Shown: positions 1 through 64,000 of the stretch, piece by piece
Numbering within the stretch: position 1 is the stretch's first letter
Layout: the number at the start of each line of letters is the position of its first letter
Origin: a phage
Sequence record: PQ478073.1
Direction: 5' to 3' (one strand)
Length of the DNA stretch: 64,000 nucleotides
Made by a program: the position numbers and the translations under genes
The notes under the pieces: generated by a model
Database searches by the model: none
The model's input: the letters and a program-made list of their open reading frames with translations, nothing else
Told to the model about the DNA's origin: nothing

Positions 1-36
1 ACGGATTCTACTATAGTATCGCTGTCCAATAAATCA

Positions 37-252
37 ATGGATACTTTCCAATTCATCTATACCAGTACTGATAACATTGAAGAAATTGAATTTCAAAACA
101 ATACATTAAGTCCATGTAGTAGTGTTATAACCTTTATGTCATATCTATGGTCAACTAAAACAAGTGCTGTTGTATATAGTTCAAATTATACACAAGATAG
201 TATTGTTGAATCATATAAAGTTCTAAAGGAATACTATGAAAATAACAAATGA
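37..252 (+). CDS. hypothetical protein; frame is open to position 1, so the gene may start upstream of the window
   Basis: ORF track; ATG at 37; frame open from window edge. Confidence 0.45.
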   Translation: MDTFQFIYTSTDNIEEIEFQNNTLSPCSSVITFMSYLWSTKTSAVVYSSNYTQDSIVESYKVLKEYYENNK

Positions 253-817
253 TTTTATTAAAAGTGTAGTACACCCTATGCTTAGTATTATGAAAAAAAT
301 ACAGAATCTACCGGAAGATAACGATTACAAGTTTAATCGTTTTGATTCAGATGTGTTTTGTATTGAAATTGAAATTAATAACAATCGCAATTTACATTTA
401 AAATTCAAAGAATCTTCGAGTCCGTACTACAACTTTGATATGAATTTTAAAATAGATACTGACATTGAAGAAAACATAATATCAAATCATACTAGCAAAA
501 ATGGTTTTATGCATAGAACTACTATGTACAATAATAAAAATAGTATTATATCTAAATGGAATCAACAATTCACTAAAATTTGTGAAATTGAATATAATGA
601 TTTTGGTGAAGAACATTACTTTCAGTTAAGTACAATTCATGAACTTCCACCATATGATTATGTTAAAACATGGTTTGATATTCATAATATAATTGATGAT
701 GCAATCAAACTTCCATTTGGTGTGTCAATATCATATACTGCTCCTAAAACATTTGTTTTTACTGAAGATATGATTATGAAAAAGATATGGGCAATTATCC
801 CACTTATGATGGATTAA
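236..817 (+). CDS. hypothetical protein, dispersed paralog family F (shared EEHxFQLSTxHxL motif)
   Basis: ORF track; AAAGGA RBS before ATG; motif EEHYFQLSTIHELPPYDY. Confidence 0.65.
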   Translation: MKITNDFIKSVVHPMLSIMKKIQNLPEDNDYKFNRFDSDVFCIEIEINNNRNLHLKFKESSSPYYNFDMNFKIDTDIEENIISNHTSKNGFMHRTTMYNNKNSIISKWNQQFTKICEIEYNDFGEEHYFQLSTIHELPPYDYVKTWFDIHNIIDDAIKLPFGVSISYTAPKTFVFTEDMIMKKIWAIIPLMMD

Positions 818-823
818 ATTCGT

Positions 824-848
824 ACCAGGGGTTGACTCTGGTATTTTT
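824..848 (+). terminator. putative rho-independent terminator
   Basis: short stem ACCAG/CTGGT followed by T-run. Confidence 0.35.
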
Positions 849-878
849 GTATGATACATTGTCCTAAAGGAGAATTTT

Positions 879-1430
879 ATGAACTACAATCATGATCTTT
901 TTACATTATGTGCATCCAAATGTGTTGATGGATGGACAGATAAAATCAATACCATAATTCATCGATATCTGGTCTTTAGTTCTCGTGCACGAAGTGAGGG
1001 GGCTATGGATTTCAAATATACACTATCTATTGATGGTGTAACTATCCATGCAGACGAAGAACGTCTGAGCATTAATTTGTATGATTCCTGTGTATTTGCT
1101 ATTCACCAAAAGATGGGGAAAGGATGGGGTTGTAATAACATTAACTCAAAAGCTATCTTTTGGGTTGGTCACCACCAGACAGTACTTGATCCTTCAATCA
1201 AATCTAATCTTTTATCCGATAATATGGTTTATGATTTATTGTACTCCGAAGAACAACATTTTCAGTTAAGTACATTACATGATCTGGCACAGTACGAGGA
1301 TTGTTACAAAACATTAGAACTATGCCATTCCCTTGAACTTAAAGATAAATTGATACAAGTTTACCCTTCATTCTTTCATGAAGAAGTACAAAGTACACTA
1401 GATCATATTTTATATGGATACGATAAATGA
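879..1430 (+). CDS. hypothetical protein, paralog family F
   Basis: ORF track; AAGGAG RBS; motif EEQHFQLSTLHDLAQYED. Confidence 0.7.
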   Translation: MNYNHDLFTLCASKCVDGWTDKINTIIHRYLVFSSRARSEGAMDFKYTLSIDGVTIHADEERLSINLYDSCVFAIHQKMGKGWGCNNINSKAIFWVGHHQTVLDPSIKSNLLSDNMVYDLLYSEEQHFQLSTLHDLAQYEDCYKTLELCHSLELKDKLIQVYPSFFHEEVQSTLDHILYGYDK

Positions 1431-2029
1431 GAAAAAGTTATCAAGAAGCTATTGACTTAATTCGTGAAGTTATCAAGGTGGCTCCTGCTGCTATTGAGTT
1501 CAAGAAGTCCATATACAAGAAGTATGGGTCAATGTCGAGTATGTGCTTTCAAAAGAAACGTAGAGCATTCACTACCCAGTACTGGAATGATTCTATCATC
1601 CTGAGCAATGAGACTCAGCGTATTTTAACACTAGAATCTGAACCTAATGAGTACGGGGAAGGGAACATTTGTGTACCTGATTATGATGAAATTAACTTCA
1701 ACTGCGGTGATTTTGAAACAACATTATTACTTCATGAGGGTTATCCAGAAGGTGATGTATTAGCTGAGTACAATCCAAAAACTAAAATTCTCAAAAGAGG
1801 AATCCAGTTCACTATTAATAACAAAGATGATGTTCAAGCAGCACTGATGCAACTGAGTACAAGTGAACCTATCACTATTAGTGTAGAAGAGTTATGGGGA
1901 ATTATTTCGGTACTCAATGAGTGCTACAAAGTAAAATCATTGCGTAAACACAGCATTATATTACATACCAATATGGCAAATATAAAATGTAAGCACATTC
2001 AAGAAATGGTGGTTCCAGATGGACTTTAA
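1427..2029 (+). CDS. hypothetical protein
   Basis: ORF track; ATGA start/stop overlap with upstream gene. Confidence 0.65.
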   Translation: MRKSYQEAIDLIREVIKVAPAAIEFKKSIYKKYGSMSSMCFQKKRRAFTTQYWNDSIILSNETQRILTLESEPNEYGEGNICVPDYDEINFNCGDFETTLLLHEGYPEGDVLAEYNPKTKILKRGIQFTINNKDDVQAALMQLSTSEPITISVEELWGIISVLNECYKVKSLRKHSIILHTNMANIKCKHIQEMVVPDGL

Positions 2030-2603
2030 AGAAATTGAAAGTAAATTAAAGTACTTCAAAGATATCAAACTTCTTTGGAAAAAGTATAAAGTTGATTACA
2101 ATTTCAGTGATGATGAGACAATAAAATACATTGAGATTAATATCAAAATCAAGTTCAAGAATAATAATTATGGTGAAGTAACCTTAAATCATACTGGTAT
2201 ATCACTCAAGGACTATGATGGTACAACACTCGCATATTTTGACTTCACACCAGAACCAGGTGAAACACTACTTAGTGAGATAAATTCCTATGACATGGAA
2301 GTGTTCGGCGGGAATCCGTTACTGTTCCGACTTTCTGAAGAGTGGAGTGAAGAGTACTACACTTACAAAGATGGTGTAGTACTTGACATTCATGGAGAAG
2401 TTGTGAATGACTTGGAAGAACGTTTGTTCCAAGAATTGTGTGTTTCAAATACTTCATATGCATACAATCATATCCTTGACATGTTTGATTTATATAGTAA
2501 AATAGATGCTGAAATGAAGGCACATGGTATTCATTACCTTACAATTAACGACTATGCTCAACTCGAAACCGCTGTGAAAGCATTGACTAAAGTACTGAAA
2601 TAG
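2019..2603 (+). CDS. hypothetical protein
   Basis: ORF track; + strand tiling. Confidence 0.6.
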   Translation: MDFKEIESKLKYFKDIKLLWKKYKVDYNFSDDETIKYIEINIKIKFKNNNYGEVTLNHTGISLKDYDGTTLAYFDFTPEPGETLLSEINSYDMEVFGGNPLLFRLSEEWSEEYYTYKDGVVLDIHGEVVNDLEERLFQELCVSNTSYAYNHILDMFDLYSKIDAEMKAHGIHYLTINDYAQLETAVKALTKVLK

Positions 2604-2612
2604 GAATGAAAT

Positions 2613-3026
2613 ATGAAACTGTATCATGCGAGTACTGTAAAAATTGATAACTTTTATATCCCGTATGGTGGTCTTCATATGGGAGGTAAACACAGTGCTT
2701 TGGAAGCTGCATTACGCAAGCTGAGAAGCCCACTGAACGTAGTAGACGCATGTACAGTATACTTGCATACCTTAGAAGTTGATGTTGATAACGTGCTTCT
2801 GTGTGAAGATTTAGGCAGTGATGATGAGTGGCGTTCACTTATTGAGAATTGCACTGCTCAAGGTTATGATGCTGTTCAGTACAAAAATGACTACGAGCCT
2901 GATAATGTTCCTAGTTATATGATTTGGGATGCATCTAAAGTTCGCATCATTGAAGTTGATGCTATGCATATGGATGAAGCTGAAATGATTATCGAAGATT
3001 TTCTTGATGAATATGAAGGTGTATAA
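2613..3026 (+). CDS. hypothetical protein
   Basis: ORF track; + strand tiling. Confidence 0.6.
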   Translation: MKLYHASTVKIDNFYIPYGGLHMGGKHSALEAALRKLRSPLNVVDACTVYLHTLEVDVDNVLLCEDLGSDDEWRSLIENCTAQGYDAVQYKNDYEPDNVPSYMIWDASKVRIIEVDAMHMDEAEMIIEDFLDEYEGV

Positions 3027-3562
3027 TGACTGACCCGATGGTAGCACTGGCACGTACTAAGTTACTATTAAAGATTGGTGAGATTTTTACGGTTCTTCTG
3101 TCCAATAATATTGATATTACTGAGCTAGATATTAAGCAACCGTGGGAAGTGACTATGTTCTCGGCGTTCCACCGATTGTCATATAAAGGTGAAAGTGTTC
3201 TTGATTTTAACCCTAAAGCAAAATTCATAGATTATGCTGCGTTGTACAGAGAGTTGCACCGAAATATTTATTCCGGTTGTATAACCAATAACTTCAAAGA
3301 AATTAAAGTTCAAACTGCATCACATGAGTTCAATGATTTACTTTATCCAGAATTTAATCTAACTGAAGAATTACTCTTTCAGTACTCGTTAATTCTCACA
3401 AATCTCGAAACGTTAGAGTACTACAAAGAGTTAGTAGATATTTTTATGAATACACGACTTTCAAAAGATATTGTGATATTCTGGTATACAGAGCATGTTA
3501 CGGAGGAATTGCTTACTGAATTTCTTCTAAATATGACAGCTATAAAGGAGAAGTTATGTTAG
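3026..3562 (+). CDS. hypothetical protein (possible distant family F member)
   Basis: ORF track; start overlaps upstream stop. Confidence 0.6.
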   Translation: MTDPMVALARTKLLLKIGEIFTVLLSNNIDITELDIKQPWEVTMFSAFHRLSYKGESVLDFNPKAKFIDYAALYRELHRNIYSGCITNNFKEIKVQTASHEFNDLLYPEFNLTEELLFQYSLILTNLETLEYYKELVDIFMNTRLSKDIVIFWYTEHVTEELLTEFLLNMTAIKEKLC

Positions 3563-4029
3563 ATATTTTAGGAAACATTGATACTGCAAATTATTTTATC
3601 CAGGACGCACTGTTCAATACAGTTCAACATGGATTAGAAGTTCGTCATAACGTTTACCAAGGTGATGGTTATTTCGTTGATATTGTTGAGGCACGAAAGA
3701 ATACGTTTAATGTTAACATTACAACACTGGGTAGACAGAACATTGCACGAATTTTAGTAAGTAAAGATGAAATTGTATTGAGATACAGTGCTAAGTTTAT
3801 GTTGACTTATAAGAAAAAAACTGATATGTTCAGTACTAATTTATTTGATGAGCCATTTGACCTTGAAGATATTGAAGCTACTTTCTTTACTCAAAGTACT
3901 ATGGTAAAATACACTGATGTTCAATTTTCTGCTGATGTAATGTCAGAAACATTACAAATGATCAAGGTATTATTTTATGCATTTGAGCAATTTAGAGAAG
4001 AAAGAAACAAGGTTAACAACCACAGATGA
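3556..4029 (+). CDS. hypothetical protein
   Basis: ORF track. Confidence 0.6.
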   Translation: MLDILGNIDTANYFIQDALFNTVQHGLEVRHNVYQGDGYFVDIVEARKNTFNVNITTLGRQNIARILVSKDEIVLRYSAKFMLTYKKKTDMFSTNLFDEPFDLEDIEATFFTQSTMVKYTDVQFSADVMSETLQMIKVLFYAFEQFREERNKVNNHR

Positions 4030-4390
4030 ACTAATAGAGGCGATCACTAAGGAGTCAAAATACCACAAAGGGATTCGTCTATATTTTATAGATATTGGTT
4101 CAATGGAAGGCATATACATTTATGGTTCACAATCTTTATCTTATGATGTAATGCCAAAAAAACATGTAAAAATCTTTTTAGGTTCAGATAAAAAAACTTT
4201 CTTGACAATTAATGATAAAAACGTTATTATGAATTCGTTGGGTCATGATAAGGTGGAAATTGATCTAAACACACTGGAGGATATTGATTTTTTTCAATAC
4301 GAGTGTTTAGGTGTTGACTTACATGGCATTAGTAGCGATATGATAAAATCATTAATCAAATATTTCGAAGGTGTTCATAAATGTATCTAA
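3977..4390 (+). CDS. hypothetical protein (start uncertain; 53-nt overlap with upstream ORF)
   Basis: ORF track. Confidence 0.45.
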   Translation: MHLSNLEKKETRLTTTDELIEAITKESKYHKGIRLYFIDIGSMEGIYIYGSQSLSYDVMPKKHVKIFLGSDKKTFLTINDKNVIMNSLGHDKVEIDLNTLEDIDFFQYECLGVDLHGISSDMIKSLIKYFEGVHKCI

Positions 4391-4878
4391 CTAAATCAAT
4401 GAAAAATTCATTTGATAAAATCAAGAGTTGTCTTGATGGGGAAAATATTACAAGTGTTACACAAACTGCTGACCAAATTCAAAGCAGTTCAAGTGATTGT
4501 ACTGTTATTTTAGGTTTACATAGTCTACGTTTATCAATAGTAAATAATATTGACAACACTGCTATTGTAATCACACCATGCCATATTCAAAATGAGAATG
4601 GTGTATATCTTCATCACATGGGAACAGTATTTCATATTTTCAATACAAACGAAAACATTGTTAAGGAATACAAATCTCTTAATATTGATTCAGGTGAATT
4701 ATTTCAAATGAGTACTTTGTACTCATGTAATTTTACAGATACTTCATGTATTTTGCCATTTTTCTTGGAAATTATTAAGAAAATGGAAAATTTAAAACGT
4801 GAATACAATAAAGAAATGGTTCCTGAAGCTATATTAAATATTACTAATGCTATAGAGAAGTATAATGCAGTGACTTAA
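4381..4878 (+). CDS. hypothetical protein, paralog family F-like (ELFQMSTLY motif)
   Basis: ORF track. Confidence 0.6.
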   Translation: MYLTKSMKNSFDKIKSCLDGENITSVTQTADQIQSSSSDCTVILGLHSLRLSIVNNIDNTAIVITPCHIQNENGVYLHHMGTVFHIFNTNENIVKEYKSLNIDSGELFQMSTLYSCNFTDTSCILPFFLEIIKKMENLKREYNKEMVPEAILNITNAIEKYNAVT

Positions 4879-4920
4879 TAAAAACGCACATGGAGTGCAT
4901 TAGAAGATCAAGGATAGATC

Positions 4921-5394
4921 ATGGAGATTAAAACTGTTGAAAATGGGAAAATTGATGACATTTTAGAGTTGGACGCATTCAAAGTTCATGATATAATGTT
5001 TAATGTGAAGGACATTATTCAATGTCTATTTTTGTGTAGCAAGACAATGCATGATTTTTTTCACAACCCAAATACTAACGTTTTTATACTAACAATCAGT
5101 ACTGAAAACTCGTTTATCATGGGTATGCCTATGAGTACAAATGAACAATATATTGATTGTGTTATTCGTAATAACGATAGTATTACGCCACAATCTGAAG
5201 TACGTAAAAAGAAAAACACCTACACAATCAAAGATGATAAAATTATGATGTGCTGTAGTAAAGGGTTTATATTAGATAATTTTATCGTCAAAGACAGTTA
5301 TCACGACTTTAAAGTGTCTGAAAATCAATCCAATGTAGTTCTTTATGCGAGTGACATAGAAAGTCTAACAGTTAAAGATCCCAGTTTGGAGTAA
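4921..5394 (+). CDS. hypothetical protein
   Basis: ORF track; GGA RBS. Confidence 0.6.
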   Translation: MEIKTVENGKIDDILELDAFKVHDIMFNVKDIIQCLFLCSKTMHDFFHNPNTNVFILTISTENSFIMGMPMSTNEQYIDCVIRNNDSITPQSEVRKKKNTYTIKDDKIMMCCSKGFILDNFIVKDSYHDFKVSENQSNVVLYASDIESLTVKDPSLE

Positions 5395-5396
5395 GT

Positions 5397-5528
5397 ATGG
5401 CTAAAAATGTAAACAACTTTGTACAAAAGCATATGAATGAGTTTAATAAACCTCAAACACATGTGGACCGTAAAAAAGCAATGAAGAATGGTAAAGTAAA
5501 ACACAAGTCGAGATTTATTCTCGACTAA
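5397..5528 (+). CDS. small basic protein (about 43 aa), below ORF-track size cutoff
   Basis: hand-read ORF MAKNVNNFVQKHMNEF...; GGAG 6 nt upstream; terminator follows. Confidence 0.4.
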   Translation: MAKNVNNFVQKHMNEFNKPQTHVDRKKAMKNGKVKHKSRFILD

Positions 5529-5536
5529 TTTTTTAT
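5507..5536 (+). terminator. rho-independent terminator
   Basis: stem GTCGAGA/TCTCGAC, loop TTTAT, then T-run. Confidence 0.6.
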
Positions 5537-5561
5537 CCGAAATTTAGGAGATTGTATTACT

Positions 5562-6410
5562 ATGGATACAACAGATTTTCTTAATTTTAAAAAGTATTCA
5601 GTACTTGAACATATCAACGAATTTCTGAATTCCCCAACACCATTTGGTATCAGTACATCAGATACATACGATGGATATAGAATCTTCCCATGCAATGACT
5701 TTCAAATTTCTGTCAAAAAAGGTACTTCAAAAGAAGTTGCAATTCGTGATGTAGTACTGTATAGCGATTCTTCTATTTATTACTGTCATGATGTGAACAA
5801 TTTTGAATCTCTTTCAACACCTAATTGTTCATACTACAAATCCAATGACACAATGATGTACAAAGAAGAACACATCAATGGGGTTTCGTTTTATAAAACC
5901 GCCAGCGATAAATCATATACATCTAGAGATGATTTTGGAAAATATACATGCACTATGTATACGGATGATGAAAAATCAAATCGTATTCATTCATTCGAAT
6001 CCAAATTCAAAGAGAGTGAAGTTTCAAATATCACTATACAAGAAAAGGTTACCGAAGATGGTGTTGTGTATCGTAGTACTGCATTCTTCCGAATGAAAGA
6101 TATTGCAACTGGTCGCCCAATGATGTATAATATTGACATATTCATGAAAGGTGAATCATCGGAAGTGGTGATTAGTACTGGTTATCGTGAAAAATATACA
6201 GTTACAATGGAATCACCAGATGCATCATTAGTTCATCTCTTTAACAATTTATATACATTCCAATTCGAACTTAGTTTCGTTCCAAATGAATATCAAATAT
6301 TTGATATATTAAAAAGTAATATTATTAATAAGTTAGAATATTACTACAAGTTAGGTGGTAAGATGTGCATAGTTAATACTATGTTACATAACATAAAAGA
6401 AACATTATAA
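5562..6410 (+). CDS. hypothetical protein
   Basis: ORF track; GGAG RBS. Confidence 0.7.
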   Translation: MDTTDFLNFKKYSVLEHINEFLNSPTPFGISTSDTYDGYRIFPCNDFQISVKKGTSKEVAIRDVVLYSDSSIYYCHDVNNFESLSTPNCSYYKSNDTMMYKEEHINGVSFYKTASDKSYTSRDDFGKYTCTMYTDDEKSNRIHSFESKFKESEVSNITIQEKVTEDGVVYRSTAFFRMKDIATGRPMMYNIDIFMKGESSEVVISTGYREKYTVTMESPDASLVHLFNNLYTFQFELSFVPNEYQIFDILKSNIINKLEYYYKLGGKMCIVNTMLHNIKETL

Positions 6411-6426
6411 ATCTGGAGGATTTGGT

Positions 6427-6720
6427 ATGGATACTAAATTCAAAATTATTTTTAAAACTAAGCCGTATATTCCACATACAGCAGAACGTTTTATACCACA
6501 TGGTGCTGAGGAAATTATTCACCAAGATGGTACTAAGTTATACCTTGTTCCTTGTTCTTATGAACGTGCAGTAGAAATGTTACTAATGAATGCTAGACTA
6601 TGCAAAAACAAGTACATTAGTTACCTATACAATGAACATATTTTAGATTTCAATGATGAAAATATGTTCATTCTAGCAATTGAGGATTTTGATAACTGGT
6701 ACAATATTATTAAAATCTAA
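6427..6720 (+). CDS. hypothetical protein
   Basis: ORF track; GGAGGA RBS. Confidence 0.6.
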   Translation: MDTKFKIIFKTKPYIPHTAERFIPHGAEEIIHQDGTKLYLVPCSYERAVEMLLMNARLCKNKYISYLYNEHILDFNDENMFILAIEDFDNWYNIIKI

Positions 6721-6728
6721 TGAAAATA

Positions 6729-6775
6729 ATGTGAACATATTAGATTCTTGTGATATAATGTTCACATCTTTTTTT
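6729..6775 (+). terminator. hairpin terminator whose loop carries a -10 element
   Basis: 10-bp inverted repeat ATGTGAACAT / ATGTTCACAT followed by T-run. Confidence 0.5.
6731..6759 (+). promoter_or_regulatory. sigma70-like promoter with extended -10 (TGaTATAAT)
   Basis: TGATATAAT about 35 nt upstream of gene start at 6792; weak -35. Confidence 0.45.
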
Positions 6776-6791
6776 GATAACGGAGATATAG

Positions 6792-7178
6792 ATGAATACA
6801 AGTTCAATCCTAAAAGCAATTGGTGGTGTTTTACTCATTGAAGTAAAAGGTGAACCAAAGCTATGCTGTTTAGAAGATATGAAGAATACAAAACACTTCA
6901 GTACTGGTCAGATTTTCAATGCCATTCGTATTCTAAATGACAAATCCATTGCTGATTATGGAAAAGTTTGGCCTGTATATCAAAATGCTGATGGTGATAT
7001 CAGTACTGATTGGAAAACAATTGAGGCGGTACGACAAAGTTGTGAGAGTGATTGGGACTTCATTGTTGAAGTTTGTGATCAACTACAAGAAGATGTTCCA
7101 GAAATTGTCGAACGAAAAGAAGTCCTAGCACGACTTGAAAAATTCCGTCACGGAACACTACAGTATGACACAATCTAA
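6792..7178 (+). CDS. hypothetical protein
   Basis: ORF track; GGAG RBS. Confidence 0.65.
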   Translation: MNTSSILKAIGGVLLIEVKGEPKLCCLEDMKNTKHFSTGQIFNAIRILNDKSIADYGKVWPVYQNADGDISTDWKTIEAVRQSCESDWDFIVEVCDQLQEDVPEIVERKEVLARLEKFRHGTLQYDTI

Positions 7179-7227
7179 TCTGCTTATTAAAAATATCTAA
7201 TTAACATTATATAAAAGGAATTTAAAA

Positions 7228-7533
7228 ATGGAAGACAATGGAATGAAATTTGATATGTTTGAAGGTGTACCAGAGTTCGATTTCAATAAACTTGAAAATG
7301 GTGAAGAATCAGAACTAGTAAGTGTTACACTAAAATCAGATACCAAAAAGAAATATTCCCCATCAGTTCGTTCACGTTCTCAAGAAGAATATGAAACCTT
7401 CATTGAGAGTATTCATTACGAAACGTTCCATCATGCAGATGGTACTCCGTATGAAGTTCGTGTTACAGTACTGAAGCCTGAAGTAAACCCAATGGAAAAT
7501 CTACGTCCTGTTTACTGCTGGGCAAGCCACTAA
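7228..7533 (+). CDS. hypothetical protein
   Basis: ORF track; AAGGAA RBS. Confidence 0.6.
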   Translation: MEDNGMKFDMFEGVPEFDFNKLENGEESELVSVTLKSDTKKKYSPSVRSRSQEEYETFIESIHYETFHHADGTPYEVRVTVLKPEVNPMENLRPVYCWASH

Positions 7534-7542
7534 TAAACCAAA

Positions 7543-7574
7543 GGACGGGATATAATATCTCGTCTTTTTTTTTG
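7543..7574 (+). terminator. rho-independent terminator
   Basis: stem GGACGGGATAT/ATATCTCGTCT then 9-T run. Confidence 0.6.
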
Positions 7575-7585
7575 TCTGGAGATAT

Positions 7586-8434
7586 ATGAAACTTTATCTA
7601 ATCGTTGACTACAGTAAGGGTTATTATGACTACGCAGAAGAATCTGAAGGGTATTGCTCGTCTACTAATGTCAATGTACGCACCAGTAGTACACATGAGC
7701 ATGAATCTATTACAAACCTAAAAGATTTCATCGCATATCGAGCATTTGAAAAGAATTTCTGTCGTAGTAGATATTCGAAGTTTGAGTACCCGTTAATTGA
7801 TGTTCCTGATGAATTGATGTTCCAGTTAATGCTCACTGGAGTACAAGATTATGATTACATCGCGTACAATCACATTACTAAGAAAATTTATATCGGTACG
7901 TCAACACATGACATTTCTATGTATGCATCATGCCCCGATGATCGAATGAATGATAGAAAATCATACTATAGTGGATCAGTTGGTTCAAATGATTCATTAA
8001 ATAAAAATTTATTCTTTGAGTACGAGTTTGATAATCATCGAGGGAAAAAAGACCGAGAAGATTATTGTACTGAAATTGATAGTACCAATGGATATGAAGA
8101 AGTGAAAGAAGCGATAATGCCATATATCCTTGACAAGTACTACAAAGATTTTCAGTACTGTAGTAATTTTCTAATCCGAAATTCTATCATAATCGGTCGT
8201 CAAAGTACTGCATTCTCTAAGTACTACAATGATTCCCCTGTTGCTGAAAATGAAAACTGTAATATTCTCTCAATCCCACGTGAAGATATGGTATTCATGT
8301 TCACATCTTTCATTGAAGATGATGAGTTGTATGTAAAAAACAAGCACAGGTTCATGCCAAGTAAGATTGAGGTTATGAGAAGCTTAAGTGCAGATATCTT
8401 AACTAATTTCACTGAAAAAACAGAATACAACTGA
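7586..8434 (+). CDS. hypothetical protein
   Basis: ORF track; GGAG RBS. Confidence 0.7.
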   Translation: MKLYLIVDYSKGYYDYAEESEGYCSSTNVNVRTSSTHEHESITNLKDFIAYRAFEKNFCRSRYSKFEYPLIDVPDELMFQLMLTGVQDYDYIAYNHITKKIYIGTSTHDISMYASCPDDRMNDRKSYYSGSVGSNDSLNKNLFFEYEFDNHRGKKDREDYCTEIDSTNGYEEVKEAIMPYILDKYYKDFQYCSNFLIRNSIIIGRQSTAFSKYYNDSPVAENENCNILSIPREDMVFMFTSFIEDDELYVKNKHRFMPSKIEVMRSLSADILTNFTEKTEYN

Positions 8435-8460
8435 GACATACCATAAGTTTATGATATAAT
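8432..8460 (+). promoter_or_regulatory. sigma70-like promoter TGAGAC-17-TATAAT with TGn extension
   Basis: same -35/-10 pair as at 22284; faces the ORF-free region. Confidence 0.45.
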
Positions 8461-8464
8461 GTAA

Positions 8465-8497
8465 GGTGACAGCAGAATATGTTGTCGCCTTTTTTTT
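8465..8497 (+). terminator. rho-independent terminator
   Basis: 9-bp stem with G-U pairs then 8-T run. Confidence 0.6.
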
Positions 8498-8498
8498 A

Positions 8499-9034
8499 AT
8501 CCTGAAAGGTTCCATATGGAAATGATTAAAGCCTAATCCACTCGAAAAGTAGAGGGTAGATGAGTAGTCCTTTCAGTACGAACAGCAAATGAAACCCGTT
8601 AGATGATGGCATAGTTTGAACCACTCACGGCAATGCGGCTGTATAAAGAACTCCAATAGGATAAAGAGAGTTCCTCGATAGACATATAAGGATCGCACCT
8701 TACCAATTATCTAAGGGAGATTTCATAAGAAATATGCGGTCGGAATTATACAATATAGTTGCGTCCAAATTTTGTGAAATCAAATACAAGTACTGGTCAT
8801 ATGGTATTTGTATTATGTGTCGGGATGTTTAAGACCGACGACCGTTGCTACAAGAACCGCGATAGAGAGAAACAGAGCAACCCGCTTTCGTCTCGTAAGA
8901 GAATTCGTGATATGAACTATGTGAAGGCCACCAGCGTCAAATTTTTTTGTTCTTTCCCCTGCGGGGGGATGAAATATGCTCAAGCAAACCCCGTCAATAT
9001 TAATTAAAAGAAAATAGTACTTGTAGAATTAGAC
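8499..9034 (+). other. ORF-poor, GC-richer, hairpin-rich intergenic region; candidate structured RNA or regulatory/origin region
   Basis: no RBS-supported ORF; several inverted repeats (TTCCATATGGAA, GTTGCT...AGCAAC, CCCCTGCGGGG). Confidence 0.3.
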
Positions 9035-9109
9035 ATGCGTAGCATGGTAATTCTACTGATGTTGATGGAATCAACGTCACGTATATTCATTGATGTTTCC
9101 ATAGGAATA

Positions 9110-9655
9110 ATGATGGCATTTATTAGAAAACAAAAAACTTTTACCTATAAGACTTTGGATTTTGTTGATTGTGAAAACCAATTACAAGATGAAGATAACT
9201 TTACAGGATTTGTTGTTATTAAAGAAAAAGGATGCATTTCGTATATAAAGGAATTACAAAATGGAATTGAAGTGACTTCAGTTAAATTACTTCCTACTCA
9301 AAAACCAACAATATCAAAAGCCCAGTATGGTAATTATTTTGAAGAAAGATATAGTAATAATTCAATAAGTGTTAAGGCTCATATTATTAAAGGAGAACTA
9401 GAAGGAGAATATAGAAAATACAACCCACAAGGAAAATGTGTTTGGGTTAAATACTTCAATTCAGGATATGATGTAACATCTGAAATTATAGAATTCTTGG
9501 GTTTAAAATGTACCCCTGAGACTATTCATGATTACAAGTTCAATACTGAAGAAGAGTTTAATCTGATGATGCGTTACGGTTCACATTTTAAATTTTTATA
9601 TGAATATAACATTGACAGTAGTACTTTTGATAAGATAGTACACAACTGTCTCTAA
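9110..9655 (+). CDS. hypothetical protein (start uncertain; ORF opens at 9035)
   Basis: ORF track; AGGA RBS before internal ATG. Confidence 0.5.
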   Translation: MMAFIRKQKTFTYKTLDFVDCENQLQDEDNFTGFVVIKEKGCISYIKELQNGIEVTSVKLLPTQKPTISKAQYGNYFEERYSNNSISVKAHIIKGELEGEYRKYNPQGKCVWVKYFNSGYDVTSEIIEFLGLKCTPETIHDYKFNTEEEFNLMMRYGSHFKFLYEYNIDSSTFDKIVHNCL

Positions 9656-9671
9656 CAAAAGGAATTATATA

Positions 9672-10193
9672 ATGTCGAAGAAGGATGCTTCGAAAAAACA
9701 TTCAGTACATTTCAGTACTGGAAAAGATAACTGGACAACTCCCAAAGATTTCTTTGAAGATTTGGATGAGTTATGGGGATTTACACTTGATGCTGCTTGT
9801 GTAGATGAGACTGCATTGTGTGATAATTTTTTCACTCCAGAAGATGATTCACTATCACAGGATTGGGGAAATAATATAGTTTGGTTGAATCCACCATACA
9901 GTGACTTGAAAACTTGGTTATCTAAAGCAGTAGATGCATATAATAACGGGGCAACTGTAGTTATTCTTGTACCCTCAAGAACCGACACAATTGCTTTTCA
10001 GGATTATGCTGCTAAAATATGTGATTGTATTTGTTTTATTAAGGGAAGATTACGATTTGGTATACCAGAAGAACCCGATAAGAAAACAGATTCAGCACCA
10101 TTTCCTTCGTGTCTGATAGTACTGGATAAGTACTTAACCACTGCTAAAATCAATTATCTTAAATCTCTTGGGTTGGTGATGAAGAATTTATGA
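9672..10193 (+). CDS. phage-type DNA N6-adenine methyltransferase
   Basis: WTTP ... LDAAC ... WLNPPYS motif pattern; AAGGAA RBS. Confidence 0.8.
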   Translation: MSKKDASKKHSVHFSTGKDNWTTPKDFFEDLDELWGFTLDAACVDETALCDNFFTPEDDSLSQDWGNNIVWLNPPYSDLKTWLSKAVDAYNNGATVVILVPSRTDTIAFQDYAAKICDCICFIKGRLRFGIPEEPDKKTDSAPFPSCLIVLDKYLTTAKINYLKSLGLVMKNL

Positions 10194-10723
10194 AAGAAAC
10201 ATGTGTATTAACGTTTGGTCGTATTAATCCTGTACATCGTGGACATGGTTTAGTTTTTGAAAAGGCCAAAACATTACAAGAACAGTACAATGCTGATTTA
10301 AAAATATATCTAAGCACCAGTACTGACAATATAAAAAACCCACTCCCACCTGAACTAAAAATGTATTATACAGAGGGATTCTATCCTTCAGTGCAAGAGA
10401 ACATCTACACAGAAGACAATCTATTTGATATAATGAGAGAACTGGATGGAAAGTACTTAGATGTTCTTTTCATTTGTGGTTCTGACCGTATTGATTCTTT
10501 TCAAAAAACTCTTGACATGTACAATGGTAAGTTGTATAATTTTTGTAGTATAAAAGCAATTCAGGCAGGTATTGACCGTAATGTAAGTCAATATAGCTCA
10601 ACACAAATGCGTAACTTCGCAAAAAATGAAGATTTTGATAGTTTTCGTGAGTTTTTACCTGGAAATGACGAGGACTTAAAAATACAATTATTTGAAGACG
10701 TTATAAAATACATGAGGAAATAA
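10190..10723 (+). CDS. NadM-type nucleotidyltransferase (NMN adenylyltransferase-like)
   Basis: FGRINPVHRGH (HxGH) and ISST..R motifs; ATGA coupling to methyltransferase gene. Confidence 0.6.
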   Translation: MKETCVLTFGRINPVHRGHGLVFEKAKTLQEQYNADLKIYLSTSTDNIKNPLPPELKMYYTEGFYPSVQENIYTEDNLFDIMRELDGKYLDVLFICGSDRIDSFQKTLDMYNGKLYNFCSIKAIQAGIDRNVSQYSSTQMRNFAKNEDFDSFREFLPGNDEDLKIQLFEDVIKYMRK

Positions 10724-10725
10724 TT

Positions 10726-11019
10726 ATGTCAGTACTGTTCAAAACCAATCCAGTACTTTGGGATCAAAATGAGCAATCAGGATTTCGTTCCATCCATGTT
10801 GAATACAAAGGTAATACTGTAGTTGCAATTATTGCTAACAAAACTCTAGGAAACTGGACTGCACAGGTTGTTCCTATGGGATATTCTTACACATCTGATG
10901 AGGTACAATTCTTGGCTGAACTATATCGCCAAGTGCCGTTTATCATTAATGTACTAGAAGGTAATGATACATTATCACATGCAGATGTGATTAATTTTCT
11001 TGGAAACTTGCATGTGTGA
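10726..11019 (+). CDS. hypothetical protein
   Basis: ORF track. Confidence 0.6.
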   Translation: MSVLFKTNPVLWDQNEQSGFRSIHVEYKGNTVVAIIANKTLGNWTAQVVPMGYSYTSDEVQFLAELYRQVPFIINVLEGNDTLSHADVINFLGNLHV

Positions 11020-11299
11020 TGAAATAAATCTTACAGGATATTTTTTACAAGAATCAATGATTAAATTTAGTGAAAAATTTTCAGTACTGGATGGTATCGA
11101 AATGTGGCATGTCAAACCACTGTTCCACACTTTCAGTAAAGAGCACAAAATGTTATTGACTGAAGCGAGTAAATCAAATAACATATGTGAAATCAAAATT
11201 GGTGTAAATGTCTATAAAGGGATGGTTATCTTTTTTGACAATAACAGCAACTACTTTTATATTGTTAAGGAGCATTACGTTGACAAATACAAATACTAA
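11012..11299 (+). CDS. hypothetical protein (start uncertain)
   Basis: ORF track opens with TTG at 11000; first ATG at 11012. Confidence 0.4.
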   Translation: MCDEINLTGYFLQESMIKFSEKFSVLDGIEMWHVKPLFHTFSKEHKMLLTEASKSNNICEIKIGVNVYKGMVIFFDNNSNYFYIVKEHYVDKYKY

Positions 11300-11894
11300 T
11301 ACATACTTCCGTTATCTTCGCTTAGGTCTTTCCCTACGTCCGATCCGTGGAAAGTGCGATTCACTCGCTGACCTTGACTATGCATATGCATTACATCATG
11401 AAGGTGTACAGTATGTATTGGGTGATTATGGTGAATTTGAAGAAACAAATGACAGTACTGGAATTAATGCTGGTGTAGAAAATCTTAACAACATTGCTAA
11501 CAGTTCTCGCCATGACATTGTGTTACAGATTCAAAACTTTATTGAGCAGCACACAGGTAAACGTGTTTGGTGCTATGTCGGTACTGATGCACAAATGTCA
11601 ATTTCATTCGGTAACGATGAAGGATATGTTGCACAGCTTATTATGGATTTTGAATCTGAAGAGAAGTTTTTAGAATTCAAAGAAAAGATTATTCAGTCAC
11701 TTGTTGATATGGGTATCCCCGAAGATAAAATGCCAGAAGTTCAAAACATTGATGAATTTGTTTTGATTCCATCTGATGAGAAATATGATGCAATGTTTAC
11801 TGCCCTTAATATTCCAGGAGTTATTGTGGAGTACTTTGATGATGGTGATGATAGTATCTATATCGATCTAGATGACGATGACGACGATGAATAA
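11208..11894 (+). CDS. hypothetical protein with poly-Asp C-terminal tail (start uncertain)
   Basis: ORF track; C-terminus DLDDDDDDE; 5' part overlaps upstream ORF. Confidence 0.5.
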   Translation: MSIKGWLSFLTITATTFILLRSITLTNTNTNTYFRYLRLGLSLRPIRGKCDSLADLDYAYALHHEGVQYVLGDYGEFEETNDSTGINAGVENLNNIANSSRHDIVLQIQNFIEQHTGKRVWCYVGTDAQMSISFGNDEGYVAQLIMDFESEEKFLEFKEKIIQSLVDMGIPEDKMPEVQNIDEFVLIPSDEKYDAMFTALNIPGVIVEYFDDGDDSIYIDLDDDDDDE

Positions 11895-11900
11895 TGTACA

Positions 11901-11929
11901 TAGCCCGACATAAGTTCGGGCTATTTTTG
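11901..11929 (+). terminator. rho-independent terminator
   Basis: stem AGCCCGA/TCGGGCT then T-run. Confidence 0.65.
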
Positions 11930-11940
11930 TAAGGGGATAT

Positions 11941-12216
11941 ATGAATTATAAAGTTCTACAATATACATACAGTGTTTTGTTTGATTTACATCACAATGGA
12001 AGATATCTCAATACAATACGAGAAAACACATTCACTCATACTATCTGGATTAATCACTTAATAATGATACGTGAATATTTTGTTAATAGTGAGATAATCA
12101 TTCGTGGTAAAAAACAGAAGATAGAACAAGTTAATAGTTTTGGTGGTAAATTAGTACTATCATTTATAGATAGTAATACTAATGAAAGATATAGTATAGA
12201 TTTGGTGGACATATGA
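11941..12216 (+). CDS. hypothetical small protein, tandem paralog array A (member 1)
   Basis: ORF track; N-terminus MNYKVLQYTYSVLFDL. Confidence 0.6.
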   Translation: MNYKVLQYTYSVLFDLHHNGRYLNTIRENTFTHTIWINHLIMIREYFVNSEIIIRGKKQKIEQVNSFGGKLVLSFIDSNTNERYSIDLVDI

Positions 12217-12479
12217 ATTATAAAGATTTCCTACTAACATACAAGATTATTCGAGATTTAGCACACGACAATGATAGCCCTAGTCTAGAAGACACATGCA
12301 CTGAAATGATTCATACAATTCGTGGTAAGATTAAAAAAAAATTCAGTACTGTTATTATTGGTGATGACCATGCAGAATTTTCTGATATAATCATTAGACG
12401 TGATGGTAAAGTTGAGGTTCAGTACTACACTGATTTTGGATTTACCAGTATTCCGTTGGAGATATTCCCTTGGGATTAA
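12213..12479 (+). CDS. hypothetical small protein, array A (member 2)
   Basis: ORF track; MNYKDFLLTYKIIRDL; ATGA coupling. Confidence 0.6.
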   Translation: MNYKDFLLTYKIIRDLAHDNDSPSLEDTCTEMIHTIRGKIKKKFSTVIIGDDHAEFSDIIIRRDGKVEVQYYTDFGFTSIPLEIFPWD

Positions 12480-12781
12480 ATTTAAATGATATACAATTCA
12501 CTTATAAGATCCTATATGATTTGTATGATGTATACCTTGTTAGTAACAAAATAGGTTCACATAACCCATACAAAGAACAACCATTTATTGATTTATATAT
12601 TGAGTACTTAGATTCAGTAGGTGAATATATAAAAAAGAATTACAGTACTTTTATCGATGGAAATGATATATTCGAGTTCTCTGGAGTTAAATCATACAAT
12701 GGGATTATCCATGTTGAATTTCTTGAAATAACTGATAGGGGATTTATCGAGATTAAAGTTGTGAAGTTGGTGAATTTATAA
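12470..12781 (+). CDS. hypothetical small protein, array A (member 3), apparent TTG start
   Basis: ORF has no in-frame ATG; N-terminus LNDIQFTYKILYDLY parallels member 4. Confidence 0.5.
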   Translation: MGLNLNDIQFTYKILYDLYDVYLVSNKIGSHNPYKEQPFIDLYIEYLDSVGEYIKKNYSTFIDGNDIFEFSGVKSYNGIIHVEFLEITDRGFIEIKVVKLVNL

Positions 12782-12791
12782 GAGGTTACAT

Positions 12792-13103
12792 ATGTTATTA
12801 AATGATATACAATTCACATACAAATTTTTGTATATCCAATACGCTACGGTTGATGCTGGTGAATATCTCTACGATGAAATCTATCGTTCGCTATGGATAA
12901 AGTTTTTGGATGAATTACATGAATATTACCATGATTTGTGTATAGTTCGTGATAATAAAATATACAAATTCCGCGATATTGTTAGTCATAGCGGTAAGCT
13001 ACGATTGGAATTAAGTACTGATAGTGATGTTGATTGGATTGGTGTAAATTTACTGGAGTTGGAGAATGAAAAACAACTTAAAGGAAATACAAGTATTTTA
13101 TAA
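12792..13103 (+). CDS. hypothetical small protein, array A (member 4)
   Basis: ORF track; MLLNDIQFTYKFLYIQY. Confidence 0.6.
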   Translation: MLLNDIQFTYKFLYIQYATVDAGEYLYDEIYRSLWIKFLDELHEYYHDLCIVRDNKIYKFRDIVSHSGKLRLELSTDSDVDWIGVNLLELENEKQLKGNTSIL

Positions 13104-13350
13104 ATTCTTATACTTATCATATGTAAAAGATGAGTACTATGAAAGTGTGTATTATTTTTTATGGCAACATTACCGTACTATAGTAAGAGATTTATATATA
13201 GGAAAATCTATCATATCCAATGGTGAAAAATGTACCTGTACGGATGTAGTTAGTTTTAATGGTTCTTTAACACTGTGTTTCAGATGCGATAATAATAGTG
13301 GGTCATTTTCATTAAACGTATATCAGTTAGAAGGAATAAATTTTGAATAA
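13066..13350 (+). CDS. hypothetical small protein, array A (member 5)
   Basis: ORF track; GGAG RBS; MKNNLKEIQVFYKFLYLSY. Confidence 0.6.
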   Translation: MKNNLKEIQVFYKFLYLSYVKDEYYESVYYFLWQHYRTIVRDLYIGKSIISNGEKCTCTDVVSFNGSLTLCFRCDNNSGSFSLNVYQLEGINFE

Positions 13351-13543
13351 ATGTCCATATTGTAACAGTACTCAATTAGCTCGTTTCCGTTTAGATTCAG
13401 ACTGGGCGACTGGTGCTGGTGATTTCTTCCCTATTAATGATGATGCGGAATACACCGAAGAACAGCACAAAGATTTTGATAAATCATGGCGACCTGACAT
13501 TGAGTGCATTTATTGCCTTAATTGTGAGCGTGTTCATGACTAA
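13343..13543 (+). CDS. small zinc-ribbon protein (CPYC ... CLNC)
   Basis: ORF track; two Cys pairs. Confidence 0.55.
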   Translation: MNKCPYCNSTQLARFRLDSDWATGAGDFFPINDDAEYTEEQHKDFDKSWRPDIECIYCLNCERVHD

Positions 13544-13799
13544 AGCTGAACTAATAGTTCATACATATAAAATGATATCAAGTACTGAGTTATCATATAG
13601 TGCAGATAATCCAGTACTGGATTATTTTGTTGAATTATTGAAAGAGCATTATATTGGTAAATCACTGAATATTAATAATATTAATTTCACTATAACGGAT
13701 GTGGGACCAGGAAAAAACGTACTAATTGTATGTATTACTTCAACTGGTAACCCATTATACCCAATATCAGTAATTTTTGAGGTATTAGGTGATTTATGA
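13536..13799 (+). CDS. hypothetical protein (start moved from 13413 to internal ATG)
   Basis: track ORF overlaps upstream gene; ATG at 13536 overlaps upstream stop. Confidence 0.45.
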   Translation: MTKAELIVHTYKMISSTELSYSADNPVLDYFVELLKEHYIGKSLNINNINFTITDVGPGKNVLIVCITSTGNPLYPISVIFEVLGDL

Positions 13800-14086
13800 A
13801 TATCATATTAATACAAAAAACATATACTCTACTGATGAAAGAATATACTAATACTTATGATGAAAAGTGCAGTGCAAATCATAATATGTATGAATTCATT
13901 ACTCAAGAGTACAGGGATTATATATATGCTGTGTTAGTGGGTAGATATTTCAGTACTAGAAAATACACAAAACTTCAAATAGTTGATGTTTCTTTTTATT
14001 TCAATGGTCATATTACTATTCATAGTTTAGACCAAGATTCAACAACGTACTTAAACTTTTCATTTGATGAGGTAACATTTTTATGA
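13796..14086 (+). CDS. hypothetical small protein, array A-like
   Basis: ORF track; MNIILIQKTYTLLMKEY. Confidence 0.6.
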   Translation: MNIILIQKTYTLLMKEYTNTYDEKCSANHNMYEFITQEYRDYIYAVLVGRYFSTRKYTKLQIVDVSFYFNGHITIHSLDQDSTTYLNFSFDEVTFL

Positions 14087-14259
14087 GAACAGTATTTTTT
14101 ATCTGGAGTCTTTTTTCATTGGCAGTACTGACAGTATGTGGGATTTGTTTCCTTTCATCAATTAATACTTGGTATATCAATTTACTATTTCCATTTGTCG
14201 GTGTTGGTTTAGGGTTTACTTTGCATAGTGTATGTAAGGATTACAATGAGAACAAATGA
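14083..14259 (+). CDS. small hydrophobic membrane protein (about 58 aa), below ORF-track cutoff
   Basis: hand-read ORF MRTVFFIWSLFSLAVLTVCGICFLSS...; ATGA coupling. Confidence 0.4.
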   Translation: MRTVFFIWSLFSLAVLTVCGICFLSSINTWYINLLFPFVGVGLGFTLHSVCKDYNENK

Positions 14260-14524
14260 AGTACTTATTGCTGAAACAATGAAGATGATTTACAATATCA
14301 CGTCAGCACAGAATATGCCCTATCCAACTAAGTCTTTATTGAGGACTGTGTATCTGGGGATAGTACAGGAGTACTACAAATCCAAGCACCGAAGCATTAT
14401 TAGTGTTTATCGTGATTATGAAAGGATTCGTATTTTATTCTGGAACAAGAATCGAGTACGTTCTGAATGTGACCTAGTGGACTTTAAATTAGAGAATCTT
14501 TATTGCTATAAACAGGGACAATAG
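14246..14524 (+). CDS. hypothetical protein
   Basis: ORF track frame; AAGGA RBS before ATG at 14246. Confidence 0.55.
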   Translation: MRTNEVLIAETMKMIYNITSAQNMPYPTKSLLRTVYLGIVQEYYKSKHRSIISVYRDYERIRILFWNKNRVRSECDLVDFKLENLYCYKQGQ

Positions 14525-14542
14525 TTTAATTCATGATATAAT
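14514..14542 (+). promoter_or_regulatory. sigma70-like promoter GGGACA-16/17-TGaTATAAT
   Basis: extended -10 about 40 nt upstream of start at 14583. Confidence 0.45.
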
Positions 14543-14582
14543 AATGGGTAAGGAACAATAATTAACACAAGGAGTGTGTGAA

Positions 14583-15311
14583 ATGCTTGACCGTATCCGT
14601 TTCGCTACAGAGATGGCGAATGAATTAAACATGGCAAATTTCCAAATGTTAACATCAGTAATGGCTGAACATGCATGTGCTTATTCTGTAAGTGGTGTGC
14701 AGTGTGGTCAGGAGAATATGTTAGCAGATGTTTATAGTGAAGTGCAAAGTAAGCAATATAGTGTAAAGACATATAAGGATAAGTTTGTTAGTCTTTATAT
14801 GAACGAAGATATTGCCGAAGACCGTAAATTCACTGATTTTATTATTGAACGCCGAGTATCAGGTGTATCTAATCCTAATGCATCAAGCGAGGAAGTTTTT
14901 GCAGAAGTACTGAAAGATATATACGAAAATGAATTAAAAAGTAAGAATCATTACAATGTACGTGAAACGAACACAGTGCTCTTGGGATATGATGAAGACG
15001 AAGAATACTATTATTTTCGTATGACTGAAGTTCCTTTTGAATACAAATCTCCATATACAACTACAGTGAAAGAATTTACTGAAAAAAGTAAAAACTTCAT
15101 GAAGCATGAAGGAAATCGTTGTAGTATAAATGGTTATGACGAAAATGGCATTCACATTTATGAATGGGTTCACCCAAATTGTCAGACATACACTCGTTGC
15201 TTGAAAAAACGTTATAATTTAGAAGAGCATGAATCATTCTATTTTAAAGTTAAGAAGCAAGGTTATACTCGCCCCGCCGATTCTGAATTGATGGGTATGA
15301 TATATTTCTAA
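14583..15311 (+). CDS. hypothetical protein
   Basis: ORF track (GTG at 14574); AAGGAG RBS before ATG at 14583. Confidence 0.65.
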   Translation: MLDRIRFATEMANELNMANFQMLTSVMAEHACAYSVSGVQCGQENMLADVYSEVQSKQYSVKTYKDKFVSLYMNEDIAEDRKFTDFIIERRVSGVSNPNASSEEVFAEVLKDIYENELKSKNHYNVRETNTVLLGYDEDEEYYYFRMTEVPFEYKSPYTTTVKEFTEKSKNFMKHEGNRCSINGYDENGIHIYEWVHPNCQTYTRCLKKRYNLEEHESFYFKVKKQGYTRPADSELMGMIYF

Positions 15312-15321
15312 GGAAACTTCT

Positions 15322-15603
15322 ATGGATTTTTATCTACACACATGGACATACGAACAATATATTACATTATATCTTGAAATTATTAACACAGAACCTAGGT
15401 GTGGTTGTAGGTTCGCAGATATCATAAAAGAGTATGCTGACGAGTTCGAGTTTGTGTATCTTGGGTCTGATATATTTGTAAAAAGTGTAGGTAAAACCGG
15501 ACGAATCACTGATATAGATTACGACACTGTTAGTGTGAATTTCTATGTTGATTTTCCTGATGCTGGCGTTGATGGTGTATATTGTCTTTATGAAATAATT
15601 TAA
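15322..15603 (+). CDS. hypothetical protein
   Basis: ORF track. Confidence 0.55.
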   Translation: MDFYLHTWTYEQYITLYLEIINTEPRCGCRFADIIKEYADEFEFVYLGSDIFVKSVGKTGRITDIDYDTVSVNFYVDFPDAGVDGVYCLYEII

Positions 15604-15610
15604 ATTCTTA

Positions 15611-15635
15611 GGCCAGCGTTTGCTGGTCTTTTTTC
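15611..15635 (+). terminator. rho-independent terminator
   Basis: stem GCCAGC/GCTGGT then T-run. Confidence 0.6.
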
Positions 15636-15647
15636 GCAGGTACAAAG

Positions 15648-15950
15648 ATGTTCAGTATAGATTTAATTAACAGTACTATCAAAATGTTGGCTGATTTGGT
15701 GAGACAATCCAATGGAACTTTATATCCATCAATGTATAAAATGTTTGACCGATACATCAAGGATTGTAACATATCATTATATGGACTTGCTGTTGATATA
15801 GACGATTACTATGGAATTAATACTTCATATAAAACAGGAATTTTAATTGGTATTAATATAAAGATGGGGTATTTACCTTATTACTGTATAGGATTACCAG
15901 ATAATACTTTTGTAGAATATCCAGCCAGTACTATTAAATTAAGAGGATAA
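15648..15950 (+). CDS. hypothetical protein
   Basis: ORF track. Confidence 0.55.
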   Translation: MFSIDLINSTIKMLADLVRQSNGTLYPSMYKMFDRYIKDCNISLYGLAVDIDDYYGINTSYKTGILIGINIKMGYLPYYCIGLPDNTFVEYPASTIKLRG

Positions 15951-15957
15951 AACTAAA

Positions 15958-16536
15958 ATGAATGTATTAGAATTAAGTACTAAGCTGATTAGTATGCGTA
16001 ATGAGTGGTACGATTGGTTTTATAATGGTACTGATATGGATTTTTCAAAATATCCATTTATGGAATCAGGATGTGATGCAAGATACCGCTGGTTGAGCAA
16101 AGATTGTTCTGGTTTACATATTCTAGTTGACGATAGTGGTCAGGGAATTATAAAAGATTTACTTCAAGTTGAACAACTCGTCCATGATAATTGGTGTGAT
16201 AACGATCCATACCTTGGAAATATGATTTATGTAAGTGAAGATGATTGCATATTCGTTATCCAGCGTCATGGTAATTCTATGTTTTATGTAGCAGATAGCA
16301 GTACTCCAGAAGGTGCAGCAGCCGATGGACTTATGCCTAAGATTGATATATTGGAATTTGGATTACCTGAGCACTTCCAGATTAGTACTTTATACGATAT
16401 TCCACCACTTGAGTTCTTTGAAGAATTTAAATTGTACTACAATGATCTTCAAAAATTGAGTACTGATCGACGCATTGAAATAACTGTTAAGTACATGGAC
16501 GGAACGAAATTAACTGATACGGGGATAGAATTTTGA
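15958..16536 (+). CDS. hypothetical protein, paralog family F (PEHFQISTLYDIPPLEFF)
   Basis: ORF track; shared motif. Confidence 0.65.
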   Translation: MNVLELSTKLISMRNEWYDWFYNGTDMDFSKYPFMESGCDARYRWLSKDCSGLHILVDDSGQGIIKDLLQVEQLVHDNWCDNDPYLGNMIYVSEDDCIFVIQRHGNSMFYVADSSTPEGAAADGLMPKIDILEFGLPEHFQISTLYDIPPLEFFEEFKLYYNDLQKLSTDRRIEITVKYMDGTKLTDTGIEF

Positions 16537-17222
16537 TTAAAGATTTAGATAGAATTTTATATGTACTAAGGGGTGTAATTACATTACATCCACAAATCAA
16601 TCGAATTGAAAGTACATTTCAGTTGGAGTCAAGAGAAACTCCATATTCACATATATCAAATGTAGTTGGTTCACTCAGTACTGAAGACTCGTCTTACGAT
16701 ATTTGTGTATGTGAAGTACAACCAAGTTCGGATCTTGGATTTGCTATTTTTGATAAAGATCAAAATCTCATTAGTATGTTTCAGTGCAATAATCCTTTTT
16801 GGAAAACATGCCTGTATCCAGAGTGGGCTATGCTTGATCCAACCAAGAGTACCATTAAAGTTTATGACTCTAAAAATGATGAAGTCGTTATTGATTTGGA
16901 TGAGTCAATGTCAGAGGAAGAACACTTTCAGCTAATGATGATGCGTGCTATGCCGGAATACAATGCAATGATTAACACTGTGCAATACATTAAGGATACC
17001 ATGCCAGCGTTGCGTACACATGAGTTTTGTCATCCGGTATTGTATGAACATCTAGATTTAGACTTCAGTACTATTAAATTTAAAGATAGTGTTAAAAAAT
17101 ATATTCAAGAGAATGTTAAATTTGATTTTATTAGTACTATGAACAATAATCCAAAAACTAATTTTAGGCATCAGTACAATGAATCTTTGTCTAATGGACG
17201 TGATACCAGTTGGTGGAAATAA
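16533..17222 (+). CDS. hypothetical protein, paralog family F-like (EEHFQLMMMRAMPEY)
   Basis: ORF track; ATGA coupling. Confidence 0.65.
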   Translation: MIKDLDRILYVLRGVITLHPQINRIESTFQLESRETPYSHISNVVGSLSTEDSSYDICVCEVQPSSDLGFAIFDKDQNLISMFQCNNPFWKTCLYPEWAMLDPTKSTIKVYDSKNDEVVIDLDESMSEEEHFQLMMMRAMPEYNAMINTVQYIKDTMPALRTHEFCHPVLYEHLDLDFSTIKFKDSVKKYIQENVKFDFISTMNNNPKTNFRHQYNESLSNGRDTSWWK

Positions 17223-17223
17223 T

Positions 17224-17487
17224 ATGAATATTCAAGATAGATTACAATTACTGTACACACTTGAACAGGCTGCTTATGATCTTGTTCGAAAAATCTCAGA
17301 TGAACTACCTAAAGGAACTAAAGTTCGTGTACGTGAGATGAATTATTTTTCTGGAGTAATTGAAGAACAAGTACTAACAGTGAATAAAGTAACATACTAT
17401 GAATCTGAGTTGTCTATTCAGTGTGAATCGGATGATGGATTAATATCATATTATGGAACTGATGTAGATATAGAGGTAATAAAATGA
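17224..17487 (+). CDS. hypothetical small protein
   Basis: track ORF from 17179; ATG at 17224 follows upstream stop. Confidence 0.5.
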   Translation: MNIQDRLQLLYTLEQAAYDLVRKISDELPKGTKVRVREMNYFSGVIEEQVLTVNKVTYYESELSIQCESDDGLISYYGTDVDIEVIK

Positions 17488-18626
17488 CCCTTTTACAAAT
17501 ATATGAAGATTTAATGCACTTATGTAATACAAACGATGCATTCTTTTATGTGGATCATAAAAGTCCTGCTGGTGGCACGTATCGTGTATTCAGTTATCGT
17601 CTAGCATCATACACTGATTTCATGCAACCAAATGCGTTGGAAACCCGTGGCTCTATGTGGGAAATTGATGAAGAAGGTGAAATGATACGTTGTGCAGCAC
17701 GTACAATGAAAAAGTTCTTCAATGCTTACGAGAATCCTGCTACAATGTTCCCTGCTAACACCACATGCGATGACATTGCGGTAGTGATGCCTAAGTTGGA
17801 TGGTTCGATTATCAGTACTTACCGTGATAATGATGGTGAGATTCGTTGTAAATCACATACTGCATTGTATTCTGACCATGCGATTAACAGTACTCGACTT
17901 ATTAACGAGAACCAGAATTTGTATCAGTACATCGACGAAGCGGAACGTTTAGGTTACACAGTTAATATGGAGTATACAAGCCCAGAGTACCGAATTGTAT
18001 TACCATATCAGGTAGAACAACTGTTTGTACTGAACGTTCGTCATCGTGTGAGTGGTGAGTTGCTATGTGGTAAAGCACTACGTGATAAGTTTCCATGTCT
18101 TGCACAGTACAGTACTAATATGACTGGAAAAGATATTCATCACACTTTTCCGGTACGAAATACCTTCCGTGAAAGCGTGGAGGAAGTTCATAAAATGCTT
18201 GATATTGAGGGTTTTGTGTGCATCCTAAATAATGGGACAATGTGTAAAATAAAGACTGACTGGTACAGTTCATTACATCTTACAAAAGATAGTATTATTA
18301 TTGATTCTCATTTATATGAAGCAGTATTAAATGGTTCAAGTGATGATTTAAAACAATTGTTCAGTACTGATGAATATGCTATGCAAAAGATATTAAGAAT
18401 GGAACAATTGGTATTTTCGTGCTATAATGCATTACAAGATGAAGTAGAAAGCTTCGTCAAGGAACACAAGCACTTGGAGCGAAAGGAATTCGCAATGAAG
18501 GTTCAGGAGTGTTTAACTAATGAACTGAATCGTCAGGGCTTGGCCTTTGCAATGTATAACAATAAGAAAGTTGATTACAAAGAGACTCTTATAAAATACA
18601 TGAAAATTGTACTAAAGGATTTTTAG
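17484..18626 (+). CDS. rnlA: RNA ligase 1 (T4 RnlA type)
   Basis: KLDGS nucleotidyl-lysine motif; N-terminal region aligns by eye with T4 Rnl1; ATGA coupling. Confidence 0.85.
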   Translation: MTLLQIYEDLMHLCNTNDAFFYVDHKSPAGGTYRVFSYRLASYTDFMQPNALETRGSMWEIDEEGEMIRCAARTMKKFFNAYENPATMFPANTTCDDIAVVMPKLDGSIISTYRDNDGEIRCKSHTALYSDHAINSTRLINENQNLYQYIDEAERLGYTVNMEYTSPEYRIVLPYQVEQLFVLNVRHRVSGELLCGKALRDKFPCLAQYSTNMTGKDIHHTFPVRNTFRESVEEVHKMLDIEGFVCILNNGTMCKIKTDWYSSLHLTKDSIIIDSHLYEAVLNGSSDDLKQLFSTDEYAMQKILRMEQLVFSCYNALQDEVESFVKEHKHLERKEFAMKVQECLTNELNRQGLAFAMYNNKKVDYKETLIKYMKIVLKDF

Positions 18627-18656
18627 TACTATCTAGCCTAAGCACAAGGAGAAGTG

Positions 18657-18911
18657 ATGGCTAAACCTAAGTATAAAAATGACGGTTCCCTTTCTCCGAC
18701 TGAGTTCAGGAAAATACAAGAAGAAATCGATGAATTACAGCACAAACGCTCAATGAAAGGTGTGAAGATAAGTAAGAAACGAATCGAGAATACCTTCGGA
18801 TGTAGTAGTACTGAATACAAGAAGAAAAGGAAACCAAAAGGTGTTAAGCCGAGAATACATGATGTAACTCGCTATACATCGAAACGTGAAAATAAATTTG
18901 ATCCACTATAA
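18657..18911 (+). CDS. small highly basic protein
   Basis: ORF track; AAGGAG RBS; Lys/Arg-rich. Confidence 0.55.
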   Translation: MAKPKYKNDGSLSPTEFRKIQEEIDELQHKRSMKGVKISKKRIENTFGCSSTEYKKKRKPKGVKPRIHDVTRYTSKRENKFDPL

Positions 18912-18920
18912 GGAGTTCAT

Positions 18921-19151
18921 ATGAAAGTTGAAGTTCAGCATAGTATTGTTCAGGATATGTCAGTAGTTAAATTTCTTTCTCTGAAAGATTACTTCAGATG
19001 TATCAAGTTCCTAGAAGAATCTCAATTACAGTGGACCCCATTAAAGTACAGTTCATCCAATGATACTGCTAGTATTCGTTGTGATGAATCTGTACTTGTG
19101 AAAATCTCCAAGCGATTTGGAGTAGGAAAAGTTAATGAGCACAGTAAGTGA
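18921..19151 (+). CDS. hypothetical protein
   Basis: ORF track; AAGGAG RBS. Confidence 0.5.
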   Translation: MKVEVQHSIVQDMSVVKFLSLKDYFRCIKFLEESQLQWTPLKYSSSNDTASIRCDESVLVKISKRFGVGKVNEHSK

Positions 19152-19389
19152 CCTAAAATACTACAACAAAACTGCGGATACGTTTATTACTCATTTATAT
19201 GAAGAATTTAGTCGTATCCGTGAGGAATATACAGGTAAATGTATTTTATATAGTTCTTATCATAGTGGTGGAATTGAAAGTGCTTACATTACTAAAGTGA
19301 AGTTTTCTGATGACTATCAATTACTCTTTGAATTAGATGATTGTTTCGTTATTGAAGCTTGTTTGATAGTGGATGTTCTAGATAATTGA
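19135..19389 (+). CDS. hypothetical protein
   Basis: ORF track. Confidence 0.5.
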   Translation: MSTVSDLKYYNKTADTFITHLYEEFSRIREEYTGKCILYSSYHSGGIESAYITKVKFSDDYQLLFELDDCFVIEACLIVDVLDN

Positions 19390-19395
19390 GGACAT

Positions 19396-19710
19396 ATGAA
19401 TAAAGAACTTGCATTTGAGAGGATCGAAAAGTTAAAGTACATTGAAAAGGAACTAATAGAATCTGTCGAATCAATGGTCGAAGATTACGTTTTCGATTTT
19501 AAGAAAACATTGATTGGATGTAAAGTTAAATGCTGGGATCATACAATCAGAGAATGGTTCAGTACTATAATTCTTGATGTTAAAGTATCGCGTACTGCTA
19601 TTGGTAATTTAGTAAATGGTGAATGCTTTGTATACACTGAATACAATAACGGAACAAGAAACCTTTCAAGAGGATGGCACAAACTCGAAGATGTAGAATT
19701 CATTGAGTAA
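19396..19710 (+). CDS. hypothetical protein
   Basis: ORF track; GAGGA RBS. Confidence 0.55.
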   Translation: MNKELAFERIEKLKYIEKELIESVESMVEDYVFDFKKTLIGCKVKCWDHTIREWFSTIILDVKVSRTAIGNLVNGECFVYTEYNNGTRNLSRGWHKLEDVEFIE

Positions 19711-19722
19711 CAAGGAGTAATA

Positions 19723-20655
19723 ATGCCAACTATTACACTAACAGTTGGATTACCTGGGTGTGGTAAAACCACATGGGCAGTTCAAGAAATTAAAAATGCC
19801 AAATCCAAGACTATCAACATCAACCGTGATGATATTCGTGAATCTATGGCTGGGTCACATGATGCTTACAAATTCAACGATGCTAATGAGCAGTACGTAA
19901 CTAATTTACAGTTCAGTGCAGCAAATTCAGCAGCAGAGAATGGTTGGAACATCATCATATCCGATACAAACCTTAAACAACATTTCCGTAATCTCTGGAA
20001 AGTATGGGCTAAAGATAATGGTTATGATTACAAAGAAAAGAACTTCTATGATGATTTTGTACCTAATGAAGACCGTGGTGCAGATGTTCATGAATTCTTT
20101 AAGATTAAAGAGTTCGTAAAACTTTGTAAGAAATATAACCTCCAGCGTGAGCGTTCAGTACAAGATGATATCATTGACACAATGGCAGATACGTACTATT
20201 ATAGTAAGGCATTGCACATTGGTTACTATGGTAATTCACGAGAAGCTGCTGTTATCGTTGATATTGACGGTACTCTTGCTCATAAATGGGGTCGTAATCC
20301 TTACGATGAAAGTACTGTTCTTCAGGATACACCTGATGAAGAAGTTATTTTGTCTATTATCGCTGAAGCAGTTTTTCATAAACGCAAGATTATCGTCATG
20401 AGTGGGCGTACTGAAGGGTGTCGTGCTGATACCGAACAGTGGCTTAAGAATTGGGGTGTTCCTTACGATGCATTGTTTATGCGAGATATCGATGATAAAC
20501 GTCCTGATGATGTTGTAAAATTCGACCTGTACATGAAAAATGTGGTTGATCATTACGATGTTAAAAAGGTATATGATGACCGAGCACAAGTCGTATTCAT
20601 GTGGCGTAAGCTACTTGGCTTGAAAGTTTTTCAAGTTGCAGAAGGAAATTTCTAA
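19723..20655 (+). CDS. pnk: polynucleotide 5'-kinase / 3'-phosphatase (T4 Pnk type)
   Basis: Walker A GLPGCGKTT; HAD-phosphatase motif DIDGTL; ends QVAEGNF like T4 Pnk. Confidence 0.88.
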   Translation: MPTITLTVGLPGCGKTTWAVQEIKNAKSKTININRDDIRESMAGSHDAYKFNDANEQYVTNLQFSAANSAAENGWNIIISDTNLKQHFRNLWKVWAKDNGYDYKEKNFYDDFVPNEDRGADVHEFFKIKEFVKLCKKYNLQRERSVQDDIIDTMADTYYYSKALHIGYYGNSREAAVIVDIDGTLAHKWGRNPYDESTVLQDTPDEEVILSIIAEAVFHKRKIIVMSGRTEGCRADTEQWLKNWGVPYDALFMRDIDDKRPDDVVKFDLYMKNVVDHYDVKKVYDDRAQVVFMWRKLLGLKVFQVAEGNF

Positions 20656-20660
20656 TACAA

Positions 20661-20690
20661 AAGGGATCATATGTTGGTCCCTTTTTCTTT
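20661..20690 (+). terminator. rho-independent terminator
   Basis: stem AGGGA/TCCCT then T-run. Confidence 0.55.
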
Positions 20691-20704
20691 TAAGGAATAT
20701 TATA

Positions 20705-20881
20705 ATGAATGTAAAAACACAGATGTTATTACAAAAAGAATACTTAGAAAATATAGAAATGTTCTATAGATTGTCTTTATACGAAAATAAACATAAAAAA
20801 TATAGCTTTTCTAAACATCTAAACACAAGTACTGATGATTATCTATTTTCATCAATGTTTTATGTGAGAGGTTTATTATAA
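20705..20881 (+). CDS. hypothetical small protein (start moved from 20636)
   Basis: AAGGA RBS before ATG at 20705. Confidence 0.4.
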   Translation: MNVKTQMLLQKEYLENIEMFYRLSLYENKHKKYSFSKHLNTSTDDYLFSSMFYVRGLL

Positions 20882-21141
20882 TGGATAAATTTCACACAGA
20901 TATAACACAGATAGGTAATCTTATCAATAGTCTAATTACTGATTTAGAAGAAAAGTATTTAGGTCGAAATGTATACGTAGAAATGTATGAAACATATGGT
21001 GTTATTGATATGATTTATTACAGTGCATTGAAGTGTGAAATACGTTTAACAGTATGTTTGTTTGAAAAAAATACATTCAACAGAAGTACTGCAATTCGCC
21101 AAGTTGGAGTTGATGATATAGAATTATACGAGGAACAATGA
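20881..21141 (+). CDS. hypothetical small protein, loose family B
   Basis: ORF track. Confidence 0.55.
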   Translation: MDKFHTDITQIGNLINSLITDLEEKYLGRNVYVEMYETYGVIDMIYYSALKCEIRLTVCLFEKNTFNRSTAIRQVGVDDIELYEEQ

Positions 21142-21392
21142 TGTTTGAGCAGGACTTAGAGATATTCAAAAGTCATATTGATTACTTGACTATATTAGAA
21201 AATGATTTAACTACAAAGTACAAAGGTATTCGTGTTCTGTGCTGGTATGATGATTGGGATTATAAACGTGAACTCACTATTGATCGAATTTATTTCAGTG
21301 ACGGTGTACTAAATGTACATGGTGTAAATGATTTTGGTCATTCATATACATATTCTAATAATGCTAAATTTAAAAGGATCTACAATGAATGA
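21138..21392 (+). CDS. hypothetical small protein, loose family B
   Basis: ORF track; ATGA coupling. Confidence 0.55.
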   Translation: MMFEQDLEIFKSHIDYLTILENDLTTKYKGIRVLCWYDDWDYKRELTIDRIYFSDGVLNVHGVNDFGHSYTYSNNAKFKRIYNE

Positions 21393-21687
21393 ATATTATC
21401 ATAATTTATTCGATTACATAAAACTAATAGATGATCTTTCTTTTGAATTTCTCAGTACTGAAAAAGTTCTTGAACCTCTCTATTATGATTGTATTAGTTC
21501 ACTATGTTTAGATGAAAAAGAGATATTAGCAAACAACTTACCATCCACGGTCTGTACAATCAATGGTTCCAAGGCATTAGTGTGCGAGGTTAATTTTCAT
21601 AAATCACTTAATACAATTGTTTACAAGTTCGATAACACTTGGGTAAATCATGTAACCAGTAATATTAAATCTGTGAGATTTTTATGA
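21385..21687 (+). CDS. hypothetical protein (start moved from 21328)
   Basis: AAAGGA RBS before ATG at 21385. Confidence 0.5.
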   Translation: MNEYYHNLFDYIKLIDDLSFEFLSTEKVLEPLYYDCISSLCLDEKEILANNLPSTVCTINGSKALVCEVNFHKSLNTIVYKFDNTWVNHVTSNIKSVRFL

Positions 21688-21980
21688 ATATAAAAAAATT
21701 ATTTGAACAAGTAAATTTATTGTACTGGTGTTCAGACGGTTCAGATAAGGAATATAGTGAAGTTTATTTAGAAATGTTTAGAACTGAAATTCATCAAATT
21801 CGAAGATACCTAATTGATAACAAAACTAAAGTACAAGTAAGATACCATAACGGTACTTTAAAGAATGGTGTAATTATTGGATTGATAGTTACACGAATGT
21901 CTAATAATATTAAAGTTGCAGTTAGATTAATGACTGATGATGGTGTCTACACAATAGAAGCTAGTGAGATTATATATTAA
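21684..21980 (+). CDS. hypothetical small protein
   Basis: ORF track; ATGA coupling. Confidence 0.55.
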   Translation: MNIKKLFEQVNLLYWCSDGSDKEYSEVYLEMFRTEIHQIRRYLIDNKTKVQVRYHNGTLKNGVIIGLIVTRMSNNIKVAVRLMTDDGVYTIEASEIIY

Positions 21981-22286
21981 ATGGATATACAAACATTCAA
22001 TAAACTTAAGTACTATGATGATGGTTTTGCATTAATAATTAACGAACTTGATGGAATACCATACGAATATCATAATCAAGTAATGAAGATAATAAAATGT
22101 ATATGTGAAGAATTAAAAAGTATATTTAAAAATGAATATGTTTATGATTTAGGTAATAATAGCAAAAAACTATACATAAAGAAATTCTGGGGAACGCATT
22201 GCGGTTTGATGGTCGATTTAGGTTTAAGTTTAGACGATAATTCTGAATCATGTTCATTATATATAGATGAAATGCGAATATCATGA
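21981..22286 (+). CDS. hypothetical small protein
   Basis: ORF track. Confidence 0.55.
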   Translation: MDIQTFNKLKYYDDGFALIINELDGIPYEYHNQVMKIIKCICEELKSIFKNEYVYDLGNNSKKLYIKKFWGTHCGLMVDLGLSLDDNSESCSLYIDEMRIS

Positions 22287-22312
22287 GACGTATCAGAATT
22301 CGGTGATATAAT
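22284..22312 (+). promoter_or_regulatory. sigma70-like promoter TGAGAC-17-TATAAT with TGn extension
   Basis: same architecture as at 8432; -10 flanked by inverted repeat GGTGAT/ATCACC. Confidence 0.5.
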
Positions 22313-22343
22313 TTGATTACATCACCAATAGGGAGAAGTTGAA

Positions 22344-22670
22344 GTGAATGGTTCGTTTTTAACAATATTAGAAAAGACAACCGAGATGCTTTCTAGCTCG
22401 TTAATGCAGATTTTCAGTACTAATAATTTATACAATACCCAGGTGTTAGATTCAATTAATAATAACTATGTGGTAAGTATATCTGATGAAATATGTCCAT
22501 TTAACGCGTATTCAATTTATAGTGTAGAAGAGTTTCATATATCCGAGATTCGATGTGGTTTTGGTGCTTGGTTAGTTCTAAATGAACGTTCAGGGTTGTC
22601 TTTATACATCGAAGAAGTTAGTAAATTTATATACAAAGGAGTAGAATATGTTAACCCCAATTATTCTTAG
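22344..22670 (+). CDS. hypothetical protein, apparent GTG start
   Basis: ORF track; GGGAG RBS 8 nt upstream of GTG. Confidence 0.5.
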   Translation: MNGSFLTILEKTTEMLSSSLMQIFSTNNLYNTQVLDSINNNYVVSISDEICPFNAYSIYSVEEFHISEIRCGFGAWLVLNERSGLSLYIEEVSKFIYKGVEYVNPNYS

Positions 22671-23289
22671 CAGTGCATATGTAATCGGTATTATTATTTC
22701 TGGTATGCTTGCATATAACTATAACCGAAGTGTTCTAGGTTATGTAGTACTTGGTACAGTACTAAGTCCAGTGATTGCCATTGGTCTTCTTGTTATGCTA
22801 GGTGAGAAAAATACAAGCTTCTTTATTACTAAAGAACTTGATAAAATCACTCCAGCACCAGAAACAGTTATTCCAGAAGTTAAAGAAGAAGTTAAAGAAG
22901 AAGTTAAAGAAGTTGAAGTTCAAATGCAAGTTAAAGTGTATAATACACTTGAAGAAACTGATCCTAAAGTTGTAGTGAATGTAGTTCCAGTCGTTGAAGA
23001 TGTGAAACCAAAAGCTCCTAAAGTACAGAAAAATACTAAAACTGCAAAGAAAGCTCGTTACACTAAAGGTAAGAACAAAGGTAAATCTAAGGATGAACCA
23101 CAACTAGGTGTTCATGACCATACTGCACAAATTGCAACGGCAGCGACCGCAGCAGCAATCGTAACATCACCAATCTACAACAATGATGATTACAGTGATT
23201 ATAGCCGTCACAGCAGTTCTTCCTCTGATTCTTGTTCCTATGATAGCTCTAGTTCTGATTCAAGTTCATCGTCTGGAAGTTGTGATTAA
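22648..23289 (+). CDS. membrane-anchored protein with KEEVKEEVKE repeats and Ser-rich C-terminal tail
   Basis: ORF track; two N-terminal hydrophobic segments; low-complexity C-terminal half. Confidence 0.55.
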   Translation: MLTPIILSSAYVIGIIISGMLAYNYNRSVLGYVVLGTVLSPVIAIGLLVMLGEKNTSFFITKELDKITPAPETVIPEVKEEVKEEVKEVEVQMQVKVYNTLEETDPKVVVNVVPVVEDVKPKAPKVQKNTKTAKKARYTKGKNKGKSKDEPQLGVHDHTAQIATAATAAAIVTSPIYNNDDYSDYSRHSSSSSDSCSYDSSSSDSSSSSGSCD

Positions 23290-23618
23290 TGTCAATGAAA
23301 CCACTAATTCAACATAATATTTTTTATAGGTCATTATTCAAAATTCAAGATGATTTTTATCAGACGTTGAGTAATGATCTTATAGGTAAAACTGTACGAT
23401 ATTCGGAACAATACATCAAACGTATGACAAGTGAGTATATTGACCCTGAATACGAATACGACATTGAACACATTAATCCCAATACTAGAATGAAAATCAT
23501 TGAGATATTTAAGAATGGGAGAACTATAGGTGCTGAAATTGAGTACTTGAATTGTGATTGTTACATAGATACCGAGTTGAGTTTGGATTATCTTGTTTTA
23601 GTGGATGATGAGGAATAA
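23289..23618 (+). CDS. hypothetical small protein, loose family B
   Basis: ORF track. Confidence 0.55.
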   Translation: MSMKPLIQHNIFYRSLFKIQDDFYQTLSNDLIGKTVRYSEQYIKRMTSEYIDPEYEYDIEHINPNTRMKIIEIFKNGRTIGAEIEYLNCDCYIDTELSLDYLVLVDDEE

Positions 23619-23620
23619 TT

Positions 23621-23836
23621 ATGATAACATTTTTTGCAATATATGGATTTGTAGCATTTGTTACATTTATAACCAACTTTCTAGTACTCAATTGGGGTTG
23701 TTTTAAAGATGAAATCATGATTATCATGAATCTCCAAACAGCAGCACTGATGGCTATTATTTGGCCTGTAACATTAGTATATATTTTTATTTCACTTACC
23801 CAAGATATTATTAACAAATATAAGAGAAAGAAATAA
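23621..23836 (+). CDS. small two-TM membrane protein
   Basis: ORF track; hydrophobic segments. Confidence 0.5.
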   Translation: MITFFAIYGFVAFVTFITNFLVLNWGCFKDEIMIIMNLQTAALMAIIWPVTLVYIFISLTQDIINKYKRKK

Positions 23837-24087
23837 TGTTCAACACTGACTTATCACATCTGCGATATCTTATGTCTTTGGCTGATGATTTTATAAATGA
23901 TCTGAAGCCAAAATATATTGGTCAAGAAGTACGATTAATAAACTCCAGAGGGTATGGAAAGTATATTATTACTGATATGTATATTAGTGGTGGTGAATGG
24001 CGTTTTAAAATTAATACTTATCTTAAAGATGGTTCTTTTGCTGGAACACAAGTTACTAAACACACTAATATTATATGGTTGGAGTAA
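23836..24087 (+). CDS. hypothetical small protein, loose family B
   Basis: ORF track. Confidence 0.55.
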   Translation: MFNTDLSHLRYLMSLADDFINDLKPKYIGQEVRLINSRGYGKYIITDMYISGGEWRFKINTYLKDGSFAGTQVTKHTNIIWLE

Positions 24088-24089
24088 TA

Positions 24090-24833
24090 ATGAAACACTT
24101 CTTAGAAGTAACCGTACCTGATGATAAAGATTTATACATTGTAGGTGATTTGCATGGTAATGGTAAACTATGGGATGCTACAGTGAAAGAATTTGGTATT
24201 ACACACAATGATTATGTTTTCAGTGTAGGTGATATTATCGACCGTGGAGAACAAAATTCAAAGCTCCTTTTTGAATTTTTGTTCGGAGAAAATCGTTACA
24301 TGATTGCGGGTAATCATGAGATGATGTGCGTTGATTCGGAAACACTTCGAGATTGGTATCATTGTTGGATAAGTAATGGTGGTGATAAATTCCTTGATGA
24401 AGTTGGAGGAACAGGCATTCAATTCTTTCGTCAGTACTTAAAGGATCTCCCTATGATTATCCAAATCAATCACCGAGGATTGAAGATTGGGTTAGTTCAT
24501 GCTGGAGTTCCGTTGGAATATACAACATGGGAACGATTTGTTAATGGGACAAAATCACTTAGTGCTGATATAATTGATAAGTGCTTGTGGGATAGAAAAA
24601 CATTCGATTATTGTAGAACTAATAATACATATTATGCACCTAAGTTAGATGGAGTGCATTGTGTCTTTAGTGGACATACAGCAGTTACAGATCCACTAAT
24701 TTACGGTAATCGCATTTGGATTGATAGTCAGTTCTTGACGGGTGACTTAACTCTCGCTACTCCACAAAGTGGTGGAATGAGATACTTACGTAAAGAAAAA
24801 GATGAGTACTCATTCAATCGTTTCAAAAGGTAA
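24090..24833 (+). CDS. Ser/Thr protein phosphatase (PPP-family metallophosphatase)
   Basis: GDLHG, GDIIDRG, GNHE motifs; GGAG RBS before ATG at 24090. Confidence 0.8.
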   Translation: MKHFLEVTVPDDKDLYIVGDLHGNGKLWDATVKEFGITHNDYVFSVGDIIDRGEQNSKLLFEFLFGENRYMIAGNHEMMCVDSETLRDWYHCWISNGGDKFLDEVGGTGIQFFRQYLKDLPMIIQINHRGLKIGLVHAGVPLEYTTWERFVNGTKSLSADIIDKCLWDRKTFDYCRTNNTYYAPKLDGVHCVFSGHTAVTDPLIYGNRIWIDSQFLTGDLTLATPQSGGMRYLRKEKDEYSFNRFKR

Positions 24834-24838
24834 TAATT

Positions 24839-25108
24839 ATGCATGATGTAGTTAAAAAATATTTGAATGATAGATATATTATGAAAAAATCTATTAATTC
24901 TATCCTAAAAGACCATGCTAATCAAATACGTGAGATTCTATCAAATAAACTTATTGGTTGTTCAGTTGAGTTCAACTACAAAAAGAATGTCGTGAAGATT
25001 GGAGTTATTAAACGTGTAGTTGCTGTTTATGACCAAAATGTATATGTTGAAATTGAATATGATGGTAAATTATCACAATTAAGTACTGAAGATTTAACAT
25101 TTTTATAA
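24839..25108 (+). CDS. hypothetical small protein, loose family B
   Basis: ORF track. Confidence 0.55.
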   Translation: MHDVVKKYLNDRYIMKKSINSILKDHANQIREILSNKLIGCSVEFNYKKNVVKIGVIKRVVAVYDQNVYVEIEYDGKLSQLSTEDLTFL

Positions 25109-25118
25109 GGAAATAGAA

Positions 25119-25346
25119 ATGAAAGTAATTCAAGTTATGGTAGAAAAATACCAAACTGAAGATGGTCGTATTTTTGATTCAGCTAAACAAGCTGAACACC
25201 ATGAACGTATTATTTCGGGTGCACGTAAAGTATGTCCTACATGTAATGGAACACAACAAGTACCGTCAGAAGATTACCGCAGCTTTTATGCTTGTCCACA
25301 CTGTGATGGGAAAGGCTACGTAGAAAAACAAGAGGTATGGAAATGA
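25119..25346 (+). CDS. small zinc-ribbon protein (CPTC ... CPHC)
   Basis: ORF track; two CxxC pairs. Confidence 0.55.
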   Translation: MKVIQVMVEKYQTEDGRIFDSAKQAEHHERIISGARKVCPTCNGTQQVPSEDYRSFYACPHCDGKGYVEKQEVWK

Positions 25347-25756
25347 AATTGTATTGTTTAACTAATATGTACTGCCAAGGTGTCCAAGCTGGTATTCAAG
25401 CATTCCATGCTGGTGTTAAACTAATTAAAGAATATGAAGGTACTGCTTTCAGTACTATTATTGATGAATGGTACTATGAACACGAAACTATTGTAGTACT
25501 AAATGCTGGTGGACATGATAAGTTAAATTTTTATTATAACAACCTTAGCAAACAGGGAAAAGTTCCGTTTGCCAAATTCAATGAAGCTGGATTGAATGAT
25601 GCTATTACCTGTGTAGCAGTACTGTGTACGTCTGAAATGATTGAAGACATGGCTGTTATGCGTATGAATCTTCCTGCTGGTGATCAACTAATGCAAGTAA
25701 AATATGGTGCATTGTTTGACACATTAAAAGCAATCAGCACAATGAGGACTATTTGA
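25343..25756 (+). CDS. hypothetical protein
   Basis: ORF track; ATGA coupling. Confidence 0.55.
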   Translation: MKLYCLTNMYCQGVQAGIQAFHAGVKLIKEYEGTAFSTIIDEWYYEHETIVVLNAGGHDKLNFYYNNLSKQGKVPFAKFNEAGLNDAITCVAVLCTSEMIEDMAVMRMNLPAGDQLMQVKYGALFDTLKAISTMRTI

Positions 25757-26955
25757 TGGATTTTCCAGAGAAGTTATTTGTTGCACGTTCCTATGTAAAC
25801 CACAACCAAGTTGATGGTTTTATTATCGATGCAACAAAATCACATACAAAAGCGTTTGAAACAAAGAAAGAGAGAGCAGAGTACTGGGCAAAGAAGAACA
25901 ATCTTCCATCGTTATATATTGACAACGTTCCAACTACGGGATTTTGTGTAGTTGATAAATTAACAACTCATGCACGAGAAACATATTTCACGATCCGTCA
26001 CCCAGAAGGATTTGAATTTATGATTAGTGCCAAAAACATGAATGATTTAATTATCAATAACGATATAATCAAAGGTGTTTTTGTAGACCCAATGTTTTTC
26101 AACAATAACTTAGAATTAATTAATGGTAAAACAAAAACGTTTGCTAAGTTAGTTGAAAAAGAAAATAAAAAAGAACAACAAAAAGAAACTGTAGCAGGTC
26201 TTAAAGTTGGTGATGGTTTCACTTATCTCAAAGAAGATTACTATTACTGCGGTAAAGTTCATGCAATTTGTATAAAGAAAACTAAAGAATTTGCATACCC
26301 CGACAAAAGTTCTGTTTATCATTTACTTTTCAACAGTACTCGTGGAACTTATGCATTGAATCAACGTTTGGATAATTACAATCTGGAACCTCGTGCACTC
26401 TTGAATAAGAAGACTACGGCAGATGAAGAAATTAAACTTGCTAATGATTTTTGGCAAAGCTATAGAACAAACAGACATAACCCATTAGGTGAATCTAACA
26501 TTCCAGTACTGGTACACAATAAATCATTTAAAGCAAAAGACCTAAAAATTAAATATGAAGAAATAAATGTTGATGATCTTATGAATAATGGACGTTTCAA
26601 CGAGAACGTACCATTTATGACTAAAGATAATGAACAAACATATCGCGTATTTTTTGGTGTAAGTAATAATACAACGCGTAGTTATTATGGGCGTAGTGGA
26701 GATTATAATATCCATTATAATGATAAATTTGAACGCTTTAGTGCATATCCAGTTCAAATTGATGATAATGGGATTATGGTAATGGATGTTGATATTAATG
26801 AACACTCATCATTTAGTACATGGAATGGCTATCGTTCCCCATTCTTCCCACCAAATGAACGCAAAACATCAAGTTCTCGTTACTACCAAGATAAGCCGTG
26901 TCACGTTCAACTATCAATTAGTAATCCACTTTATATTGGAAAGTATTATCTATAA
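25753..26955 (+). CDS. hypothetical protein (400 aa)
   Basis: ORF track; ATGA coupling. Confidence 0.7.
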   Translation: MMDFPEKLFVARSYVNHNQVDGFIIDATKSHTKAFETKKERAEYWAKKNNLPSLYIDNVPTTGFCVVDKLTTHARETYFTIRHPEGFEFMISAKNMNDLIINNDIIKGVFVDPMFFNNNLELINGKTKTFAKLVEKENKKEQQKETVAGLKVGDGFTYLKEDYYYCGKVHAICIKKTKEFAYPDKSSVYHLLFNSTRGTYALNQRLDNYNLEPRALLNKKTTADEEIKLANDFWQSYRTNRHNPLGESNIPVLVHNKSFKAKDLKIKYEEINVDDLMNNGRFNENVPFMTKDNEQTYRVFFGVSNNTTRSYYGRSGDYNIHYNDKFERFSAYPVQIDDNGIMVMDVDINEHSSFSTWNGYRSPFFPPNERKTSSSRYYQDKPCHVQLSISNPLYIGKYYL

Positions 26956-26966
26956 AGGAATATACA

Positions 26967-28385
26967 ATGAGCATTTTAGCAATTCTTGAAAGCATTAAAA
27001 ATACTAGCAGTACACTAGGCAAAAAAGCTATTCTTGAACAAAATAAAGATAATGTAACTTTACAAAAAGTACTGAAATATACTCTAGACCCTTCTATCGT
27101 TAGTGGCTATAAGAAGCTCCCTGCCGCTGATGACGTATATCAACATATGACGTTAGATGAAGCAATTGATAAGCTAGAATGCATTTACAAGCGTGATGTG
27201 ACAGGAAATGCGGGGCGTGATTTCATTGCTTCAGTACTGGGTTCTGTATCTGAAGATGATCAGGAAGTTCTCCGTAAAATGCTTACTAAAAACCTTGATT
27301 GTGGTATTCAAGAAAAGAACTGCAATGATGTATTTGGTAAAGGCTTTATTAAAGACGAACCATATATGCGTTGTTCTTTGATTGACAAAAAGACTGCAAA
27401 GAACATCAACTTCAAAGATTATGGTTACGCTATATCAGAAGTGAAAATGGATGGTCAGTACTTGAACCACGTTGTTATTAATGGTTCATTAACTTCTACA
27501 TCCCGTAATGGTAAACTATACGACTTCCTGGGTTGTCGTGATGGTGAGATGGCAGGTCTTGCTCACATCATCCAAAGTAAAGATGAACGTTTTAGTAGTG
27601 GTGTGGTCTTTATGGGGGAAGGTGTAGTACTGGACAATGATGGGGAAACAATTCTCCCACGCACTACTGGCAACGGTATAATTCAGAAAGCTGGAAAAGA
27701 TAGCATCAGTCAGAATGAAGCAATGCGTACTGTATTCGTTCTATGGGATGTTGTTCCATATGATGCATTTTGTGAAGGTGTATGGGATGTAAAACGTAAA
27801 GAACGTCGCGAGATCTTAGTAGATGCAATTAACGAACTCAATAGTGATTTTGTTCGTATGGTTGGATTCCGTAAAGTTCTAAACATCAAAGAAGCATTTG
27901 AGTACAATAGTGAACTAATGAACGAAGGTGAAGAGGGTTCAGTACTGAAATGTGAAGATGGTATCTGGAAATCTCACACTTCTCCGAAGCAGTTGAAAAT
28001 GAAATTGAAAATGCAACTAGACTTGCGTATTGTTGGTTTCAATGAAGGTGAAGGTAAACGTAAAGGAAGCCTAGGTTCTTTACAACTGGAAAGTGCTTGT
28101 GGTTCATTGAAAGTTAATGTGGGTACTGGTATCAAAGAGAAAGATGCTGAATGGACATTTAAAACCATTTGGGAAAGAATGCAAGAACTTATTGGTAAAG
28201 TGGTTACAGTTGAGTGTAATGACATTGTATTCGAGAAGCGTACTGGTGAGCCATCACTGTTCTTACCAGTGTTTATTGAATTTAGATTTGACAAAAACAC
28301 TTGTGACGACTATACTCGTATTTTAGAAATTCGTGATAGTGCTGTTGAGGTGTTCTCAAACAGTATCATTGAATCACTTGGCTAA
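26967..28385 (+). CDS. ATP-dependent DNA ligase (T4 gp30 type)
   Basis: adenylation motif EVKMDG; N-terminus parallels T4 ligase; AAAGGA RBS. Confidence 0.88.
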   Translation: MSILAILESIKNTSSTLGKKAILEQNKDNVTLQKVLKYTLDPSIVSGYKKLPAADDVYQHMTLDEAIDKLECIYKRDVTGNAGRDFIASVLGSVSEDDQEVLRKMLTKNLDCGIQEKNCNDVFGKGFIKDEPYMRCSLIDKKTAKNINFKDYGYAISEVKMDGQYLNHVVINGSLTSTSRNGKLYDFLGCRDGEMAGLAHIIQSKDERFSSGVVFMGEGVVLDNDGETILPRTTGNGIIQKAGKDSISQNEAMRTVFVLWDVVPYDAFCEGVWDVKRKERREILVDAINELNSDFVRMVGFRKVLNIKEAFEYNSELMNEGEEGSVLKCEDGIWKSHTSPKQLKMKLKMQLDLRIVGFNEGEGKRKGSLGSLQLESACGSLKVNVGTGIKEKDAEWTFKTIWERMQELIGKVVTVECNDIVFEKRTGEPSLFLPVFIEFRFDKNTCDDYTRILEIRDSAVEVFSNSIIESLG

Positions 28386-28404
28386 ACACTTATAGGAGGT
28401 AATT

Positions 28405-29196
28405 ATGAAATTTGTTGTAACGTCTGACGTACACGGTGGTACTGATTACCTCCATAGTGGTGATTACAGTGATACAGTACTGATTATTGCTGGGGACTTC
28501 GATGAAGTTAAACGCAGTCGTTACCGTACTGGTATAGAATCACTATGTAAGCAGTTTAAGAATGTAGTACTGGTTCCTGGCAATCATGAATATTATGGTT
28601 CCAATATCCACAAAACGCATAAAGTACTGTCCGATATGCAAGATGAGATTCCTAATTTCATCTTTTTGCAAAACAAATTTGTATGGCTGGATGGAGTACT
28701 GCTTGTTGGTAGTACTCTGTGGACAGACTTCGATAAAGGTAATTCTTTGACGAAGTTTGATGCTCGTCAGAAGATGAACGATTACAAACATATCCGTCAT
28801 GGAACAACATCAGAGCCTTGGCGTAAGAAACTGACACCAGATGATACTGAGTTTATGCATCACAAAGATAAACAATTTATCAAAAATTCTATTGACACAG
28901 TTCGCTTTATGCATGATAATGATTTCAAGGTCATCGTGGTTACCCATCACGCACCAAGTTATCAAAGTGTTTCACCAAAATATAAAAATGATTCACTGAA
29001 TGGTTGTTACTGTTCCGATATGGATCAGTACATTGAAGATTTGGGTGCTGATGTTTGGATTCATGGTCATGTTCATAGTAGCTTTGACTACCACATTGGT
29101 AAGACACGTATCATTTGTAATCCACGAGGCTATGAATCATACAGTGGAGCTTGTGAGAATTTTGATTACAATCCTAAATTTGTATTTGAAATTTAA
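28405..29196 (+). CDS. calcineurin-like metallophosphoesterase
   Basis: DVHGG, AGDFD, GNHEYYG motifs; AGGAGG RBS. Confidence 0.75.
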   Translation: MKFVVTSDVHGGTDYLHSGDYSDTVLIIAGDFDEVKRSRYRTGIESLCKQFKNVVLVPGNHEYYGSNIHKTHKVLSDMQDEIPNFIFLQNKFVWLDGVLLVGSTLWTDFDKGNSLTKFDARQKMNDYKHIRHGTTSEPWRKKLTPDDTEFMHHKDKQFIKNSIDTVRFMHDNDFKVIVVTHHAPSYQSVSPKYKNDSLNGCYCSDMDQYIEDLGADVWIHGHVHSSFDYHIGKTRIICNPRGYESYSGACENFDYNPKFVFEI

Positions 29197-29208
29197 TGAG
29201 AGGATATT

Positions 29209-29592
29209 GTGTCATTAATTTATTTTGAACTACCAGAATATACCAATTATCCAAGCCGAGTTATTTGCTCAGTTTATAGTAATGCATATCATCACTTGTT
29301 AGTGAATAGTAATAAAGCTGTGCATTATTATCGAAATAAAGAACCACGTACATTAAAGAATCGTTATGGGTTTGACCCAACTAACACTGAAGTTGAACTC
29401 TGTGATCTGTTCGGGGAAGTAATGGTGGTGTTGAAACGAGATATTCATCTTTTCCATACATACAAACTTAATCAGTACTTTATGGAAACACTGTCTATAC
29501 GTTCCCATGCTCCGATGATTAAAGTTGATTTGAATTATGTTGATGATAAATTGAAATATGATTTCATTAATTCACTTGTTTATTTGGAGTAA
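29209..29592 (+). CDS. hypothetical protein, apparent GTG start
   Basis: ORF track; GAGAGGA RBS. Confidence 0.5.
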   Translation: MSLIYFELPEYTNYPSRVICSVYSNAYHHLLVNSNKAVHYYRNKEPRTLKNRYGFDPTNTEVELCDLFGEVMVVLKRDIHLFHTYKLNQYFMETLSIRSHAPMIKVDLNYVDDKLKYDFINSLVYLE

Positions 29593-29593
29593 T

Positions 29594-29998
29594 ATGAATA
29601 TACGTTCAGTACGAATATTTTCATTTGTTGATATGAATAAAAAACACTCTTATGTGTTTGAAAATGTCAATAAGTTAAATCCTCATACGGCAAAAATGAT
29701 TGAAACCATGAAGAACTTGAGTTTACATATAGAAGTTTACTATCTTCATGACGATTCTGTTTATGTATATGATGATGGATGGTATGACGGTGTGTTTTAT
29801 GATGACATTAGCACTACTGCTGATTACTACTTTCTAGTGAGTAATCCACTATTCAGTACTAAAACTTTGTTTGACATTACCGATACAAGCGTGTATGATA
29901 CAAGTCATGTTGAGTTACTTAAGTTTGATCCAGTATTATTCAACAAAGAAACGGCGTATTGGATGACTGATTTCTTTTCAAATATTCCAGTAAAATAG
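29594..29998 (+). CDS. hypothetical protein (start moved from 29558)
   Basis: GGAG RBS before ATG at 29594. Confidence 0.5.
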   Translation: MNIRSVRIFSFVDMNKKHSYVFENVNKLNPHTAKMIETMKNLSLHIEVYYLHDDSVYVYDDGWYDGVFYDDISTTADYYFLVSNPLFSTKTLFDITDTSVYDTSHVELLKFDPVLFNKETAYWMTDFFSNIPVK

Positions 29999-30000
29999 TT

Positions 30001-30028
30001 TGGACATTTTAAATCTTAGTGATATAAT
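30001..30028 (+). promoter_or_regulatory. sigma70-like promoter TGGACA-16-TATAAT with TGn extension
   Basis: about 35 nt upstream of ClpP-like gene; -10 lies in AGTGA/TCACT dyad. Confidence 0.5.
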
Positions 30029-30062
30029 ACTCACTACAACGAAATAATAGAGGAAATTAACA

Positions 30063-30758
30063 ATGGTTGAACAATTCATGTTTGGTGGTTATGCTAATGG
30101 CGAAGTACGTAACATTTCTATTCCTTACGTAGTTGAGAAAGTTAATGGTTCAGAACGTACATATGATCTAGCATCTCGTATGATGCAAGACCGTATCATT
30201 TTCCTTGATACTGATTTCAATGATCAAATGGCACATATCATCAAACAACAATTGGTGTGGTTAGACTCACAAGGTGATTCCCCTATTACATTCTACATTA
30301 GTTCACCTGGTGGTTCAGTACACGCAGGTTTGGGTATTGCAGACGTTGCTAAGTCTTGTATTTCCCCAATCCGCACTGTAGTTATGGGTTATGCGGCATC
30401 AATGGGTTGCTATACACAATCTGTTATTGGAACTAAAGGTTTCCGTTTAGGTGGTAAACGCTCATACTTCATGTGTCACCAAGTAAGTTCTGGTACACAA
30501 GGTCTAATTACAGACCAGAAGATTTCCCTACAACATTCTGATGCACTGAATACATTGTTGACCAAAGAAATTGCAGAAGCAGTAGGCGTATCACATGAAC
30601 AATTACTAAAAGATGCTGACCGCGATTTGTGGTTAAATGCAGAAGAAGCACTTGAATATGGTGAACATGGTTTCATTGATGGTATTATTCTTGGACCGCG
30701 TAACGAAGAAGGCAAGTACTTAGTTAAGCGTCGCGGCGGTGTGGAAGAGTGGGTGTAA
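30063..30758 (+). CDS. ClpP-family serine protease
   Basis: SSPGGSV, GYAASMG (Ser), CHQ (His) pattern typical of ClpP. Confidence 0.8.
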   Translation: MVEQFMFGGYANGEVRNISIPYVVEKVNGSERTYDLASRMMQDRIIFLDTDFNDQMAHIIKQQLVWLDSQGDSPITFYISSPGGSVHAGLGIADVAKSCISPIRTVVMGYAASMGCYTQSVIGTKGFRLGGKRSYFMCHQVSSGTQGLITDQKISLQHSDALNTLLTKEIAEAVGVSHEQLLKDADRDLWLNAEEALEYGEHGFIDGIILGPRNEEGKYLVKRRGGVEEWV

Positions 30759-30806
30759 GATAGATTTTGATGCCTCAATATGGGGCATCATCTTTGTGGA
30801 GATTAT

Positions 30807-31097
30807 ATGAAAGTACTAGTACGTAATAATACGGAAGTAGCAAATGTATTAGAAGATTCCGATTTTATTAATGTTGCGTTCGATCAAATTAGTGCAGTAG
30901 CACTTGAGTTAAAAAATGTGGATGAATCTGAGCGTGTACTAAATGGTTTTGCAATTGTACTTGAATTAATGAAAGAAGTACTAATTAAAAAGAACATTAA
31001 TCCAGTTGATGCGGTTCAACATGCAGAAGCTGTGCGTAAAGAACACGGTACATTCTCTGACAAAAAATACATTCAAACTGATGAGGTAAAAGAATAA
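30807..31097 (+). CDS. hypothetical protein (start moved from 30780)
   Basis: GGAG RBS before ATG at 30807. Confidence 0.5.
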   Translation: MKVLVRNNTEVANVLEDSDFINVAFDQISAVALELKNVDESERVLNGFAIVLELMKEVLIKKNINPVDAVQHAEAVRKEHGTFSDKKYIQTDEVKE

Positions 31098-31098
31098 T

Positions 31099-31545
31099 AT
31101 GTCCAATGCACAATATAAAGATGGTTATGACGCATACAAAGCAAAAGTAGTTCTAAGTGCTGAACAGCTAAAAATGCAGCATCCATTATATCGTCAGGGC
31201 TATCGTGCAGCACAAGCAGAAGCAATGAAGAAAAATAATGTAACTTTCCCTACTACGCTATATGATATTCCAAAACGTCCACACATTTTTAAAGCTGAAT
31301 GGACTGATATTATGGCAGCGACAAAGCGTCCACGTTTTGCTAAATTACACACCGATGAAGGTCGCTGGTTGCTAATGGGGATTATGAAAGCAGTTGAGAA
31401 TCAATCTCATAAGATTGTTCGATATAAAGATGTTGTTGCTATGGTTGATAAAGCATTTGACCTTGTACTTCAATATGGTTATGATGAAGGTGTCCTAACT
31501 GTTTCTGATTGTGAAAAATATCAGTACACCCCATATCAAAAATAA
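31099..31545 (+). CDS. hypothetical protein
   Basis: ORF track. Confidence 0.6.
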   Translation: MSNAQYKDGYDAYKAKVVLSAEQLKMQHPLYRQGYRAAQAEAMKKNNVTFPTTLYDIPKRPHIFKAEWTDIMAATKRPRFAKLHTDEGRWLLMGIMKAVENQSHKIVRYKDVVAMVDKAFDLVLQYGYDEGVLTVSDCEKYQYTPYQK

Positions 31546-31555
31546 TATTACAAAT

Positions 31556-31584
31556 AGGAATCCAGTACTGGATTCCTCTTTTTA
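31556..31584 (+). terminator. rho-independent terminator built on a perfect palindrome containing AGTACT
   Basis: AGGAATCCAGTACTGGATTCCT then T-run. Confidence 0.7.
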
Positions 31585-31669
31585 TTGCTGTATATCAATT
31601 TTCATCGATCAAAAAATGATCTATATAAGCTAAATACCCAAGGAATCATTGTTACTAGGGTAGGTGAAT

Positions 31670-32218
31670 ATGCAGCAATATAATTTAACTGAAGAACAAA
31701 GTGATATTTTTTATCATCATATGTTTTTAATTGATGAGTTTGCTTTGAAAATTAATTCTGAAGCAATTGATATATTGAAGAAATGGTATTCATGTTATAA
31801 TAAAAACAAAAAGTGGTATTGGTTTAATAGAAATTTAAAGTCATTTTTAAAAACAATAACACAAGTTGATAGTGTAGAAATGATACATAGTTCAATTGGA
31901 TATAGTTATTTGACTAAACACAATAATACTATGATATTATCCGGTTTTAAAGTTGAAAGAATTTCAAAGCTTACAGGTTTATCATTAAAAACAATTTTAT
32001 ATGATATAGAAAAGATTTGGAAAACTATAGAATTCATGCACAAAAATATGTCATTCATATATAGAAATTATGATATATTCACTGATGTACGTCAATATCA
32101 TAATAAACCTTATGTATTGAATGAAAAGTACTATAATCATATGGAAGTTTGTTCTAAACTCGTTGATGATTGGAATCTAGAGGGACATAATGAAATACAC
32201 ACACCTAAGTATAGATGA
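31670..32218 (+). CDS. hypothetical protein
   Basis: ORF track (GTG at 31664); ATG at 31670 after AGGTG. Confidence 0.55.
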   Translation: MQQYNLTEEQSDIFYHHMFLIDEFALKINSEAIDILKKWYSCYNKNKKWYWFNRNLKSFLKTITQVDSVEMIHSSIGYSYLTKHNNTMILSGFKVERISKLTGLSLKTILYDIEKIWKTIEFMHKNMSFIYRNYDIFTDVRQYHNKPYVLNEKYYNHMEVCSKLVDDWNLEGHNEIHTPKYR

Positions 32219-32714
32219 TACTAATATCTGGTTAGATAACATAATCAAGACATTAGAATTAATTAAACTTACATTACAAAAAACTACTGATATTGAAATT
32301 AATATTAAACAAGAAATATTAAACTATTATCATAGAAACAAATATAGCACTTTTATCTCTAAATTAATTTATGGATTATATGATATTGAAGATATTTGCA
32401 TCGGTTACAGTACTGGTATTTGCTTCACTGTTAATGGTTTAAAAAATGATTTAAATTTCAGACTTTCCGATGAAGAGCAAGATTTTCGTAGATTTTGTGA
32501 TAATATTATGGATACAGACAAAATTACATTTGTGATTGAATTAAATCAAACATGGTCTACATATGCAGATAAACCATTTGAAATTAATGAAACAGATGTG
32601 TTAAACTATATTCGAGTTATGAAAATTCATGATTTGTGTAAAAACGCATTGTTAAGTATTGGAGCTTATAATGAAACATACGACTTGGTTGAAGATAGCA
32701 GAAGTAGTTGCTGA
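32190..32714 (+). CDS. hypothetical protein
   Basis: ORF track; GAGGGA RBS. Confidence 0.55.
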   Translation: MKYTHLSIDDTNIWLDNIIKTLELIKLTLQKTTDIEINIKQEILNYYHRNKYSTFISKLIYGLYDIEDICIGYSTGICFTVNGLKNDLNFRLSDEEQDFRRFCDNIMDTDKITFVIELNQTWSTYADKPFEINETDVLNYIRVMKIHDLCKNALLSIGAYNETYDLVEDSRSSC

Positions 32715-33150
32715 GGAAAGTAAATGTATTTCACAAAAAGTTGGTTGTGTTATTGTTAAAAATAATAGAGTATTGAGTACTGGATACAATGGAACGCCAT
32801 CTAAGCAGCCAAACTGTTGTGATGTAAATCAACATTTAGTGAACGATGGTCGTTTTCAAGACTGGGTTGATGATGCAGCAAAACATGAACATCATGAGTG
32901 GAGTAATATTCATGAGATCCATGCAGAGATGAACGCTTTACTGTATAGTTCTCCTACTGAACGCCAAGGAGCAACTCTTTACACAACTCTACAACCATGC
33001 TATACTTGTTCTAAGTTAATCGCAGGTAGTGGGATTACCCGTGTAATTTATCACAAAAGTTATCCACGAACACCACCTGAAGCGATTAAAGTACTGGAAG
33101 ATGCTGGGATTATTGTTAACTGCATTTATGACAAGGGTATGAATCAATGA
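32671..33150 (+). CDS. cd: dCMP deaminase
   Basis: zinc-binding HAEMNAL ... PCYTCSKLI; GGAG RBS before ATG at 32671. Confidence 0.8.
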   Translation: MKHTTWLKIAEVVAEESKCISQKVGCVIVKNNRVLSTGYNGTPSKQPNCCDVNQHLVNDGRFQDWVDDAAKHEHHEWSNIHEIHAEMNALLYSSPTERQGATLYTTLQPCYTCSKLIAGSGITRVIYHKSYPRTPPEAIKVLEDAGIIVNCIYDKGMNQ

Positions 33151-33401
33151 CATTTATGATTGTTGGATTACTATCAATATTAGTATTATTTTTTATAACA
33201 GTAATGTTTGTTATTGATGATAATGACATTTCTCAACGAAACTATGAAGTGCGTTTTTCTGCACAAAATAATAAGTACTATATTGTAAACTGTATACACC
33301 GTAGTGAGAAAAGGGTAACAAGTAGATTTGGATTTACCATTTATTATAAAGACCGAGTAGAAGCTGACATGATTTGTCAGAAGCTTAATACTGTAGAATA
33401 A
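33147..33401 (+). CDS. small membrane protein
   Basis: ORF track; hydrophobic N-terminus; ATGA coupling. Confidence 0.5.
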   Translation: MTFMIVGLLSILVLFFITVMFVIDDNDISQRNYEVRFSAQNNKYYIVNCIHRSEKRVTSRFGFTIYYKDRVEADMICQKLNTVE

Positions 33402-33429
33402 AAAAAGGAGCCAGAAGGCTCCTTTTTTG
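33399..33429. terminator. bidirectional rho-independent terminator between convergent genes
   Basis: A-run, stem GGAGCC/GGCTCC, T-run. Confidence 0.75.
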
Positions 33430-33807
33430 TTAACCAGGGATGTTACAATAATACAAATCCCAAGGGTGATATTTCATTTCTCCAGTACTCAATTTAATTT
33501 TATGAAACTGGAATGATTCGGCAAATGCACTATCATCAATCTTAATACAAAAAGTATTTTTTGCTAAAGTTGGTGCAATCTCTAGTGCAGTTTTAGTTGC
33601 ATCTAATCTGATTTTATCTTTATCAAAACTTGTTATAGTTACAAAACGATAAACATTAAAATCAGTGTCGATAAGATCGTAAACACAACTAGAACGTTGA
33701 TTAAAGATGTTCAAGTTATATTTCAATTCACCGTTTATATTAGCGGCGGTTACACAAAAGCCGCCGATATTGAATGGTAATTTACCTTGTGCTGCTATAG
33801 CTTTCAT
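33430..33807 (-). CDS. hypothetical protein (125 aa), the only clear reverse-strand gene
   Basis: ORF track; AGAGGA RBS on - strand; N-terminus GKLPFNIGGF. Confidence 0.65.
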   Translation of the reverse strand: MKAIAAQGKLPFNIGGFCVTAANINGELKYNLNIFNQRSSCVYDLIDTDFNVYRFVTITSFDKDKIRLDATKTALEIAPTLAKNTFCIKIDDSAFAESFQFHKIKLSTGEMKYHPWDLYYCNIPG

Positions 33808-33935
33808 ATTTTATTTCCTCTTATTAATAAACAACTACTTTTACAGATTGTTGTACCTTTTATATTTACACCGTCAACTAAATATCCACCTAAAGTGAAT
33901 GGAAATTGGTCTTGTCCTGCGATTGGTTCCCCCAT
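33804..33935 (-). CDS. short ORF (43 aa) sharing the N-terminal motif of the downstream - strand gene
   Basis: hand-read MGEPIAGQDQFPFTLGGYLVDGVNIKG...; AGGAG RBS; stop overlaps next start (ATGA). Confidence 0.4.
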   Translation of the reverse strand: MGEPIAGQDQFPFTLGGYLVDGVNIKGTTICKSSCLLIRGNKI

Positions 33936-33960
33936 TAAGGGCACTCCTTATAAAAAAGCT

Positions 33961-33989
33961 TTACATTTGGTATGGGTTTGTGATAGAAT
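33961..33989 (+). promoter_or_regulatory. sigma70-like promoter TTACAT-17-TAGAAT
   Basis: about 130 nt upstream of gene at 34117. Confidence 0.4.
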
Positions 33990-34116
33990 CTTCACAGTGA
34001 TTGTACTAAGGGGATTATCAGATGAGGGAAATTTGAGTTAAGTACAGAAAAAGTTTGACTTAAGTGTTTAAGTACTATATTATTTATATCTTCCTAACCA
34101 AAATTAAGGATTTGTT

Positions 34117-34725
34117 ATGAAAAGACTATGGCTTGAGGTAGTACAAGCAGTAATGCTTCTGATGTTGATAAATTTTCCAGCCAGTGCTGGTGTTGAAAGT
34201 AAAAATGTGATAAAGTACAATCCTGAAACACGTAATGTATATTTCATCTCAGATATTACGGATGGGTCACTAAAGCGTATGATGGAGTTGTATGATAAAG
34301 AACACTATGATACCATTACCATCACATCGCCAGGTGGTGATTTTGATGCTGGGATTAAAATGGCAAACTTCGTTAGAGACAATGGTATAAATTTAATTGT
34401 TTCTAGGTATTGCAACTCAGCATGTACTGTGGTATTCTTCAGTGTAGCTTTTGAAAAGCGATACATGATAAATCGCTCAGTACTGGGACTTCATAACATT
34501 TCTATTAAAAGTAATGTTAAAGACGGTGATAATTCTTTTGTATCAGTTAGGCAGCTATCAACTTTTACTGAAGAAATGGCAACTAAAGTAGGTTTTCTAT
34601 TTACACTATATTCTGCAAATGGAATTCCACCAGACGTTCTATATAAAGTTAGCCGTTCGCGTGGTGAAGATGTTGTAATATTAACAAAACCAGAACTGGT
34701 TTTTTACGGTTCAGTCAAACAATAA
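34117..34725 (+). CDS. signal-peptide ClpP-fold serine protease-like protein
   Basis: N-terminal signal-like segment; ITITSPGGDFDAG and NSAC/GLHN resemble ClpP core. Confidence 0.55.
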   Translation: MKRLWLEVVQAVMLLMLINFPASAGVESKNVIKYNPETRNVYFISDITDGSLKRMMELYDKEHYDTITITSPGGDFDAGIKMANFVRDNGINLIVSRYCNSACTVVFFSVAFEKRYMINRSVLGLHNISIKSNVKDGDNSFVSVRQLSTFTEEMATKVGFLFTLYSANGIPPDVLYKVSRSRGEDVVILTKPELVFYGSVKQ

Positions 34726-34795
34726 AAATAATTAAAATAACAGGATGATTATGATGTACTTCCTTTGTTATTAATTATATTGAGATTATATAACT

Positions 34796-35056
34796 ATGAC
34801 AAACATCCAAAATTTGACATCTATTATTTTTTATGCTACAGTAGTGATGTATATTACTGTACTTTTCCTAACAGTTTTCATTTACAAAGATTACAAAAAT
34901 GGCTTTATTGATAACACAACAATGAAGTTCAATTCAAAGTTTGAAGCAATAATTTATTATGTTCTGGCAACATCATATTTGGTGTGTCTAATGTTATTAG
35001 GTACATTGATTTATATTTTATATACAACTTTATTTGCAATTGGAGCTATTTTATGA
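34796..35056 (+). CDS. small membrane protein
   Basis: ORF track; two hydrophobic segments. Confidence 0.5.
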   Translation: MTNIQNLTSIIFYATVVMYITVLFLTVFIYKDYKNGFIDNTTMKFNSKFEAIIYYVLATSYLVCLMLLGTLIYILYTTLFAIGAIL

Positions 35057-35649
35057 CATGTATCATTGCACACACTGATGGTGTAACTTCTTTTATTGCA
35101 GGGGACAAACTGGGAAGTAACGGGTTCACAAAGTCCGTTCAAACTGAGCCTAAAGTATTTGAGAAAGAATTCATTAAAATCAATGATGATGCTGGTTTGA
35201 CCCGTACAAAAGAAATTATGGCGATTGGTTACACCACATCATTCCGTATGGGTCAACTTCTTACTTACAGTTTGAATCTACCACAGCAAGATGCAAATGA
35301 GACGTTTCCACAGTACTTAGTACTGAAAGTTATTCCTATTATTCGTCAAATGTTCAAAGAGGAATGGGGTTCTCGTGATCCTTCACAAGAAGTAGGTGGT
35401 GGACAGTTCATCATTCTTCACAATCATACAATTTATGAAGTTCAAGAAGATTTTTCAGTTCTTCAACCGAAAACACGAATCACCGCCGTAGGTAGCGGAA
35501 CATATCATGCTATTGCAGCAATGCAAGCATATATTGAAGTTGAAAATGAATCAAAAGTGCCACTACATGAACGCATCAAATCAATTTTTAAAATTGTCAG
35601 TGATAATGTAACTAGTGTAAGTGCCGAGTTTGATGTTTTAAAGTATTAA
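35053..35649 (+). CDS. HslV / proteasome beta-subunit-like hydrolase
   Basis: Thr after initiator Met; IAGDKLGSNG and TAVGSGTYHAIAA parallel HslV; GGAG RBS before ATG at 35053. Confidence 0.6.
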   Translation: MTCIIAHTDGVTSFIAGDKLGSNGFTKSVQTEPKVFEKEFIKINDDAGLTRTKEIMAIGYTTSFRMGQLLTYSLNLPQQDANETFPQYLVLKVIPIIRQMFKEEWGSRDPSQEVGGGQFIILHNHTIYEVQEDFSVLQPKTRITAVGSGTYHAIAAMQAYIEVENESKVPLHERIKSIFKIVSDNVTSVSAEFDVLKY

Positions 35650-35667
35650 AATTATAAGAGAGAATAG

Positions 35668-35862
35668 ATGATGGCATACACAATTTATGAATGGGTTTTG
35701 AGTTTTTTTATAGTTTTTTCTATTGTTGTAATTTATAACAATGCTAAATGCTTATACAGGGACTTGAAATCCAATGGTTATCACAAAGATAATAATTTTA
35801 TGTATGCCTATCATATTGGAATAATTCTGTTATTATCAATATATTTAATTGGTTTTTCATAA
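35668..35862 (+). CDS. small membrane protein
   Basis: ORF track; hydrophobic. Confidence 0.45.
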   Translation: MMAYTIYEWVLSFFIVFSIVVIYNNAKCLYRDLKSNGYHKDNNFMYAYHIGIILLLSIYLIGFS

Positions 35863-35871
35863 GGATTGAAT

Positions 35872-36624
35872 ATGATATCAGAAAAATTTATAAGTAATGA
35901 AGGTAAAAAAAGATTACTGATTATATCTGGTGCAGGACTTTCTGTTGAAAGTGGTATGGAACCTTTTCGATTTGATGATGGTTTGTGGGATACATTTAAA
36001 ATCAATGATGTATGTAACATTGCTAGTTTAACTACGAAATATCACGTTGTTCATTCCTTCTATAATACATTACGTGTAAAATTGGGACAATGCGAACCCA
36101 ATGCAATGCATTATTTTATAAAATCGTTAGAAGATCAATATGGTGATTGCTTCCTTCATATGACTTCTAACATGGATGATCTTTATACTCGTATCGGTGG
36201 TCATGAGCTTAAACTTCATGGAAACTTGTGCGAAGTTATTGAAAATTATAGTATCAATTCCGATGATTATAATGTTATTAACTGCGGATACGAACCATAC
36301 ATACCAAAACATGATGTTTTTGCTAAACCAAATGTAGTAATGATTGGAGAATATCATCGTTATGTTGATGGTATTCGCTTACCAATTTACGAAGAACGAA
36401 ATAATGTGTTGAAATCTCTTAATGAAAATGATACAGTTATTGTAATTGGTAGTAGCGATACAGTACTAGTATGGTCGAGATTAGCAGCAGCATTACCATG
36501 TTATAGTGTTAATGTTAACATTCGTAAAAATGATAATGATTTTTTGTTTAATGAAAAAGTTATCAAGCCAGCAACCAAAGCAATACCACATCTAGAGACT
36601 ATAATTAAGGAACGTATGAAATGA
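35872..36624 (+). CDS. Sir2-family (sirtuin-like) NAD-dependent enzyme
   Basis: GAGLSVESGMEPFR NAD-binding motif; HG catalytic pair; GSS near C-terminus; AAGGA RBS. Confidence 0.75.
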   Translation: MISEKFISNEGKKRLLIISGAGLSVESGMEPFRFDDGLWDTFKINDVCNIASLTTKYHVVHSFYNTLRVKLGQCEPNAMHYFIKSLEDQYGDCFLHMTSNMDDLYTRIGGHELKLHGNLCEVIENYSINSDDYNVINCGYEPYIPKHDVFAKPNVVMIGEYHRYVDGIRLPIYEERNNVLKSLNENDTVIVIGSSDTVLVWSRLAAALPCYSVNVNIRKNDNDFLFNEKVIKPATKAIPHLETIIKERMK

Positions 36625-37172
36625 GTGTTAAAGAAGTTCCCTTTGGTGAATATGGCTCACGTGCAAATTTTGTATTTTGTTATTTCTTTGCAAGAAAATG
36701 TAACCCTTACAAAAACTATGAGTTGAATGATATACCAGAAGTAAATTTAGTTTTACTACAATTACGATGGGATGGTCTTCTTGGTGGATGTGGTGGAACC
36801 GTAGAAAGTACTGATATCTCACTAGAAGATGCGTTGCGTCGTGAAGTTCAAGAAGAAATGGATTACAATATTTTTGTTTCCCATCTTCGACCACTCAAAA
36901 CTTTTGAAATTTACCCAGGTGCAAACAGTCATAGTTTTAGCTATGAAGTAAGCTATGACGAGTTGAAACACATTAGAGATGGATACACTAATGCTAAACA
37001 TGCGAGTGCTGAAGTTGCTGGTGTAAATTTATGTCATATTTCTCGTTATTCTAAGGGACAAAATCGAGAAGCGGGATATAATAATCTTATGACACAGAAC
37101 TTCATTGGTACAGCAAAACAAGAATTGGAGTATCTGGTTCAAAAAGAAAACTTACTAATTAGTTATCTATAG
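36621..37172 (+). CDS. Nudix hydrolase
   Basis: Nudix box GGCGGTVESTDISLEDALRREVQEE; ATGA coupling to Sir2 gene. Confidence 0.7.
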   Translation: MSVKEVPFGEYGSRANFVFCYFFARKCNPYKNYELNDIPEVNLVLLQLRWDGLLGGCGGTVESTDISLEDALRREVQEEMDYNIFVSHLRPLKTFEIYPGANSHSFSYEVSYDELKHIRDGYTNAKHASAEVAGVNLCHISRYSKGQNREAGYNNLMTQNFIGTAKQELEYLVQKENLLISYL

Positions 37173-37181
37173 GAGTTTAAC

Positions 37182-37502
37182 ATGTCTTACGCAATGTTTT
37201 TGGATGATATTCGTGATGCAAATCTATATTATCCAAACCAAGATATGGTGGTATGTCGTGACTTTAAAAGTGCATGTGAATATGTTATTGAAAATGGAAT
37301 TCCAGCATTTGTATCATTCGACCATGACTTGGGTGATGTGAGCGAAGACGAAAAGACTGGATATTCTTTTGCTAAGTTTCTTATTGATTATATGTTTGAT
37401 AATAATATTAAAGAACCGTTTGAGTACTTTGTTCACAGTAGTAATCCTGTTGGTAAAATTAATATTGAAACATACTTAAACAATGGATTTAACGCATTAT
37501 GA
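37182..37502 (+). CDS. hypothetical protein
   Basis: ORF track; GGAG RBS. Confidence 0.55.
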   Translation: MSYAMFLDDIRDANLYYPNQDMVVCRDFKSACEYVIENGIPAFVSFDHDLGDVSEDEKTGYSFAKFLIDYMFDNNIKEPFEYFVHSSNPVGKINIETYLNNGFNAL

Positions 37503-37801
37503 TTCAAACACACATCAAAAGTCTTATTTGTACTGTTCTGTTAGGTGCAGGAGTTCTTTGGTTCGGACAGTATCACGAGAACACTAAGCGTACCAACATT
37601 CACTACAATACCGCAGAAGTTGTTAGTTTAGGACAATGTAGCGAGTCCAAATGTTCATTCATGTATAAAACCCAAAGTGGTGAAGTACGTAATGGACTAT
37701 CAAGAGAACCAGTTTCAATTGGTCAACTTGTTTACCAGGAGTGCTGGGAAGAAAAGGTTCGAGGTTCACGTTGCTATGTTGAATACGAACCAAATATGTA
37801 A
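37499..37801 (+). CDS. membrane-anchored hypothetical protein
   Basis: ORF track; N-terminal hydrophobic segment. Confidence 0.5.
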   Translation: MIQTHIKSLICTVLLGAGVLWFGQYHENTKRTNIHYNTAEVVSLGQCSESKCSFMYKTQSGEVRNGLSREPVSIGQLVYQECWEEKVRGSRCYVEYEPNM

Positions 37802-37861
37802 TAATCCGAGTCAATAACATTAGTCGAGTACAAGGATGTACTCATAACTCAAGGATGTTTT

Positions 37862-39301
37862 ATGAAAAAATATACAATTGACACAAACGTACTACTATCT
37901 GACCCTAATGCATCTATTGCTTTTGATGGTGCTGCAATCATTCTACCATTTACAGTACTGGAAGAATTAGATTCGATTAAGAGTCGTAATGTAGATGTTT
38001 CACGCGATGCTCGTGTTGCTATTCGTAACATTGAAGCAATTATTGCAGATGCATCACATGACGAGATTAGTAGTACTGGTGTTAATATTGCTGATGTTCA
38101 TACCAATATGAATCCTGATAGCAAATTGTTTGTTATTACAAACGAAGAAGCTGAGGCACTAATTCGTACTAAAGGTACAGAAGAGAAAGTTCAAACCCTT
38201 CTCAAAAGTACTGTACCTGATGATAAAATCATTCTGGTAGCTTTAGCAACAGAATCAGTACTGGTAACTCGTGATATCAACATGCGTATCAAAGCACTAA
38301 GTTATGGTGTCGAGGTACAAGATTATCGCCATGATATTGTTATTGGTGATAGTGATTTGATTCACATTGGTCAACACCATCTGGAAATCAATTTTTGGGA
38401 AGTATACAGCAACTTAACCAATACTAATATTCAATCCGAACAAGTTGGTCGTCGTTTGTATCATTACATTTCTAAAAGCTTGATTGAACATCTGCTTCCA
38501 CAAAATCTATGCATCGGTGATTATCTATATGATGATGCTGACGTATTATTTGTGTACGAAGGACAATCAGCAATTGAGGAAGATGATGGAACACTAACAC
38601 CAGAAGATATTTTGGTATTCCAAGACATTGGACAATCAGTGGCTTTACGTGCTAAAGTATGGGATATTAAAGCAAAGAATATCCAACAAGCACTCGCCAT
38701 CAACAGTATTCTCGATCCTGATGTACATCTAACAGTACTACTAGGTTCTGCTGGTACTGGTAAAACACTAATTACAATTGCTACTGCATTAGAATTAGTA
38801 CTGGAAAAACGTAAATACGACCGAATCATCTTCTCTAAAACTCAAGACTCACAGTTTGAAGATATTGGTTTCTTGCCAGGTTCAGAAGCAGAAAAAGTGA
38901 TTCCATTCTGTGGAGCCGCGATTGATGCGTTAGAGTTTCTTCATAAAGATGATGCAAACCCACAAGGTAGTATTGAAGAGATTATGAAACGTAATGTTAT
39001 TCAATTTAAAGCACTAAACTTTGTACGTGGACGTTCATTCACCAACACTATTCTAGTAGTTGATGAATTCCAAAACATTACACCTGCACAAGCAAAAACC
39101 ATCTTGACACGAGCAGGGTTAAACTGTAAAGTAGTAATTATGGGTAACTTGAGTCAGATTGACAGTAAGTTTATTAGTCCTGTTAACAGTGGTTTGACAT
39201 ATGTAACTGAGAAGTTTAAAGACTGGGCAGGTTGTCGTGTCATCGAACTAGAAGGTGTTGTTCGTTCACCACTGGCTGAATTTGCTGAAGAAAATATGTA
39301 A
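37862..39301 (+). CDS. phoH: PhoH-family ATPase with N-terminal PIN domain
   Basis: Walker A LLGSAGTGKT; PIN-like acidic N-terminus (DTN ... EELD). Confidence 0.85.
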   Translation: MKKYTIDTNVLLSDPNASIAFDGAAIILPFTVLEELDSIKSRNVDVSRDARVAIRNIEAIIADASHDEISSTGVNIADVHTNMNPDSKLFVITNEEAEALIRTKGTEEKVQTLLKSTVPDDKIILVALATESVLVTRDINMRIKALSYGVEVQDYRHDIVIGDSDLIHIGQHHLEINFWEVYSNLTNTNIQSEQVGRRLYHYISKSLIEHLLPQNLCIGDYLYDDADVLFVYEGQSAIEEDDGTLTPEDILVFQDIGQSVALRAKVWDIKAKNIQQALAINSILDPDVHLTVLLGSAGTGKTLITIATALELVLEKRKYDRIIFSKTQDSQFEDIGFLPGSEAEKVIPFCGAAIDALEFLHKDDANPQGSIEEIMKRNVIQFKALNFVRGRSFTNTILVVDEFQNITPAQAKTILTRAGLNCKVVIMGNLSQIDSKFISPVNSGLTYVTEKFKDWAGCRVIELEGVVRSPLAEFAEENM

Positions 39302-39305
39302 TATT

Positions 39306-39328
39306 GTATGGGACATTATGTCCCATAC
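39306..39328 (+). repeat. perfect inverted repeat (hairpin) overlapping a promoter -35
   Basis: GTATGGGACAT / ATGTCCCATAC; no T-run. Confidence 0.45.
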
Positions 39329-39338
39329 ATGATATAAT
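39310..39338 (+). promoter_or_regulatory. sigma70-like promoter GGGACA-17-TATAAT with TGn extension
   Basis: about 30 nt upstream of gene at 39370. Confidence 0.5.
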
Positions 39339-39369
39339 GTTGTTATCATAATACAGAAGGAGATATAAA

Positions 39370-39558
39370 ATGGCTAAACAACCTAAGAAACAAGAACCAG
39401 TAGCAAAAGTTAAGAAAGAGAAAGTTATTCAATCCAAAGAACAACGTATGTACGAACAACGTAAGAGTGAAACCCTATCCGGTCTACAAGCTCTACGCAA
39501 GCAAGGTGTACTAACTCGTGCACAGTACCGTGAACTAGTAGCTCAGAAAGGTTTTTGA
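39370..39558 (+). CDS. small Lys-rich basic protein in its own transcription unit
   Basis: ORF track; GAAGGAG RBS; promoter upstream, terminator downstream. Confidence 0.6.
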   Translation: MAKQPKKQEPVAKVKKEKVIQSKEQRMYEQRKSETLSGLQALRKQGVLTRAQYRELVAQKGF

Positions 39559-39663
39559 TTCATTTGAAGCAATATTGTGGAGTTCTTAATAAATACTTTT
39601 ATAAGAATAATAATACTTTTTATTAAATTAAAAAGAACTCCATGTGTTATTTCAGTTTTTCGT

Positions 39664-39690
39664 CCCTGTCTTTTGGCAGGGATTTTTTAT
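39664..39690 (+). terminator. rho-independent terminator
   Basis: stem CCCTG/CAGGG then ATTTTTTAT. Confidence 0.65.
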
Positions 39691-39784
39691 ATCTATATCT
39701 TGACAAAAGGAACAAATCATGAGAACATGTATTAAAGGAAGAATGACTTTCCATTAGGTTATTTTAACTTAAAGGAGATTTCAT

Positions 39785-40342
39785 ATGTTTTTTGACCAAA
39801 CATTTACGTTGTATCACGATTCTGGTAAAGTTGAGATTATTGATAATCTGTTAGAGTACATTGCGGAACATGACGGTATAGACCGTTTCCACAGTAAGAT
39901 GAAATTCGATTTAGCTGAATTCAACAAAAAGAATCGTGAAACATTTTGGAAGAACCGTTTCTATTACGAAATGTTTCCAGAAAAGTTTGTGGGTTATTAT
40001 CTTTGTACTGAAAAAGGATTACTTGTATCTCCTGATTTACTTATGGGTGAATACATGATACTCTATAATGAGTACTGGGAACATAAACGTAAAGCTCGTG
40101 ATACGGAATGGCGACATAAGCGTTCGTATATGTACAAACATAACCACTCCCGATACAAGCGTCCTAAGACTCAACAAGAGCGTCGTATGGCTTGTGCAGT
40201 ACTGAAGGATGAGGGGGAACCTGATATACGTGGAAGACGTAAGATGCGTTCATTACCATCGTATTGGGACGATATCAGAACAAGACATAGTACTGGCTGG
40301 AAATACAGTACAAAACGTAAACATCAATACAAAGGGAGCTAA
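39785..40342 (+). CDS. hypothetical protein with very basic C-terminal half
   Basis: ORF track; AAGGAG RBS. Confidence 0.6.
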   Translation: MFFDQTFTLYHDSGKVEIIDNLLEYIAEHDGIDRFHSKMKFDLAEFNKKNRETFWKNRFYYEMFPEKFVGYYLCTEKGLLVSPDLLMGEYMILYNEYWEHKRKARDTEWRHKRSYMYKHNHSRYKRPKTQQERRMACAVLKDEGEPDIRGRRKMRSLPSYWDDIRTRHSTGWKYSTKRKHQYKGS

Positions 40343-40357
40343 TGCTCCCTAATTTTA
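40334..40357 (+). terminator. putative terminator overlapping gene end
   Basis: stem GGGAGC/GCTCCC, short T-rich tail. Confidence 0.5.
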
Positions 40358-40369
40358 TAGGTGAACTTT

Positions 40370-40699
40370 ATGAACAAAATTGACGTTACTGTAGTGATTG
40401 GTTATATTGAAATTGAACCGTGTGGCATTGATACCTTTATTGACACTCTTAATAAGTATCGTGCTGAATATAACGGTCACATTAGTCTTTCACCAGACAG
40501 TGGTTACGGCGGTTTTCATGGATACAATGTAATTTGGACCAGAGAAGAAACTGACGAAGAATATAATACACGAATTGAAGCTGAATCTAAAAGATGTGAA
40601 GAAATTGAACGTCAAGAAATGAAACACTTAATGAACAAGAAATCATTAAGTACCGAAGAGAAATCTAAACTGCTAAAATACATCAAGGATTACATGTAA
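40370..40699 (+). CDS. hypothetical protein
   Basis: ORF track (GTG at 40361); ATG at 40370. Confidence 0.55.
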   Translation: MNKIDVTVVIGYIEIEPCGIDTFIDTLNKYRAEYNGHISLSPDSGYGGFHGYNVIWTREETDEEYNTRIEAESKRCEEIERQEMKHLMNKKSLSTEEKSKLLKYIKDYM

Positions 40700-41349
40700 T
40701 GAAAAATGTAACTCAAGAAAAGATTCTGTACCTTGCAAAGTACAATGGTGGTTTCAATATCATTAGCCGTGAGTACAGTGGTAATTTGGCTAAGTTGATT
40801 GACAGTTTGTTAGAATTTGATTTCATTAAATGGGAAACTAATGAACTTTGGTACGAATATGCTGGTCAGAAATGGGAAAGTGATTATGATAATGCAATAC
40901 ATTCATACACTATCACCAAAGCAGGTGAAGTTCGATTAGCCATTATGCGTTGTGCATATACTTACAAAAATCATAAAGGTGAAGAAAAACATATTCGCAG
41001 AAATGAAGAGCTATTACTTCTCATGGAAGCAGCAAAAGTTACAATGCATGATTTGTTCCACCACCCACGTTGGTATGAAAATCTAACAAAAGCAGAGTAC
41101 AAAGCTTTACGTTACATTGATGAACAAAACAATACCCCAGTTGTAGTTGATGATGTTTGTGATGGTGAACTAACCATCAAAAACGTATTTGAAAGCACCA
41201 GTACAGAAAGTATTACAGACATTTCTGTACAGATGGCCCTAAAAGCAATGGAACTTTTCAAGACACAATATGAAGGACACAGTGCTGAAGAAGTAGAGCG
41301 TGAGTTCATCACACGCGTACAGATTGCATTGTTCCAATCGAAAAAGTAG
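40699..41349 (+). CDS. hypothetical protein
   Basis: ORF track; ATGA coupling. Confidence 0.6.
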   Translation: MKNVTQEKILYLAKYNGGFNIISREYSGNLAKLIDSLLEFDFIKWETNELWYEYAGQKWESDYDNAIHSYTITKAGEVRLAIMRCAYTYKNHKGEEKHIRRNEELLLLMEAAKVTMHDLFHHPRWYENLTKAEYKALRYIDEQNNTPVVVDDVCDGELTIKNVFESTSTESITDISVQMALKAMELFKTQYEGHSAEEVEREFITRVQIALFQSKK

Positions 41350-41476
41350 GATGATATGAAATATGAACATCCGTGATGGGTTATCATATAAAGAAGCAGG
41401 TAAAGATGGTGTCAAAGGTGAAGCTGTAGATCTTTGCATTTGTGCACTTGACATGTTCGCTTTGTAATGCGATAAT

Positions 41477-41557
41477 ATGAGTTCAGAAGAGATGGAACGT
41501 GAGTTCCTTACTTACATGAATGTTAAACTAGCCAAATGGCGTAAATCAATTCAATAG
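41477..41557 (+). pseudogene. short ORF resembling the C-terminus of the upstream gene (possible duplicated fragment)
   Basis: MSSEEMEREFLTYMNVKLAKWRK versus upstream SAEEVEREFITRVQIALFQSKK; no RBS. Confidence 0.3.
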
Positions 41558-41566
41558 GTATTTTAA

Positions 41567-42538
41567 ATGAAAACTAAAATTATTTCTGAACAAAAAATTG
41601 GCAATACTACAGTACTGAATCTTGAAGTTCAAGGTCTTAGTAATGTTCGTTCTCTTACGGTTTGTACTCAGAGAGATGATTTGACTGATTTCTATAGCTC
41701 AGAATACATGTCAGAAGAACCTTGGGATATGGGATGGTTGGACGGTAGTAGTTATATCAGTTCTCGTTATAGTTTTGGTTCTCATGAAAATATTGAACAA
41801 GTAAAAAATGAGTATATTAAACTCAGTGATACTATTGAAATGGAAGAAGTCGATTGTGTAGAACTTTTCATTTTTGAATTCGATGCCGGAAATGGTAATT
41901 CATTACTAGTAAGTAATATTGAAGAACATTTAATGTATCATGAAATTGAAGATGTAGATTTTGAAAGTATTAAAAATGTTGTTCATATGGTTGGTGGTAG
42001 TATTACGGATGATTCAGATATCGGTCATAATATTTCACTGTGCTTAATTTCTCATCCAAAAACTCGTGGTTTTAAAGTTCCACAAGATGAAACTTACGTG
42101 TTTGAAACTGCTGATGAAGGAATTTATCCTTGGAATGATTATGTAGAATACTATGGTCATTTCTGTTCTGATATAAAAGAACTGAAAAAAGGCGAACAAT
42201 ATTTTGATATGTTTCGTGCTGCACAGCGTTTAGTACTGAATAATACTGAACTATTTCCTGATCGCGGCGAAGAAAATATGATTGATATTATCTTCAAGAA
42301 CTATGATTATGTACAGAACATTCCTGATAATGTACATTTGGAATATGTTCACGGTTCTTCAAACAAATTCTATAATATTGAATTGAATGCTCCAGTGTGT
42401 GAAGTAATTATTGAGTACGGTTCTATTGGTAAAACCAGTACTACAGATGGTGAAGAATTCGAAACTATTGAAGAAGCACGTAAGTTCTTCGAGAAGAAAG
42501 TAATTTCTAAAATTAAAAGTGGTTATAGCCCAAAATGA
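41567..42538 (+). CDS. hypothetical protein; C-terminal segment loosely WGR-domain-like
   Basis: ORF track; C-terminal EYGSIGKTST ... EEARKFFEKK ... KSGY pattern. Confidence 0.6.
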   Translation: MKTKIISEQKIGNTTVLNLEVQGLSNVRSLTVCTQRDDLTDFYSSEYMSEEPWDMGWLDGSSYISSRYSFGSHENIEQVKNEYIKLSDTIEMEEVDCVELFIFEFDAGNGNSLLVSNIEEHLMYHEIEDVDFESIKNVVHMVGGSITDDSDIGHNISLCLISHPKTRGFKVPQDETYVFETADEGIYPWNDYVEYYGHFCSDIKELKKGEQYFDMFRAAQRLVLNNTELFPDRGEENMIDIIFKNYDYVQNIPDNVHLEYVHGSSNKFYNIELNAPVCEVIIEYGSIGKTSTTDGEEFETIEEARKFFEKKVISKIKSGYSPK

Positions 42539-42915
42539 AAATCACACGCTTTGGTAAAACCTTTGAACTAAACATTGTTTCTGTTTATAAAAAAGGAAAA
42601 TCAGGAAAGTTAAGCACTGATAATATTAGATTTGTTATTAGTGATTATTATGATATGTTTAATCAGGCATTTGAAGAAAATAAATTTGGTTTGATTTTAT
42701 GTAAACCACAAAAACCGGAATTAGGTATTTTGGATTTAAGAACTGATAAGTCTGATTTTATTGGTAATCTTGATATTATTGAATTTAAAGTTGATATATC
42801 AAAAGAACATTTTAGAGTTAAAAACTATAATTATTACAAAGTTGATATTAATTCTATCGAAGTACAAAACGTACTTGATGAACTTATCAGTAATAATTCG
42901 TGTTTTACTAAATGA
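42535..42915 (+). CDS. hypothetical protein
   Basis: ORF track; ATGA coupling. Confidence 0.55.
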   Translation: MKITRFGKTFELNIVSVYKKGKSGKLSTDNIRFVISDYYDMFNQAFEENKFGLILCKPQKPELGILDLRTDKSDFIGNLDIIEFKVDISKEHFRVKNYNYYKVDINSIEVQNVLDELISNNSCFTK

Positions 42916-43160
42916 GAAAAAATATCATGAAAAATATATTCATTACATTAACAATATTTGTATCCATTATTCTCTGTGGTTGTGCTCCTAAAGTTGATGA
43001 GATGGATGCTGAAATCATCCGTCAAGGTTTAACAAAACTAAATCATCAAGGAACACTATATGCATGTCATACTATGCGTCATGGGCAAGATCTTAATCTC
43101 ATGTGCAGGAAGATTGTGAATCGCAAACGTCTTAATACTGTTCCGAAGGATGCACAATGA
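42912..43160 (+). CDS. small predicted lipoprotein
   Basis: signal peptide ending in lipobox-like ILCGC. Confidence 0.55.
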   Translation: MRKNIMKNIFITLTIFVSIILCGCAPKVDEMDAEIIRQGLTKLNHQGTLYACHTMRHGQDLNLMCRKIVNRKRLNTVPKDAQ

Positions 43161-43327
43161 AAGAAGTAATTGGCTACAAATGTAAAAATTGTGGCAAAGA
43201 TAAGGGTAAGCATTCAATACAAGGAATGGCTTGTCCAAATCCAGGACGTGGTAATTTCAGAGGGTTCAGTACTGAAAAGTCTTACGAACCGGATCATACC
43301 AAACCTGTAATGGGTTATAAATTATGA
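43157..43327 (+). CDS. small zinc-ribbon-like protein (about 56 aa), below ORF-track cutoff
   Basis: hand-read MKEVIGYKCKNCGK...MACPNPGRGNF...; ATGA coupling at both ends. Confidence 0.4.
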   Translation: MKEVIGYKCKNCGKDKGKHSIQGMACPNPGRGNFRGFSTEKSYEPDHTKPVMGYKL

Positions 43328-43683
43328 GTGATTATGTAGCATTTCTTCATCGCTTTGGAGAAGCTAAAGAAAAACATATTATCCGTATGCCATTATATGG
43401 TGAAAAAGACTGGTACAAAAGTACTATCAGTGTAGGTGCATTTCGTGACCGTGAAGCTGGATTCTTTCTGGGTAAGCAACATGAACGAGAGGTACTTTGC
43501 TCACTTTGGCGTTTAGATGAATGGGATAGTGAGAACGTAAGAACTGCTGAATCAATGATGGCTATTGTTGGTATTGCGAACTATCAGCACCCATATGATC
43601 TATTACCTACATTTGAACATGCTTCTTTGTTTGACTTTTACAAAGCAGTAGGGTATGATTATAAAAAGAAACGTTACGTTTAA
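43324..43683 (+). CDS. hypothetical protein
   Basis: ORF track. Confidence 0.55.
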   Translation: MSDYVAFLHRFGEAKEKHIIRMPLYGEKDWYKSTISVGAFRDREAGFFLGKQHEREVLCSLWRLDEWDSENVRTAESMMAIVGIANYQHPYDLLPTFEHASLFDFYKAVGYDYKKKRYV

Positions 43684-43729
43684 CATCAGTACTGCCACTA
43701 TGGACGGTACTTTTTAATTGGAGATTACT

Positions 43730-44344
43730 ATGACTACATCGGAAAAGTACTGGTGGATTTTGGGTCATCCTAAATTCATAAACAAAGATATGGTTCCAGC
43801 TAGGATTGATATAGAACCTCATGATGTGTGTCCAATGACAAATCGAATTGAAGATTTCAAAGCATTGAATACAAAGACTCAATTTTGGGTAGAATTTCTT
43901 TCACCAATGTATATTGAGCAAGACGACGAATGGGTACAAGCACATGATTATCAATTGGATTGTGGTGGTGATACGTATGAAGAGGCCATTGATGAATTAT
44001 ACAAAAATGTGCTAAGAACATATGGTGATTACACCCAACAAGAAGCGGACGATGAATTTAATAAGATCCATGTAGCTATTTCGACATCATCAATTTATAA
44101 TCCCACTAAAACAGTTTGGGAGGAACGACACAGTTGGTGTTCATGTGTAATCGATGAAGAAACCAAAGAAAAAATCATCGATGACATAAAAAATTTAAAA
44201 AATACAATCCAAGCCTTGCGTGCATTCATAAAGTCTTGTACAATAGAAGAACAGCAAGAGGCAAAGATACATTTGGAGAGTGAAGAATGTAAACTTTGGG
44301 TTCTAGAAAAATCACTTGAAAAGGGTATAGACTTAGACTTATGA
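43730..44344 (+). CDS. hypothetical protein (track ORF opens with TTG at 43718)
   Basis: GGAG RBS before ATG at 43730. Confidence 0.55.
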   Translation: MTTSEKYWWILGHPKFINKDMVPARIDIEPHDVCPMTNRIEDFKALNTKTQFWVEFLSPMYIEQDDEWVQAHDYQLDCGGDTYEEAIDELYKNVLRTYGDYTQQEADDEFNKIHVAISTSSIYNPTKTVWEERHSWCSCVIDEETKEKIIDDIKNLKNTIQALRAFIKSCTIEEQQEAKIHLESEECKLWVLEKSLEKGIDLDL

Positions 44345-44709
44345 ATAGTAAATTGGAGAAACTTGTTGAAGAATTACGCCGGATGCCACCTATTGAGCAA
44401 GTAGGGAACTACAAGCGGTATCGTGTGATTGCTCGTGCACTGGATAAAAAAGGGCGAGTACTGGCAACACGCACAAATTCTTATACACAGACACATCCAG
44501 TACAGAAAGGTTTTGCAATTCGTGCTGGACGTCCACAAGGTGAATTTCTCCATGCTGAAATTTCTTGCTTATTAGCTGCACGTGCTGATGTTCATACTTT
44601 ACTGATTGCACGGATAAGTAAAGATGGTATTCCTGTACCTGCTAAACCATGTGAAATTTGCACATTAGCAATTATGGAATACGGGGTTAAGGAAATTATC
44701 CACACATGA
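44341..44709 (+). CDS. small cytidine-deaminase-fold zinc deaminase
   Basis: HAEISCL ... PCEICTLAI zinc-ligand pattern about 30 aa apart. Confidence 0.6.
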   Translation: MNSKLEKLVEELRRMPPIEQVGNYKRYRVIARALDKKGRVLATRTNSYTQTHPVQKGFAIRAGRPQGEFLHAEISCLLAARADVHTLLIARISKDGIPVPAKPCEICTLAIMEYGVKEIIHT

Positions 44710-44930
44710 AGAAAATCGAGCGTTATACAAACCATACCGTTGTAGTTGAAAATGATATATTTTATTATTATATTTTCAGACCTATACATTGTTGCCAAAT
44801 AACAACATACAATAGTGGAAGGTTTTATGACAAGAACTTTCACATTACTGAGTTAGCAAAATATTCCAGTACTGAACACTTTAGTAATCTAGTATATGTG
44901 TACTGTATACCAAACCCAAATAACAAGTAG
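44706..44930 (+). CDS. hypothetical small protein
   Basis: ORF track; ATGA coupling. Confidence 0.45.
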   Translation: MKKIERYTNHTVVVENDIFYYYIFRPIHCCQITTYNSGRFYDKNFHITELAKYSSTEHFSNLVYVYCIPNPNNK

Positions 44931-44939
44931 GAGATTAAA

Positions 44940-45299
44940 ATGGCTAAAACTATTTCTTTAAAAAATGAAAATGTAGGACAACGCAAAGATGGTTTCTTTG
45001 GATTCTCATGGACAACATTATTCTTTGGACCGTTCCCTGCATTGTTTCGTGGTGACTTTATTACGTTCATCGGTGCATTTGTAATTTACTTCATCCTCAA
45101 CGCAGTGTCATTTTGGATTGTGGGTACAATTGCAATGGTCGTGTGGGCATTTCTTTACAATAAGTACTACACAGTGAATCTCATTAAGAATGGGTATAAA
45201 TTCAATGGCACACATGAAGAAAATGCTGAAGCTGCAATGGCTTTACAAATTGATTTGAATAAAAACAACACAGTTGATAAAAACAAAGATCCAGAATAA
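44940..45299 (+). CDS. two-TM membrane protein
   Basis: ORF track; GGAG RBS. Confidence 0.55.
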   Translation: MAKTISLKNENVGQRKDGFFGFSWTTLFFGPFPALFRGDFITFIGAFVIYFILNAVSFWIVGTIAMVVWAFLYNKYYTVNLIKNGYKFNGTHEENAEAAMALQIDLNKNNTVDKNKDPE

Positions 45300-45515
45300 A
45301 TGGAAAAATATGACATAATTTACGATTATTATGGTAAGGCTTATATGAAGTGTGGGCGTTATGTTGAACTCTCTAATAGAGAATCAATAGATCCCCACAC
45401 TATTATAACAATTCATAATTCGTACTATAAAAAAGTTACAATAGCTAATTTTGCAACATACGTAAATAATCCTTTATTTCCTTACATTATTCAGTACTAC
45501 TGTAACGTTTTGTAG
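45300..45515 (+). CDS. hypothetical small protein
   Basis: ORF track. Confidence 0.45.
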   Translation: MEKYDIIYDYYGKAYMKCGRYVELSNRESIDPHTIITIHNSYYKKVTIANFATYVNNPLFPYIIQYYCNVL

Positions 45516-45528
45516 TAGGAGTTATATT

Positions 45529-45714
45529 ATGGGAAGTGTAATATTTAAAAAAGAATACGATGGTGAAAGTCTCTATGATATTCAGAGAGATGTGCATGAA
45601 GCCTTCGATTCAAGATTTAACCCATTAGCTGAACAAATCCCACAAGATGAGTTTGGTTTTCAAGAAGGGACGTTCACAGTAACTATTACATGGAGTCCAG
45701 ATGAGACTAATTAA
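45529..45714 (+). CDS. hypothetical small protein
   Basis: ORF track; GGAG RBS. Confidence 0.45.
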   Translation: MGSVIFKKEYDGESLYDIQRDVHEAFDSRFNPLAEQIPQDEFGFQEGTFTVTITWSPDETN

Positions 45715-45807
45715 ACTATTCATTGGTTGCAGTGCAATTGCAATTTATATGTTATGCCCAGCACCAATTAACACTGTTATGCTAATTTGGGCAGTTGTTA
45801 TATTAGC

Positions 45808-45833
45808 AGTACTTTAAAAGCACCCTTGTGGTG
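45808..45833 (+). terminator. rho-independent terminator
   Basis: stem AGCACC/GGTGCT then T-run. Confidence 0.65.
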
Positions 45834-45977
45834 CTTTTTCTATTTGTGCAAATAAAAAGCAATGTGACTTTTCCTTGATATAGGTCAAGAGAAATAACCT
45901 GTTCTGACGCTATAATGTTGTCTGGTGATATTAAATATCTTCACCCCCAGATGATTTCAAAATACAAGGAATGTACA

Positions 45978-47783
45978 ATGCAATTAGATAAATTATATAC
46001 CGATGTAACAAATTTCCTAAATCAGAGTAATACTGATCTTACTAATGAAAACGCTAATAAAGATGCAAAATGCGTCAATACACATAGAGATTTACTAGCA
46101 GGTATTCTATCTAAGCATTATTCACAAGATGTTATTCCCACCGAGTTAATGCAATGGCATAATGATGGATATGGTCATATTCATGATTTAGATTACTATA
46201 TTAGCCCATTGACCAATTGTTGCTTGGTTAACTATCCTGATATGCTTAAAAACGGCTTCACTATTGGTTGTGCTAAAATTGAAGAACCAAAAAGTTTCAG
46301 TGTAGCTTGCACAGTACTGACACAAATTGTCCAAGCTGTTGCCAGTTCCCAATATGGTGGTCAATCTTTGGCTCACATTGATGTCGGATTAGAACCTTAC
46401 GTTCAAAAGTCATGGGATAAGCTGTTAGAAAAACAAAAGAAATATAATCTAAGTGATGAATTCATTGAAGAAGAACTACGTAAAGAAGTGTATGATGGCT
46501 GCCAAACATTACTTTACCAAACTAATTCAATGATTAGTACTAATGGTCAAGCTGCATTTATTTCTCTTAGTTTAGGTCTTAACACTTCTAAATTTGGTAA
46601 ATTAATCACTGAACAGTACTTAAAAGTCCATGAGAATGGTTTAGGTAAAGATAAGATTACTCCAGTGTTTCCTAAAGTAATTTTCTTTTTACAAGATGGT
46701 ATAAACATGAATACCAACGATAGTAATTATGACCTTAAACAGTTAGCTATGCGTTGTGCATCAAAACGAATCTACCCTGACTTTGTTTCAGTACCATTAA
46801 ATCACAAAGTGACTGGAAGTAGTAGTACTGCTGTAACACCGATGGGCTGTCGTTCATTCTTAGGAAAATGGGAAGATTCAAATGGAAATGAACAATACAA
46901 CGGTCGTTTCAATTTAGGTGTGGTTTCTATCAATTTACCTCTAATTGCTCTTGAGAGTACTTCTGACGGAGAGTTTTTTGATAAGATAGACGAGCATATG
47001 AATATTGCATATCGTGCTCAGATGAACCGCGTAGAGCGTTTAAAAGGCACTAAAGCAAAGCAAAATCCAATTTTGTTCATGGAAGGTGCATTAGCACGTT
47101 TAGGTGCAGAAGAAACCATTGACAAGCTATTTTACAATGGTTATGCTAGTATTAGTATTGGTTATGTTGGACTTGTTGAATGTTCAGAAATCCTCACTGG
47201 TTCTATCAGTAAGGAGTTTTGTATGTCAGTACTGAATTATATGAAAGTAAAATGCGATGAGTTCAAAAAAGAGAGTAATATAGCTTTTAGTCTATATGGA
47301 ACGCCAGCAGAGTCACTTTGTTATAAATTTGCACGTTGTATTGAAGCAAAATATCCTTCAGTACTAAAACGTGATTACATCACAAATTCCTTCCATCAAC
47401 CAGTATGGGTAGAAAGTTCTCCATTTGATAAATGGAGTTATGAAGAAGGCTTTGCTTACCTAAGTAACGGTGGAAACATCAGTTATGTTGAATCTCCAAA
47501 CTTAGCAAACAACATTCAAGCACTTGAAACATTAGTTAACTATGCTTACACGAAGATACCATATTTTGGTATTAACCAACCAGTTGACCATTGTTATGAA
47601 TGTGGCTTCCAGGGTGAGTTCAGTGTAGATAAACATGGTTTCCACTGTCCGGTATGTGATAATCGTAATGAGAAGACAATCTCAGTGATTCGTCGTGTTT
47701 CTGGTTACTTGGGTAATCCTTCTTCGCGTGGATTCAATAAAGGCAAACAACAAGAGTGTTGTGAGCGTATTCAGCACAAATAA
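45978..47783 (+). CDS. nrdD: anaerobic ribonucleoside-triphosphate reductase
   Basis: NENANKD ... RDLLAGI region, C-terminal Cys cluster and glycyl-radical RVSGYLG parallel T4 NrdD; start set to ATG with AAGGA RBS. Confidence 0.9.
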   Translation: MQLDKLYTDVTNFLNQSNTDLTNENANKDAKCVNTHRDLLAGILSKHYSQDVIPTELMQWHNDGYGHIHDLDYYISPLTNCCLVNYPDMLKNGFTIGCAKIEEPKSFSVACTVLTQIVQAVASSQYGGQSLAHIDVGLEPYVQKSWDKLLEKQKKYNLSDEFIEEELRKEVYDGCQTLLYQTNSMISTNGQAAFISLSLGLNTSKFGKLITEQYLKVHENGLGKDKITPVFPKVIFFLQDGINMNTNDSNYDLKQLAMRCASKRIYPDFVSVPLNHKVTGSSSTAVTPMGCRSFLGKWEDSNGNEQYNGRFNLGVVSINLPLIALESTSDGEFFDKIDEHMNIAYRAQMNRVERLKGTKAKQNPILFMEGALARLGAEETIDKLFYNGYASISIGYVGLVECSEILTGSISKEFCMSVLNYMKVKCDEFKKESNIAFSLYGTPAESLCYKFARCIEAKYPSVLKRDYITNSFHQPVWVESSPFDKWSYEEGFAYLSNGGNISYVESPNLANNIQALETLVNYAYTKIPYFGINQPVDHCYECGFQGEFSVDKHGFHCPVCDNRNEKTISVIRRVSGYLGNPSSRGFNKGKQQECCERIQHK

Positions 47784-47791
47784 GGTAAATT

Positions 47792-48124
47792 ATGGATTTA
47801 AAGCCAATTGTGGTTAACAAATACAAAGAACCGTATGATGTGTATATTGGACGTGGGTCTAAATGGGGAAACCCATTTACCCATATTAAAGATAAACAAA
47901 CTAAAGCCGAATTCATTGTTAGTACAAGAGAAGAATCAATTGAAAAATTCAGAGAATACATTATTGAACGTATTTCTTGTGGAGAAGTTAAGATTGATGA
48001 ATTACTTGAACTCGCAGGGAAACGCCTTGGTTGTTTCTGTAAACCCAAATCATGTCACGGCGATGTTCTTGTCGAAATAGTGAGTGCAATATTAGATGAA
48101 TTACCAGACGATAATCAAGGATGA
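47792..48124 (+). CDS. conserved small Cys-containing protein (GNPF ... CFC ... CHG); family assignment uncertain
   Basis: ORF track; sits between nrdD and nrdG. Confidence 0.5.
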   Translation: MDLKPIVVNKYKEPYDVYIGRGSKWGNPFTHIKDKQTKAEFIVSTREESIEKFREYIIERISCGEVKIDELLELAGKRLGCFCKPKSCHGDVLVEIVSAILDELPDDNQG

Positions 48125-48566
48125 TTTAGTAAATGGAGAGGGCGTTCGCTGCTCTTTATTTGTTAGTGGGTGTTCGCACGGATGTGATGGTTGCTTCAAT
48201 GAAGAAGCATGGGACTACCGAAGTGGACAAGAGTTCAGTACTGAAACAGTTGAGATTATACTACAGGAACTAAAAAAACCATATGTTAGTGGGTTGTCAC
48301 TTCTAGGTGGTGATCCATTAATGAAAAAGAATATAGATGAAGTTTTAAATCTATGCAAAGTAGTTAAAGAAACTTATCCTAGTAAAACTATTTGGTGCTG
48401 GAGTGGGTATACTTTAGATGAGATTATGAAAAATCATTCTAAAGATATACTTCAGTACTTAGATGTATTAGTTGATGGTAAGTTTATTGAGTCCGAAAAG
48501 AATTTAAAATTACCTTTCCGTGGTTCAAATAATCAAAGAATACTATATAAAAATAAAGATTTTTAA
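48096..48566 (+). CDS. nrdG: anaerobic ribonucleotide reductase activating protein (radical SAM)
   Basis: VSGCSHGCDGCFN Cys cluster; N-terminus MNY...DLVNGEGVR parallels T4 NrdG. Confidence 0.85.
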   Translation: MNYQTIIKDDLVNGEGVRCSLFVSGCSHGCDGCFNEEAWDYRSGQEFSTETVEIILQELKKPYVSGLSLLGGDPLMKKNIDEVLNLCKVVKETYPSKTIWCWSGYTLDEIMKNHSKDILQYLDVLVDGKFIESEKNLKLPFRGSNNQRILYKNKDF

Positions 48567-48570
48567 CATA

Positions 48571-48595
48571 AGCACCCGTTGGGTGCTTTTTTGTT
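48571..48595 (+). terminator. rho-independent terminator
   Basis: stem AGCACCC/GGGTGCT then T-run. Confidence 0.7.
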
Positions 48596-48642
48596 ATGTA
48601 TATAAATACATTAACTAATATCTAATTTATAAGGGATATATA

Positions 48643-51339
48643 ATGTCAAAGAAAATATATGGTGGCTTGGATGTCACACATAATGTGACAGTTAATGGTA
48701 AAAGAACAATACAAGGTATCAATGATCAAGTATTTGATGCTAATGGCAATATGGAGCTAGATACTTATTCAAGAGATGAAGTACTAGATATCGTCAGTAT
48801 GATGCCAATTTCCCATTATGGGTCACAAAACTATCTTCCTGCTGGTGTATCTGGTGATTTCAATGGTGCATCTGAAAACCAGTCCCAACGTAGAAATAAA
48901 ATTTTATTAGAAAACGATGGTACACTCGTATTATTACGTAGTGGTACAAACGGTAGTGTTGAGGGATTATATTATTCATATTTGGCTAACGCATTATCAG
49001 TTGATGACATGAGCCGTACAATTAACACCAGTCGTCAATACAAGCCTGGTTTTTTCGGTTCAAATCGCGTCGCAATTGGCTTATACAATACTGATCCAAA
49101 TATTTTACTCGGTAGATATGTAGACACTTCTAACAGTACTAATGGATTGTTTATTTCTATTACTAATGGTACATTAGATGATAAATTACATACTGGTTTT
49201 TTTGTAAATCAAGCAGATATTTGCCCTGAAGGGGGTATAGAATTTGCAATGATGGCTGAAGATGGTTCAATCTATGTCTTTAGTGTTCTTAATGAAAATA
49301 ACCAACTACAGTTAGTTGTTGTCCGAGTTGTATATAATATTAGCAATGGAACATATACGGCAACTCGTATTACAGGATGGACTACAAAAACATTCTATAA
49401 TACAACTTATTCTGCACAGAATAACATGGTTATTACTAATCAAGTAACTTCAACTAATATAGCAGATAAGCCTTATGTGTATGTACCACAAAACCTACGT
49501 GGTATTGGGATTTATATGACATCCATTGATTTGTATGTTGCACAGCAACCAGGAACACAGAACTTTCGTTTTAGAATGAATGGTGATGCATGGTTTACAA
49601 TGGCGACATATAATGTCCGACCACAACATAGCTACAGCTTTGCATTTAATATGAGTACTAAACAATGCACCCTAGACGCTGGGAATGACATAGGTTCATA
49701 TCAAGCACCATTGGTTATAACCAATACTGGCTCTGCATTAGTGCCTACAGGTAACGTTTTAAATAATGATCCATTATATAATCATGCTGGTGCAAGAAAC
49801 ATTTATAGTTCATATTTTTATTTGAATTCTGGTGAAGCTTTTTGTACTGCATGTCCAAACTTAGCAGAACCATTACTTATGCAAAAAGCTAAGTTTCCTA
49901 TTCAAATAGTTTATAGTATGCTGAATGTCCGTGCTGTACTTTCTACTGACTTCAAAGGTGGTATAGTTCGCCCGTCTTTTGGTTCAGCGGTTGGTTCATT
50001 TATTAATGGTGTAGAATTACTACCAGATAACAGTACTAAACAATATTCACGTGCATCAGGTAGTGGTGGATTTAGACCATCATATGCAGTTCATAAAAGT
50101 ACTCCTAATTTTACATTTAAATCATTATCTTTAGGAACAATACAAGGTTATGAACCTACAGTTGAACGTGCTAATGTTGATGATAATGCAAATAATAGAA
50201 TTTTTATTAGTAGTATTTCTGGGTCAACTGTCACAACCAATGGTGGTATTTTTATGGTTGGGCAACGTTATTCACAATCATTATCCTATGATAAAAACTT
50301 AAATGGCACAGGAATTATAAGCGTTACACAATCAGTACTGGACAATTTTAGAAATACTGAATATGCCAAAGTTCTAAGTGACTGGAATTTATCAGCACAA
50401 GCATACCGTGATATGACACTATTTGTTCCACAACAAACAGACATTCCAGCTTTTGTTATGTTGAGTACAATTACTAATGATTATAGAAACTATATTAGAA
50501 TTGCTGAAGTTAATGTCAATACTAGAGTTGGTAATATTACATCTATTACATTTAAGCGTTTAGTACTTGAGAATACGTATGGTGATAACTTTACACCAAC
50601 TGGGAATGGTTCGATTGCATCTTCTTCTGTTGGTTTGACCATATATGATGGTGGTTCATTCTACTTCATTGGTGGTTCTGACCCATTATCACATCCAACA
50701 ATAGGTAATACTGCAACTCATCAATTTAGAGCATATGTAACTAAATCAACTGCACAATTTACAAGTTTTATAATTACTGGTTCTCATGCCAGTTATGAAC
50801 AAGGAAGTCAACCAGCAGCGTTACCTGGTATTGGTTTTGGAATTTTTGAACCAATGGATTACTCAAATAAAATGACATTCAAAAAATATGGAACAACGAT
50901 TGCAGACTATAATAACTGGACTGCACAAGGTAGCCCAATTAACGTAGTATCCCAGGACGTTGCTCAAGGGTTTATTGTATATTTTACAGAGGAAACACCA
51001 GTTATTCTTTCAGGTAAGTCATTTTCACTACCAGTTTCAAATATTGATTTGAGAACTATTAAGTCTAATCCAGCAAATACAACATTTTATGTATATGTTA
51101 AATTGGAACAAGGATTGGCAAACTATTACATAACTACTGATGTTATTTCTGAAACAGGAACAACTGCATATAATATTTTTTGGATAGGTACAATTCAAAC
51201 TAACGCAATTCAAATCGAAACAATTAATATACAAAAACGTTCCCGTTTAGATATATTTGGTGCTTCACTTGAATCAGCAGGTTCATCGTTCCCAGTTAGC
51301 TACGGTCTACCATCACAAACAGGAACCATAAACTGGTAA
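48643..51339 (+). CDS. tail-fibre-like protein 1 (putative receptor-binding protein)
   Basis: 898 aa, Asn/Ser/Thr/Gly-rich; paralogous to 51955 gene; shared C-terminal module. Confidence 0.55.
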   Translation: MSKKIYGGLDVTHNVTVNGKRTIQGINDQVFDANGNMELDTYSRDEVLDIVSMMPISHYGSQNYLPAGVSGDFNGASENQSQRRNKILLENDGTLVLLRSGTNGSVEGLYYSYLANALSVDDMSRTINTSRQYKPGFFGSNRVAIGLYNTDPNILLGRYVDTSNSTNGLFISITNGTLDDKLHTGFFVNQADICPEGGIEFAMMAEDGSIYVFSVLNENNQLQLVVVRVVYNISNGTYTATRITGWTTKTFYNTTYSAQNNMVITNQVTSTNIADKPYVYVPQNLRGIGIYMTSIDLYVAQQPGTQNFRFRMNGDAWFTMATYNVRPQHSYSFAFNMSTKQCTLDAGNDIGSYQAPLVITNTGSALVPTGNVLNNDPLYNHAGARNIYSSYFYLNSGEAFCTACPNLAEPLLMQKAKFPIQIVYSMLNVRAVLSTDFKGGIVRPSFGSAVGSFINGVELLPDNSTKQYSRASGSGGFRPSYAVHKSTPNFTFKSLSLGTIQGYEPTVERANVDDNANNRIFISSISGSTVTTNGGIFMVGQRYSQSLSYDKNLNGTGIISVTQSVLDNFRNTEYAKVLSDWNLSAQAYRDMTLFVPQQTDIPAFVMLSTITNDYRNYIRIAEVNVNTRVGNITSITFKRLVLENTYGDNFTPTGNGSIASSSVGLTIYDGGSFYFIGGSDPLSHPTIGNTATHQFRAYVTKSTAQFTSFIITGSHASYEQGSQPAALPGIGFGIFEPMDYSNKMTFKKYGTTIADYNNWTAQGSPINVVSQDVAQGFIVYFTEETPVILSGKSFSLPVSNIDLRTIKSNPANTTFYVYVKLEQGLANYYITTDVISETGTTAYNIFWIGTIQTNAIQIETINIQKRSRLDIFGASLESAGSSFPVSYGLPSQTGTINW

Positions 51340-51350
51340 AGGATTACATA

Positions 51351-51938
51351 ATGGCATATAAAATAAGAGCAGACCTTAAGGCAATGCAACAAGTTACAGT
51401 ACAGGGTAAAAGTACTGGACTTGGTGTATTAGGTAATAATATGACTTATTACCCAACAAATTCAAATGGGGAATGTACATTCCCCTCTATTACCAAAGAT
51501 GAAGTTAACTTTATTGTCAATGGATTACCACTTACACAATACGGAGAATTGTATGATGACGCTAGTCTAAATATTACTTCATCAGGCTATAGTCTTACAT
51601 TTAATAGACAGATACCATCATTTATTGGTGGTTATCTTTATAAATTTCCAGCAGTTTCTATTTTTGCTTCAACTGTTTCATCTGGAACACAAACACAATA
51701 TGTATATGCAACGTTAGTTCTCGGTGAACCAATTTATAAAATATCACCAACACAAATACAAGAATCTGAAATTATAATGTTTATTGGTACTCTTACTGTA
51801 GGTACAAGTGGTATTACAAATATAAACATTAATAAAGTATCCAGATTTAGTACATATAGACCTAGTGTTACACAAAAAGGTTCTTCATTCCCAGTCAGTA
51901 CTGGAAAACCATCAGAAACTGGTACAATTGGTTGGTAA
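51351..51938 (+). CDS. short tail-fibre-like protein carrying the shared C-terminal module
   Basis: C-terminus GSSFPVSTGKPSETGTIGW matches neighbours. Confidence 0.55.
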   Translation: MAYKIRADLKAMQQVTVQGKSTGLGVLGNNMTYYPTNSNGECTFPSITKDEVNFIVNGLPLTQYGELYDDASLNITSSGYSLTFNRQIPSFIGGYLYKFPAVSIFASTVSSGTQTQYVYATLVLGEPIYKISPTQIQESEIIMFIGTLTVGTSGITNININKVSRFSTYRPSVTQKGSSFPVSTGKPSETGTIGW

Positions 51939-51954
51939 ATTAAGGAAAAGAAAG

Positions 51955-54684
51955 ATGTCATCAAAACGAATTATAGGAAGTGCCGAGATCCTTGGGAACT
52001 TGGCAATTGGACAAAGGTACGCTATGCGTACTTTTAATGGAACCTCACCGAATGCCAATACTGGAATTGTTCAATATCCAATATATAAGCGTTCAGAAGT
52101 TCAAAGTATTTTAGATATGTTGCCTATATCACGTGTAGGAGAAATGGATTACTTACCATTAAACGTAAGTGGGTCGTATGAAGGTGCTACACCTATGTCA
52201 AGTGACCAAGTAGTTCAGCCAACAATTATTGAAGATGATGGAACCGCCGTTGTTCTGCGTAGCGGAACCAATGGTAGTACTAAAGGTTTTTATTATTCAT
52301 TTATACGAGAACTCCGAAATATAACTATGATTTCACAAGAAAGTGTTATTTCAACCAATTCAATGTATAAACCTTCAATTATGAGTAGTACTGAAAATAT
52401 TAAGTATTTTATTGGCTCTAATGGTTATGAGATGCTTGGATGTTTAAGTACTGAAGATAATTATATTTTTACTATAACCAATGGCACATTTAACGAAATA
52501 TCACATATTCATGCTAAAGTGCCAAGTACTTCTTTTGGTAATGATATGCCAATATATACACATATTGTTGGGACAAAGGTTTATATTTGGTGTAAAGATA
52601 AAAGTGTTTCTAATTTAGGATTAGCACTTTCAATTTATACAGTAGAGCTAAGTGATGTGAAAGCAAGCTCAATGGCATCATTAACAAAAGTTACTGGGTT
52701 ATCAGGTCAAACTGTTCGAAACACAAGTTATTCTGCATCTAATAACATAAGAGTGTTCGATAAATTATATAGTGTTGGTACTAGCTCGGATTCATTATTC
52801 GAAGTTACATCACCAGTATCACGTGTAGAATTTTCAGACTATACAGACTTTAACATTCAAGCCAACGTTAGTCCTGATTTATCAAAAATACGTGTAACTT
52901 TATATCCAACACATCGAATGGTTACACCTTTGTATATTTCAACAGTTTATGGTACTGGAATAAGTTTTGTTTATAATATAAACTCAAAATCTATGTCACT
53001 AGATGGTAGTGCTCGTGCACCTGCAACTGTTTCATATAATAATGGATTTCAAGTTTCTAACCCATTTGAAATTAATATGGTCAACTTCACAGGGACAACT
53101 GCTGCTGGTGTATTAGGAAACGCAGGTGGTTTATGTCAAACTAAAGATGGTTTGGTATTTGCATCTAAATTTAGATGGAGTTCAACTGAATTTTATGGTC
53201 TACAACGATATAAGGTTAGTGGTACACCGTTTGATTCATGGGTTGCCAGTACTAGAACCGCAAGTAACGTTATAAATGCAAACGTTTTACCAGTTTTTGG
53301 TAGTGCTGTTGGTGCAAACCTTTTAGGTGTACGTTTCATCGATAATAGAAAAATATTATTAGCATGTTCTGGTACGTATGATGATGTAACATATAATTAT
53401 AATAATACTGTTTTTTCTGAAATAGGTTCACAACCAACATATCAATATAACTCAGTTCAAAATAATACTACATTAAATGGTTTTGCACCACAATCTAATC
53501 GTAAACAAATAGGCGATGATTTTACATACACTGCTATGATTTCTCTTGTTGATACCGATGGTAGTGTTAGATGCTATGGAACATCATTCATTGAAGGTGT
53601 ATATAAAACAAGTGGTGGATTATTAAATCCAGATACTTTAGAATTTGATGAAACATATACAATAGAACCAACGGTATTAGAATCATTAAAACAAGATATT
53701 TTTGCTAATATAGGAAACTCTGGCATTGTTGGTACACTATCTGGACAAATTGTATTATATTATGTACCTGATAATACTTTTTCTAAATCCATCGCAGTAG
53801 TTTCAGCATATAATCTTAACAATAACCAAGGTTATGCAATCTATGCCGAAGTTGATGTTGTATTATCTGGAACTAACATAACTTCAGCTACATTGGTGAG
53901 TACTAGATATGAGACACTTAGTTCTGTTACAGGAATTATTACTGAAGCATATATGAAACGTTGTACTGGTCTAACAGTTGCAAAATATTCAGGATTTGGT
54001 TACATTGGTGTTGATGCTGTTCATCAATTTTCACAACCAGGTAATGCACAATTTAAGATGATGATAGCTAAAACAGTAGATGGTGTCATAACATCAAATC
54101 GTTTTTTATCATCTAGTTACATCCAACTTGGTGCAGCATATCAACATGGTGTTATTCCTGGTGTTGGTTTTGGATATTACAATTTTCAAGATTCTGACTA
54201 TCAAACCAAATCTGTATTCAGCGTTTTTGGTACAACATCTGCTGAAATGGATGGTTTAATTAGCGGAAATGGTAGCGTTAAAGAAAAGATTGTGGTAGTA
54301 TCACAAGACGTTGCACAAGGATTCTCAGTGTACTTTACACGTGAAGTTCCGGTGTTTTTAGGTGGAATTTTCGACAGACTACCTATACAAAGTGTTGATT
54401 TAAGTACTGTAAAAAGTAACCCAGCTAATACTACGTTCTATTTGTATATACAAATGAACAGGAATACTAAGAAAGCGTCATATGTTATTAGTACTGAAAC
54501 AATTGATGAATCTTTAACTAGCACTTACATTGGTAAGATAGTTACTGGAACTTCAGGAATAACTTCAATTGATACAGAAAAAGTAACTCGTTTTTTGACA
54601 TATCGTCCAAGTACAACGAAACGTGGTTCAGCGATACCTGCCAGTACTGGTGTACCATCAGGTCCAGGTACACGTTGGAAATAA
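51955..54684 (+). CDS. tail-fibre-like protein 2 (paralog of 48643 gene)
   Basis: shared segments VVLRSGTNGS and VVSQDVAQGF..YFT...SNPANTTFY; AAGGA RBS before ATG at 51955. Confidence 0.55.
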   Translation: MSSKRIIGSAEILGNLAIGQRYAMRTFNGTSPNANTGIVQYPIYKRSEVQSILDMLPISRVGEMDYLPLNVSGSYEGATPMSSDQVVQPTIIEDDGTAVVLRSGTNGSTKGFYYSFIRELRNITMISQESVISTNSMYKPSIMSSTENIKYFIGSNGYEMLGCLSTEDNYIFTITNGTFNEISHIHAKVPSTSFGNDMPIYTHIVGTKVYIWCKDKSVSNLGLALSIYTVELSDVKASSMASLTKVTGLSGQTVRNTSYSASNNIRVFDKLYSVGTSSDSLFEVTSPVSRVEFSDYTDFNIQANVSPDLSKIRVTLYPTHRMVTPLYISTVYGTGISFVYNINSKSMSLDGSARAPATVSYNNGFQVSNPFEINMVNFTGTTAAGVLGNAGGLCQTKDGLVFASKFRWSSTEFYGLQRYKVSGTPFDSWVASTRTASNVINANVLPVFGSAVGANLLGVRFIDNRKILLACSGTYDDVTYNYNNTVFSEIGSQPTYQYNSVQNNTTLNGFAPQSNRKQIGDDFTYTAMISLVDTDGSVRCYGTSFIEGVYKTSGGLLNPDTLEFDETYTIEPTVLESLKQDIFANIGNSGIVGTLSGQIVLYYVPDNTFSKSIAVVSAYNLNNNQGYAIYAEVDVVLSGTNITSATLVSTRYETLSSVTGIITEAYMKRCTGLTVAKYSGFGYIGVDAVHQFSQPGNAQFKMMIAKTVDGVITSNRFLSSSYIQLGAAYQHGVIPGVGFGYYNFQDSDYQTKSVFSVFGTTSAEMDGLISGNGSVKEKIVVVSQDVAQGFSVYFTREVPVFLGGIFDRLPIQSVDLSTVKSNPANTTFYLYIQMNRNTKKASYVISTETIDESLTSTYIGKIVTGTSGITSIDTEKVTRFLTYRPSTTKRGSAIPASTGVPSGPGTRWK

Positions 54685-54690
54685 ATTTAA

Positions 54691-54719
54691 AGCTCGTCTA
54701 TTGACGGGCTTTTCTTTTA
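54691..54719 (+). terminator. rho-independent terminator overlapping the next promoter
   Basis: stem AGCTCGTC/GACGGGCT then T-run. Confidence 0.6.
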
Positions 54720-54729
54720 TGTGTATAAT
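54701..54729 (+). promoter_or_regulatory. sigma70 consensus-like promoter TTGACG-17-TATAAT
   Basis: near-consensus hexamers about 25 nt upstream of RBS. Confidence 0.6.
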
Positions 54730-54751
54730 TGAATAAAAATAGGAGGAAATT

Positions 54752-55318
54752 ATGGTCAAAACTTTATTACCACCACCAAAACGTCACAAAATCAAAGAAA
54801 TGAAAGAACAACGTACATTAAAGATGTACAACAATTTAGTTAAGTTACTGTGTAAAAGTCCATCGCTCAAAGCAGAGTTTAAAACTGATGATGACCGTAA
54901 AGCACTAATTGAGATGAAATATATGCTCAGTAAAATGTCCTTTTACAAATTTGTAAAAGAATACGCATCTGACCCATTTAGTCCTCGTTGGAGAGCCAAA
55001 CCAAGAGAGTATTTTTACGGTGGTTCATATACAGATCGCATTCAAGACACAGTGATGGGAGTTGAATTTGAAATCGATTATGAGCCGAATGGTGAGGAAA
55101 TCTTGCAGATTGAGAAACGTTTACCAAGTGAAGAAGAAATTTATGTTTATGCAAGAAAACTTTCAACTTACAGTTCAAGAATTACTCTAGGCAATTTAGA
55201 TTCATTAATTATTTTCTATACACGTGTTGGTGTAGATAAGATGGTAACTAAACTCAATGAACTTTCATTACAACAAAAACAGATTAATGCATACAAAGAC
55301 ATTACTGATTTATACTAA
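54752..55318 (+). CDS. hypothetical protein, tandem triplet family C (member 1)
   Basis: ORF track; AGGAGG RBS; motif KSPSLKAEFKTDDDRKALIEMKYMLSK. Confidence 0.6.
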   Translation: MVKTLLPPPKRHKIKEMKEQRTLKMYNNLVKLLCKSPSLKAEFKTDDDRKALIEMKYMLSKMSFYKFVKEYASDPFSPRWRAKPREYFYGGSYTDRIQDTVMGVEFEIDYEPNGEEILQIEKRLPSEEEIYVYARKLSTYSSRITLGNLDSLIIFYTRVGVDKMVTKLNELSLQQKQINAYKDITDLY

Positions 55319-55324
55319 TGAGGA

Positions 55325-55846
55325 ATGGATATGTTTTTTGGATCAGTTGGAAAACAAAACAGTACTTTAATTTGGCATGAAATTATCTTTAAAATTATAT
55401 CTAAAAGCTACTCACTAAAGGATATTATCACCACAGATAATGATAGACGTATCCTGTTAGATGCAAAATATAAATTGAGCAAACACCCTTTACTTTCTTT
55501 AATCATTGATTACGTTAATGATTATGAATCTAGTCGTTGGAAGTGGGAAGACGGCGGTTTATTTCGTGGAAAAACATTCTACGGTGCGGAACGATATGTT
55601 TTCAGTGATGCATCAAATGGCGTTAAGTTTGTTATTAGAAACTTTAACTCCAAAGAAAATGATTATCTTGAAAGTGGAGTGAAAGTATATATCGATAATA
55701 ATAGCAATGTCCTAACATATGACGAATCACTAATTATGTTACAAATAATGCGTGGTGTTGAAGGTGTAAGAAACAACCTTACTAAATTGAAAATCCAGCA
55801 AAATGATATACATAATAGACAGAAAATTAAGGGTTTATATAAATGA
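55325..55846 (+). CDS. hypothetical protein, family C (member 2)
   Basis: motif KSYSLKDIITTDNDRRILLDAKYKLSK. Confidence 0.6.
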   Translation: MDMFFGSVGKQNSTLIWHEIIFKIISKSYSLKDIITTDNDRRILLDAKYKLSKHPLLSLIIDYVNDYESSRWKWEDGGLFRGKTFYGAERYVFSDASNGVKFVIRNFNSKENDYLESGVKVYIDNNSNVLTYDESLIMLQIMRGVEGVRNNLTKLKIQQNDIHNRQKIKGLYK

Positions 55847-56352
55847 TTTCATTTTTCAAAAAGAAACAAAAAGTTGATGAAACAGGATTAGAATCGTTTC
55901 TATGGACTCTTATCATCAAAAAAAGTCCATTGATAAAAGAATATGCTATCAATGATGCTAATAGAAAAACTATCATTGAATACAAATACGAATTATCAAA
56001 ATGTGATCCAATCGTTTATCACTTTGCGAAGTACTGTTCAAAAAATTTATCGGATATCACAATAGACCATGAGTCAGTTCCAATGAGCTTTCCTTATGGT
56101 GATTGGGTAGATACTTTTGATATTTTTGATGGGTCCAATGGATTCAGTTTCTTTTACTCGTCAAATAAAGCAAATGTTCGTATTAAAACAGAGATAGGTT
56201 GGGCACAGCATAGCTCAAATAAAGAAGATTATAATTTACTAGCTGACGTATACCGAAGTGTGAAGAATTCAAAGGATATTGATGAAAGAATTAAAAAGCA
56301 AAATCGTATTTCTTTATCACTTGAAACATACAAGTCAAAGTATGGTGGTTAA
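55843..56352 (+). CDS. hypothetical protein, family C (member 3)
   Basis: motif KSPLIKEYAINDANRKTIIEYKYELSK; ATGA coupling. Confidence 0.6.
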   Translation: MISFFKKKQKVDETGLESFLWTLIIKKSPLIKEYAINDANRKTIIEYKYELSKCDPIVYHFAKYCSKNLSDITIDHESVPMSFPYGDWVDTFDIFDGSNGFSFFYSSNKANVRIKTEIGWAQHSSNKEDYNLLADVYRSVKNSKDIDERIKKQNRISLSLETYKSKYGG

Positions 56353-56354
56353 CG

Positions 56355-56756
56355 ATGACTACAGTTGATGATATCTACAGCACTATACGCAATATGAGTA
56401 CAGATAGAAAAGTATTTGGTGATAAAGAAAAATCTAAGTGTTATGGTATTGATTCTTTTGATATAATTTCTTATGAGTACAACACGAGTGGAAATAGTTC
56501 ACTGAATATCGTCTGCCCTCGTGACCCAGAAAATAATTTTATGTATGTTGAAATTAATAATGATGGAATATTTTTTACAAAAGTTTTTAAAGGTGGAATT
56601 AATTACGAACCAATTGAATGTATGAATGAAGAAACTTTCTTTCAAGAAGATACAATTATCAATTTAGGTTTTAGTTTTGATGATTATAAAACATTAGAAC
56701 ATGACTTTAATCGTTATTATAACGGTTTCTTAAAGGAGTTAACAATTTATCTATGA
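56355..56756 (+). CDS. hypothetical protein
   Basis: ORF track. Confidence 0.55.
   Translation: MTTVDDIYSTIRNMSTDRKVFGDKEKSKCYGIDSFDIISYEYNTSGNSSLNIVCPRDPENNFMYVEINNDGIFFTKVFKGGINYEPIECMNEETFFQEDTIINLGFSFDDYKTLEHDFNRYYNGFLKELTIYL

Positions 56757-64000: not shown

Follow-up and report, generated by a model that had tools for sequence, protein, structure and literature searches.

The FQ-motif genes of RaK2-like jumbo phages make up one homologous, lineage-specific protein family, found in Asteriusvirus, Alcyoneusvirus, Mimasvirus, and Salmonella phage SE_PL. In the stretches examined, tandem duplication has brought its copy number to 8, ~24, ~33, and at least 45 per genome, and it probably extends to Yersinia, Erwinia, and Serratia relatives. 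We infer that its members are accessory proteins for host takeover or counterdefense. Taken as a whole, a homologous family of nonstructural, host-acting accessory proteins is the best explanation of the data, and we put its probability at about one-half. The window (the whole 64,000-nt stretch of DNA analyzed) is 98% identical to vB_Eco_slurp01, an Escherichia coli jumbo phage of the genus Asteriusvirus. A first-pass annotation had proposed that five open reading frames (ORFs) of the window form a multigene family. All five are present at the coordinates given there, on the plus strand, and match annotated CDSs of vB_Eco_slurp01; the profile searches described below support the family itself. 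We found no paper describing it, and it is so far undescribed.

The family signature, [ST]-E-E-x-[YL]-F-Q-x-S-[TL]-[VIL]-[YHFW], lies about two-thirds of the way along the protein (at 0.66 ± 0.08 of its length in 114 family sequences). In the five proteins first proposed, the corresponding segments are GEEHYFQLSTIHELPPYDY (236-817), SEEQHFQLSTLHDLAQYED (879-1430), SGELFQMSTLYS (4381-4878), LPEHFQISTLYDIPPLEF (15958-16536), and SEEEHFQLMMMRAMPEY (16533-17222), with weaker variants in 4381-4878, which is without EE, and 16533-17222, which is without S-T. The signature, at ~0.6 to 0.75 of the length of a 105- to 230-aa protein, was found in 236-817, 879-1430, 3026-3562, 4381-4878, and 15958-16536; a variant of it was found in 16533-17222, 2019-2603, 3977-4390, and 56355-56756, and a decayed form was found in 1427-2029. 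F and Q were present in 114 of the 114 sequences examined, an invariance that is partly by construction because recruitment favors F-Q-bearing sequences. Start Met aside, the internal F and Q were the sole invariant or near-invariant columns in alignments of 73 and 108 sequences, and the N termini were not conserved.

Table 1. FQ-motif family members and candidate members in the window
Position	Strand	Feature	Motif and remarks
1..252	+	3' end of family member, cut at window edge	NIEEIEFQNNTLS; full gene is slurp01 L004, 30641-31150
236..817	+	Family member, 193 aa	GEEHYFQLSTIH, residues 124-135
879..1430	+	Family member, 183 aa	SEEQHFQLSTLH
1427..2029	+	Possible degenerate member, 200 aa	Decayed to ALMQLSTSEP
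2019..2603	+	Probable member, 194 aa	LEERLFQELCVS
3026..3562	+	Family member, 178 aa	TEELLFQYSLIL; absent from first-pass list
3977..4390	+	Probable member, 137 aa	EDIDFFQYECLG
4381..4878	+	Family member, 165 aa	DSGELFQMSTLY; weakest of the five first proposed
15958..16536	+	Family member, 192 aa	GLPEHFQISTLY; first in conserved pair
16533..17222	+	Family member, 229 aa	SEEEHFQLMMMR; second in conserved pair
56355..56756	+	Probable isolated short-form member, 133 aa	NEETFFQEDTII; 39 kb from array

A hidden Markov model (HMM) built only from proteins of RaK2, a phage of another genus, selected by regular expression placed exactly seven window proteins at the top of 109, with E values of 2e-6 to 1.4e-3 and the next match at 0.008; the seven include all five proteins first proposed. 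HMMs built with orthologs left out gave E values of 7e-7 to 1e-4. An iterative HMM seeded with the five proteins converged on 112 sequences from four loci and recruited no annotated enzyme gene of the region (e.g., Dam or RNA ligase). For individual proteins, the RaK2-only and leave-out HMMs gave E values of 2.4e-6 and 3.5e-7 (879-1430), 2.2e-5 and 1e-4 (4381-4878), 2.6e-6 and 7.4e-7 (15958-16536), and 1.4e-3 and 8.8e-6 (56355-56756), respectively. The 236-817 protein scored 4.7e-5 with the RaK2-only HMM and 5.6e-9 in one leave-out run and 2.5e-6 in another, and 3026-3562 scored 2.5e-5 with the RaK2-only HMM. The 16533-17222 protein was recruited at an E value of <1e-6 by an HMM seeded with 236-817 alone (leave-out E value, 5.9e-6).

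P0025, a divergent ortholog of 15958-16536, carries the canonical TEEEYFQLSVLY, and the phage A4 ortholog of 2019-2603, a protein that scored 3.5e-4 with a core HMM not trained on it, has the canonical IEEMAFQSSTV. The FQYEC motif of 3977-4390 is kept in the A4 and EC.P1 orthologs, the former of which was picked up by the iterative HMM. For 1427-2029 (leave-out E value, 0.004), the A4 ortholog has ALFQMG in the same alignment column. Orthogroup alignment shows that the ORF listed at 37-252 is only the C-terminal portion of a protein of ~170 aa; the RaK2 ortholog of this protein carries EELEFQYSTII, and the fragment itself gave an E value of 0.01 with the core HMM. The count of "at least five" members is an undercount, since the window has ~8 to 11.

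That the similarity is instead a chance or compositional artifact, or a DNA element embedded in coding sequence (a promoter or recombination site), is scarcely credible. The genome is AT rich (GC content, 0.30 to 0.36), and BLASTP, used for the pairwise alignment that the first-pass annotation had proposed as a check, gave only marginal E values among the five proteins (0.004 to 0.05), both of which would suit an artifact. However, motif counts were far above those in shuffled sequences: in the 19,787-aa window proteome, FQ.S[TL] occurred 5 times versus 0.28 expected (maximum, 4 in 2,000 shuffles), and [ED][ED]..FQ.[ST] occurred 3 times versus 0.05 expected. Codon choice was free at every motif position. 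Across the 114 sequences, Phe was TTT in 77 and TTC in 37, Gln was CAG in 75 and CAA in 39, and Ser was AGT, TCA, AGC, or TCT, so that both Ser codon families were used; since synonymous codons differ among copies, selection acts at the protein level. Motif counts, codon variation, and retrieval of the same proteins by the HMM from another genus refute the artifact.

The first-pass annotation had called the family dispersed. It is instead mainly a tandem array that starts farther upstream, so that the window contains only its edge. The position makes the proposed location in an early region plausible; a scan for sigma-70 promoters was uninformative (93 sites versus 106 expected). In slurp01, the genome stretch examined has 45 members at an E value of <1e-3, which together occupy ~22 kb (6.3%) of the genome. 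Copies in the syntenic place number ~33 in RaK2, ~24 in Salmonella phage SE_PL, and 8 in GAP32; an Asteriusvirus HMM matched ~30, ~24, and 8 proteins of these phages, respectively, all in a syntenic block upstream of dam, cytidylyltransferase, and rnlA. Two other paralog families share the region, the strand, and the tandem-duplication mode: one of ~90- to 100-aa proteins, at 11941-13350 of the window, and one of ~70-aa proteins, with 33 copies upstream of the window. Neither has detectable similarity to the FQ family (12470-13103 controls, 0.3% in hhalign).

Database searches placed the family nowhere. For ten window proteins, the Pfam search proposed in the first-pass annotation gave no match better than an E value of 0.034, and when 108 members were scanned singly, no Pfam family was matched by more than one of them. 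There was no significant match in NCBIfam (best E value, 0.051), and against the PDB the best E values were 0.46 for the family profile versus sequences and 1.6 for Foldseek. Each of the five proteins first proposed matched its own PHROG end to end (34636, 29816, 38478, 37163, and 32531; E values of 1e-115 to 1e-166), so the individual orthogroups are already catalogued. PHROGs keeps the five groups apart, all labeled "unknown function," and does not record the superfamily relationship.

Homology outside the motif appears, from profile comparisons, to be weak but present. The possibility, raised in the first-pass annotation, that the motif is isolated thus received a divided answer: 236-817, 879-1430, 15958-16536, and 16533-17222 showed wider profile-profile homology, whereas masking the 11 to 12 motif residues left no family member scoring with the family HMMs. 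Because masking removes the HMM signal, the sequence evidence in distant members is thin outside ~40 to 90 residues. When real flanks were compared with shuffled flanks in leave-out HMMs, 15958-16536 scored 23.0 versus 5.6 ± 3.4 bits and 16533-17222 scored 20.1 versus 5.0 ± 3.0 bits; the family-HMM scores of 879-1430 and 4381-4878, by comparison, equaled those of the motif set between shuffled flanks. In hhalign, the strict 236-817 orthogroup matched 879-1430 at 77% (91 columns), 15958-16536 at 93% (59 columns), and 16533-17222 at 74% (69 columns), with controls at ≤0.4%; it matched 4381-4878 at only 4% (13 columns). Subfamily comparisons, in which eight unrelated orthogroups gave ≤2% and family-versus-control pairs gave ≤3.3%, placed 236-817 with the core subfamily at 90% (40 columns) and the short-form subfamily at 87% (71 columns) and 3026-3562 at 78% and 83%, respectively. 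The short-form subfamily matched 4381-4878 at 66% (43 columns) and 3977-4390 at 48% (42 columns). Values were lower for 2019-2603 (18 to 31%), 1427-2029 (11 to 15%), and 56355-56756 (23% and 12%, with no orthologs available). The similarity of 4381-4878 to the family seems to be mostly the motif.

Structure prediction, another check that had been proposed, gave Foldseek matches and a shared order of elements, but both AlphaFold2 (AF2) models, each of one member, were of low confidence (pLDDT, 49.5 and 52.3), so the fold description and the matches are soft. The 236-817 model matched uncharacterized proteins of Yersinia phage fHe-Yen9-03, Erwinia phage pEa_SNUABM_47, and GAP32 over their full length (195 to 207 columns; TM score, 0.43 to 0.50; probability, 1.0; identity, 12 to 16%), and the second model matched proteins of SP27, RaK2, and Serratia phage BF. 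The predicted secondary-structure order, the same in the two models, would be an N-terminal helix, a beta-meander, a short motif helix, a long helix, a strand, and a C-terminal helix. In both low-pLDDT models, the motif is in a helix inside the domain and not in an exposed linker or terminus.

The masking result, and the scores of 879-1430 and 4381-4878 that the motif reaches equally between shuffled flanks, would fit a short signal for recognition or processing, such as a protease site or a peptide that docks to one common partner. Such a signal would be carried by loosely related or unrelated proteins, in which it and not the fold is conserved. We regard this as distinctly unlikely, given that the profile-profile and Foldseek matches reach well past the motif and that constant relative position, similar sizes, and tandem layout are as expected of duplicated genes. 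The tobacco etch virus (TEV)/potyvirus NIa protease recognizes E-x-x-Y-x-Q|(G/S), and E-E-x-Y-F-Q-x-S resembles the TEV site ENLYFQ|(G/S); the FQ motif has an acidic P6 and an invariant Q at P1, preceded by F at P2 and, in about one-third of members, by an aromatic residue at P3, and the exact string EEGYFQGS occurs in a few members. However, the residue after Q (n = 114) was mostly Y (32), L (23), E (16), Q (10), N (8), or M (8), rarely G, and never S, which comes one residue later, and the segment is helical within a domain in both models. These features do not match those of TEV/3C-type protease substrates, which have a small residue (G or S) directly after the scissile Gln and present it in an exposed, extended stretch. 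No Gln-specific protease was identified, we know of no TEV-type protease in RaK2-like phages, and the resemblance is most likely a coincidence. The tail of the motif, Q-x-S-L-[VI]-[FYW], also resembles bacterial sliding-clamp-binding peptides of the QL[SD]LF type, pentapeptides or hexapeptides that lie in a flexible terminus or loop and bind a hydrophobic cleft of the clamp. This is a lead only: the likeness is one of pattern (Q-x-S-[TL]-[VIL]-aromatic), and the FQ motif is internal and predicted to be helical.

Members are soluble, acidic proteins of 105 to 230 aa (median pI, 4.9; a transmembrane-like segment in only 6 of 142), most variable in length and sequence in their N-terminal two-thirds. 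The family dN/dS of 0.21 indicates that the genes are real and under purifying selection; it does not differ from that of neighboring genes (0.18; P = 0.34), so pervasive positive selection is not indicated. When the window lineage was compared with phage A4, orthologs had a median identity of 36% if they belonged to the family and 70% if they did not. For 236-817, 879-1430, 1427-2029, 2019-2603, and 3977-4390, identity was 29 to 36%, next to 91% for the adjoining 2613-3026. A reciprocal best match was found for 29 of 47 members, and many have no recognizable ortholog within the genus. The pair 15958-16536 and 16533-17222, immediately upstream of the RNA ligase gene, was 86 to 87% identical to its A4 counterparts and is also present in SE_PL, which has an ortholog of 16533-17222.

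The conservation of that pair and its presence in SE_PL, selection like that on neighboring genes, and retention of the family in every RaK2-like lineage examined could point to service in the phage's own machinery, with the paralogs acting as adaptors, chaperones, or regulatory subunits in replication, transcription, or assembly of the large virion. We think this rather doubtful: copy numbers range from 8 to 45+ among related phages, the low identity and patchy orthology are unusual for core machinery, and the family is missing from the phAPEC6 virion proteome. That last observation bears also on the idea that the products are packaged and injected with the DNA in the style of T4 internal proteins (IPs), which is suggested by analogy with T4 IP loci. 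T4 internal proteins have a conserved N-terminal capsid-targeting sequence that is removed by the prohead protease, whereas the FQ motif is internal. In phAPEC6, virion mass spectrometry found nothing between gp348 and gp548 among 62 virion proteins (PMC7247149, Table 1); family members there are gp378c-379c and genes within gp404c-466c, so in this one published data set no family product was detected. In the GAP32 record, family members are called simply hypothetical proteins, whereas virion structural labels are given to other genes. The lack of a conserved N-terminal targeting sequence and the absence from the phAPEC6 virion largely refute T4-type internal proteins, a very improbable alternative.

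We hypothesize that the paralogs are made inside the infected cell and act, as nonstructural proteins, on host components. A buried Phe and the invariant Gln would lie in the conserved helix, which may form a structural core or a common contact surface, and the variable N-terminal sheet could give each paralog its own target. An arsenal of host-directed proteins would fit, because single members turn over rapidly beside strongly conserved neighbors. In a more speculative version, and something of a long shot, the S-EE-x-Y-FQ-x-ST helix would be a common handle for a single phage or host factor, so that ~8 to 45+ different N-terminal "heads" share one docking or processing step. If true, this would amount to a kind of modular effector system so far undescribed in phages and to a broad counterdefense or host manipulation arsenal occupying ~6% of the genome.

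In RaK2-like jumbo phages, >80% of genes are without an assigned function (PMC7247149). One superfamily accounts for 45+ of them and ~6% of a 348-kb genome, and its conservation extends over several genera, which infect Escherichia, Klebsiella, Salmonella, and Cronobacter. In databases, these genes are spread over dozens of singleton groups; as one family, they become a single question. The signature can be used for annotation, recognition of the family corrects names that are likely to be spurious (for example, "DNA ligase" in phage A4), and the family is a defined candidate set for host takeover and antidefense screens in phages considered for therapy. Should no function come to light, the result would be an improvement in annotation rather than a discovery.

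Among known systems, the hyperplastic regions and IP loci of T4-like phages consist of small, co-oriented, fast-turnover accessory genes, mostly without known function, between conserved core genes, and the FQ array likewise has small, co-oriented, fast-turnover genes among a conserved core. As in the IP loci, a short conserved segment is all that unites the diversified proteins. The FQ family differs in that it alone reaches 45+ copies, in that its segment is internal and predicted to be helical, and in its absence from the phAPEC6 virion. In large eukaryotic DNA viruses, multigene families such as MGF360/505 of African swine fever virus and the ankyrin/F-box families of poxviruses are, as a rule, linked to host range and evasion of immunity. 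They have no sequence or fold relationship to the FQ family, whose phages have a bacterial host, but they too are tandem, lineage-specific expansions that vary in copy number and take up several percent of the genome.

Over its first 17.5 kb, the window shares 98.1% identity with Escherichia phage vB_Eco_slurp01 (LT603033.1, positions 126898 to 144395) and 96 to 98% with 121Q, PBECO4, phAPEC6, and further jumbo phages (~350 kb) of the genus Asteriusvirus. Nearly all ORFs of the window are on the + strand, GC content is 0.30 to 0.36, and slurp01 has hypothetical proteins annotated at positions matching all five ORFs that the first-pass annotation had grouped by a common motif. We refer to proteins with this motif as the FQ family and name members by ORF start. 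The motif segment was present in all five proteins. The window proteome (19,787 aa) contained the pattern FQ.S[TL] 5 times, compared to 0.28 occurrences expected from shuffling (maximum, 4 in 2,000 shuffles); these counts, and recovery of the same proteins by an HMM built from another genus, exclude chance as the source of the similarity. The signature derived from 114 sequences was [ST]-E-E-x-[YL]-F-Q-x-S-[TL]-[VIL]-[YHFW], lying at 0.66 ± 0.08 of protein length. F and Q were found in 114/114 sequences, an invariance that is partly by construction because recruitment favors sequences having F-Q; the acidic positions were E in 81/114 and 74/114, S was found in 92/114, T or L in 107/114, and an aromatic residue or His in 82/114. 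A longer version, FQ-x-S-T-h-h-x-h-P-x-x-E, is common to 236, 879, 15958, and 16533. Motif codons vary freely (TTT/TTC, CAG/CAA, and both families of Ser codons), which places the constraint at the protein rather than the DNA level and excludes a DNA-level element as the cause of the motif.

The first-pass annotation had held that an isolated motif, lacking wider homology, would speak against a family, and on this point the results were mixed. BLASTP similarity among the five proteins was marginal (E values of 0.004 to 0.05), with alignments often spanning just ~19 to 90 residues, and BLASTP single linkage did not join the window members to one another. When the 11 to 12 motif residues were set to X, the family-HMM signal was lost entirely, and the scores of 879 and 4381 equaled those of the motif placed between shuffled flanks. 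Other results favored wider homology: real flanks added ~15 to 17 bits over shuffled flanks in 15958 and 16533 (roughly 5 standard deviations [SD]) and ~2 SD in 236, 3026, and 56355. An HMM seeded by 236-817 alone recruited the 16533 orthogroup and divergent 879 and 15958 orthologs at E < 1e-6. In hhalign comparisons, the strict 236 orthogroup matched 879 at 77% over 91 columns, 15958 at 93% over 59 columns, and 16533 at 74% over 69 columns (controls, 0.1 to 0.4%), and 236, 3026, and 4381 matched the core or short-form subfamilies at 66 to 90% over 34 to 71 columns (eight unrelated control orthogroups, ≤2%). Values of 98% obtained with an enlarged 236 group were discarded as inflated and not independent, because that group shared P0022 and P0025 (the latter a divergent 15958 ortholog) with its targets. 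We regard it as established that the FQ proteins are one homologous, lineage-specific family that arose by tandem expansion and carries a protein-level signature.

The claim of a multigene family of at least five proteins was thus real but fell far short of its extent. Syntenic loci were taken from three phages: slurp01, for which the stretch preceding the window was used (L004), EC.P1 (L003), and A4 (L001), a divergent Asteriusvirus. An iterative HMM built from the five proteins converged at 112 sequences, the majority of them in an unbroken tandem array that precedes the window. Between 102.9 and 183.7 kb of slurp01, a core-domain HMM (E < 1e-3) found 45 members, which together occupy 22 kb (6.3% of the genome). 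The Asteriusvirus profile also detected proteins in three other phages: RaK2 of Klebsiella (~30), GAP32 of Cronobacter (8), and SE_PL of Salmonella (~24). All of them occupy an equivalent position, preceding the dam, cytidylyltransferase, and RNA ligase genes. The number of copies varies several-fold from genus to genus; the non-syntenic cytidylyltransferase neighborhood of the PA5oct-like phage Cassandra had none. A large protein search with a single-protein query found 3 clusters. Searches with family profiles recovered just 9 and 14 proteins, because family scores of ~20 to 40 bits fall short of significance in a database of 5.8 billion sequences. A search of 1.84 billion representatives gave 12 matches; those inspected either belonged to the family or were closely related to the query sequences, and none lay outside the RaK2-like phage group.

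Members of the FQ family in the window and examples of terminator-like hairpins
Feature	Position	Strand	Remark
Clear member	236-817
Clear member	879-1430
Clear member	3026-3562
Clear member	4381-4878
Clear member	15958-16536
Clear member	16533-17222
Probable member	2019-2603
Probable member	3977-4390
Probable member	56355-56756		Isolated short form
Possible decayed member	1427-2029
Cut member	1-252		3' end of a member cut by the window edge
Terminator-like hairpin	822-844	+
Terminator-like hairpin	7540-7568	+
Terminator-like hairpin	8463-8491	+
Terminator-like hairpin	11900-11924	+
Terminator-like hairpin	15610-15629	+

Three ORFs inside the block, 2613-3026, 3556-4029, and 4921-5394, were rejected as members (hhalign, ≤2%). 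The family HMM did not score 5562-6410 or 7586-8434 (both 282 aa; E > 100 for each). These two diverge at a family-like pace (39% and 33% identity to A4), and 7586-8434 includes a motif-like PDELMFQLML. A separate tandem family at 11941-13350, which has no relationship to the FQ proteins (hhalign, 0.3%), comprises five ~90- to 100-aa paralogs (pairwise BLASTP E values of 6e-8 to 3.6e-5) and possibly extends to about 14524 and 15322-15603; both A4 and EC.P1 carry arrays orthologous to it. A third multigene family precedes the window (L004 287-6894; slurp01 96.3 to 102.9 kb) and consists of ~33 tandem ~70-aa copies that form one BLAST cluster, with a few copies in A4, EC.P1, and RaK2. Two ~900-aa paralogs occupy 48643-51339 and 51865-54684 (27% identity over 947 residues; E = 5e-62). 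The isolated short form is directly preceded by three tandem ~170- to 190-aa paralogs (54752-56352; E = 5.5e-13 between the first two) and followed by 56753-57985, which matched Pfam RlaP (RNA-repair-pathway nucleotidyltransferase; E = 3e-16). The cytidylyltransferase at 10190-10723 had tblastn matches in 560 phage records, mostly T4-like cyanophages of Synechococcus and Prochlorococcus (30 to 39% identity). Terminator-like hairpins were enriched on the + strand of 1-18000 (18 versus 5.5 ± 2.7 expected), one of them in the 61-bp gap separating 236-817 and 879-1430.

None of the five proteins, which the first-pass annotation had placed in a family of unknown function, matched Pfam, and they fall in five different function-unknown PHROGs, the databases splitting the family into singleton groups. 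Our literature search on 121Q, PBECO4, RaK2, GAP32, CBB, Sharanji, and fEgEco12 found no description of it. Two GenBank names look spurious: "DNA ligase" for A4_348 (L001 204-740; 178 aa; motif SPEEYFQESLVQ), a family member, and "amidohydrolase 3" for phAPEC6 gp447c (L007 32809-33186), which by gene order and size is the short-form member at slurp01 L004 16323-16661.

The family consists of real genes under purifying selection, with no bulk signal of positive selection; dN/dS against EC.P1 orthologs was 0.21 for the family and 0.18 for neighbors (P = 0.34) and did not separate the two. Turnover is fast. Median ortholog identity between the window lineage and A4 was 36% for the family versus 70% for other genes, and members at 29 to 36% adjoin 2613-3026 (91%) and 4921-5394 (85%); the exception is the pair 15958 and 16533 beside the RNA ligase gene (86 to 87%). 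The 137-aa product of 2613-3026, inside the fast-evolving array yet very conserved, is 60% identical to its RaK2 counterpart, is also found in GAP32 and SE_PL, and contains the conserved blocks LYHASTVKIDNFYIPYGGLHMGG and YKNDYEPDNVPSY. It had no Pfam or PDB sequence match; its conserved H, Y, and E pattern might suggest a candidate enzyme.

Alignments for structure prediction were shallow because they were limited to the window and search-returned sequences, and confidence was low for both 236-817 (pLDDT, 49.5) and the paralog P0010 (pLDDT, 52.3; pTM, 0.54). Both models had the same predicted order of elements: N-terminal helix, beta-meander, short motif helix, long helix, strand, and C-terminal helix. 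The first BFVD match of the 236 model was its own ortholog, followed, at full length (195 to 207 columns; TM, 0.43 to 0.50; probability, 1.0; 12 to 16% identity), by uncharacterized 178- to 201-aa proteins of Yersinia fHe-Yen9-03, Erwinia pEa_SNUABM_47, and GAP32; the P0010 model matched proteins of SP27, RaK2, and Serratia BF. Coming from poor query models, these matches support a putative shared fold and a wider distribution across phages. A PDB search by sequence profile returned zero matches, as did a PDB fold search, which carries no weight because of the low pLDDT of both models.

Members are acidic (median pI, 4.9; 81% below 5.5) and have no transmembrane segments. The 62-protein virion proteome of phAPEC6 includes none of gp348 to gp548 (PMC7247149), and the family in that phage corresponds to gp378c-379c and genes within gp404c-466c. 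We infer that FQ proteins act on the host, in takeover or counter-defense, as accessory proteins that are not part of the virion; the conserved helix would serve as a structural core or as a contact surface common to all members, and specificity would reside in the variable N-terminal part. The main rival explanation is that the family serves the phage's own machinery. The array would belong to the early region, judging from position and orientation, and this assignment stays qualified because a literature search found no transcriptome data for RaK2-like phages and a sigma-70 promoter scan showed no enrichment and was uninformative.

Two observations contradict a role like that of the T4 internal proteins: the motif lies internally, and virion proteomics detected none of the family. 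The motif could also be a common docking or processing signal, given its resemblance to the TEV protease site, E-x-x-Y-x-Q|G/S; however, unlike in that site, Gln is rarely followed by a small residue in the FQ motif, and the models predict a helix for this segment. This reading is less probable, though more novel, than a role in the phage's own machinery. The FQ family, though new, is of a familiar type: accessory genes that have expanded within a giant virus. Its size is the main reason that it is notable.

Follow-up and report, generated by a model that had tools for sequence, protein, structure and literature searches.

An apparently new family of large structured RNA genes predicted in Rak2-like jumbo phages and in chromosomal islands of Enterobacterales

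The non-coding gap and its promoter

What does a phage keep in about 0.6 kb of DNA that has a promoter and no evident gene? The question is raised by positions 8432-9034 of the window, the whole 64,000-nt stretch of phage DNA analysed here (PQ478073.1). An earlier note, made from the letters alone, had read this region as ORF-free, GC-richer and rich in hairpins, and possibly as the source of one or more structured RNAs or as a replication or regulatory region. The gap proved to be real and extends beyond 9034, to about 9109: the window has no conserved ORF at 8435-9109, and no ATG-ORF of at least 70 aa is found on the + strand of 8435-9034. The claim that this is the longest non-coding stretch depends on the cut-off. 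At 70 aa it ranks second to 33402-34116 (715 nt of + strand without such an ORF, but with ORFs of 50-70 aa inside); at 50 aa the first 366 nt of 8435-9034 are the longest gap of the window. Judging from its predicted protein, the most likely start of the downstream gene is 9110 and not 9035: the PHROG match sets in only at residue 17, and the orthologues begin at the equivalent of M26. The upstream ORF has its own stop codon (8432-8434), and the two flanking genes belong to independent PHROG families. The core has a GC content of 0.405, compared with 0.333 in the whole window; among segments of its size this is the 98.5th percentile, in agreement with the earlier description.

The gap might hold the remnant of a protein gene, short ORFs that were never annotated, or a stretch of double-stranded DNA to which protein binds. 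Several GenBank records do annotate short hypothetical proteins across the region, and the window has an 82-codon TTG-ORF at 8759-9007. However, the longest ORFs within 33 family members (median 48 aa) are no longer than those in shuffles (51 aa), and they differ among members in frame, strand and position; there is thus no conserved ORF, and the criterion for a protein-coding gene (an ORF kept in frame among relatives) is not fulfilled. The indels among members are not multiples of three. Moreover, the compensatory changes and strand-specific G.U pairs described below would be unexpected for a coding sequence or a double-stranded DNA site. A locus without an RNA gene is regarded as barely tenable.

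The promoter proposed earlier was recovered, with TGAGAC(A) and TATAAT (8455-8460) separated by a 17-nt spacer and with an extended -10 TG. The form TGRRAC-N~15-TGnTATAAT stands ahead of nearly all copies of the family, and the distance from the upstream element to the -10 is constant in almost all of them, both in phages and in islands. On the + strand of the window this class has five occurrences where 0.23 would be expected (~20-fold enriched). The element agrees with the 'TGAAACG -35' class of promoters in CBB and GAP32, which was reported upstream of DNA-synthesis genes (PMC5259590). The predicted RNA gene is thus on the + strand and is preceded by a conserved promoter of a class that belongs to the phage itself (TGAGACA-N-TGATATAAT, 8432-8460). 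A downstream 'TTGACA' was dropped as a promoter, and a covarying hairpin was preferred there.

The first hairpin past the promoter resembles an intrinsic terminator, an arrangement that remains unexplained. It is also present, with covarying stems, in the c1 orthologues of six genera. An internal terminator-like hairpin with a U run is found in the b, d, c2 and c3 types, and is absent from the c1 and c types. The architecture of the transcript is uncertain because terminator-like hairpins stand right after the promoter (c1 type) or inside many of the paralogues.

Conserved fold of the predicted RNA

The nhmmer match covers 8520-9004 (E ~1e-125), and 8527-9020 is 66-76% identical to distant jumbo phages. 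The features are collected in Table 1. Structure statistics were obtained from 33 sequences with less than 95% identity. The 72 predicted pairs are paired in 96.9% of cases, against 37-47% when the partners are slid; compensatory double changes occur in 45 of them, and the double-change cells number 399 against 39-77 for slid partners. None of 500 shuffles reached these values. Within the predicted pairs G.U exceeds A.C by 254:18, and therefore the RNA strand is the + strand. The hairpins pointed out in the earlier note have an MFE z-score of -3.2, and the helices are further supported by covariation across relatives; the fold comparison with related phages that it had proposed as a check thus found compensatory changes. 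The alignments showed a conserved predicted fold of at least 14 helices linked by invariant junctions. What had been called one or more structured RNAs is best described as a single large structured RNA and not as several small ones. Conservation, compensatory changes, strand-specific G.U pairs, a conserved dedicated promoter and the lack of a conserved ORF strongly support this reading; three of these (compensatory changes, strand-specific G.U and an own promoter) are the generic criteria for a structured RNA gene, and they are met.

Table 1. Predicted features of the locus (positions in the window)
Feature	Position	Strand	Support or remark
Upstream promoter element TGAGACA, class TG[AG][AG]AC	8432-8438	+	Overlaps the stop codon of the upstream gene
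Extended -10 element TGATATAAT	8452-8460	+	Promoter scan; TGnTATAAT upstream of 32/33 representatives
Terminator-like hairpin (8463-8491) and T8 run, presumed 5' end of transcript	8463-8497	+	Terminator scan
Conserved structured-RNA core, ~0.5 kb	8500-9006	+	nhmmer, alignment A2, RNAalifold, pair counts
Helix H1 (8533-8543 with 8552-8559), loop CGAAAAGUA	8533-8559	+	Double changes in 7/8 pairs, 93.8% of cells paired
Helix H3, hairpin	8564-8579	+	Covariation
Helices H4 and H5, long hairpin with conserved internal loop	8582-8642	+	Both 100% paired
Helix H6, hairpin of variable sequence	8648-8673	+	6/6 pairs with double changes, up to 4 pair types per position
Mostly unpaired, highly conserved GAUAGACAUAUAAGG...CUAAGGGAG, with short helix H7	8677-8719	+	Columns invariant in alignments A1 and A2
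Helix H8, 13-bp hairpin of variable sequence	8783-8814	+	11/13 pairs with double changes; also in MFE fold
3' domain: H9 (8818-8840), CGACCGUUG junction, H10, H11, H12, H13	8818-8909	+	
H11, enclosing H12 (8865-8889, loop AAACAGAGCAACCCG) and H13	8858-8862 with 8905-8909	+	
First CGUCA motif	8935-8939	+	Invariant in alignment A2
3' GC-rich hairpin UUCUUUCCCC-UGCG-GGGGGGAUGAA, with H14 and invariant G run	8950-8973	+	
Second CGUCA motif, end of conserved core	8992-8996	+	
3' extension: hairpin A (9023-9056) and hairpin B (9058-9078)	9023-9078	+	MFE fold, downstream-region comparison
Likely true RBS (AGGA, 9103-9106) and start codon (9110) of downstream gene phrog_16210	9103-9112	+	Non-coding region ends here

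One pair of H3 (columns 97-110 of alignment A2) appears as UA in 16 sequences, CG in 9 and AU in 8, and is broken in none. Double changes are found in three pairs of H4 and one pair of H5; the conserved internal loop of their hairpin has AAAUGAAAC facing CAAUGCG, with the invariant block CACGGCAATGCGGC at 8626-8639. The helices H9, H11, H12 and H13 each have double-change pairs and are 88.6-100% paired. The two CGUCA motifs change in concert, to CGAAG in a divergent subfamily and to CUUCA in K64-1. A hairpin ending in the first CGUCA might exist; its support comes from manual examples only, the automated test being too noisy. A closing helix of six base pairs (GAUGAG/CUCGUC) was rejected: changes in column 92 are not compensated, and the helix is incompatible with the Asteriusvirus, the divergent and the K64-1 sequences. 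The 3-bp closing helix given by RNAalifold is invariant and hence has no covariation evidence. Hairpins A and B of the 3' extension are the counterparts of the ACGWAGUGA-loop hairpins and the next hairpin that follow most copies, although there is no proof that they share a transcript with the core. Long invariant stretches without pairing, as found here, typically reflect tertiary or protein contacts, and the segment 8677-8719 suggests, by inference, a contact of this kind.

No known RNA family could be assigned. The covariance-model search recommended by the earlier note found no relevant family: the 4227 models of Rfam 15 gave no match in the whole window at gathering thresholds, and a permissive search of 8300-9200 gave three chance-level matches only (E 3-6.6; 17.6-21.2 bits against gathering thresholds of 56-76), two falling on the 5' terminator hairpin and the third within the downstream gene. 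Eight island loci likewise had no Rfam match on the RNA. The covariance models of GOLLD, ROOL, OLE, raiA and HEARO gave no match up to E = 10 with permissive filters. The ARAGORN scan of the window found no tRNA or tmRNA genes, as the earlier inspection had anticipated for tRNA. Homology to ColE1-type RNA II was not found, with no plasmid similarity and no RNAI match in Rfam. Papers on Rak2-like phages (CBB, phAPEC6, jumbo-phage reviews) were not found to describe the RNA, and the literature searched yielded no transcriptome of any enterobacterial jumbo phage of the Rak2-like group. The family appears to be new, as far as Rfam 15 and this literature are concerned.

Copies in phages and islands

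BLAST searches found 4-5 matching places per genome in all 62 Rak2-like jumbo-phage records found. The RNA of the gap is one of four anciently diverged paralogues mapped in its own Asteriusvirus-type genome, and five copies are present in jumbo phages of other genera; K64-1 has a divergent full-length copy. In OR844650 coordinates the four copies lie at ~18, 128, 206 and 261 kb of a genome of roughly 350 kb. Roughly 80 unique members are now known, besides the divergent and K64-1 types. The orthologues group by paralogue type across genera, which indicates that each copy has been kept separately, and each paralogue occupies a fixed syntenic position even in distant relatives. Annotation of the flanking genes (PHROG, Pfam, PADLOC) revealed no common partner, and the neighbours differ between paralogues. 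A search of IMG/VR with the invariant 14-mer CACGGCAATGCGGC gave mostly chance hits among the matches listed, and a 23-nt degenerate pattern was used in its place. In GenBank jumbo-phage records the locus has been left blank or mis-annotated as short hypothetical proteins.

Single copies of the RNA, with a phage-type promoter, also adjoin integrase genes in small chromosomal islands of Enterobacterales. The integrases are of the serine or the tyrosine type. In E. coli the RNA is sporadic (2/5426 complete genomes); one strain with an island RNA is LR-29-1 (NZ_AP027515). One island also carries candidate defence genes, PDC-M45. These observations could mean that the RNA is the core of a mobile or parasitic unit (ribozyme-like, for example), or an interface for satellites or decoy defence, with the island copy as a mimic of the phage RNAs; in favour, the same RNA and promoter type do occur in backgrounds as unrelated as virulent jumbo phages and these two kinds of island. 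Nevertheless, the deep divergence of the phage copies and their synteny across genera imply that they have not moved recently. Target-site duplications, an intron-like exon context and self-cleaving ribozyme motifs were not found, and the island protein F0 has no phage homologue that could be found. A selfish or interfering RNA is considered very improbable.

The main rival is an origin of replication, in which the folded transcript would prime DNA synthesis after forming a lasting RNA-DNA hybrid close to the invariant G run and the AT-rich tail, on the pattern of ColE1 RNA II and of the middle-promoter R-loop origins oriF and oriG of T4. Islands would then carry a copy in order to replicate upon infection by a jumbo phage. 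The 4-5 dispersed copies per roughly 350-kb genome and their fixed positions are in line with this proposal. ColE1 RNA II is roughly 550 nt long, and the length of the present RNA is near that value. The invariant GGGGGG run is followed by AT-rich sequence, and the c3/b-type copy adjoins gp46-type recombination genes. No Rep or primase gene was found in the 8-kb flanks of the islands examined, which nonetheless carry the RNA and the phage-type promoter. The promoter class is also the one reported upstream of DNA-synthesis genes in CBB and GAP32 (PMC5259590). However, origins of the T4 type require no conserved RNA fold, and the many invariant loop and junction nucleotides over ~480 nt are more like those of a ribonucleoprotein or ribozyme-type RNA; in addition, none of 72,556 plasmids showed any similarity. 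An origin primer is possible but unlikely, and there are no replication data to decide the matter. The earlier suggestion of a replication region is not excluded.

The same suggestion included a regulatory region, and in its simple form, as a leader of the next gene, it failed: convergent genes on the opposite strand follow the b/c3-type phage copies and the island copies, which contradicts the role of a leader or riboswitch. A more general cis-acting element might be proposed, in which the nascent RNA steers read-through as an attenuator, a giant leader or an HK022 put-type antiterminator, with the terminator hairpins as the switch. The terminator-like hairpins, 5' or internal, do need read-through if the conserved 3' part is to be transcribed. 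The concerted changes of the CGUCA motifs in three lineages are as expected of alternative pairings, and in the c1, c2 and d types the 3' extension is followed within ~100 nt by the start of a gene on the same strand. On the other hand, besides the convergent genes, the genes downstream of the copies have no function in common, and a separate promoter-like sequence lies between the RNA and the next gene in other genera. The sequence past the internal terminator is conserved, and ~480 nt with roughly 14 helices is far above known put elements and leaders. Such a cis element is judged very unlikely.

Possible role and comparison with known systems

The explanation favoured here, held with about an even chance of being right, is that the gap is a stand-alone gene for a folded non-coding RNA of ~0.5-0.6 kb that acts in trans, its likeliest function being that of a scaffold or decoy. 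The RNA would be a discrete, stable transcript produced in mid-infection; no member has expression data, and both ends are inferred. It might act through its folded shape by binding one or more phage or host proteins, or by assembling with its paralogues, although no partner has been identified. Its role would be neither that of an mRNA, nor of a leader for the next gene, nor of a DNA site. This trans mechanism is inferred from the size of the RNA and its conservation pattern only, and the fixed syntenic retention of each paralogue fits a position-dependent (cis) role at least as well.

A more tentative idea, which is doubtful at present, joins the phage and island copies. The paralogue RNAs could be the key of a phage-specific process, such as RNA-primed origin firing or a hetero-oligomeric particle, and the phage-switched island copy could hitch-hike on that process or jam it. 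If so, the island copy under its phage type of promoter would be switched on by an infecting jumbo phage, and the island would be a satellite of a virulent jumbo phage or an RNA decoy defence. Phages and mobile elements would then meet at the level of RNA, in a way that has not been described before.

Large, ornately folded RNAs are rare in bacteria and phages. Those known have turned out to be ribozymes, core RNP machines or unexpected RNA-only assemblies (PMC12286853). The present family appears to add a further class with unusually clean comparative support. Its fixed multi-copy layout, phage promoter and integrase-island homologues point to a role in central jumbo-phage biology or in conflict between phages and mobile elements. 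Since culturable E. coli phages carry it (PBECO4, 121Q, phAPEC6 and others), the RNA can be studied directly; it also provides a handle for seeking replication origins or RNA-protein machines in a poorly understood phage group.

Several known systems share some of these properties. The HK022 put elements and riboswitch leaders are also folded nascent RNAs upstream of terminator-like hairpins; whereas the jumbo-phage element is 5-8 times larger, and many of its copies have no same-strand downstream gene. The group I introns of T-even phages and RNase P RNA have a similar size and conserved junctions, and the introns also occur in several copies per phage genome. However, the jumbo-phage element interrupts no gene, and neither Intron_gpI nor RNaseP models of Rfam matched. 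A group I intron was rejected in view of the upstream ORF's own stop, the intervening promoter and terminator and the independent flanking genes. The stretch ACAGAGCAACCCGCUUUCG resembles the P4 3' strand of RNase P RNA; the RNase P-like reading (ACAG..ACCCGCUU) was also rejected, since the stretch forms a covarying local hairpin (H12) and not the long-range P4 helix.

The ColE1 RNA II is a promoter-driven non-coding transcript of ~0.5 kb whose function depends on its fold. Phage T4 has several origins per genome, including oriF and oriG, which use phage-specific middle promoters and can make a foreign replicon phage-dependent. The jumbo-phage RNA resembles these systems as a predicted promoter-driven non-coding transcript of ~0.5 kb. 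It differs from RNA II in having no sequence similarity to plasmids, and from the T4 origins in having a conserved RNA structure.

Another comparison is offered by PA5oct, a jumbo phage related to 121Q, PBECO4 and GAP32, in which RNA-seq defined four putative lncRNAs without ORFs (ncRNA001-004, 0.24-0.6 kb), two of them highly transcribed throughout infection (PMC7318152). They were reported without known promoters (PMC7318152), unlike the members of the present family. No homology to ncRNA001-004 was found by nhmmer (--max) or shared motifs, and these abundant ORF-less RNAs may support expression of the present RNA by analogy only.

A parallel is also offered by GOLLD (RF01998) and ROOL (RF03087), large ornate RNAs that are often borne by phages or prophages and form homo-oligomers in cryo-EM structures (PMC12286853). 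The present family differs from them in its hosts, which are Enterobacterales and their jumbo phages, in the lack of a covariance-model match, and in its 4-5 diverged paralogues per genome, generally not beside tRNA clusters. Like GOLLD and ROOL, it consists of stand-alone genes of unknown function on phages and mobile elements, with RNAs of more than 450 nt that combine multiple helices with many invariant unpaired nucleotides.

Borders and composition of the non-coding gap

With the Escherichia phages vB_Eco_slurp01, SP27 and PBECO4, which are Asteriusvirus-type, Rak2-like jumbo phages of ~350 kb, the region shares 99.4-99.5% identity by BLASTN. The ORF scan revealed no credible ORF between the stop codon of the upstream gene and the next gene (phrog_16210). 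The start of this downstream gene is probably at 9110 (predicted RBS AGGA at 9103-9106) rather than 9035, because the PHROG alignment includes the protein only from residue 17 onwards and its orthologues begin at the equivalent of M26; the non-coding stretch would therefore be 8435-9109. The competing starts are 9035, which gives the longest ORF and was chosen in the earlier note, and 9044 from the 121Q annotation; the gene has probably been called too long.

The G+C content of the conserved core (8500-9006, + strand) is 40.5%, compared with 33.3% for the window (98.5th percentile), and the MFE of the single sequence is 3.2 SD below dinucleotide shuffles. No tRNA or tmRNA was detected by ARAGORN. 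Rfam 15 gave no match in the whole window at gathering thresholds, and only chance-level matches in 8300-9200 (two on the first hairpin, one within the downstream gene). The earlier note, made from the sequence alone, had described an ORF-free, locally GC-richer gap with stable inverted repeats, a TGAGAC-17-TATAAT promoter and no tRNA. All these features were borne out, and the helices of the repeats also carry compensatory changes.

Two other places in the window may be mentioned: a strong intrinsic terminator (13-bp stem and T run, 7540-7568) lies upstream of the 282-aa gene, and 33402-34116 (715 nt) has no ATG-ORF of at least 70 aa on the + strand and no Rfam or RNA-profile match; the latter probably holds small genes.

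Coordinates and contexts of the gap, its signals and the copies of the RNA
Feature	Position	Remarks
Upstream gene, 282 aa	7586-8434	phrog_15199; its stop codon directly precedes the gap
Promoter of the RNA	TGAGACA 8432-8438; TATAAT 8455-8460	17-nt spacer; extended -10 TG
Promoter class TG[AG][AG]AC-N13-18-TGnTATAAT	8432; 18400-18428; 22284-22312; 24545-24574; 39309-39338	+ strand
Terminator-like hairpin and T8 run	8463-8497	3 nt after the -10 hexamer; layout kept in c1 orthologues of six genera
Counterparts of the 3' hairpins	9023-9056; 9058-9078	
c1	window copy	followed by small unknown gene, Dam methylase, cytidylyltransferase
c2	~64151-64684 on the numbering of the window; minus strand of PBECO4 KC295538, 37973-38506	starts outside the window, ~150 nt from its 3' end
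Other two copies (c3, c4), by coordinate	OR844650 18271-18730 and 128319-128791	
Context of c3/b		after gp46-like ATPase and endonuclease; before convergent gene
Context of c4	sigma-factor gene (phrog_351), OR844650 about 18824-19453, minus strand	directly downstream of this gene
Bacterial islands		large serine recombinase or tyrosine integrase; RNA (same strand); convergent CI-like HTH/S24 repressor; Ner-like regulator; 286-aa membrane protein; LprI-like protein; small resolvase
E. coli LR-29-1 island	NZ_AP027515, L261 15791-26700	adjoins ffs; IS3-disrupted

Conservation and structure of the RNA

The gap was used as a BLASTN query against 50,697 phage records, and 62 matched, all of them Rak2-like jumbo phages of Escherichia, Salmonella, Erwinia, Yersinia, Xanthomonas, Serratia, Cronobacter, Pectobacterium and Klebsiella. 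All 62 cover at least 80% of 8500-9034 and contain 4-5 matching places per genome; in the distant genera the identity is 66-76%. These are 600-700 nt gaps without CDS in carefully annotated records, and are overlaid by short 'hypothetical proteins' in other GenBank records. When a complete Asteriusvirus genome, put together from separate loci, was scanned with an nhmmer nucleotide profile, exactly four copies were found (c1-c4), all four on the strand of the surrounding genes. Klebsiella phage K64-1 (Alcyoneusvirus) has a divergent full-length copy (E = 2e-45), of which BLAST had shown 70 nt only. Within the phage collection, the RNA was found in jumbo phages only.

Because the members cluster by paralogue type (c1, b, c, d) across genera and not by genome, the paralogues are inferred to be ancient and separately maintained; their neighbours also differ. 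A more divergent subfamily comes from metagenomes, on contigs of jumbo-like phages that are more distant, and the c3/b and c4 contexts are kept there. The order of sigma gene and then RNA was also seen in a distant metagenomic relative (L259).

Members were gathered from GenBank phages and from IMG/VR, the latter through a 23-nt degenerate pattern of the most conserved loop. IMG/VR contributed 36 loci, almost all of which lie on contigs of jumbo size or on nhmmer-confirmed fragments. Reduction to < 95% identity left 33 sequences (alignment A2), for which RNAalifold predicted 72 pairs in 14 helices. Both sides have changed with pairing kept in at least one sequence for 45 of the 72 pairs. Paired cells amount to 96.9%, double-change cells to 399 and the covariation score to 0.518, compared with 37-47%, 39-77 and 0.07-0.11 when the partner was slid by 1-3 columns; none of 500 column shuffles came up to the observed values. 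For example, the pair at A2 columns 97-110 is UA in 16 sequences, CG in 9 and AU in 8, with no broken case, and that at columns 216-248 occurs as four pair types. G.U or U.G cells (254) far exceed A.C or C.A cells (18), and therefore the folded strand is the + strand, which the promoter would also transcribe. There is no conserved ORF among the members: the median length of the longest ORF is 48 aa (shuffles: 51 aa), and its strand and position vary. The reading that the gap is not an RNA gene at all, the weakest of the rivals, is hardly tenable.

The helices are separated by long unpaired blocks of invariant sequence (CAGAUGAG, GCAAAAGAAACCCGU, CACGGCAAUGCGGC, GAUAGACAUAUAAGG, UAAGGGAG, CGACCGUUG, GAGAAAC.G..AACCCGCUU and GGGGGGAUGAA), and by two occurrences of CGUCA. 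The latter, near the 3' end (8935-8939 and 8992-8996), are both CGAAG in the divergent subfamily (L207, L214, L235, L238, L259) and both CUUCA in K64-1 (L264 1870-1955); this concerted change across three lineages implies a common, as yet unidentified partner. A ~30-nt module, GUACAAUAUAGAUCCGUCCAAAAUUUGAG (window 8748-8777), takes one of two alternative positions depending on the paralogue (A2 columns 335-375 and 505-535), and c2 of 121Q has both.

The RNA is genuine, large and complex. The earlier note had proposed one or more structured non-coding RNAs; the structured RNA stands, and it is one RNA, not several. Of the checks recommended there, the comparison with relatives gave the compensatory changes, and the Rfam search matched no family.

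Transcription signals and copies in bacterial chromosomes

The pattern TG[AG][AG]AC, 13-18 nt, TGnTATAAT precedes the RNA in 32 of the 33 representatives. The + strand of the window has five occurrences, against 0.23 in shuffles. At least those at 22284 and 39309 precede ordinary genes that have a ribosome-binding site. The pattern matches a promoter class that has been reported in CBB and GAP32, with 'TGAAACG instead of TTGACA', and that is concentrated ahead of genes for DNA synthesis (PMC5259590).

The c1-type copies, including that of the window, have a terminator-like hairpin with a U run only 3-7 nt after the -10, and its stems covary among genera. Many other paralogues have such a hairpin with U6-7 inside the RNA, right before the invariant 3' hairpin. 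A cis-acting read-through switch is a weaker rival reading and is regarded as very improbable. A leader role is ruled out for several copies, because convergent genes come next. Most copies are followed 3' of the core by one or two hairpins with a (GA)ACGWAGUGA loop and then by another covarying hairpin.

The 23-nt pattern was also run over prokaryotes, with a single genome for each species. Of the 20 loci obtained, nine have full-length homologues; eight of these are on Enterobacterales assemblies, and the ninth is on a 2.8-kb MAG contig that is labelled Clostridium and is taken to be misbinned. The eight Enterobacterales carriers comprise Serratia fonticola (complete chromosome), Serratia sp., Citrobacter amalonaticus, Enterobacter chinensis, Silvania, Buttiauxella and two other Enterobacteriaceae. 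Metagenomes added ~70 loci, the majority on jumbo-like contigs; no plasmid with the RNA was found in the plasmid collection. The bacterial copies lie within small islands of recurring gene order (L171, L176, L177, L181-L183, L186 and L261 were examined). They have the same type of promoter (TGAAAC[AG]-N-T(G)nTATA[AC]T) and the same downstream hairpins as the phage copies, and matched no Rfam family. Only two of 5426 complete E. coli genomes contain the RNA; in strain LR-29-1 it has no annotation and lies between ffs and ybaA, within a 10.7-kb island that also holds the candidate defence genes PDC-M45A and PDC-M45C (PADLOC). A selfish or interference element, also a weaker rival, is regarded as very improbable.

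Possible function and comparison with known systems

These analyses establish a conserved, independently promoted, strand-specific and highly structured RNA gene, multi-copy in jumbo phages and also present in integrative islands. The RNA might be stable and trans-acting, with a function that depends on its three-dimensional shape, either as a protein scaffold or decoy or in a multi-RNA assembly. This reading, which is an inference, is favoured because of the size, the helix number and the many invariant unpaired nucleotides, and its chances appear about even; transcript ends, abundance, partners and phenotype have not been shown.

The main rival, an origin or primer RNA, is possible and rather unlikely. 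Its logic is modelled on ColE1 RNA II and the T4 origins oriF and oriG. Several dispersed copies at conserved positions, a promoter class that is linked to replication genes, a length similar to RNA II, and AT-rich DNA after an invariant G run would agree with it; moreover, no replication gene was seen in the islands, yet an infecting phage could replicate them. However, there is no plasmid similarity, and R-loop origins need no such degree of structural conservation.

No paper mentioning this element was found in the literature searched, and the RNA belongs to no described family. The finding of the earlier note was correct and of more interest than it was rated: the gap holds large structured RNA of a family that is new and well supported, has no known function and occurs in experimentally tractable coliphages. 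Abundant RNAs without ORFs are expressed by PA5oct, a related jumbo phage (PMC7318152); these are an analogy only, without homology to the RNA of the window. In possible mechanism, the nearest systems are RNA II and the T4 origin transcripts. In kind, they are the large, ornate RNAs that phages and other mobile elements carry: the size, helix number and invariant unpaired nucleotides of the RNA described here resemble those of ribonucleoprotein- or ribozyme-type RNAs, and of the ornate, phage-associated GOLLD and ROOL (PMC12286853).

What the first reader, a model, noticed from the sequence alone, without database searches (positions are those of the whole stretch)
10190..10723. NadM-type nucleotidyltransferase coupled to the DNA methyltransferase gene
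The HxGH motif in FGRINPVHRGH and a later ISST..R motif match NMN adenylyltransferase-type enzymes. A phage-encoded NAD-synthesis step could replenish NAD+ during infection, for example against NAD-depleting host immunity. No nicotinamide phosphoribosyltransferase partner is evident in this window.
Basis: partly seen in the sequence, partly recalled or inferred. Interest (0 to 1): 0.5.

Follow-up and report, generated by a model that had tools for sequence, protein, structure and literature searches.

The report
Orphan NMNAT-like adenylyltransferase in jumbo phage
The gene is real and encodes a small nucleotide-transferring enzyme from a large, biochemically untested phage family that most resembles the enzymes making NAD+, but it fails every NAD-enzyme family test and the phage lacks the partner enzyme, so its role in NAD+ supply is plausible rather than shown.

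Summary
The ORF at 10190-10723 (+, 177 aa) is real. Both motifs are there (FGRINPVHRGH; YSSTQMR rather than ISST..R), and its ATG overlaps the stop codon of a Dam methyltransferase gene (ATGA).

The window is an Asteriusvirus jumbo coliphage, 99.3% identical to 121Q. The gene is 121Q gp418, already annotated "cytidyltransferase".

It is a minimal, domain-only member of a very large phage family (PHROG 3041/395; at least 3,400 clusters at 50% identity). The family is near-universal in T4-like cyanophages, where papers call it "cytidylyltransferase" or "NMNAT" and find it in virions.

Fold and profile comparisons place it in the adenylyltransferase branch (NMNAT, PPAT, FMNAT), not with true cytidylyltransferases. 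NMNAT-type enzymes are marginally the closest. No comparison reaches a family threshold, and automated names flip between NaMNAT, FAD synthase and PPAT.

It is not part of the known phage NAD pathway. Sister phage GAP32 carries this gene plus a separate NadM-Nudix and NAMPT. A complete Asteriusvirus genome has neither.

Verdict: an ATP-dependent adenylyltransferase. NMN or NaMN is the single most likely acceptor (about 0.4), unproven. In about 60% of related marine-phage loci the domain is adjacent or fused to DUF6267.

The parts
10190..10723 (+). CDS for a 177-aa HIGH-superfamily nucleotidyltransferase (121Q gp418 orthologue): a single Rossmann-like domain plus a C-terminal helical subdomain
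   Evidence: ORF. PHROG 3041 at E 8.5e-58. 99.3% DNA identity to 121Q, where the gene is annotated 'cytidyltransferase'. AlphaFold model with mean pLDDT 88.
10214..10246 (+). Motif 1, FGRINPVHRGH (the HxGH / T-x-G-H nucleotide-binding signature). Family consensus is F-G-R-x-N-P-P-T-x-G-H.
   Evidence: Sequence. G10, R11, N13, P14, G18 and H19 are conserved in at least 90% of 203 family domains. Aligned by hhalign with GSFNPITNMH of human NMNAT1.
10313..10360 (+). Motif 2, S42-x3-D46-x2-K49-N50-P51-L52-x4-K57, on the loop after strand 2
   Evidence: Conservation of 87-100% across the family. Aligned by hhalign with SPVGDAYKKKGL of human NMNAT1 and with KNPFTFEER of the GAP32 NadM domain.
10478..10528 (+). 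Motif 3, G97-S-D99-R100-x3-F104 ... Y111-N112-G113, the probable acceptor-substrate pocket
   Evidence: G97, D99, R100, Y111 and N112 are conserved in 97-100% of family domains. hhalign aligns GSDR..F with GADLLESF of human NMNAT1, and Y111 with W169.
10592..10612 (+). Motif 4, YSSTQMR (the ISxTxxR-type motif). Family consensus is M-S-A-S-K-M-R.
   Evidence: Sequence. S136 and R141 are invariant. Aligned with ISSTKIR of human NMNAT1 and ISSTAVR of RibF.
9672..10193 (+). Upstream Dam-family DNA N6-adenine methyltransferase gene; its stop codon overlaps the NTase start codon
   Evidence: Pfam Dam at E 7.4e-32 and PHROG 111 at E 7e-57. The same gene pair occurs in GAP32 (GAP32_068/069).
10190..10193 (+). 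ATGA start/stop overlap, suggesting translational coupling of Dam and the NTase
   Evidence: Read directly from the sequence. The coupling is not obligatory: phage ECO103 4-12-1 has a roughly 780-bp endonuclease-gene insertion between the two genes.
8463..8491 (+). Terminator-like hairpin that precedes the six-ORF unit 9035-11894 containing Dam and the NTase
   Evidence: Consensus scan only.
11900..11924 (+). Terminator-like hairpin that closes the same unit
   Evidence: Consensus scan only.

Best explanation
The gene encodes a stand-alone, minimal member of a large phage-specific clade of HIGH-superfamily adenylyltransferases: 121Q gp418, the cyanophage 'cytitidyltransferase'/'NMNAT', PHROG 3041/395.

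Mechanism. By inference from the superfamily, the enzyme binds ATP through the (T/H)xGH and SxTxxR motifs and transfers AMP onto the phosphate of a phosphorylated acceptor, releasing pyrophosphate. The acceptor is not established. The single most likely one is a pyridine mononucleotide (NMN or NaMN), which would yield NAD+ or NaAD.

The enzyme would work independently of the known phage NAMPT+NMNAT pathway (NARP2). It could top up NAD+ from NMN or NaMN made by the host, for example NMN released by the host NAD-dependent DNA ligase, or NaMN from host salvage. The phage itself encodes at least one NAD-consuming enzyme type (Sir2-like).

What is shown: the fold, the motifs, family membership, the gene context, and the absence of NAMPT/NadM-Nudix. 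What is inferred: ATP as donor, NMN/NaMN as acceptor, and the physiological role.

The confidence of 0.4 refers to NMN/NaMN adenylyltransferase activity. Confidence that the protein is an active HIGH-superfamily adenylyltransferase of some kind is about 0.9.

hhalign of a 203-sequence family profile against verified single sequences gives NadM 83%, NadR 73%, RibF 70%, human NMNAT1 (loop removed) 60%, CoaD 26%, NadD 18% and HldE 5%.

The alignment with human NMNAT1 (sequence verified against PDB 1KQN) lines up four motif blocks. It also places invariant Y111 opposite W169, which from my own knowledge is the Trp that stacks on the nicotinamide ring.

Among the 32 family members scanned against NCBIfam, the function-specific models hit most often are NMN/NaMN adenylyltransferases: TIGR00482 by 18 members, TIGR01526 by 7 and NF002243 by 7.

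All family-invariant residues are present in the window protein.

Cyanophage papers annotate family members as NMNAT. S-SCSM1 ORF91 scores 206 bits with my family profile.

The phage encodes a Sir2-like protein.
Against: Every match to a characterised family is below its curated threshold: TIGR00482 19.8 against 112.45; Pfam FAD_syn 17.3 against 27; CTP_transf_like 17.3 against 21.

The best sequence match in PDB for the family profile is the TmcAL-like protein MJ0951, not an NMNAT.

The D..N..W segment after strand 3 of NadM enzymes, which I recall as NMN-binding, is not conserved in the hhalign alignment.

No NAMPT or Nudix partner is present. GAP32 already has a bona fide NadM-Nudix, so this gene is at best redundant for that role there.

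Most phage genomes carrying the family are cyanophages. Fewer than 55 Synechococcus phage records carry a NAMPT homologue, while 375 carry this NTase.

The conserved pocket is unusually rich in Lys and Arg (K49, K57, R100, R129), which would also suit a more highly phosphorylated acceptor or a nucleic acid.

There are no biochemical data for any family member.
Confidence: 0.4

Rival explanations
1. It is an adenylyltransferase for a different small-molecule acceptor. It could be FMN adenylyltransferase (making FAD), phosphopantetheine adenylyltransferase (making dephospho-CoA), or an enzyme for a still unknown phosphorylated metabolite. The chemistry would be the same (ATP + X-phosphate gives AMP-X + PPi) but the cofactor pathway different.
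Against: All these hits are below threshold and mostly cover the shared N-terminal motif. Fewer family members hit FMNAT or PPAT models than NMNAT models. No riboflavin kinase or CoA-pathway gene is found next to the gene in any locus examined.
Confidence: 0.25
2. It acts on nucleic-acid ends, or alongside end-processing enzymes, rather than in cofactor synthesis. Examples would be adenylylating a 5'-phosphate, forming an NAD-type cap, or activating a small acid as TmcAL does. Its partners would be the DUF6267 protein, PNK-like kinases and Pol-beta nucleotidyltransferases.
For: DUF6267 (PF19782) is upstream on the same strand in 42 of 80 viral loci and fused to the NTase in 3 more. PHROG 455 is this fusion. 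About 45 clusters of fused proteins of roughly 595 aa exist. Other members are fused to Pol-beta-type NTase domains or to PNK/Zeta-like and AAA_17 P-loop kinases. The best PDB sequence hit of the family profile is the TmcAL-like MJ0951 at E 1.8e-5. The window gene lies 7-9 kb upstream of rnlA and pseT. The pocket is rich in Lys and Arg.
Confidence: 0.15
3. It is a true cytidylyltransferase or sugar/polyol-phosphate nucleotidyltransferase (TagD-, CCT- or HldE-like) that makes CDP-glycerol or an NDP-sugar for surface or DNA glycosylation. This is what the GenBank name implies and what a jumbo-phage review suggested for some cyanophage HIGH NTases.
For: GenBank and PHROG call it 'cytidyltransferase'. 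There is a weak Pfam CTP_transf_like hit, although that family also contains adenylyltransferases. PMC7824862 proposes that HIGH NTases make NDP-sugars in cyanophage glycosylation clusters.
Confidence: 0.05

Closest known systems
NadM-type NMN adenylyltransferase (archaeal NMNAT; the NMNAT domain of NadM-Nudix, e.g. Francisella 2QJT and phage GAP32 gp112, which is the NMNAT of the phage NARP2 pathway)
   Different: Only about 15-18% identity. No NadM profile reaches threshold. There is no Nudix domain and no NAMPT neighbour. The D..N..W segment of NadM is not conserved. In GAP32 it coexists with a real NadM-Nudix as a separate gene.
Eukaryotic NMNAT / bacterial NadD-type NMN/NaMN adenylyltransferases (human NMNAT1 1KQN; TIGR00482)
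   Same: Four motif blocks align: FNPxTxxH, S..D..KK..L, G(A/S)Dxxx(E/S)F and S(S/A)(T/S)K(I/M)R. Invariant Y111 falls opposite W169 of NMNAT1. TIGR00482 is the function-specific NCBIfam model hit by the most family members, 18 of 32.
   Different: hhalign probability is only 36-60% for NMNAT1 and 18% for E. coli NadD. TIGR00482 gives 19.8 bits against a cut-off of 112.45. The protein is much shorter and lacks the insertions of those enzymes.
Cyanophage 'cytitidyltransferase'/'NMNAT' (Syn9 gp184, S-SCSM1 ORF91, S-SZBM1 gp140; PHROG 3041/395/455)
   Same: This is the family the window protein belongs to. PHROG 3041 matches at E 8.5e-58, tblastn identity is 30-39%, and all invariant residues are shared.
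   Different: Cyanophage members are 360-1,200 aa. They carry N-terminal extensions, an SH3-like module, DUF5824 and Lys-rich tails, and have been detected in virions (PMC9146016, PMC9602691). They sit in the replication module, often next to DUF6267. The window protein is the bare 177-aa catalytic domain, is coupled to a Dam gene, and has none of these additions.
Phosphopantetheine adenylyltransferase (CoaD) and the FMN adenylyltransferase domain of RibF
   Different: Profile matches are below threshold. No pathway genes lie nearby. Fewer family members hit these models than hit NMNAT models.

Membership tests
HIGH-superfamily (HUP class) nucleotidyltransferases | Rossmann-like fold with an N-terminal (H/T)xGH motif and a C-terminal SxTxxR/KMSKS-type motif | tested here: met
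Phage 'cytidyltransferase' family PHROG 3041 / 395 | Significant match to the family profile across the catalytic domain | tested here: met
   PHROG 3041 at E 8.5e-58 over residues 2-176; PHROG 395 at E 1e-24. The exhaustive search finds 3,419 representatives, 2,250 of them at E below 1e-10.
NadM-type / archaeal NMNAT (TIGR01527, NF002243, NF003786) | Score above the curated cut-off of an NMNAT family model | tested here: not met
   The window protein gives no hit to these models at E up to 1. Its only NMNAT-related hit is TIGR00482, at 19.8 bits against a cut-off of 112.45. Across 32 family members the hits to NMNAT models are all weak, with a best E of 3e-6.
NadM-type / archaeal NMNAT | G-R-F-Q-P-x-H-x-G-H and N-P-F-T-x-x-E-R motifs (recalled from the literature and seen in GAP32 gp112) | tested here: inconclusive
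   The window has G-R-I-N-P-V-H-R-G-H and K-N-P-L-P-P-E-L-K. hhalign aligns these with the GAP32 gp112 motifs. They are similar but not identical, and this is not diagnostic on its own.
NadM-type / archaeal NMNAT | NMN-binding segment after strand 3 (D-x3-N-x2-W; a residue assignment recalled from memory) | tested here: not met
   In the hhalign alignment with GAP32 gp112 the segment HDYVYNNSKW falls opposite non-conserved positions 70-80 of the family. The functional assignment of these residues comes from my memory, not from a tool.
Phage NARP2 pathway (NAMPT + NMNAT) | Co-occurrence and adjacency of the NMNAT gene with a NAMPT gene | tested here: not met
   tblastn with GAP32 NAMPT and NadM-Nudix finds nothing in the window or in the complete Asteriusvirus genome OR844650 at E up to 0.01. 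There are no hits within 6 kb in 80 viral loci. In GAP32 the true pair lies about 22 kb away from this gene.
NMN/NaMN adenylyltransferase (any type) | Catalysis of NMN/NaMN + ATP to NAD+/NaAD + PPi | not testable with these tools
   This needs an enzyme assay. No biochemical study of any family member was found in the literature searches.
Glycerol-3-phosphate / choline-phosphate cytidylyltransferases and the HldE adenylyltransferase domain | Match to family profiles, and a compact core fold without the NMNAT-type C-terminal subdomain | tested here: not met
FAD synthetase N-terminal domain (PF06574) and PPAT (TIGR01510) | Score above the curated cut-off | tested here: not met
   FAD_syn gives 17.3 bits against 27, and over residues 2-37 only. 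CoaD models are hit by 2 of 32 members at E around 0.004. Similarity at the fold and hhalign level remains, so an FMNAT-like or PPAT-like activity is not excluded.

The most novel reading that the evidence does not exclude
The family may not be a cofactor-synthesis enzyme at all. It could be the catalytic core of an undescribed phage module (HIGH NTase + DUF6267, sometimes with a PNK-like kinase or a Pol-beta NTase) that is packaged into virions in cyanophages. That module might act on nucleic-acid ends or on a nucleotide-derived molecule at the start of infection, for example by 5'-adenylylation, NAD-type capping, or a repair or counter-defence step. The jumbo-phage gene would be the stripped-down, non-packaged version, coupled here to DNA methylation.
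Probability: 0.15. Interest if true: 0.7.

Novelty: new variant of a known kind. Interest (0 to 1): 0.35.

Why it matters
If the enzyme is an NMNAT, it would represent a fourth, phage-specific lineage of NAD+-forming adenylyltransferases, beside NadD/eukaryotic, NadM and NadR. That lineage operates without NAMPT. It is carried by nearly all T4-like cyanophages, where it appears in virions, and by several jumbo-phage groups. This would widen the picture of how phages manage NAD+ beyond NARP1-3.

If it is not an NMNAT, one of the most widespread "auxiliary metabolic genes" of marine phages is misnamed in two different ways. Its conserved partner DUF6267 would then point to an undescribed function.

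For this window alone, the gene is an already annotated, uncharacterised enzyme. The practical result is a corrected and more cautious annotation.

Tried and rejected
1. Sequence searches of PDB with the protein and with an 11-sequence profile gave no hits. The 32-sequence profile gave only weak hits.

2. I looked for the missing C-terminal modules of long family members among the window's neighbouring ORFs by blastp and found none.

3. I looked for NAMPT and NadM-Nudix in the window and in a whole Asteriusvirus genome. Both are absent.

4. I tested whether DUF6267 is a ligase.
   - hhalign against the window's DNA ligase and RnlA: nothing.
   - phmmer and a profile search against PDB: nothing.
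   - AlphaFold model with pLDDT 77, but the C-terminal 50 residues carrying two of the putative motifs are disordered.
   The ligase idea therefore stays a conjecture based on motifs.

5. I checked whether the Dam adjacency is a family-wide link. Dam homologues next to the NTase were found only in the Rak2-like phages examined (the window, ECO103 and GAP32), and none in the 80 viral loci. In ECO103 an endonuclease gene insertion separates the two genes. I therefore treat the pairing as lineage-specific synteny, not as evidence of a shared pathway.

6. Gene contexts in Pseudomonas phage 30-3 and Stenotrophomonas DLP_6 were mostly 'hypothetical protein' and uninformative.

7. Literature searches for 'cytitidyltransferase' and 'DUF6267' found no papers. 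No biochemical characterisation of the family was found.

8. The 121Q GenBank label 'ribonucleotide reductase A' for this gene is rejected as an annotation carry-over.

Full report
**What is there.** The window carries an ATG-initiated ORF at 10190-10723 on the + strand, encoding 177 aa. The upstream ORF 9672-10193 is a Dam-family N6-adenine methyltransferase (Pfam PF05869 at E 7e-32; PHROG 111 at E 7e-57). Its TGA stop overlaps the ATG of the finding (ATGA at 10190-10193), and a GGTGA sits 10 nt upstream. Terminator-like hairpins at 8463-8491 and 11900-11924 bracket a six-ORF unit that contains both genes (a consensus scan only).

**Where the window comes from.** Megablast of 9000-12000 gives 99.3% identity to Escherichia phage 121Q, and 95-99% to PBECO4, phAPEC6 and other Asteriusvirus jumbo phages of about 350 kb. 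The gene is 121Q gp418. RefSeq annotates it 'cytidyltransferase', and the original GenBank record calls it, wrongly, 'ribonucleotide reductase A'. As a gene it is therefore already known and annotated. As an enzyme it is uncharacterised.

**Family.**
- The protein matches PHROG 3041 ('cytidyltransferase', E 8.5e-58), PHROG 395 (E 1e-24) and the C-terminal half of PHROG 455 (E 9e-9).
- Curated libraries give only sub-threshold hits. In Pfam, FAD_syn scores 17.3 bits (cut-off 27) and CTP_transf_like 17.3 (cut-off 21). In NCBIfam, the NadD model TIGR00482 scores 19.8 (cut-off 112.45).
- The word-indexed protein search finds only Asteriusvirus-like relatives down to 59% identity, with every motif residue invariant.
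- An exhaustive HMMER search with that alignment finds 3,419 cluster representatives at E up to 1e-3, and 2,250 at E up to 1e-10. Most are 300-1,200 aa proteins in which the 175-aa domain is only one part.
- tblastn against 50,697 phage records finds the domain in 566 records. Of these, 460 are T4-like cyanophages (Syn9 gp184, 'cytitidyltransferase'). The rest are Rak2-like jumbo phages, some Pseudomonas jumbo phages, DLP_6 and others.
- The window protein is the bare catalytic domain.

**Placement within the HIGH superfamily.**
- The AlphaFold model is confident (pLDDT 88, pTM 0.83).
- Foldseek against PDB ranks PPAT, NadD and human NMNAT1 together, at E 3e-6 to 1e-4 and TM about 0.6.
- A 32-sequence family profile searched against PDB sequences gives only weak hits: TmcAL-like MJ0951 at E 1.8e-5, a NadR-like NMNAT at 0.007, M. 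jannaschii NMNAT at 0.035 and PPAT at 0.048.
- I ran hhalign against single reference sequences taken from annotated records (E. coli NadD, CoaD, NadR, RibF and HldE; GAP32 gp112) and against human NMNAT1, whose sequence I verified as identical to PDB 1KQN.
- With the 203-sequence profile the probabilities are NadM 83%, NadR 73%, RibF-FMNAT 70%, NMNAT1 (loop removed) 60%, CoaD 26%, NadD 18% and HldE 5%. With the 32-sequence profile RibF comes first at 94%.
- I scanned the 32 members one by one against NCBIfam. After the generic adenylyl/cytidylyltransferase domain model (23 members), the models hit most often are for NMN/NaMN adenylyltransferases: TIGR00482 by 18, TIGR01526 by 7 and NF002243 by 7. 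FAD synthetase models follow (up to 4 each) and CoaD models (up to 2). There are no hits to TagD, CCT or HldE models.
- Names given by automated pipelines to family members include 'nicotinic acid mononucleotide adenylyltransferase', 'FAD synthase', 'phosphopantetheine adenylyltransferase' and 'cytidyltransferase-like'.
- Conclusion: the protein belongs to the adenylyltransferase branch, so the database name 'cytidyltransferase' is probably wrong. NMNAT-type enzymes are its nearest characterised relatives by a small margin. It is not a member of NadM, NadD, NadR, PPAT or FMNAT by any curated criterion.

**Active site.** Across 203 family domains the residues conserved in at least 90% are G10, R11, N13, P14, G18, H19, S42, K49, N50, P51, L52, K57, G97, D99, R100, Y111, N112, G113, a SAGxR segment (about residues 125-130), S136, R141 and F152. 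The window protein has all of them, apart from Q125 in the SAGxR segment and a one-residue shift of its Arg (R130). The first His of HxGH is Thr in 86% of the family, as in PPAT and eukaryotic NMNAT.

The hhalign alignment with human NMNAT1 superposes the following:
- GSFNPITNMH on GRxNPPTxGH;
- SPVGDAYKKKGL on SxSQDxKKNPL;
- GADLLESF on GSDRVxEF;
- ISSTKIR on MSASKMR;
- W169 on the invariant Y111.

That W169 stacks on the nicotinamide ring is my recollection of the NMNAT1 structures, not a tool result. In the alignment with GAP32 NadM, by contrast, the D..N..W segment after strand 3 has no conserved counterpart. The pocket also holds four conserved basic residues beyond those expected for ATP. 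This evidence is suggestive for a pyridine or other aromatic mononucleotide acceptor. It is not decisive.

**Genomic tests of the NAD hypothesis.**
- Sister phage GAP32 (Mimasvirus) has the same Dam-NTase pair (GAP32_068/069; 39% identity to the window protein).
- About 22 kb further on, GAP32 also has a genuine NadM-Nudix (gp112) and a NAMPT (gp114), next to Sir2 and Nudix genes.
- The window keeps the Sir2 (35866-36624) and Nudix (36621-37502) homologues but has no trace of NadM-Nudix or NAMPT. Neither does the complete genome of Asteriusvirus ECO103 4-12-1, which is 96-99% identical to the window (tblastn at E up to 0.01).
- NAMPT is present in other phages that also carry this NTase: GAP32, Salmonella 7t3 and the RaK2-like Klebsiella phage RCIP0023. 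It is also in CBB, Munch and EJP2.
- So the NTase and the NARP2 pair are inherited independently. The NTase is retained where NARP2 is missing.
- None of 80 viral-contig loci has NAMPT or NadM-Nudix within 6 kb.
- Fewer than 55 Synechococcus phage records have a NAMPT homologue, whereas 375 carry the NTase.
A NAMPT-independent role remains possible, for example re-adenylylating NMN released by the host's NAD-dependent ligase or boosting the NaMN-to-NaAD step, but that is inference.

**What the rest of the family shows.**
- Long members carry, after the catalytic domain, an SH3-like module ('IFNVGD...RGSNY...KWL'), DUF5824 and Lys-rich helical tails.
- Some have N-terminal Pol-beta-type nucleotidyltransferase domains. 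Others have C-terminal PNK/Zeta-like or AAA_17 P-loop kinases.
- The strongest association is with DUF6267 (PF19782). Of the 80 viral loci, it is fused in 3 and present upstream on the same strand in 42. In 15 of those 42 it abuts or overlaps the NTase gene. Of the 35 loci without it, 8 have too little upstream sequence to judge.
- The DUF6267-NTase fusion is PHROG 455, and about 45 clusters at 90% identity are of the fused form.
- DUF6267 has invariant K-W-D-G, Q-G-D, P-N-T, P-E-G-x-V and K-L-x-x-R-x-E-F segments. These remind me of the covalent nucleotidyltransferases (ligases and capping enzymes). I could not confirm this by profile or fold searches, partly because the C-terminal strands are poorly modelled.
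- DUF6267 is absent from the window and the Asteriusvirus genome, and I did not find it in the GAP32 stretches I examined.

**Cyanophage context.** In classical cyanomyoviruses the gene lies in the replication module, near the gp41 helicase, MazG, primase, UvsX and NrdA genes. It is flanked there by genes for virion proteins. S-SCSM1 ORF91, annotated 'NMNAT (virion protein)', scores 206 bits with my family profile. S-SZBM1 gp140 'cytidylyltransferase' was also found in purified virions (PMC9146016), and the S-SCSM1 paper notes the same for S-CBWM1 (PMC9602691). Whether the 177-aa jumbo-phage protein is packaged is unknown. The main text of the phAPEC6 virion-proteome paper does not mention it, and it lacks the Lys-rich tail.

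**Verdict.**
The protein is NMNAT-like in fold and motifs, but it is not assignable to NadM or any other NMNAT family, and it is not part of a NAMPT-linked NAD pathway.
- The best-supported statement is that it is a catalytically intact ATP-dependent adenylyltransferase of a phage-specific clade.
- I put NMN/NaMN as acceptor at about 0.4, another small-molecule acceptor (FMN, phosphopantetheine or unknown) at about 0.25, a nucleic-acid-linked role at about 0.15, and a true cytidylyl or sugar-phosphate transferase at about 0.05. The remainder is unassigned.
- For this window the gene is an already annotated, ordinary-looking auxiliary enzyme, so interest is modest.
- The family-level picture is the part worth a follow-up: near-universal in cyanomyoviruses, found in virions, partnered with DUF6267, and named inconsistently across databases.

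Noticed in passing
L089 (OR844650.1, about 259000-259800 in the record), corresponding to the window junction 10190: In phages ECO103 4-12-1 and EC22.5-2, a roughly 780-bp insertion separates the Dam gene from the NTase gene. It encodes a 261-270 aa protein matching PHROG 681 'endonuclease' and looks like a homing endonuclease. The ATGA coupling seen in the window is therefore dispensable.
   Followed up: partly
window 10512-10540 (+): A perfect sigma-70 consensus promoter (TTGACA, 17 nt, TATAAT; 12 of 12 matches) lies inside the NTase ORF, pointing at the downstream small ORFs (10726 onward). This is a consensus match only. The total number of promoter-like sites in the region is not above the shuffled expectation.
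   Followed up: no
window 35866-37502 (+): Sir2-like gene (35866-36624), followed by a Nudix-family gene that is a single 301-aa ORF in GAP32. Here it is split into two in-frame ORFs (36621-37172 and 37182-37502) by a TAG followed by GGAG...ATG. The same split is present in ECO103, so it looks like a gene fission rather than a sequencing error. The NadM-Nudix and NAMPT genes that lie a few genes upstream of Sir2 in GAP32 are missing.
   Followed up: partly
window 11941-14086 (+): A tandem array of at least six paralogous ORFs of about 90-100 aa. Their N-termini are similar (e.g. 'NDIQFTYKILYDLY', 'NDIQFTYKFLYIQY', 'LKEIQVFYKFLYLSY'). Function is unknown.
   Followed up: no
window 8525-8729 (intergenic, upstream of ORF 9035): A roughly 200-bp sequence is repeated at two other places in the Asteriusvirus genome (84-85% identity to L086 30586-30791 and L084 18527-18717). 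It looks like a dispersed intergenic repeat.
   Followed up: no
L002-L081, L100, L101, L093 (viral and metagenomic loci): DUF6267 (PF19782, an uncharacterised family with at least 7,988 clusters) is a conserved upstream neighbour or fusion partner of this NTase domain in marine phages. PHROG 455 is the fusion. DUF6267 has invariant KWDG / QGD / PEGxV / KLxxRxEF segments reminiscent of ligase-type nucleotidyltransferases, but fold and profile searches did not confirm this.
   Followed up: partly
L102 (S-SCSM1 MK867354.2, record positions 86357-93306): In this cyanophage the family member (ORF91) sits in a small island of MS-detected virion proteins (ORF89, 90, 92, 93, 95, 97) embedded in the DNA-replication module. 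ORF89 and ORF92 are Lys-rich proteins related to those flanking the NTase in many viral contigs.
   Followed up: partly
window 41567-42538, 37862-39301, 56753-57985, 17484-18626, 19723-20655: Other genes in the window related to NAD or RNA repair: a protein with a WGR domain, a PIN-PhoH fusion, an RlaP-type Pol-beta nucleotidyltransferase, RnlA RNA ligase and PseT polynucleotide kinase.
   Followed up: no
KM507819.1 / NC_025447.1, gene 418: The original 121Q record names this gene 'ribonucleotide reductase A', and RefSeq keeps an 'NrdB ribonucleotide reductase A' note. The same mislabel appears in Salmonella phage 7t3 and Synechococcus phage S-MbCM25. It probably propagated from cyanophage records in which the gene lies near nrdA.
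   Followed up: partly

Follow-up and report, generated by a model that had tools for sequence, protein, structure and literature searches.

The 64,000-nt window, by which we mean the whole stretch of DNA analyzed, is from an Asteriusvirus jumbo coliphage of the 121Q/PBECO4/G17 type; it matches phage E9.1 at 99.9% identity. Six open reading frames (ORFs) follow one another on the + strand within 3.2 kb: rnlA, encoding a predicted RNA ligase of 380 aa (positions 17484-18626), four small genes termed o1 (18657-18911, 84 aa), o2 (18921-19151, 76 aa), o3 (19135-19389, 84 aa, acidic), and o4 (19396-19710, 104 aa), and pnk (pseT), encoding a predicted polynucleotide 5'-kinase/3'-phosphatase of 310 aa (19723-20655). 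A conserved 242-aa ORF lies upstream of rnlA on the same strand (14583-15311). The genes from rnlA to pnk are tightly packed, with gaps of at most 30 nt and a single overlap of 17 nt, and the rnlA start overlaps the stop codon of the preceding ORF. Reading the upstream sequences by eye, we found purine-rich Shine-Dalgarno-like sequences 5' of o1, o2, o3, o4, and pnk, with the form AAGGAG ahead of o1, o2, and pnk. The string ends at a terminator-like hairpin with a T-run directly 3' of pnk (20659-20695, + strand), for which a consensus scan gave an 11-bp stem (20659-20685) followed by TCTTTT. The G17 record has an ARNold terminator at the same site (-10.9 kcal/mol), and the hairpin is likely the 3' end of the transcription unit. 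A scan of the window with ARAGORN and Rfam detected no tRNA and no known RNA family. Comparison with phage ph0011 showed all six ORFs to be under purifying selection (dN/dS 0.065-0.27). Together with the family matches given below and the Shine-Dalgarno-like sequences, this indicates that rnlA, o1-o4, and pnk are genuine genes rather than chance ORFs, so that the first-pass annotation was right to place four small ORFs between the two enzymes.

The same annotation had named the outer genes as homologs of RnlA and Pnk, and the profile searches placed both proteins in the expected families. As judged from its sequence, the 17484-18626 product is an ATP-dependent RNA ligase of the T4 RnlA (Rnl1) family. 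It scores 293.2 bits against the NCBIfam equivalog TIGR02308 (cutoff 242.25), matches the Pfam families PF09511 (RNA_lig_T4_1, 1e-15) and PF20819 (T4_Rnl1_C, 6.6e-17), falls into phrog_562 (3.5e-109), and matches the T4 Rnl1 structure (PDB 2C5U) with an E-value of 1.1e-56, sharing 35.7% identity with T4 RnlA. In the adenylyltransferase domain, motif I K104-L-D-G-S aligns to T4 K99-E-D-G-S, making Lys104 the predicted nucleophile. The residues of the N-terminal subdomain that contact ATP in T4 (R54, K75, and F77), whose role in this Rnl1-specific subdomain has been described (PMC6379707), correspond to R55, K77, and F79. Motifs III, IV, and V are represented by E163, E242-G243, and K255/K257 (T4 E159, E227-G228, and K240/K242). 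In total, 11 of the 12 T4 essential residues are kept (R55, K77, F79, K104, D106, G107, E163, E242, G243, K255, and K257). PF20819 covers the all-helical C-terminal domain (residues 268-379; 62 bits against a cutoff of 27), the counterpart of the T4 tRNA-specificity domain. The dN/dS of rnlA is 0.067.

The 19723-20655 product is predicted to be a bifunctional polynucleotide kinase/3'-phosphatase of the T4 PseT type. It matches the Pfam families AAA_33 (3e-13) and HAD_PNKP (1.5e-43) and belongs to phrog_505 (1.8e-95), and its residues 2-310 align to residues 2-301 of T4 Pnkp (PDB 1LTQ, E 1.5e-40), with 34.3% identity to T4 PseT. The N-terminal P-loop kinase domain contains GCGK15T16, D36, R39, and R142 (T4 K15, S16, D35, R38, and R126), where R142 aligns with a one-residue shift that is also seen in KVP40, and it carries a clade-specific insert of 17-20 aa. 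The C-terminal HAD phosphatase domain contains D180-x-D182-G-T and keeps all the T4 residues D165, D167, R176, R213, D254, and D278 as D180, D182, R191, R229, D262, and D286. The dN/dS of pnk is 0.092.

The four genes between the enzymes fall into two groups, and the earlier suggestion that they could be accessory factors fared differently for each. The o1 product was correctly described as highly basic (pI 10.1, 24 Lys+Arg among 84 residues). It belongs to phrog_15306, and its gene directly follows rnlA in the Rak2-like jumbo phages that were compared; its homologs, found in 62 phage records by tblastn and in 63 protein clusters, all lie within one clade, and its dN/dS is 0.12. Pfam, PDB, and fold searches gave no match for o1, and its AF2 model (pLDDT 80, pTM 0.47) shows a single long helix (residues 14-45) with a basic tail. 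A candidate helix-turn-helix in o1 (GVKISKKRIENTFGCSSTEYKK) was rejected: the model has one long helix without such a motif, the segment is deleted in RaK2-type orthologs, and no helix-turn-helix Pfam family matched among 41 members. No other small ORF of the region is as conserved as o2 (phrog_14730), whose homologs occur in 71 phage records with identities of 61-73% across genera; wherever it was found in a relative, it lies between the two enzyme genes. It has 18 invariant residues, mostly polar, and its dN/dS of 0.065 is close to that of RnlA; the AF2 model (pLDDT 83) predicts the order strand-strand-helix-strand-strand-helix. The homologs of o2 group into just 30 protein clusters. When 1.84 billion representative proteins were searched with a profile, only three real clusters came back, none outside the clade, so that independent genomic contexts for o2 are absent. 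From their distribution, o1 and o2 are clade-core genes, kept like the 242-aa ORF in the examined genera of jumbo phages. Their conservation between the enzymes is compatible with an accessory role, although it is no proof of one.

The suggestion did not hold up for o3 and o4. The former, which has no PHROG or Pfam match, was not found in phAPEC6, 7t3, GAP32, RaK2, or fHe-Yen9-04; its dN/dS of 0.27 indicates that it is still coding. The latter (phrog_31355, dN/dS 0.18) is only 34% identical to phAPEC6 gp373 at the same position and was not found in 7t3, GAP32, RaK2, or fHe-Yen9-04. These two genes are variable cargo, differing even between close relatives, and are therefore unlikely to be core factors. 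The products of o1-o4 looked alike by eye. All-against-all BLASTP, iterated HMM, and phmmer searches gave nothing significant, and the idea of a paralogous small-ORF family dispersed over the region was rejected.

The 242-aa ORF has the same genus-level counts as o2 (71 phage records, 59-68% identity in other genera). It belongs to phrog_16105, a family without annotated function, and gave no match in Pfam or NCBIfam, or in the PDB by sequence or profile search. Likewise, Pfam, PHROG, and NCBIfam searches gave no function for a conserved 400-aa ORF. Of 52 small ORFs compared with a colinear GAP32 stretch of 50 kb, only 13 were conserved, the best being o2 at 70%. The window holds about 30 genes between 11.9 and 24 kb, and just five of them have a GAP32 homolog, namely the 242-aa ORF, rnlA, o1, o2, and pnk. 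The same five genes were found in 7t3, RaK2, fHe-Yen9-04, and two relatives from metagenomes, L013 and L016. L015, the most divergent relative and also metagenomic, keeps four of them, with o2 not detectable and with the genes for the 243-aa protein, RnlA, and o1 directly abutting.

Taken together, the Asteriusvirus locus is very probably orthologous to the tRNA repair pair rnlA...pseT of T4, whose ancestral arrangement it shares. We infer the activity, the tRNA substrate, and the counter-defense role of the Asteriusvirus enzymes from this correspondence. Under this reading, the tRNA anticodon loop would be cut by an anticodon nuclease of the host, such as PrrC or RloC or one with an equivalent function, leaving a 2',3'-cyclic phosphate and a 5'-OH. 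The C-terminal HAD domain of Pnk, with Asp180 of the DIDGT motif as the nucleophile, would take off the cyclic or 3' phosphate, and the N-terminal P-loop kinase would phosphorylate the 5'-OH. RnlA, steered to the tRNA by its C-terminal domain, would self-adenylylate at Lys104, transfer AMP to the 5'-phosphate, and seal the loop. Healing and sealing against anticodon nucleases is what is generally accepted for such a pair on the basis of T4. The same enzyme pair has been proposed to counter Prr in the sister phage phAPEC6 (PMC7247149), and the heal-and-seal reading has been stated for jumbo phages in general (PMC7824862). None of the phAPEC6 orthologs, gp372-376, is present in the virion proteome of that phage, and the proteins are therefore intracellular.

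An alternative to tRNA repair as defense evasion is that the pair serves housekeeping, either in general repair of RNA and DNA ends, in the processing of phage transcripts or tRNAs, or in the attachment of tail fibers by RnlA. T4 RnlA (gp63) is annotated with both a ligase role and a non-catalytic role in tail-fiber attachment, and this second role could be the selected function here. T4 Pnkp acts on DNA ends too. In addition, the 9 kb downstream encode two metallophosphoesterases, a PTH2-like hydrolase, and a DNA ligase, and the compact relative L015 has genes for a metallophosphoesterase and a DNA ligase no more than 2.5 kb downstream of pnk, which suggests a general nucleic-acid maintenance neighborhood. 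However, the C-terminal tRNA-specificity domain is kept, and both healing activities and the sealing enzyme are encoded in one string, as in T4. The absence of RnlA from the phAPEC6 virion weighs little against fiber attachment, since a catalyst of that step need not be found there. On balance, we regard a housekeeping role as improbable. A different doubt concerns the ligase itself. At motif Ia, T4 S118-K119 corresponds to S124-H125, and the T4 K119 position is His in all eight Rak2-like sequences, whereas all seven other phage RnlA proteins have Lys or Arg there. Wang et al. are said to have reported in 2003 that K119 is among the essential residues of T4 Rnl1. In the related fungal ligase Trl1, the motif Ia Lys touches the ATP beta-gamma phosphate and probably also the RNA 5'-phosphate (PMC6379707), so that the chemistry of the clade RnlA may differ in detail. 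That the substitution leaves the enzyme catalytically altered or inactive, with the pair no longer acting to heal and seal, is nevertheless very unlikely: the remaining essential residues are all intact, rnlA is under strong purifying selection throughout the clade, and His could still supply a charge or a hydrogen-bond donor. Moreover, the neighboring Lys (T4 K117) is retained in all 13 aligned Rak2-like and T4-type sequences, with only Caulobacter and Campylobacter phage proteins differing.

While these alternatives concern the two enzymes, another extends the tRNA repair reading to their neighbors. The 242-aa protein, RnlA, o1, o2, and Pnk might form a five-gene repair module of Rak2-like jumbo phages, in which o1, o2, and the 242-aa protein are dedicated partners that could serve as a scaffold, inhibit the attacking nuclease, or act as a basic adaptor binding RNA or tRNA. 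The selective conservation of these five genes in GAP32, their recurrence in the other relatives, the RnlA-like constraint and invariant residues of o2, the strongly basic character of o1, and the AAGGAG sequence common to o1, o2, and pnk all favor this idea. Against it, all three partner families are limited to a single clade with colinear genomes, and their co-occurrence is thus not independent evidence; apart from synteny, nothing in their context and no fold, Pfam, PDB, or profile search links them to RNA-binding or RNA-repair proteins. In RaK2-type o1, 17 residues are missing from the center, o2 was not detectable in L015, and variable ORFs are freely inserted between these genes. The gaps of T4 and KVP40 hold unrelated genes, and in T4 RnlA and Pnk alone suffice for tRNA repair. 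We therefore consider dedicated partners unlikely, and the four gap genes are not demonstrably part of the repair pathway. It is similarly doubtful that Rak2-like phages possess an expanded RNA-repair module in which three clade-specific proteins (the basic helical o1, the alpha/beta o2, and the 242-aa protein) accompany an RnlA with the motif Ia variant and a Pnk with the insert, and might recruit damaged tRNA or neutralize the attacking nuclease.

Both GenBank records and publications already document a tRNA repair pair in 121Q-type jumbo phages. As a phage counter-defense it is a textbook case, and the locus contributes no new type of system; what is new is only the clade-wide conservation of the two small gap genes o1 and o2. 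With the 242-aa ORF, they are kept while their neighbors turn over, and all three are reasonable first targets in a search for partners of phage RNA repair. For enzymologists of RNA ligases, the natural His at a T4-essential position throughout a clade provides a test case.

Orthologous clusters are present in other Rak2-like phages (121Q genes 438-443, phAPEC6 gp376-372, G17_00487-00482, GAP32_080-084, and RaK2 rnlA/pseT), with 90-100% nucleotide identity within Asteriusvirus, and the GenBank records of these relatives already name both enzymes. These clusters do not differ substantially from the one in the window. In every Rak2-like genus examined, three to five small genes separate rnlA from the pnk that follows: four gap ORFs are found in the window, 121Q, and G17, three in phAPEC6 and PBECO4, three with another gene in the middle in GAP32, 7t3, and fHe-Yen9-04, and five in RaK2. 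The T4 locus shares the two families, their domain architectures, their strand and order, and even the number of small genes in the gap (rnlA-alc-pseT.3-pseT.2-pseT.1-pseT, on one strand). It differs in its gap genes, since alc and pseT.1-3 are unrelated to o1-o4, in having Lys119 in motif Ia where the window RnlA has His, in lacking the insert of the Pnk kinase domain, and in having denA upstream. Vibrio phage KVP40 likewise has rnlA, five small genes, and pseT on the same strand, with gap genes that include spanins and are unrelated to o1-o4. The hhalign probabilities between the T4 gap genes and o1-o4 are below 4%, as are all those obtained when o1, o2, and the 242-aa protein were considered as remote homologs of alc, pseT.1-3, the KVP40 spanins, or denA, an idea that was accordingly rejected. 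Because T4 and KVP40 share the spaced layout with unrelated gap genes, the spacing between rnlA and pnk is ancestral rather than special, and KVP40 shows that it is widespread among T4-type phages. The bacterial Pnkp1-Rnl-Pnkp2 system for RNA repair is a multi-subunit complex with another ligase and a second Pnkp. Its Pnkp1 (PDB 4XRP), a T4-like kinase-HAD phosphatase, matches the window Pnk over its full length (E 2.4e-31), whereas no comparable complex components are detectable at this locus, which in its two enzymes and their order resembles the T4 pair.

The first-pass annotation had described six consecutive plus-strand ORFs at 17484-20655, bounded by genes for a T4-type RNA ligase 1 (RnlA) and a T4 PseT-type polynucleotide kinase/3'-phosphatase (Pnk), and the coordinates are exactly as it gave them. 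The co-oriented string consists of rnlA (17484-18626, 380 aa), four small ORFs numbered o1 (18657-18911, 84 aa), o2 (18921-19151, 76 aa), o3 (19135-19389, 84 aa) and o4 (19396-19710, 104 aa), and pnk (19723-20655, 310 aa), with spacing of at most 30 nt and a single 17-nt overlap. Upstream sequence inspected by eye contains an AAGGAG Shine-Dalgarno motif before each of o1, o2 and pnk. A plus-strand terminator-like hairpin with a T-run (20659-20685) lies directly 3' of pnk, and a terminator is also annotated at this site in the G17 GenBank record. Since the next terminator-like hairpin 5' of the cluster on the same strand is at 15610-15629, the cluster may be part of a single unit of about 11 genes. 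Promoter-like matches did not exceed the frequency seen in shuffled sequence, and no promoter is claimed. Across the window (1-64000), the plus strand holds 109 of the 111 non-overlapping ORFs of at least 60 aa, the GC skew is positive throughout, and no tRNA genes or Rfam families were found.

Identity over the 4-kb region is 99.9% with Escherichia phage vB_EcoM_E9.1 and 90-99% with 121Q, G17, PBECO4, phAPEC6 and further jumbo phages of Asteriusvirus, which have genomes of about 350-380 kb. Both enzymes are already named in Asteriusvirus records, as RNA ligase (RnlA) and polynucleotide kinase/phosphatase, and a comparative study reports Rnl1 with PNK-HAD as a common RNA-repair complement of jumbo phages (PMC7824862). 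For phAPEC6, a role of the pair in countering Prr has been proposed in print (PMC7247149). The identification of a T4-type repair pair is thus right but already known; what goes slightly beyond existing annotation is limited to a histidine in motif Ia of the ligase and the conserved genes o1, o2 and a 242-aa ORF.

RnlA scores 293 bits, against a cutoff of 242, with the NCBIfam equivalog for the T4 RnlA family RNA ligase, and matches the sequence of the T4 Rnl1 crystal structure with an E-value of 1e-56. Pfam recognises in it the adenylyltransferase domain as well as the C-terminal domain, the latter being the source of tRNA specificity in T4 Rnl1. Aligned with other phage RnlA proteins (15 sequences in all), it retains 11 of the 12 mapped positions that are essential in T4 (R55, K77, F79, K104, D106, G107, E163, E242, G243, K255 and K257). 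The only mapped position that differs is in motif Ia, where the window protein has S124-H125 and T4 has S118-K119; Lys119 is an essential residue of T4 Rnl1. This histidine was present in all eight Rak2-like RnlA sequences examined (the jumbo-phage clade that includes Asteriusvirus), three divergent metagenomic ones among them, whereas all seven other phage RnlA proteins carry Lys or Arg. In the related fungal ligase Trl1, the lysine of motif Ia contacts the beta-gamma phosphate of ATP and has been proposed to hold the RNA 5'-phosphate (PMC6379707). Because purifying selection on rnlA is strong (dN/dS 0.067) and all else is intact, we infer from the sequence that H125 is probably a tolerated lineage-specific variant rather than a sign of inactivation.

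The family assignment of Pnk holds equally: its alignment with T4 Pnkp (1LTQ; E-value 1.5e-40) covers the protein from end to end, as does that with bacterial Pnkp1 (4XRP). The kinase residues K15, T16, D36, R39 and R142 are kept, R142 corresponding to T4 R126 through a one-residue shift common to KVP40, as are all the phosphatase residues (D180, D182, T184, R191, S227, R229, D262, K266, D285 and D286). An insertion of 17-20 aa in the kinase domain (residues about 113-135), located between the T4 beta-strand region and the R126-equivalent helix, occurs in all Rak2-like Pnk proteins and is lacking in those of T4 and KVP40.

By analogy with T4, the two enzymes together are best explained as a T4-type tRNA repair system. 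A host anticodon nuclease would leave 2',3'-cyclic-phosphate and 5'-OH ends, both of which Pnk would heal, and RnlA would then seal the tRNA anticodon loop. The sequence data establish family membership, architecture, catalytic residues, co-orientation and selection; the catalytic activities, the substrate and a role in evading host defence are predicted from the T4 precedent.

All four small ORFs are real genes (dN/dS 0.065 to 0.27 against phage ph0011), and they fall into two classes. The variable class comprises o3, which matches no PHROG and is lacking in phAPEC6-type Asteriusviruses as well as in all other genera examined, and o4, which is just 34% identical to the phAPEC6 gene at its position and absent from the other genera examined. 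The conserved class, o1 and o2, is kept between rnlA and pnk throughout the Rak2-like genera examined (7t3, GAP32, CBB, BF, fHe-Yen9, Erwinia and Xanthomonas phages, RaK2 and K64-1), with a shortened o1 in RaK2 and K64-1. As had been noted, o1 is highly basic (pI 10.1; 24 Lys+Arg in 84 residues); its predicted structure is a long helix with a basic tail, and fold, PDB and Pfam searches returned no match. None of the orthologs gp372-376 is present in the phAPEC6 virion proteome.

When the window was compared with colinear GAP32 sequence (50 kb), homologs were found for only 13 of 52 small ORFs. In the interval 11.9-24 kb they were found for only five of about 30 ORFs: the 242-aa ORF (65% identity), rnlA (58%), o1 (60%), o2 (70%) and pnk (57%). 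The conservation of o1 and o2 is therefore unusual against the surrounding genes. The same five-gene set recurs in 7t3, RaK2, fHe-Yen9-04 and two metagenomic loci (L013 and L016). In the most divergent relative, metagenomic locus L015, o2 is not detectable, and the compact order is Dam, a 243-aa counterpart of the 242-aa ORF that directly adjoins rnlA, RnlA, o1, a 78-aa ORF, Pnk, a 210-aa ORF, a metallophosphoesterase, a 353-aa ORF and DNA ligase. The 242-aa ORF (14583-15311; phrog_16105) is 59-68% identical to its homologs in other Rak2-like genera, always just upstream of rnlA; its family spans 71 phage records, with genus-level counts equal to those of o2, and gave no match in searches of Pfam, NCBIfam and PDB.

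The suggestion that the small ORFs are accessory factors fares differently for the two classes: the conserved position of o1 and o2 is compatible with it and the variability of o3 and o4 speaks against it. For o1, o2 and the 242-aa protein, conserved position is the sole argument, and since all three families occur only within a single clade of colinear phages, their presence alongside the enzymes is inseparable from shared ancestry. An accessory role for these three is possible but rather unlikely.

Small genes turn over rapidly in the region 11900-24000. Variable ORFs are inserted between o1 and o2 in GAP32, 7t3 and fHe-Yen9-04, and between o2 and pnk in Asteriusvirus and RaK2. Five paralogous ORFs of 88-103 aa lie in tandem at 11941-13350, with BLASTP E-values of 8e-6 to 6e-8 between linked, mostly neighbouring, members, and none of the five has a homolog in the colinear GAP32 sequence. 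A 213-aa protein (22648-23289), hydrophobic at its N-terminus, contains repeats rich in Lys, Glu and Val and ends in a tail rich in Ser and Asp; it had no match in a Pfam search. A cluster for nucleic-acid and translation maintenance lies 3.5-8.5 kb downstream of pnk (24075-29196), encoding a calcineurin-like phosphoesterase (24075-24833), a PTH2-like peptidyl-tRNA hydrolase (25337-25756; its score of 23.1 bits lies just at the Pfam threshold), a 400-aa conserved protein (25753-26955), an ATP-dependent DNA ligase (26967-28385) and a second metallophosphoesterase (28405-29196). Three of these (the first phosphoesterase, the 400-aa protein and the ligase) have homologs in L015 that lie within 2.5 kb downstream of pnk. 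Further along, two large paralogs (48643-51339, 898 aa; 51865-54684, 939 aa; 27% identity, E-value 5e-62) stand beside a second paralog pair (54752-55318, 188 aa; 55325-55846, 173 aa).

In T4, the order rnlA-alc-pseT.3-pseT.2-pseT.1-pseT on one strand likewise places four small genes between the enzymes, none of which is known to have a part in repair. KVP40 has five genes in this interval, two of them spanins. Profile comparisons did not link any of o1-o4 to the genes that fill this interval in T4 or KVP40. Because both T4 and KVP40 also have intervening genes, an enzyme pair with small genes between is the usual arrangement in T4-type phages, an ancestral layout rather than a special one.
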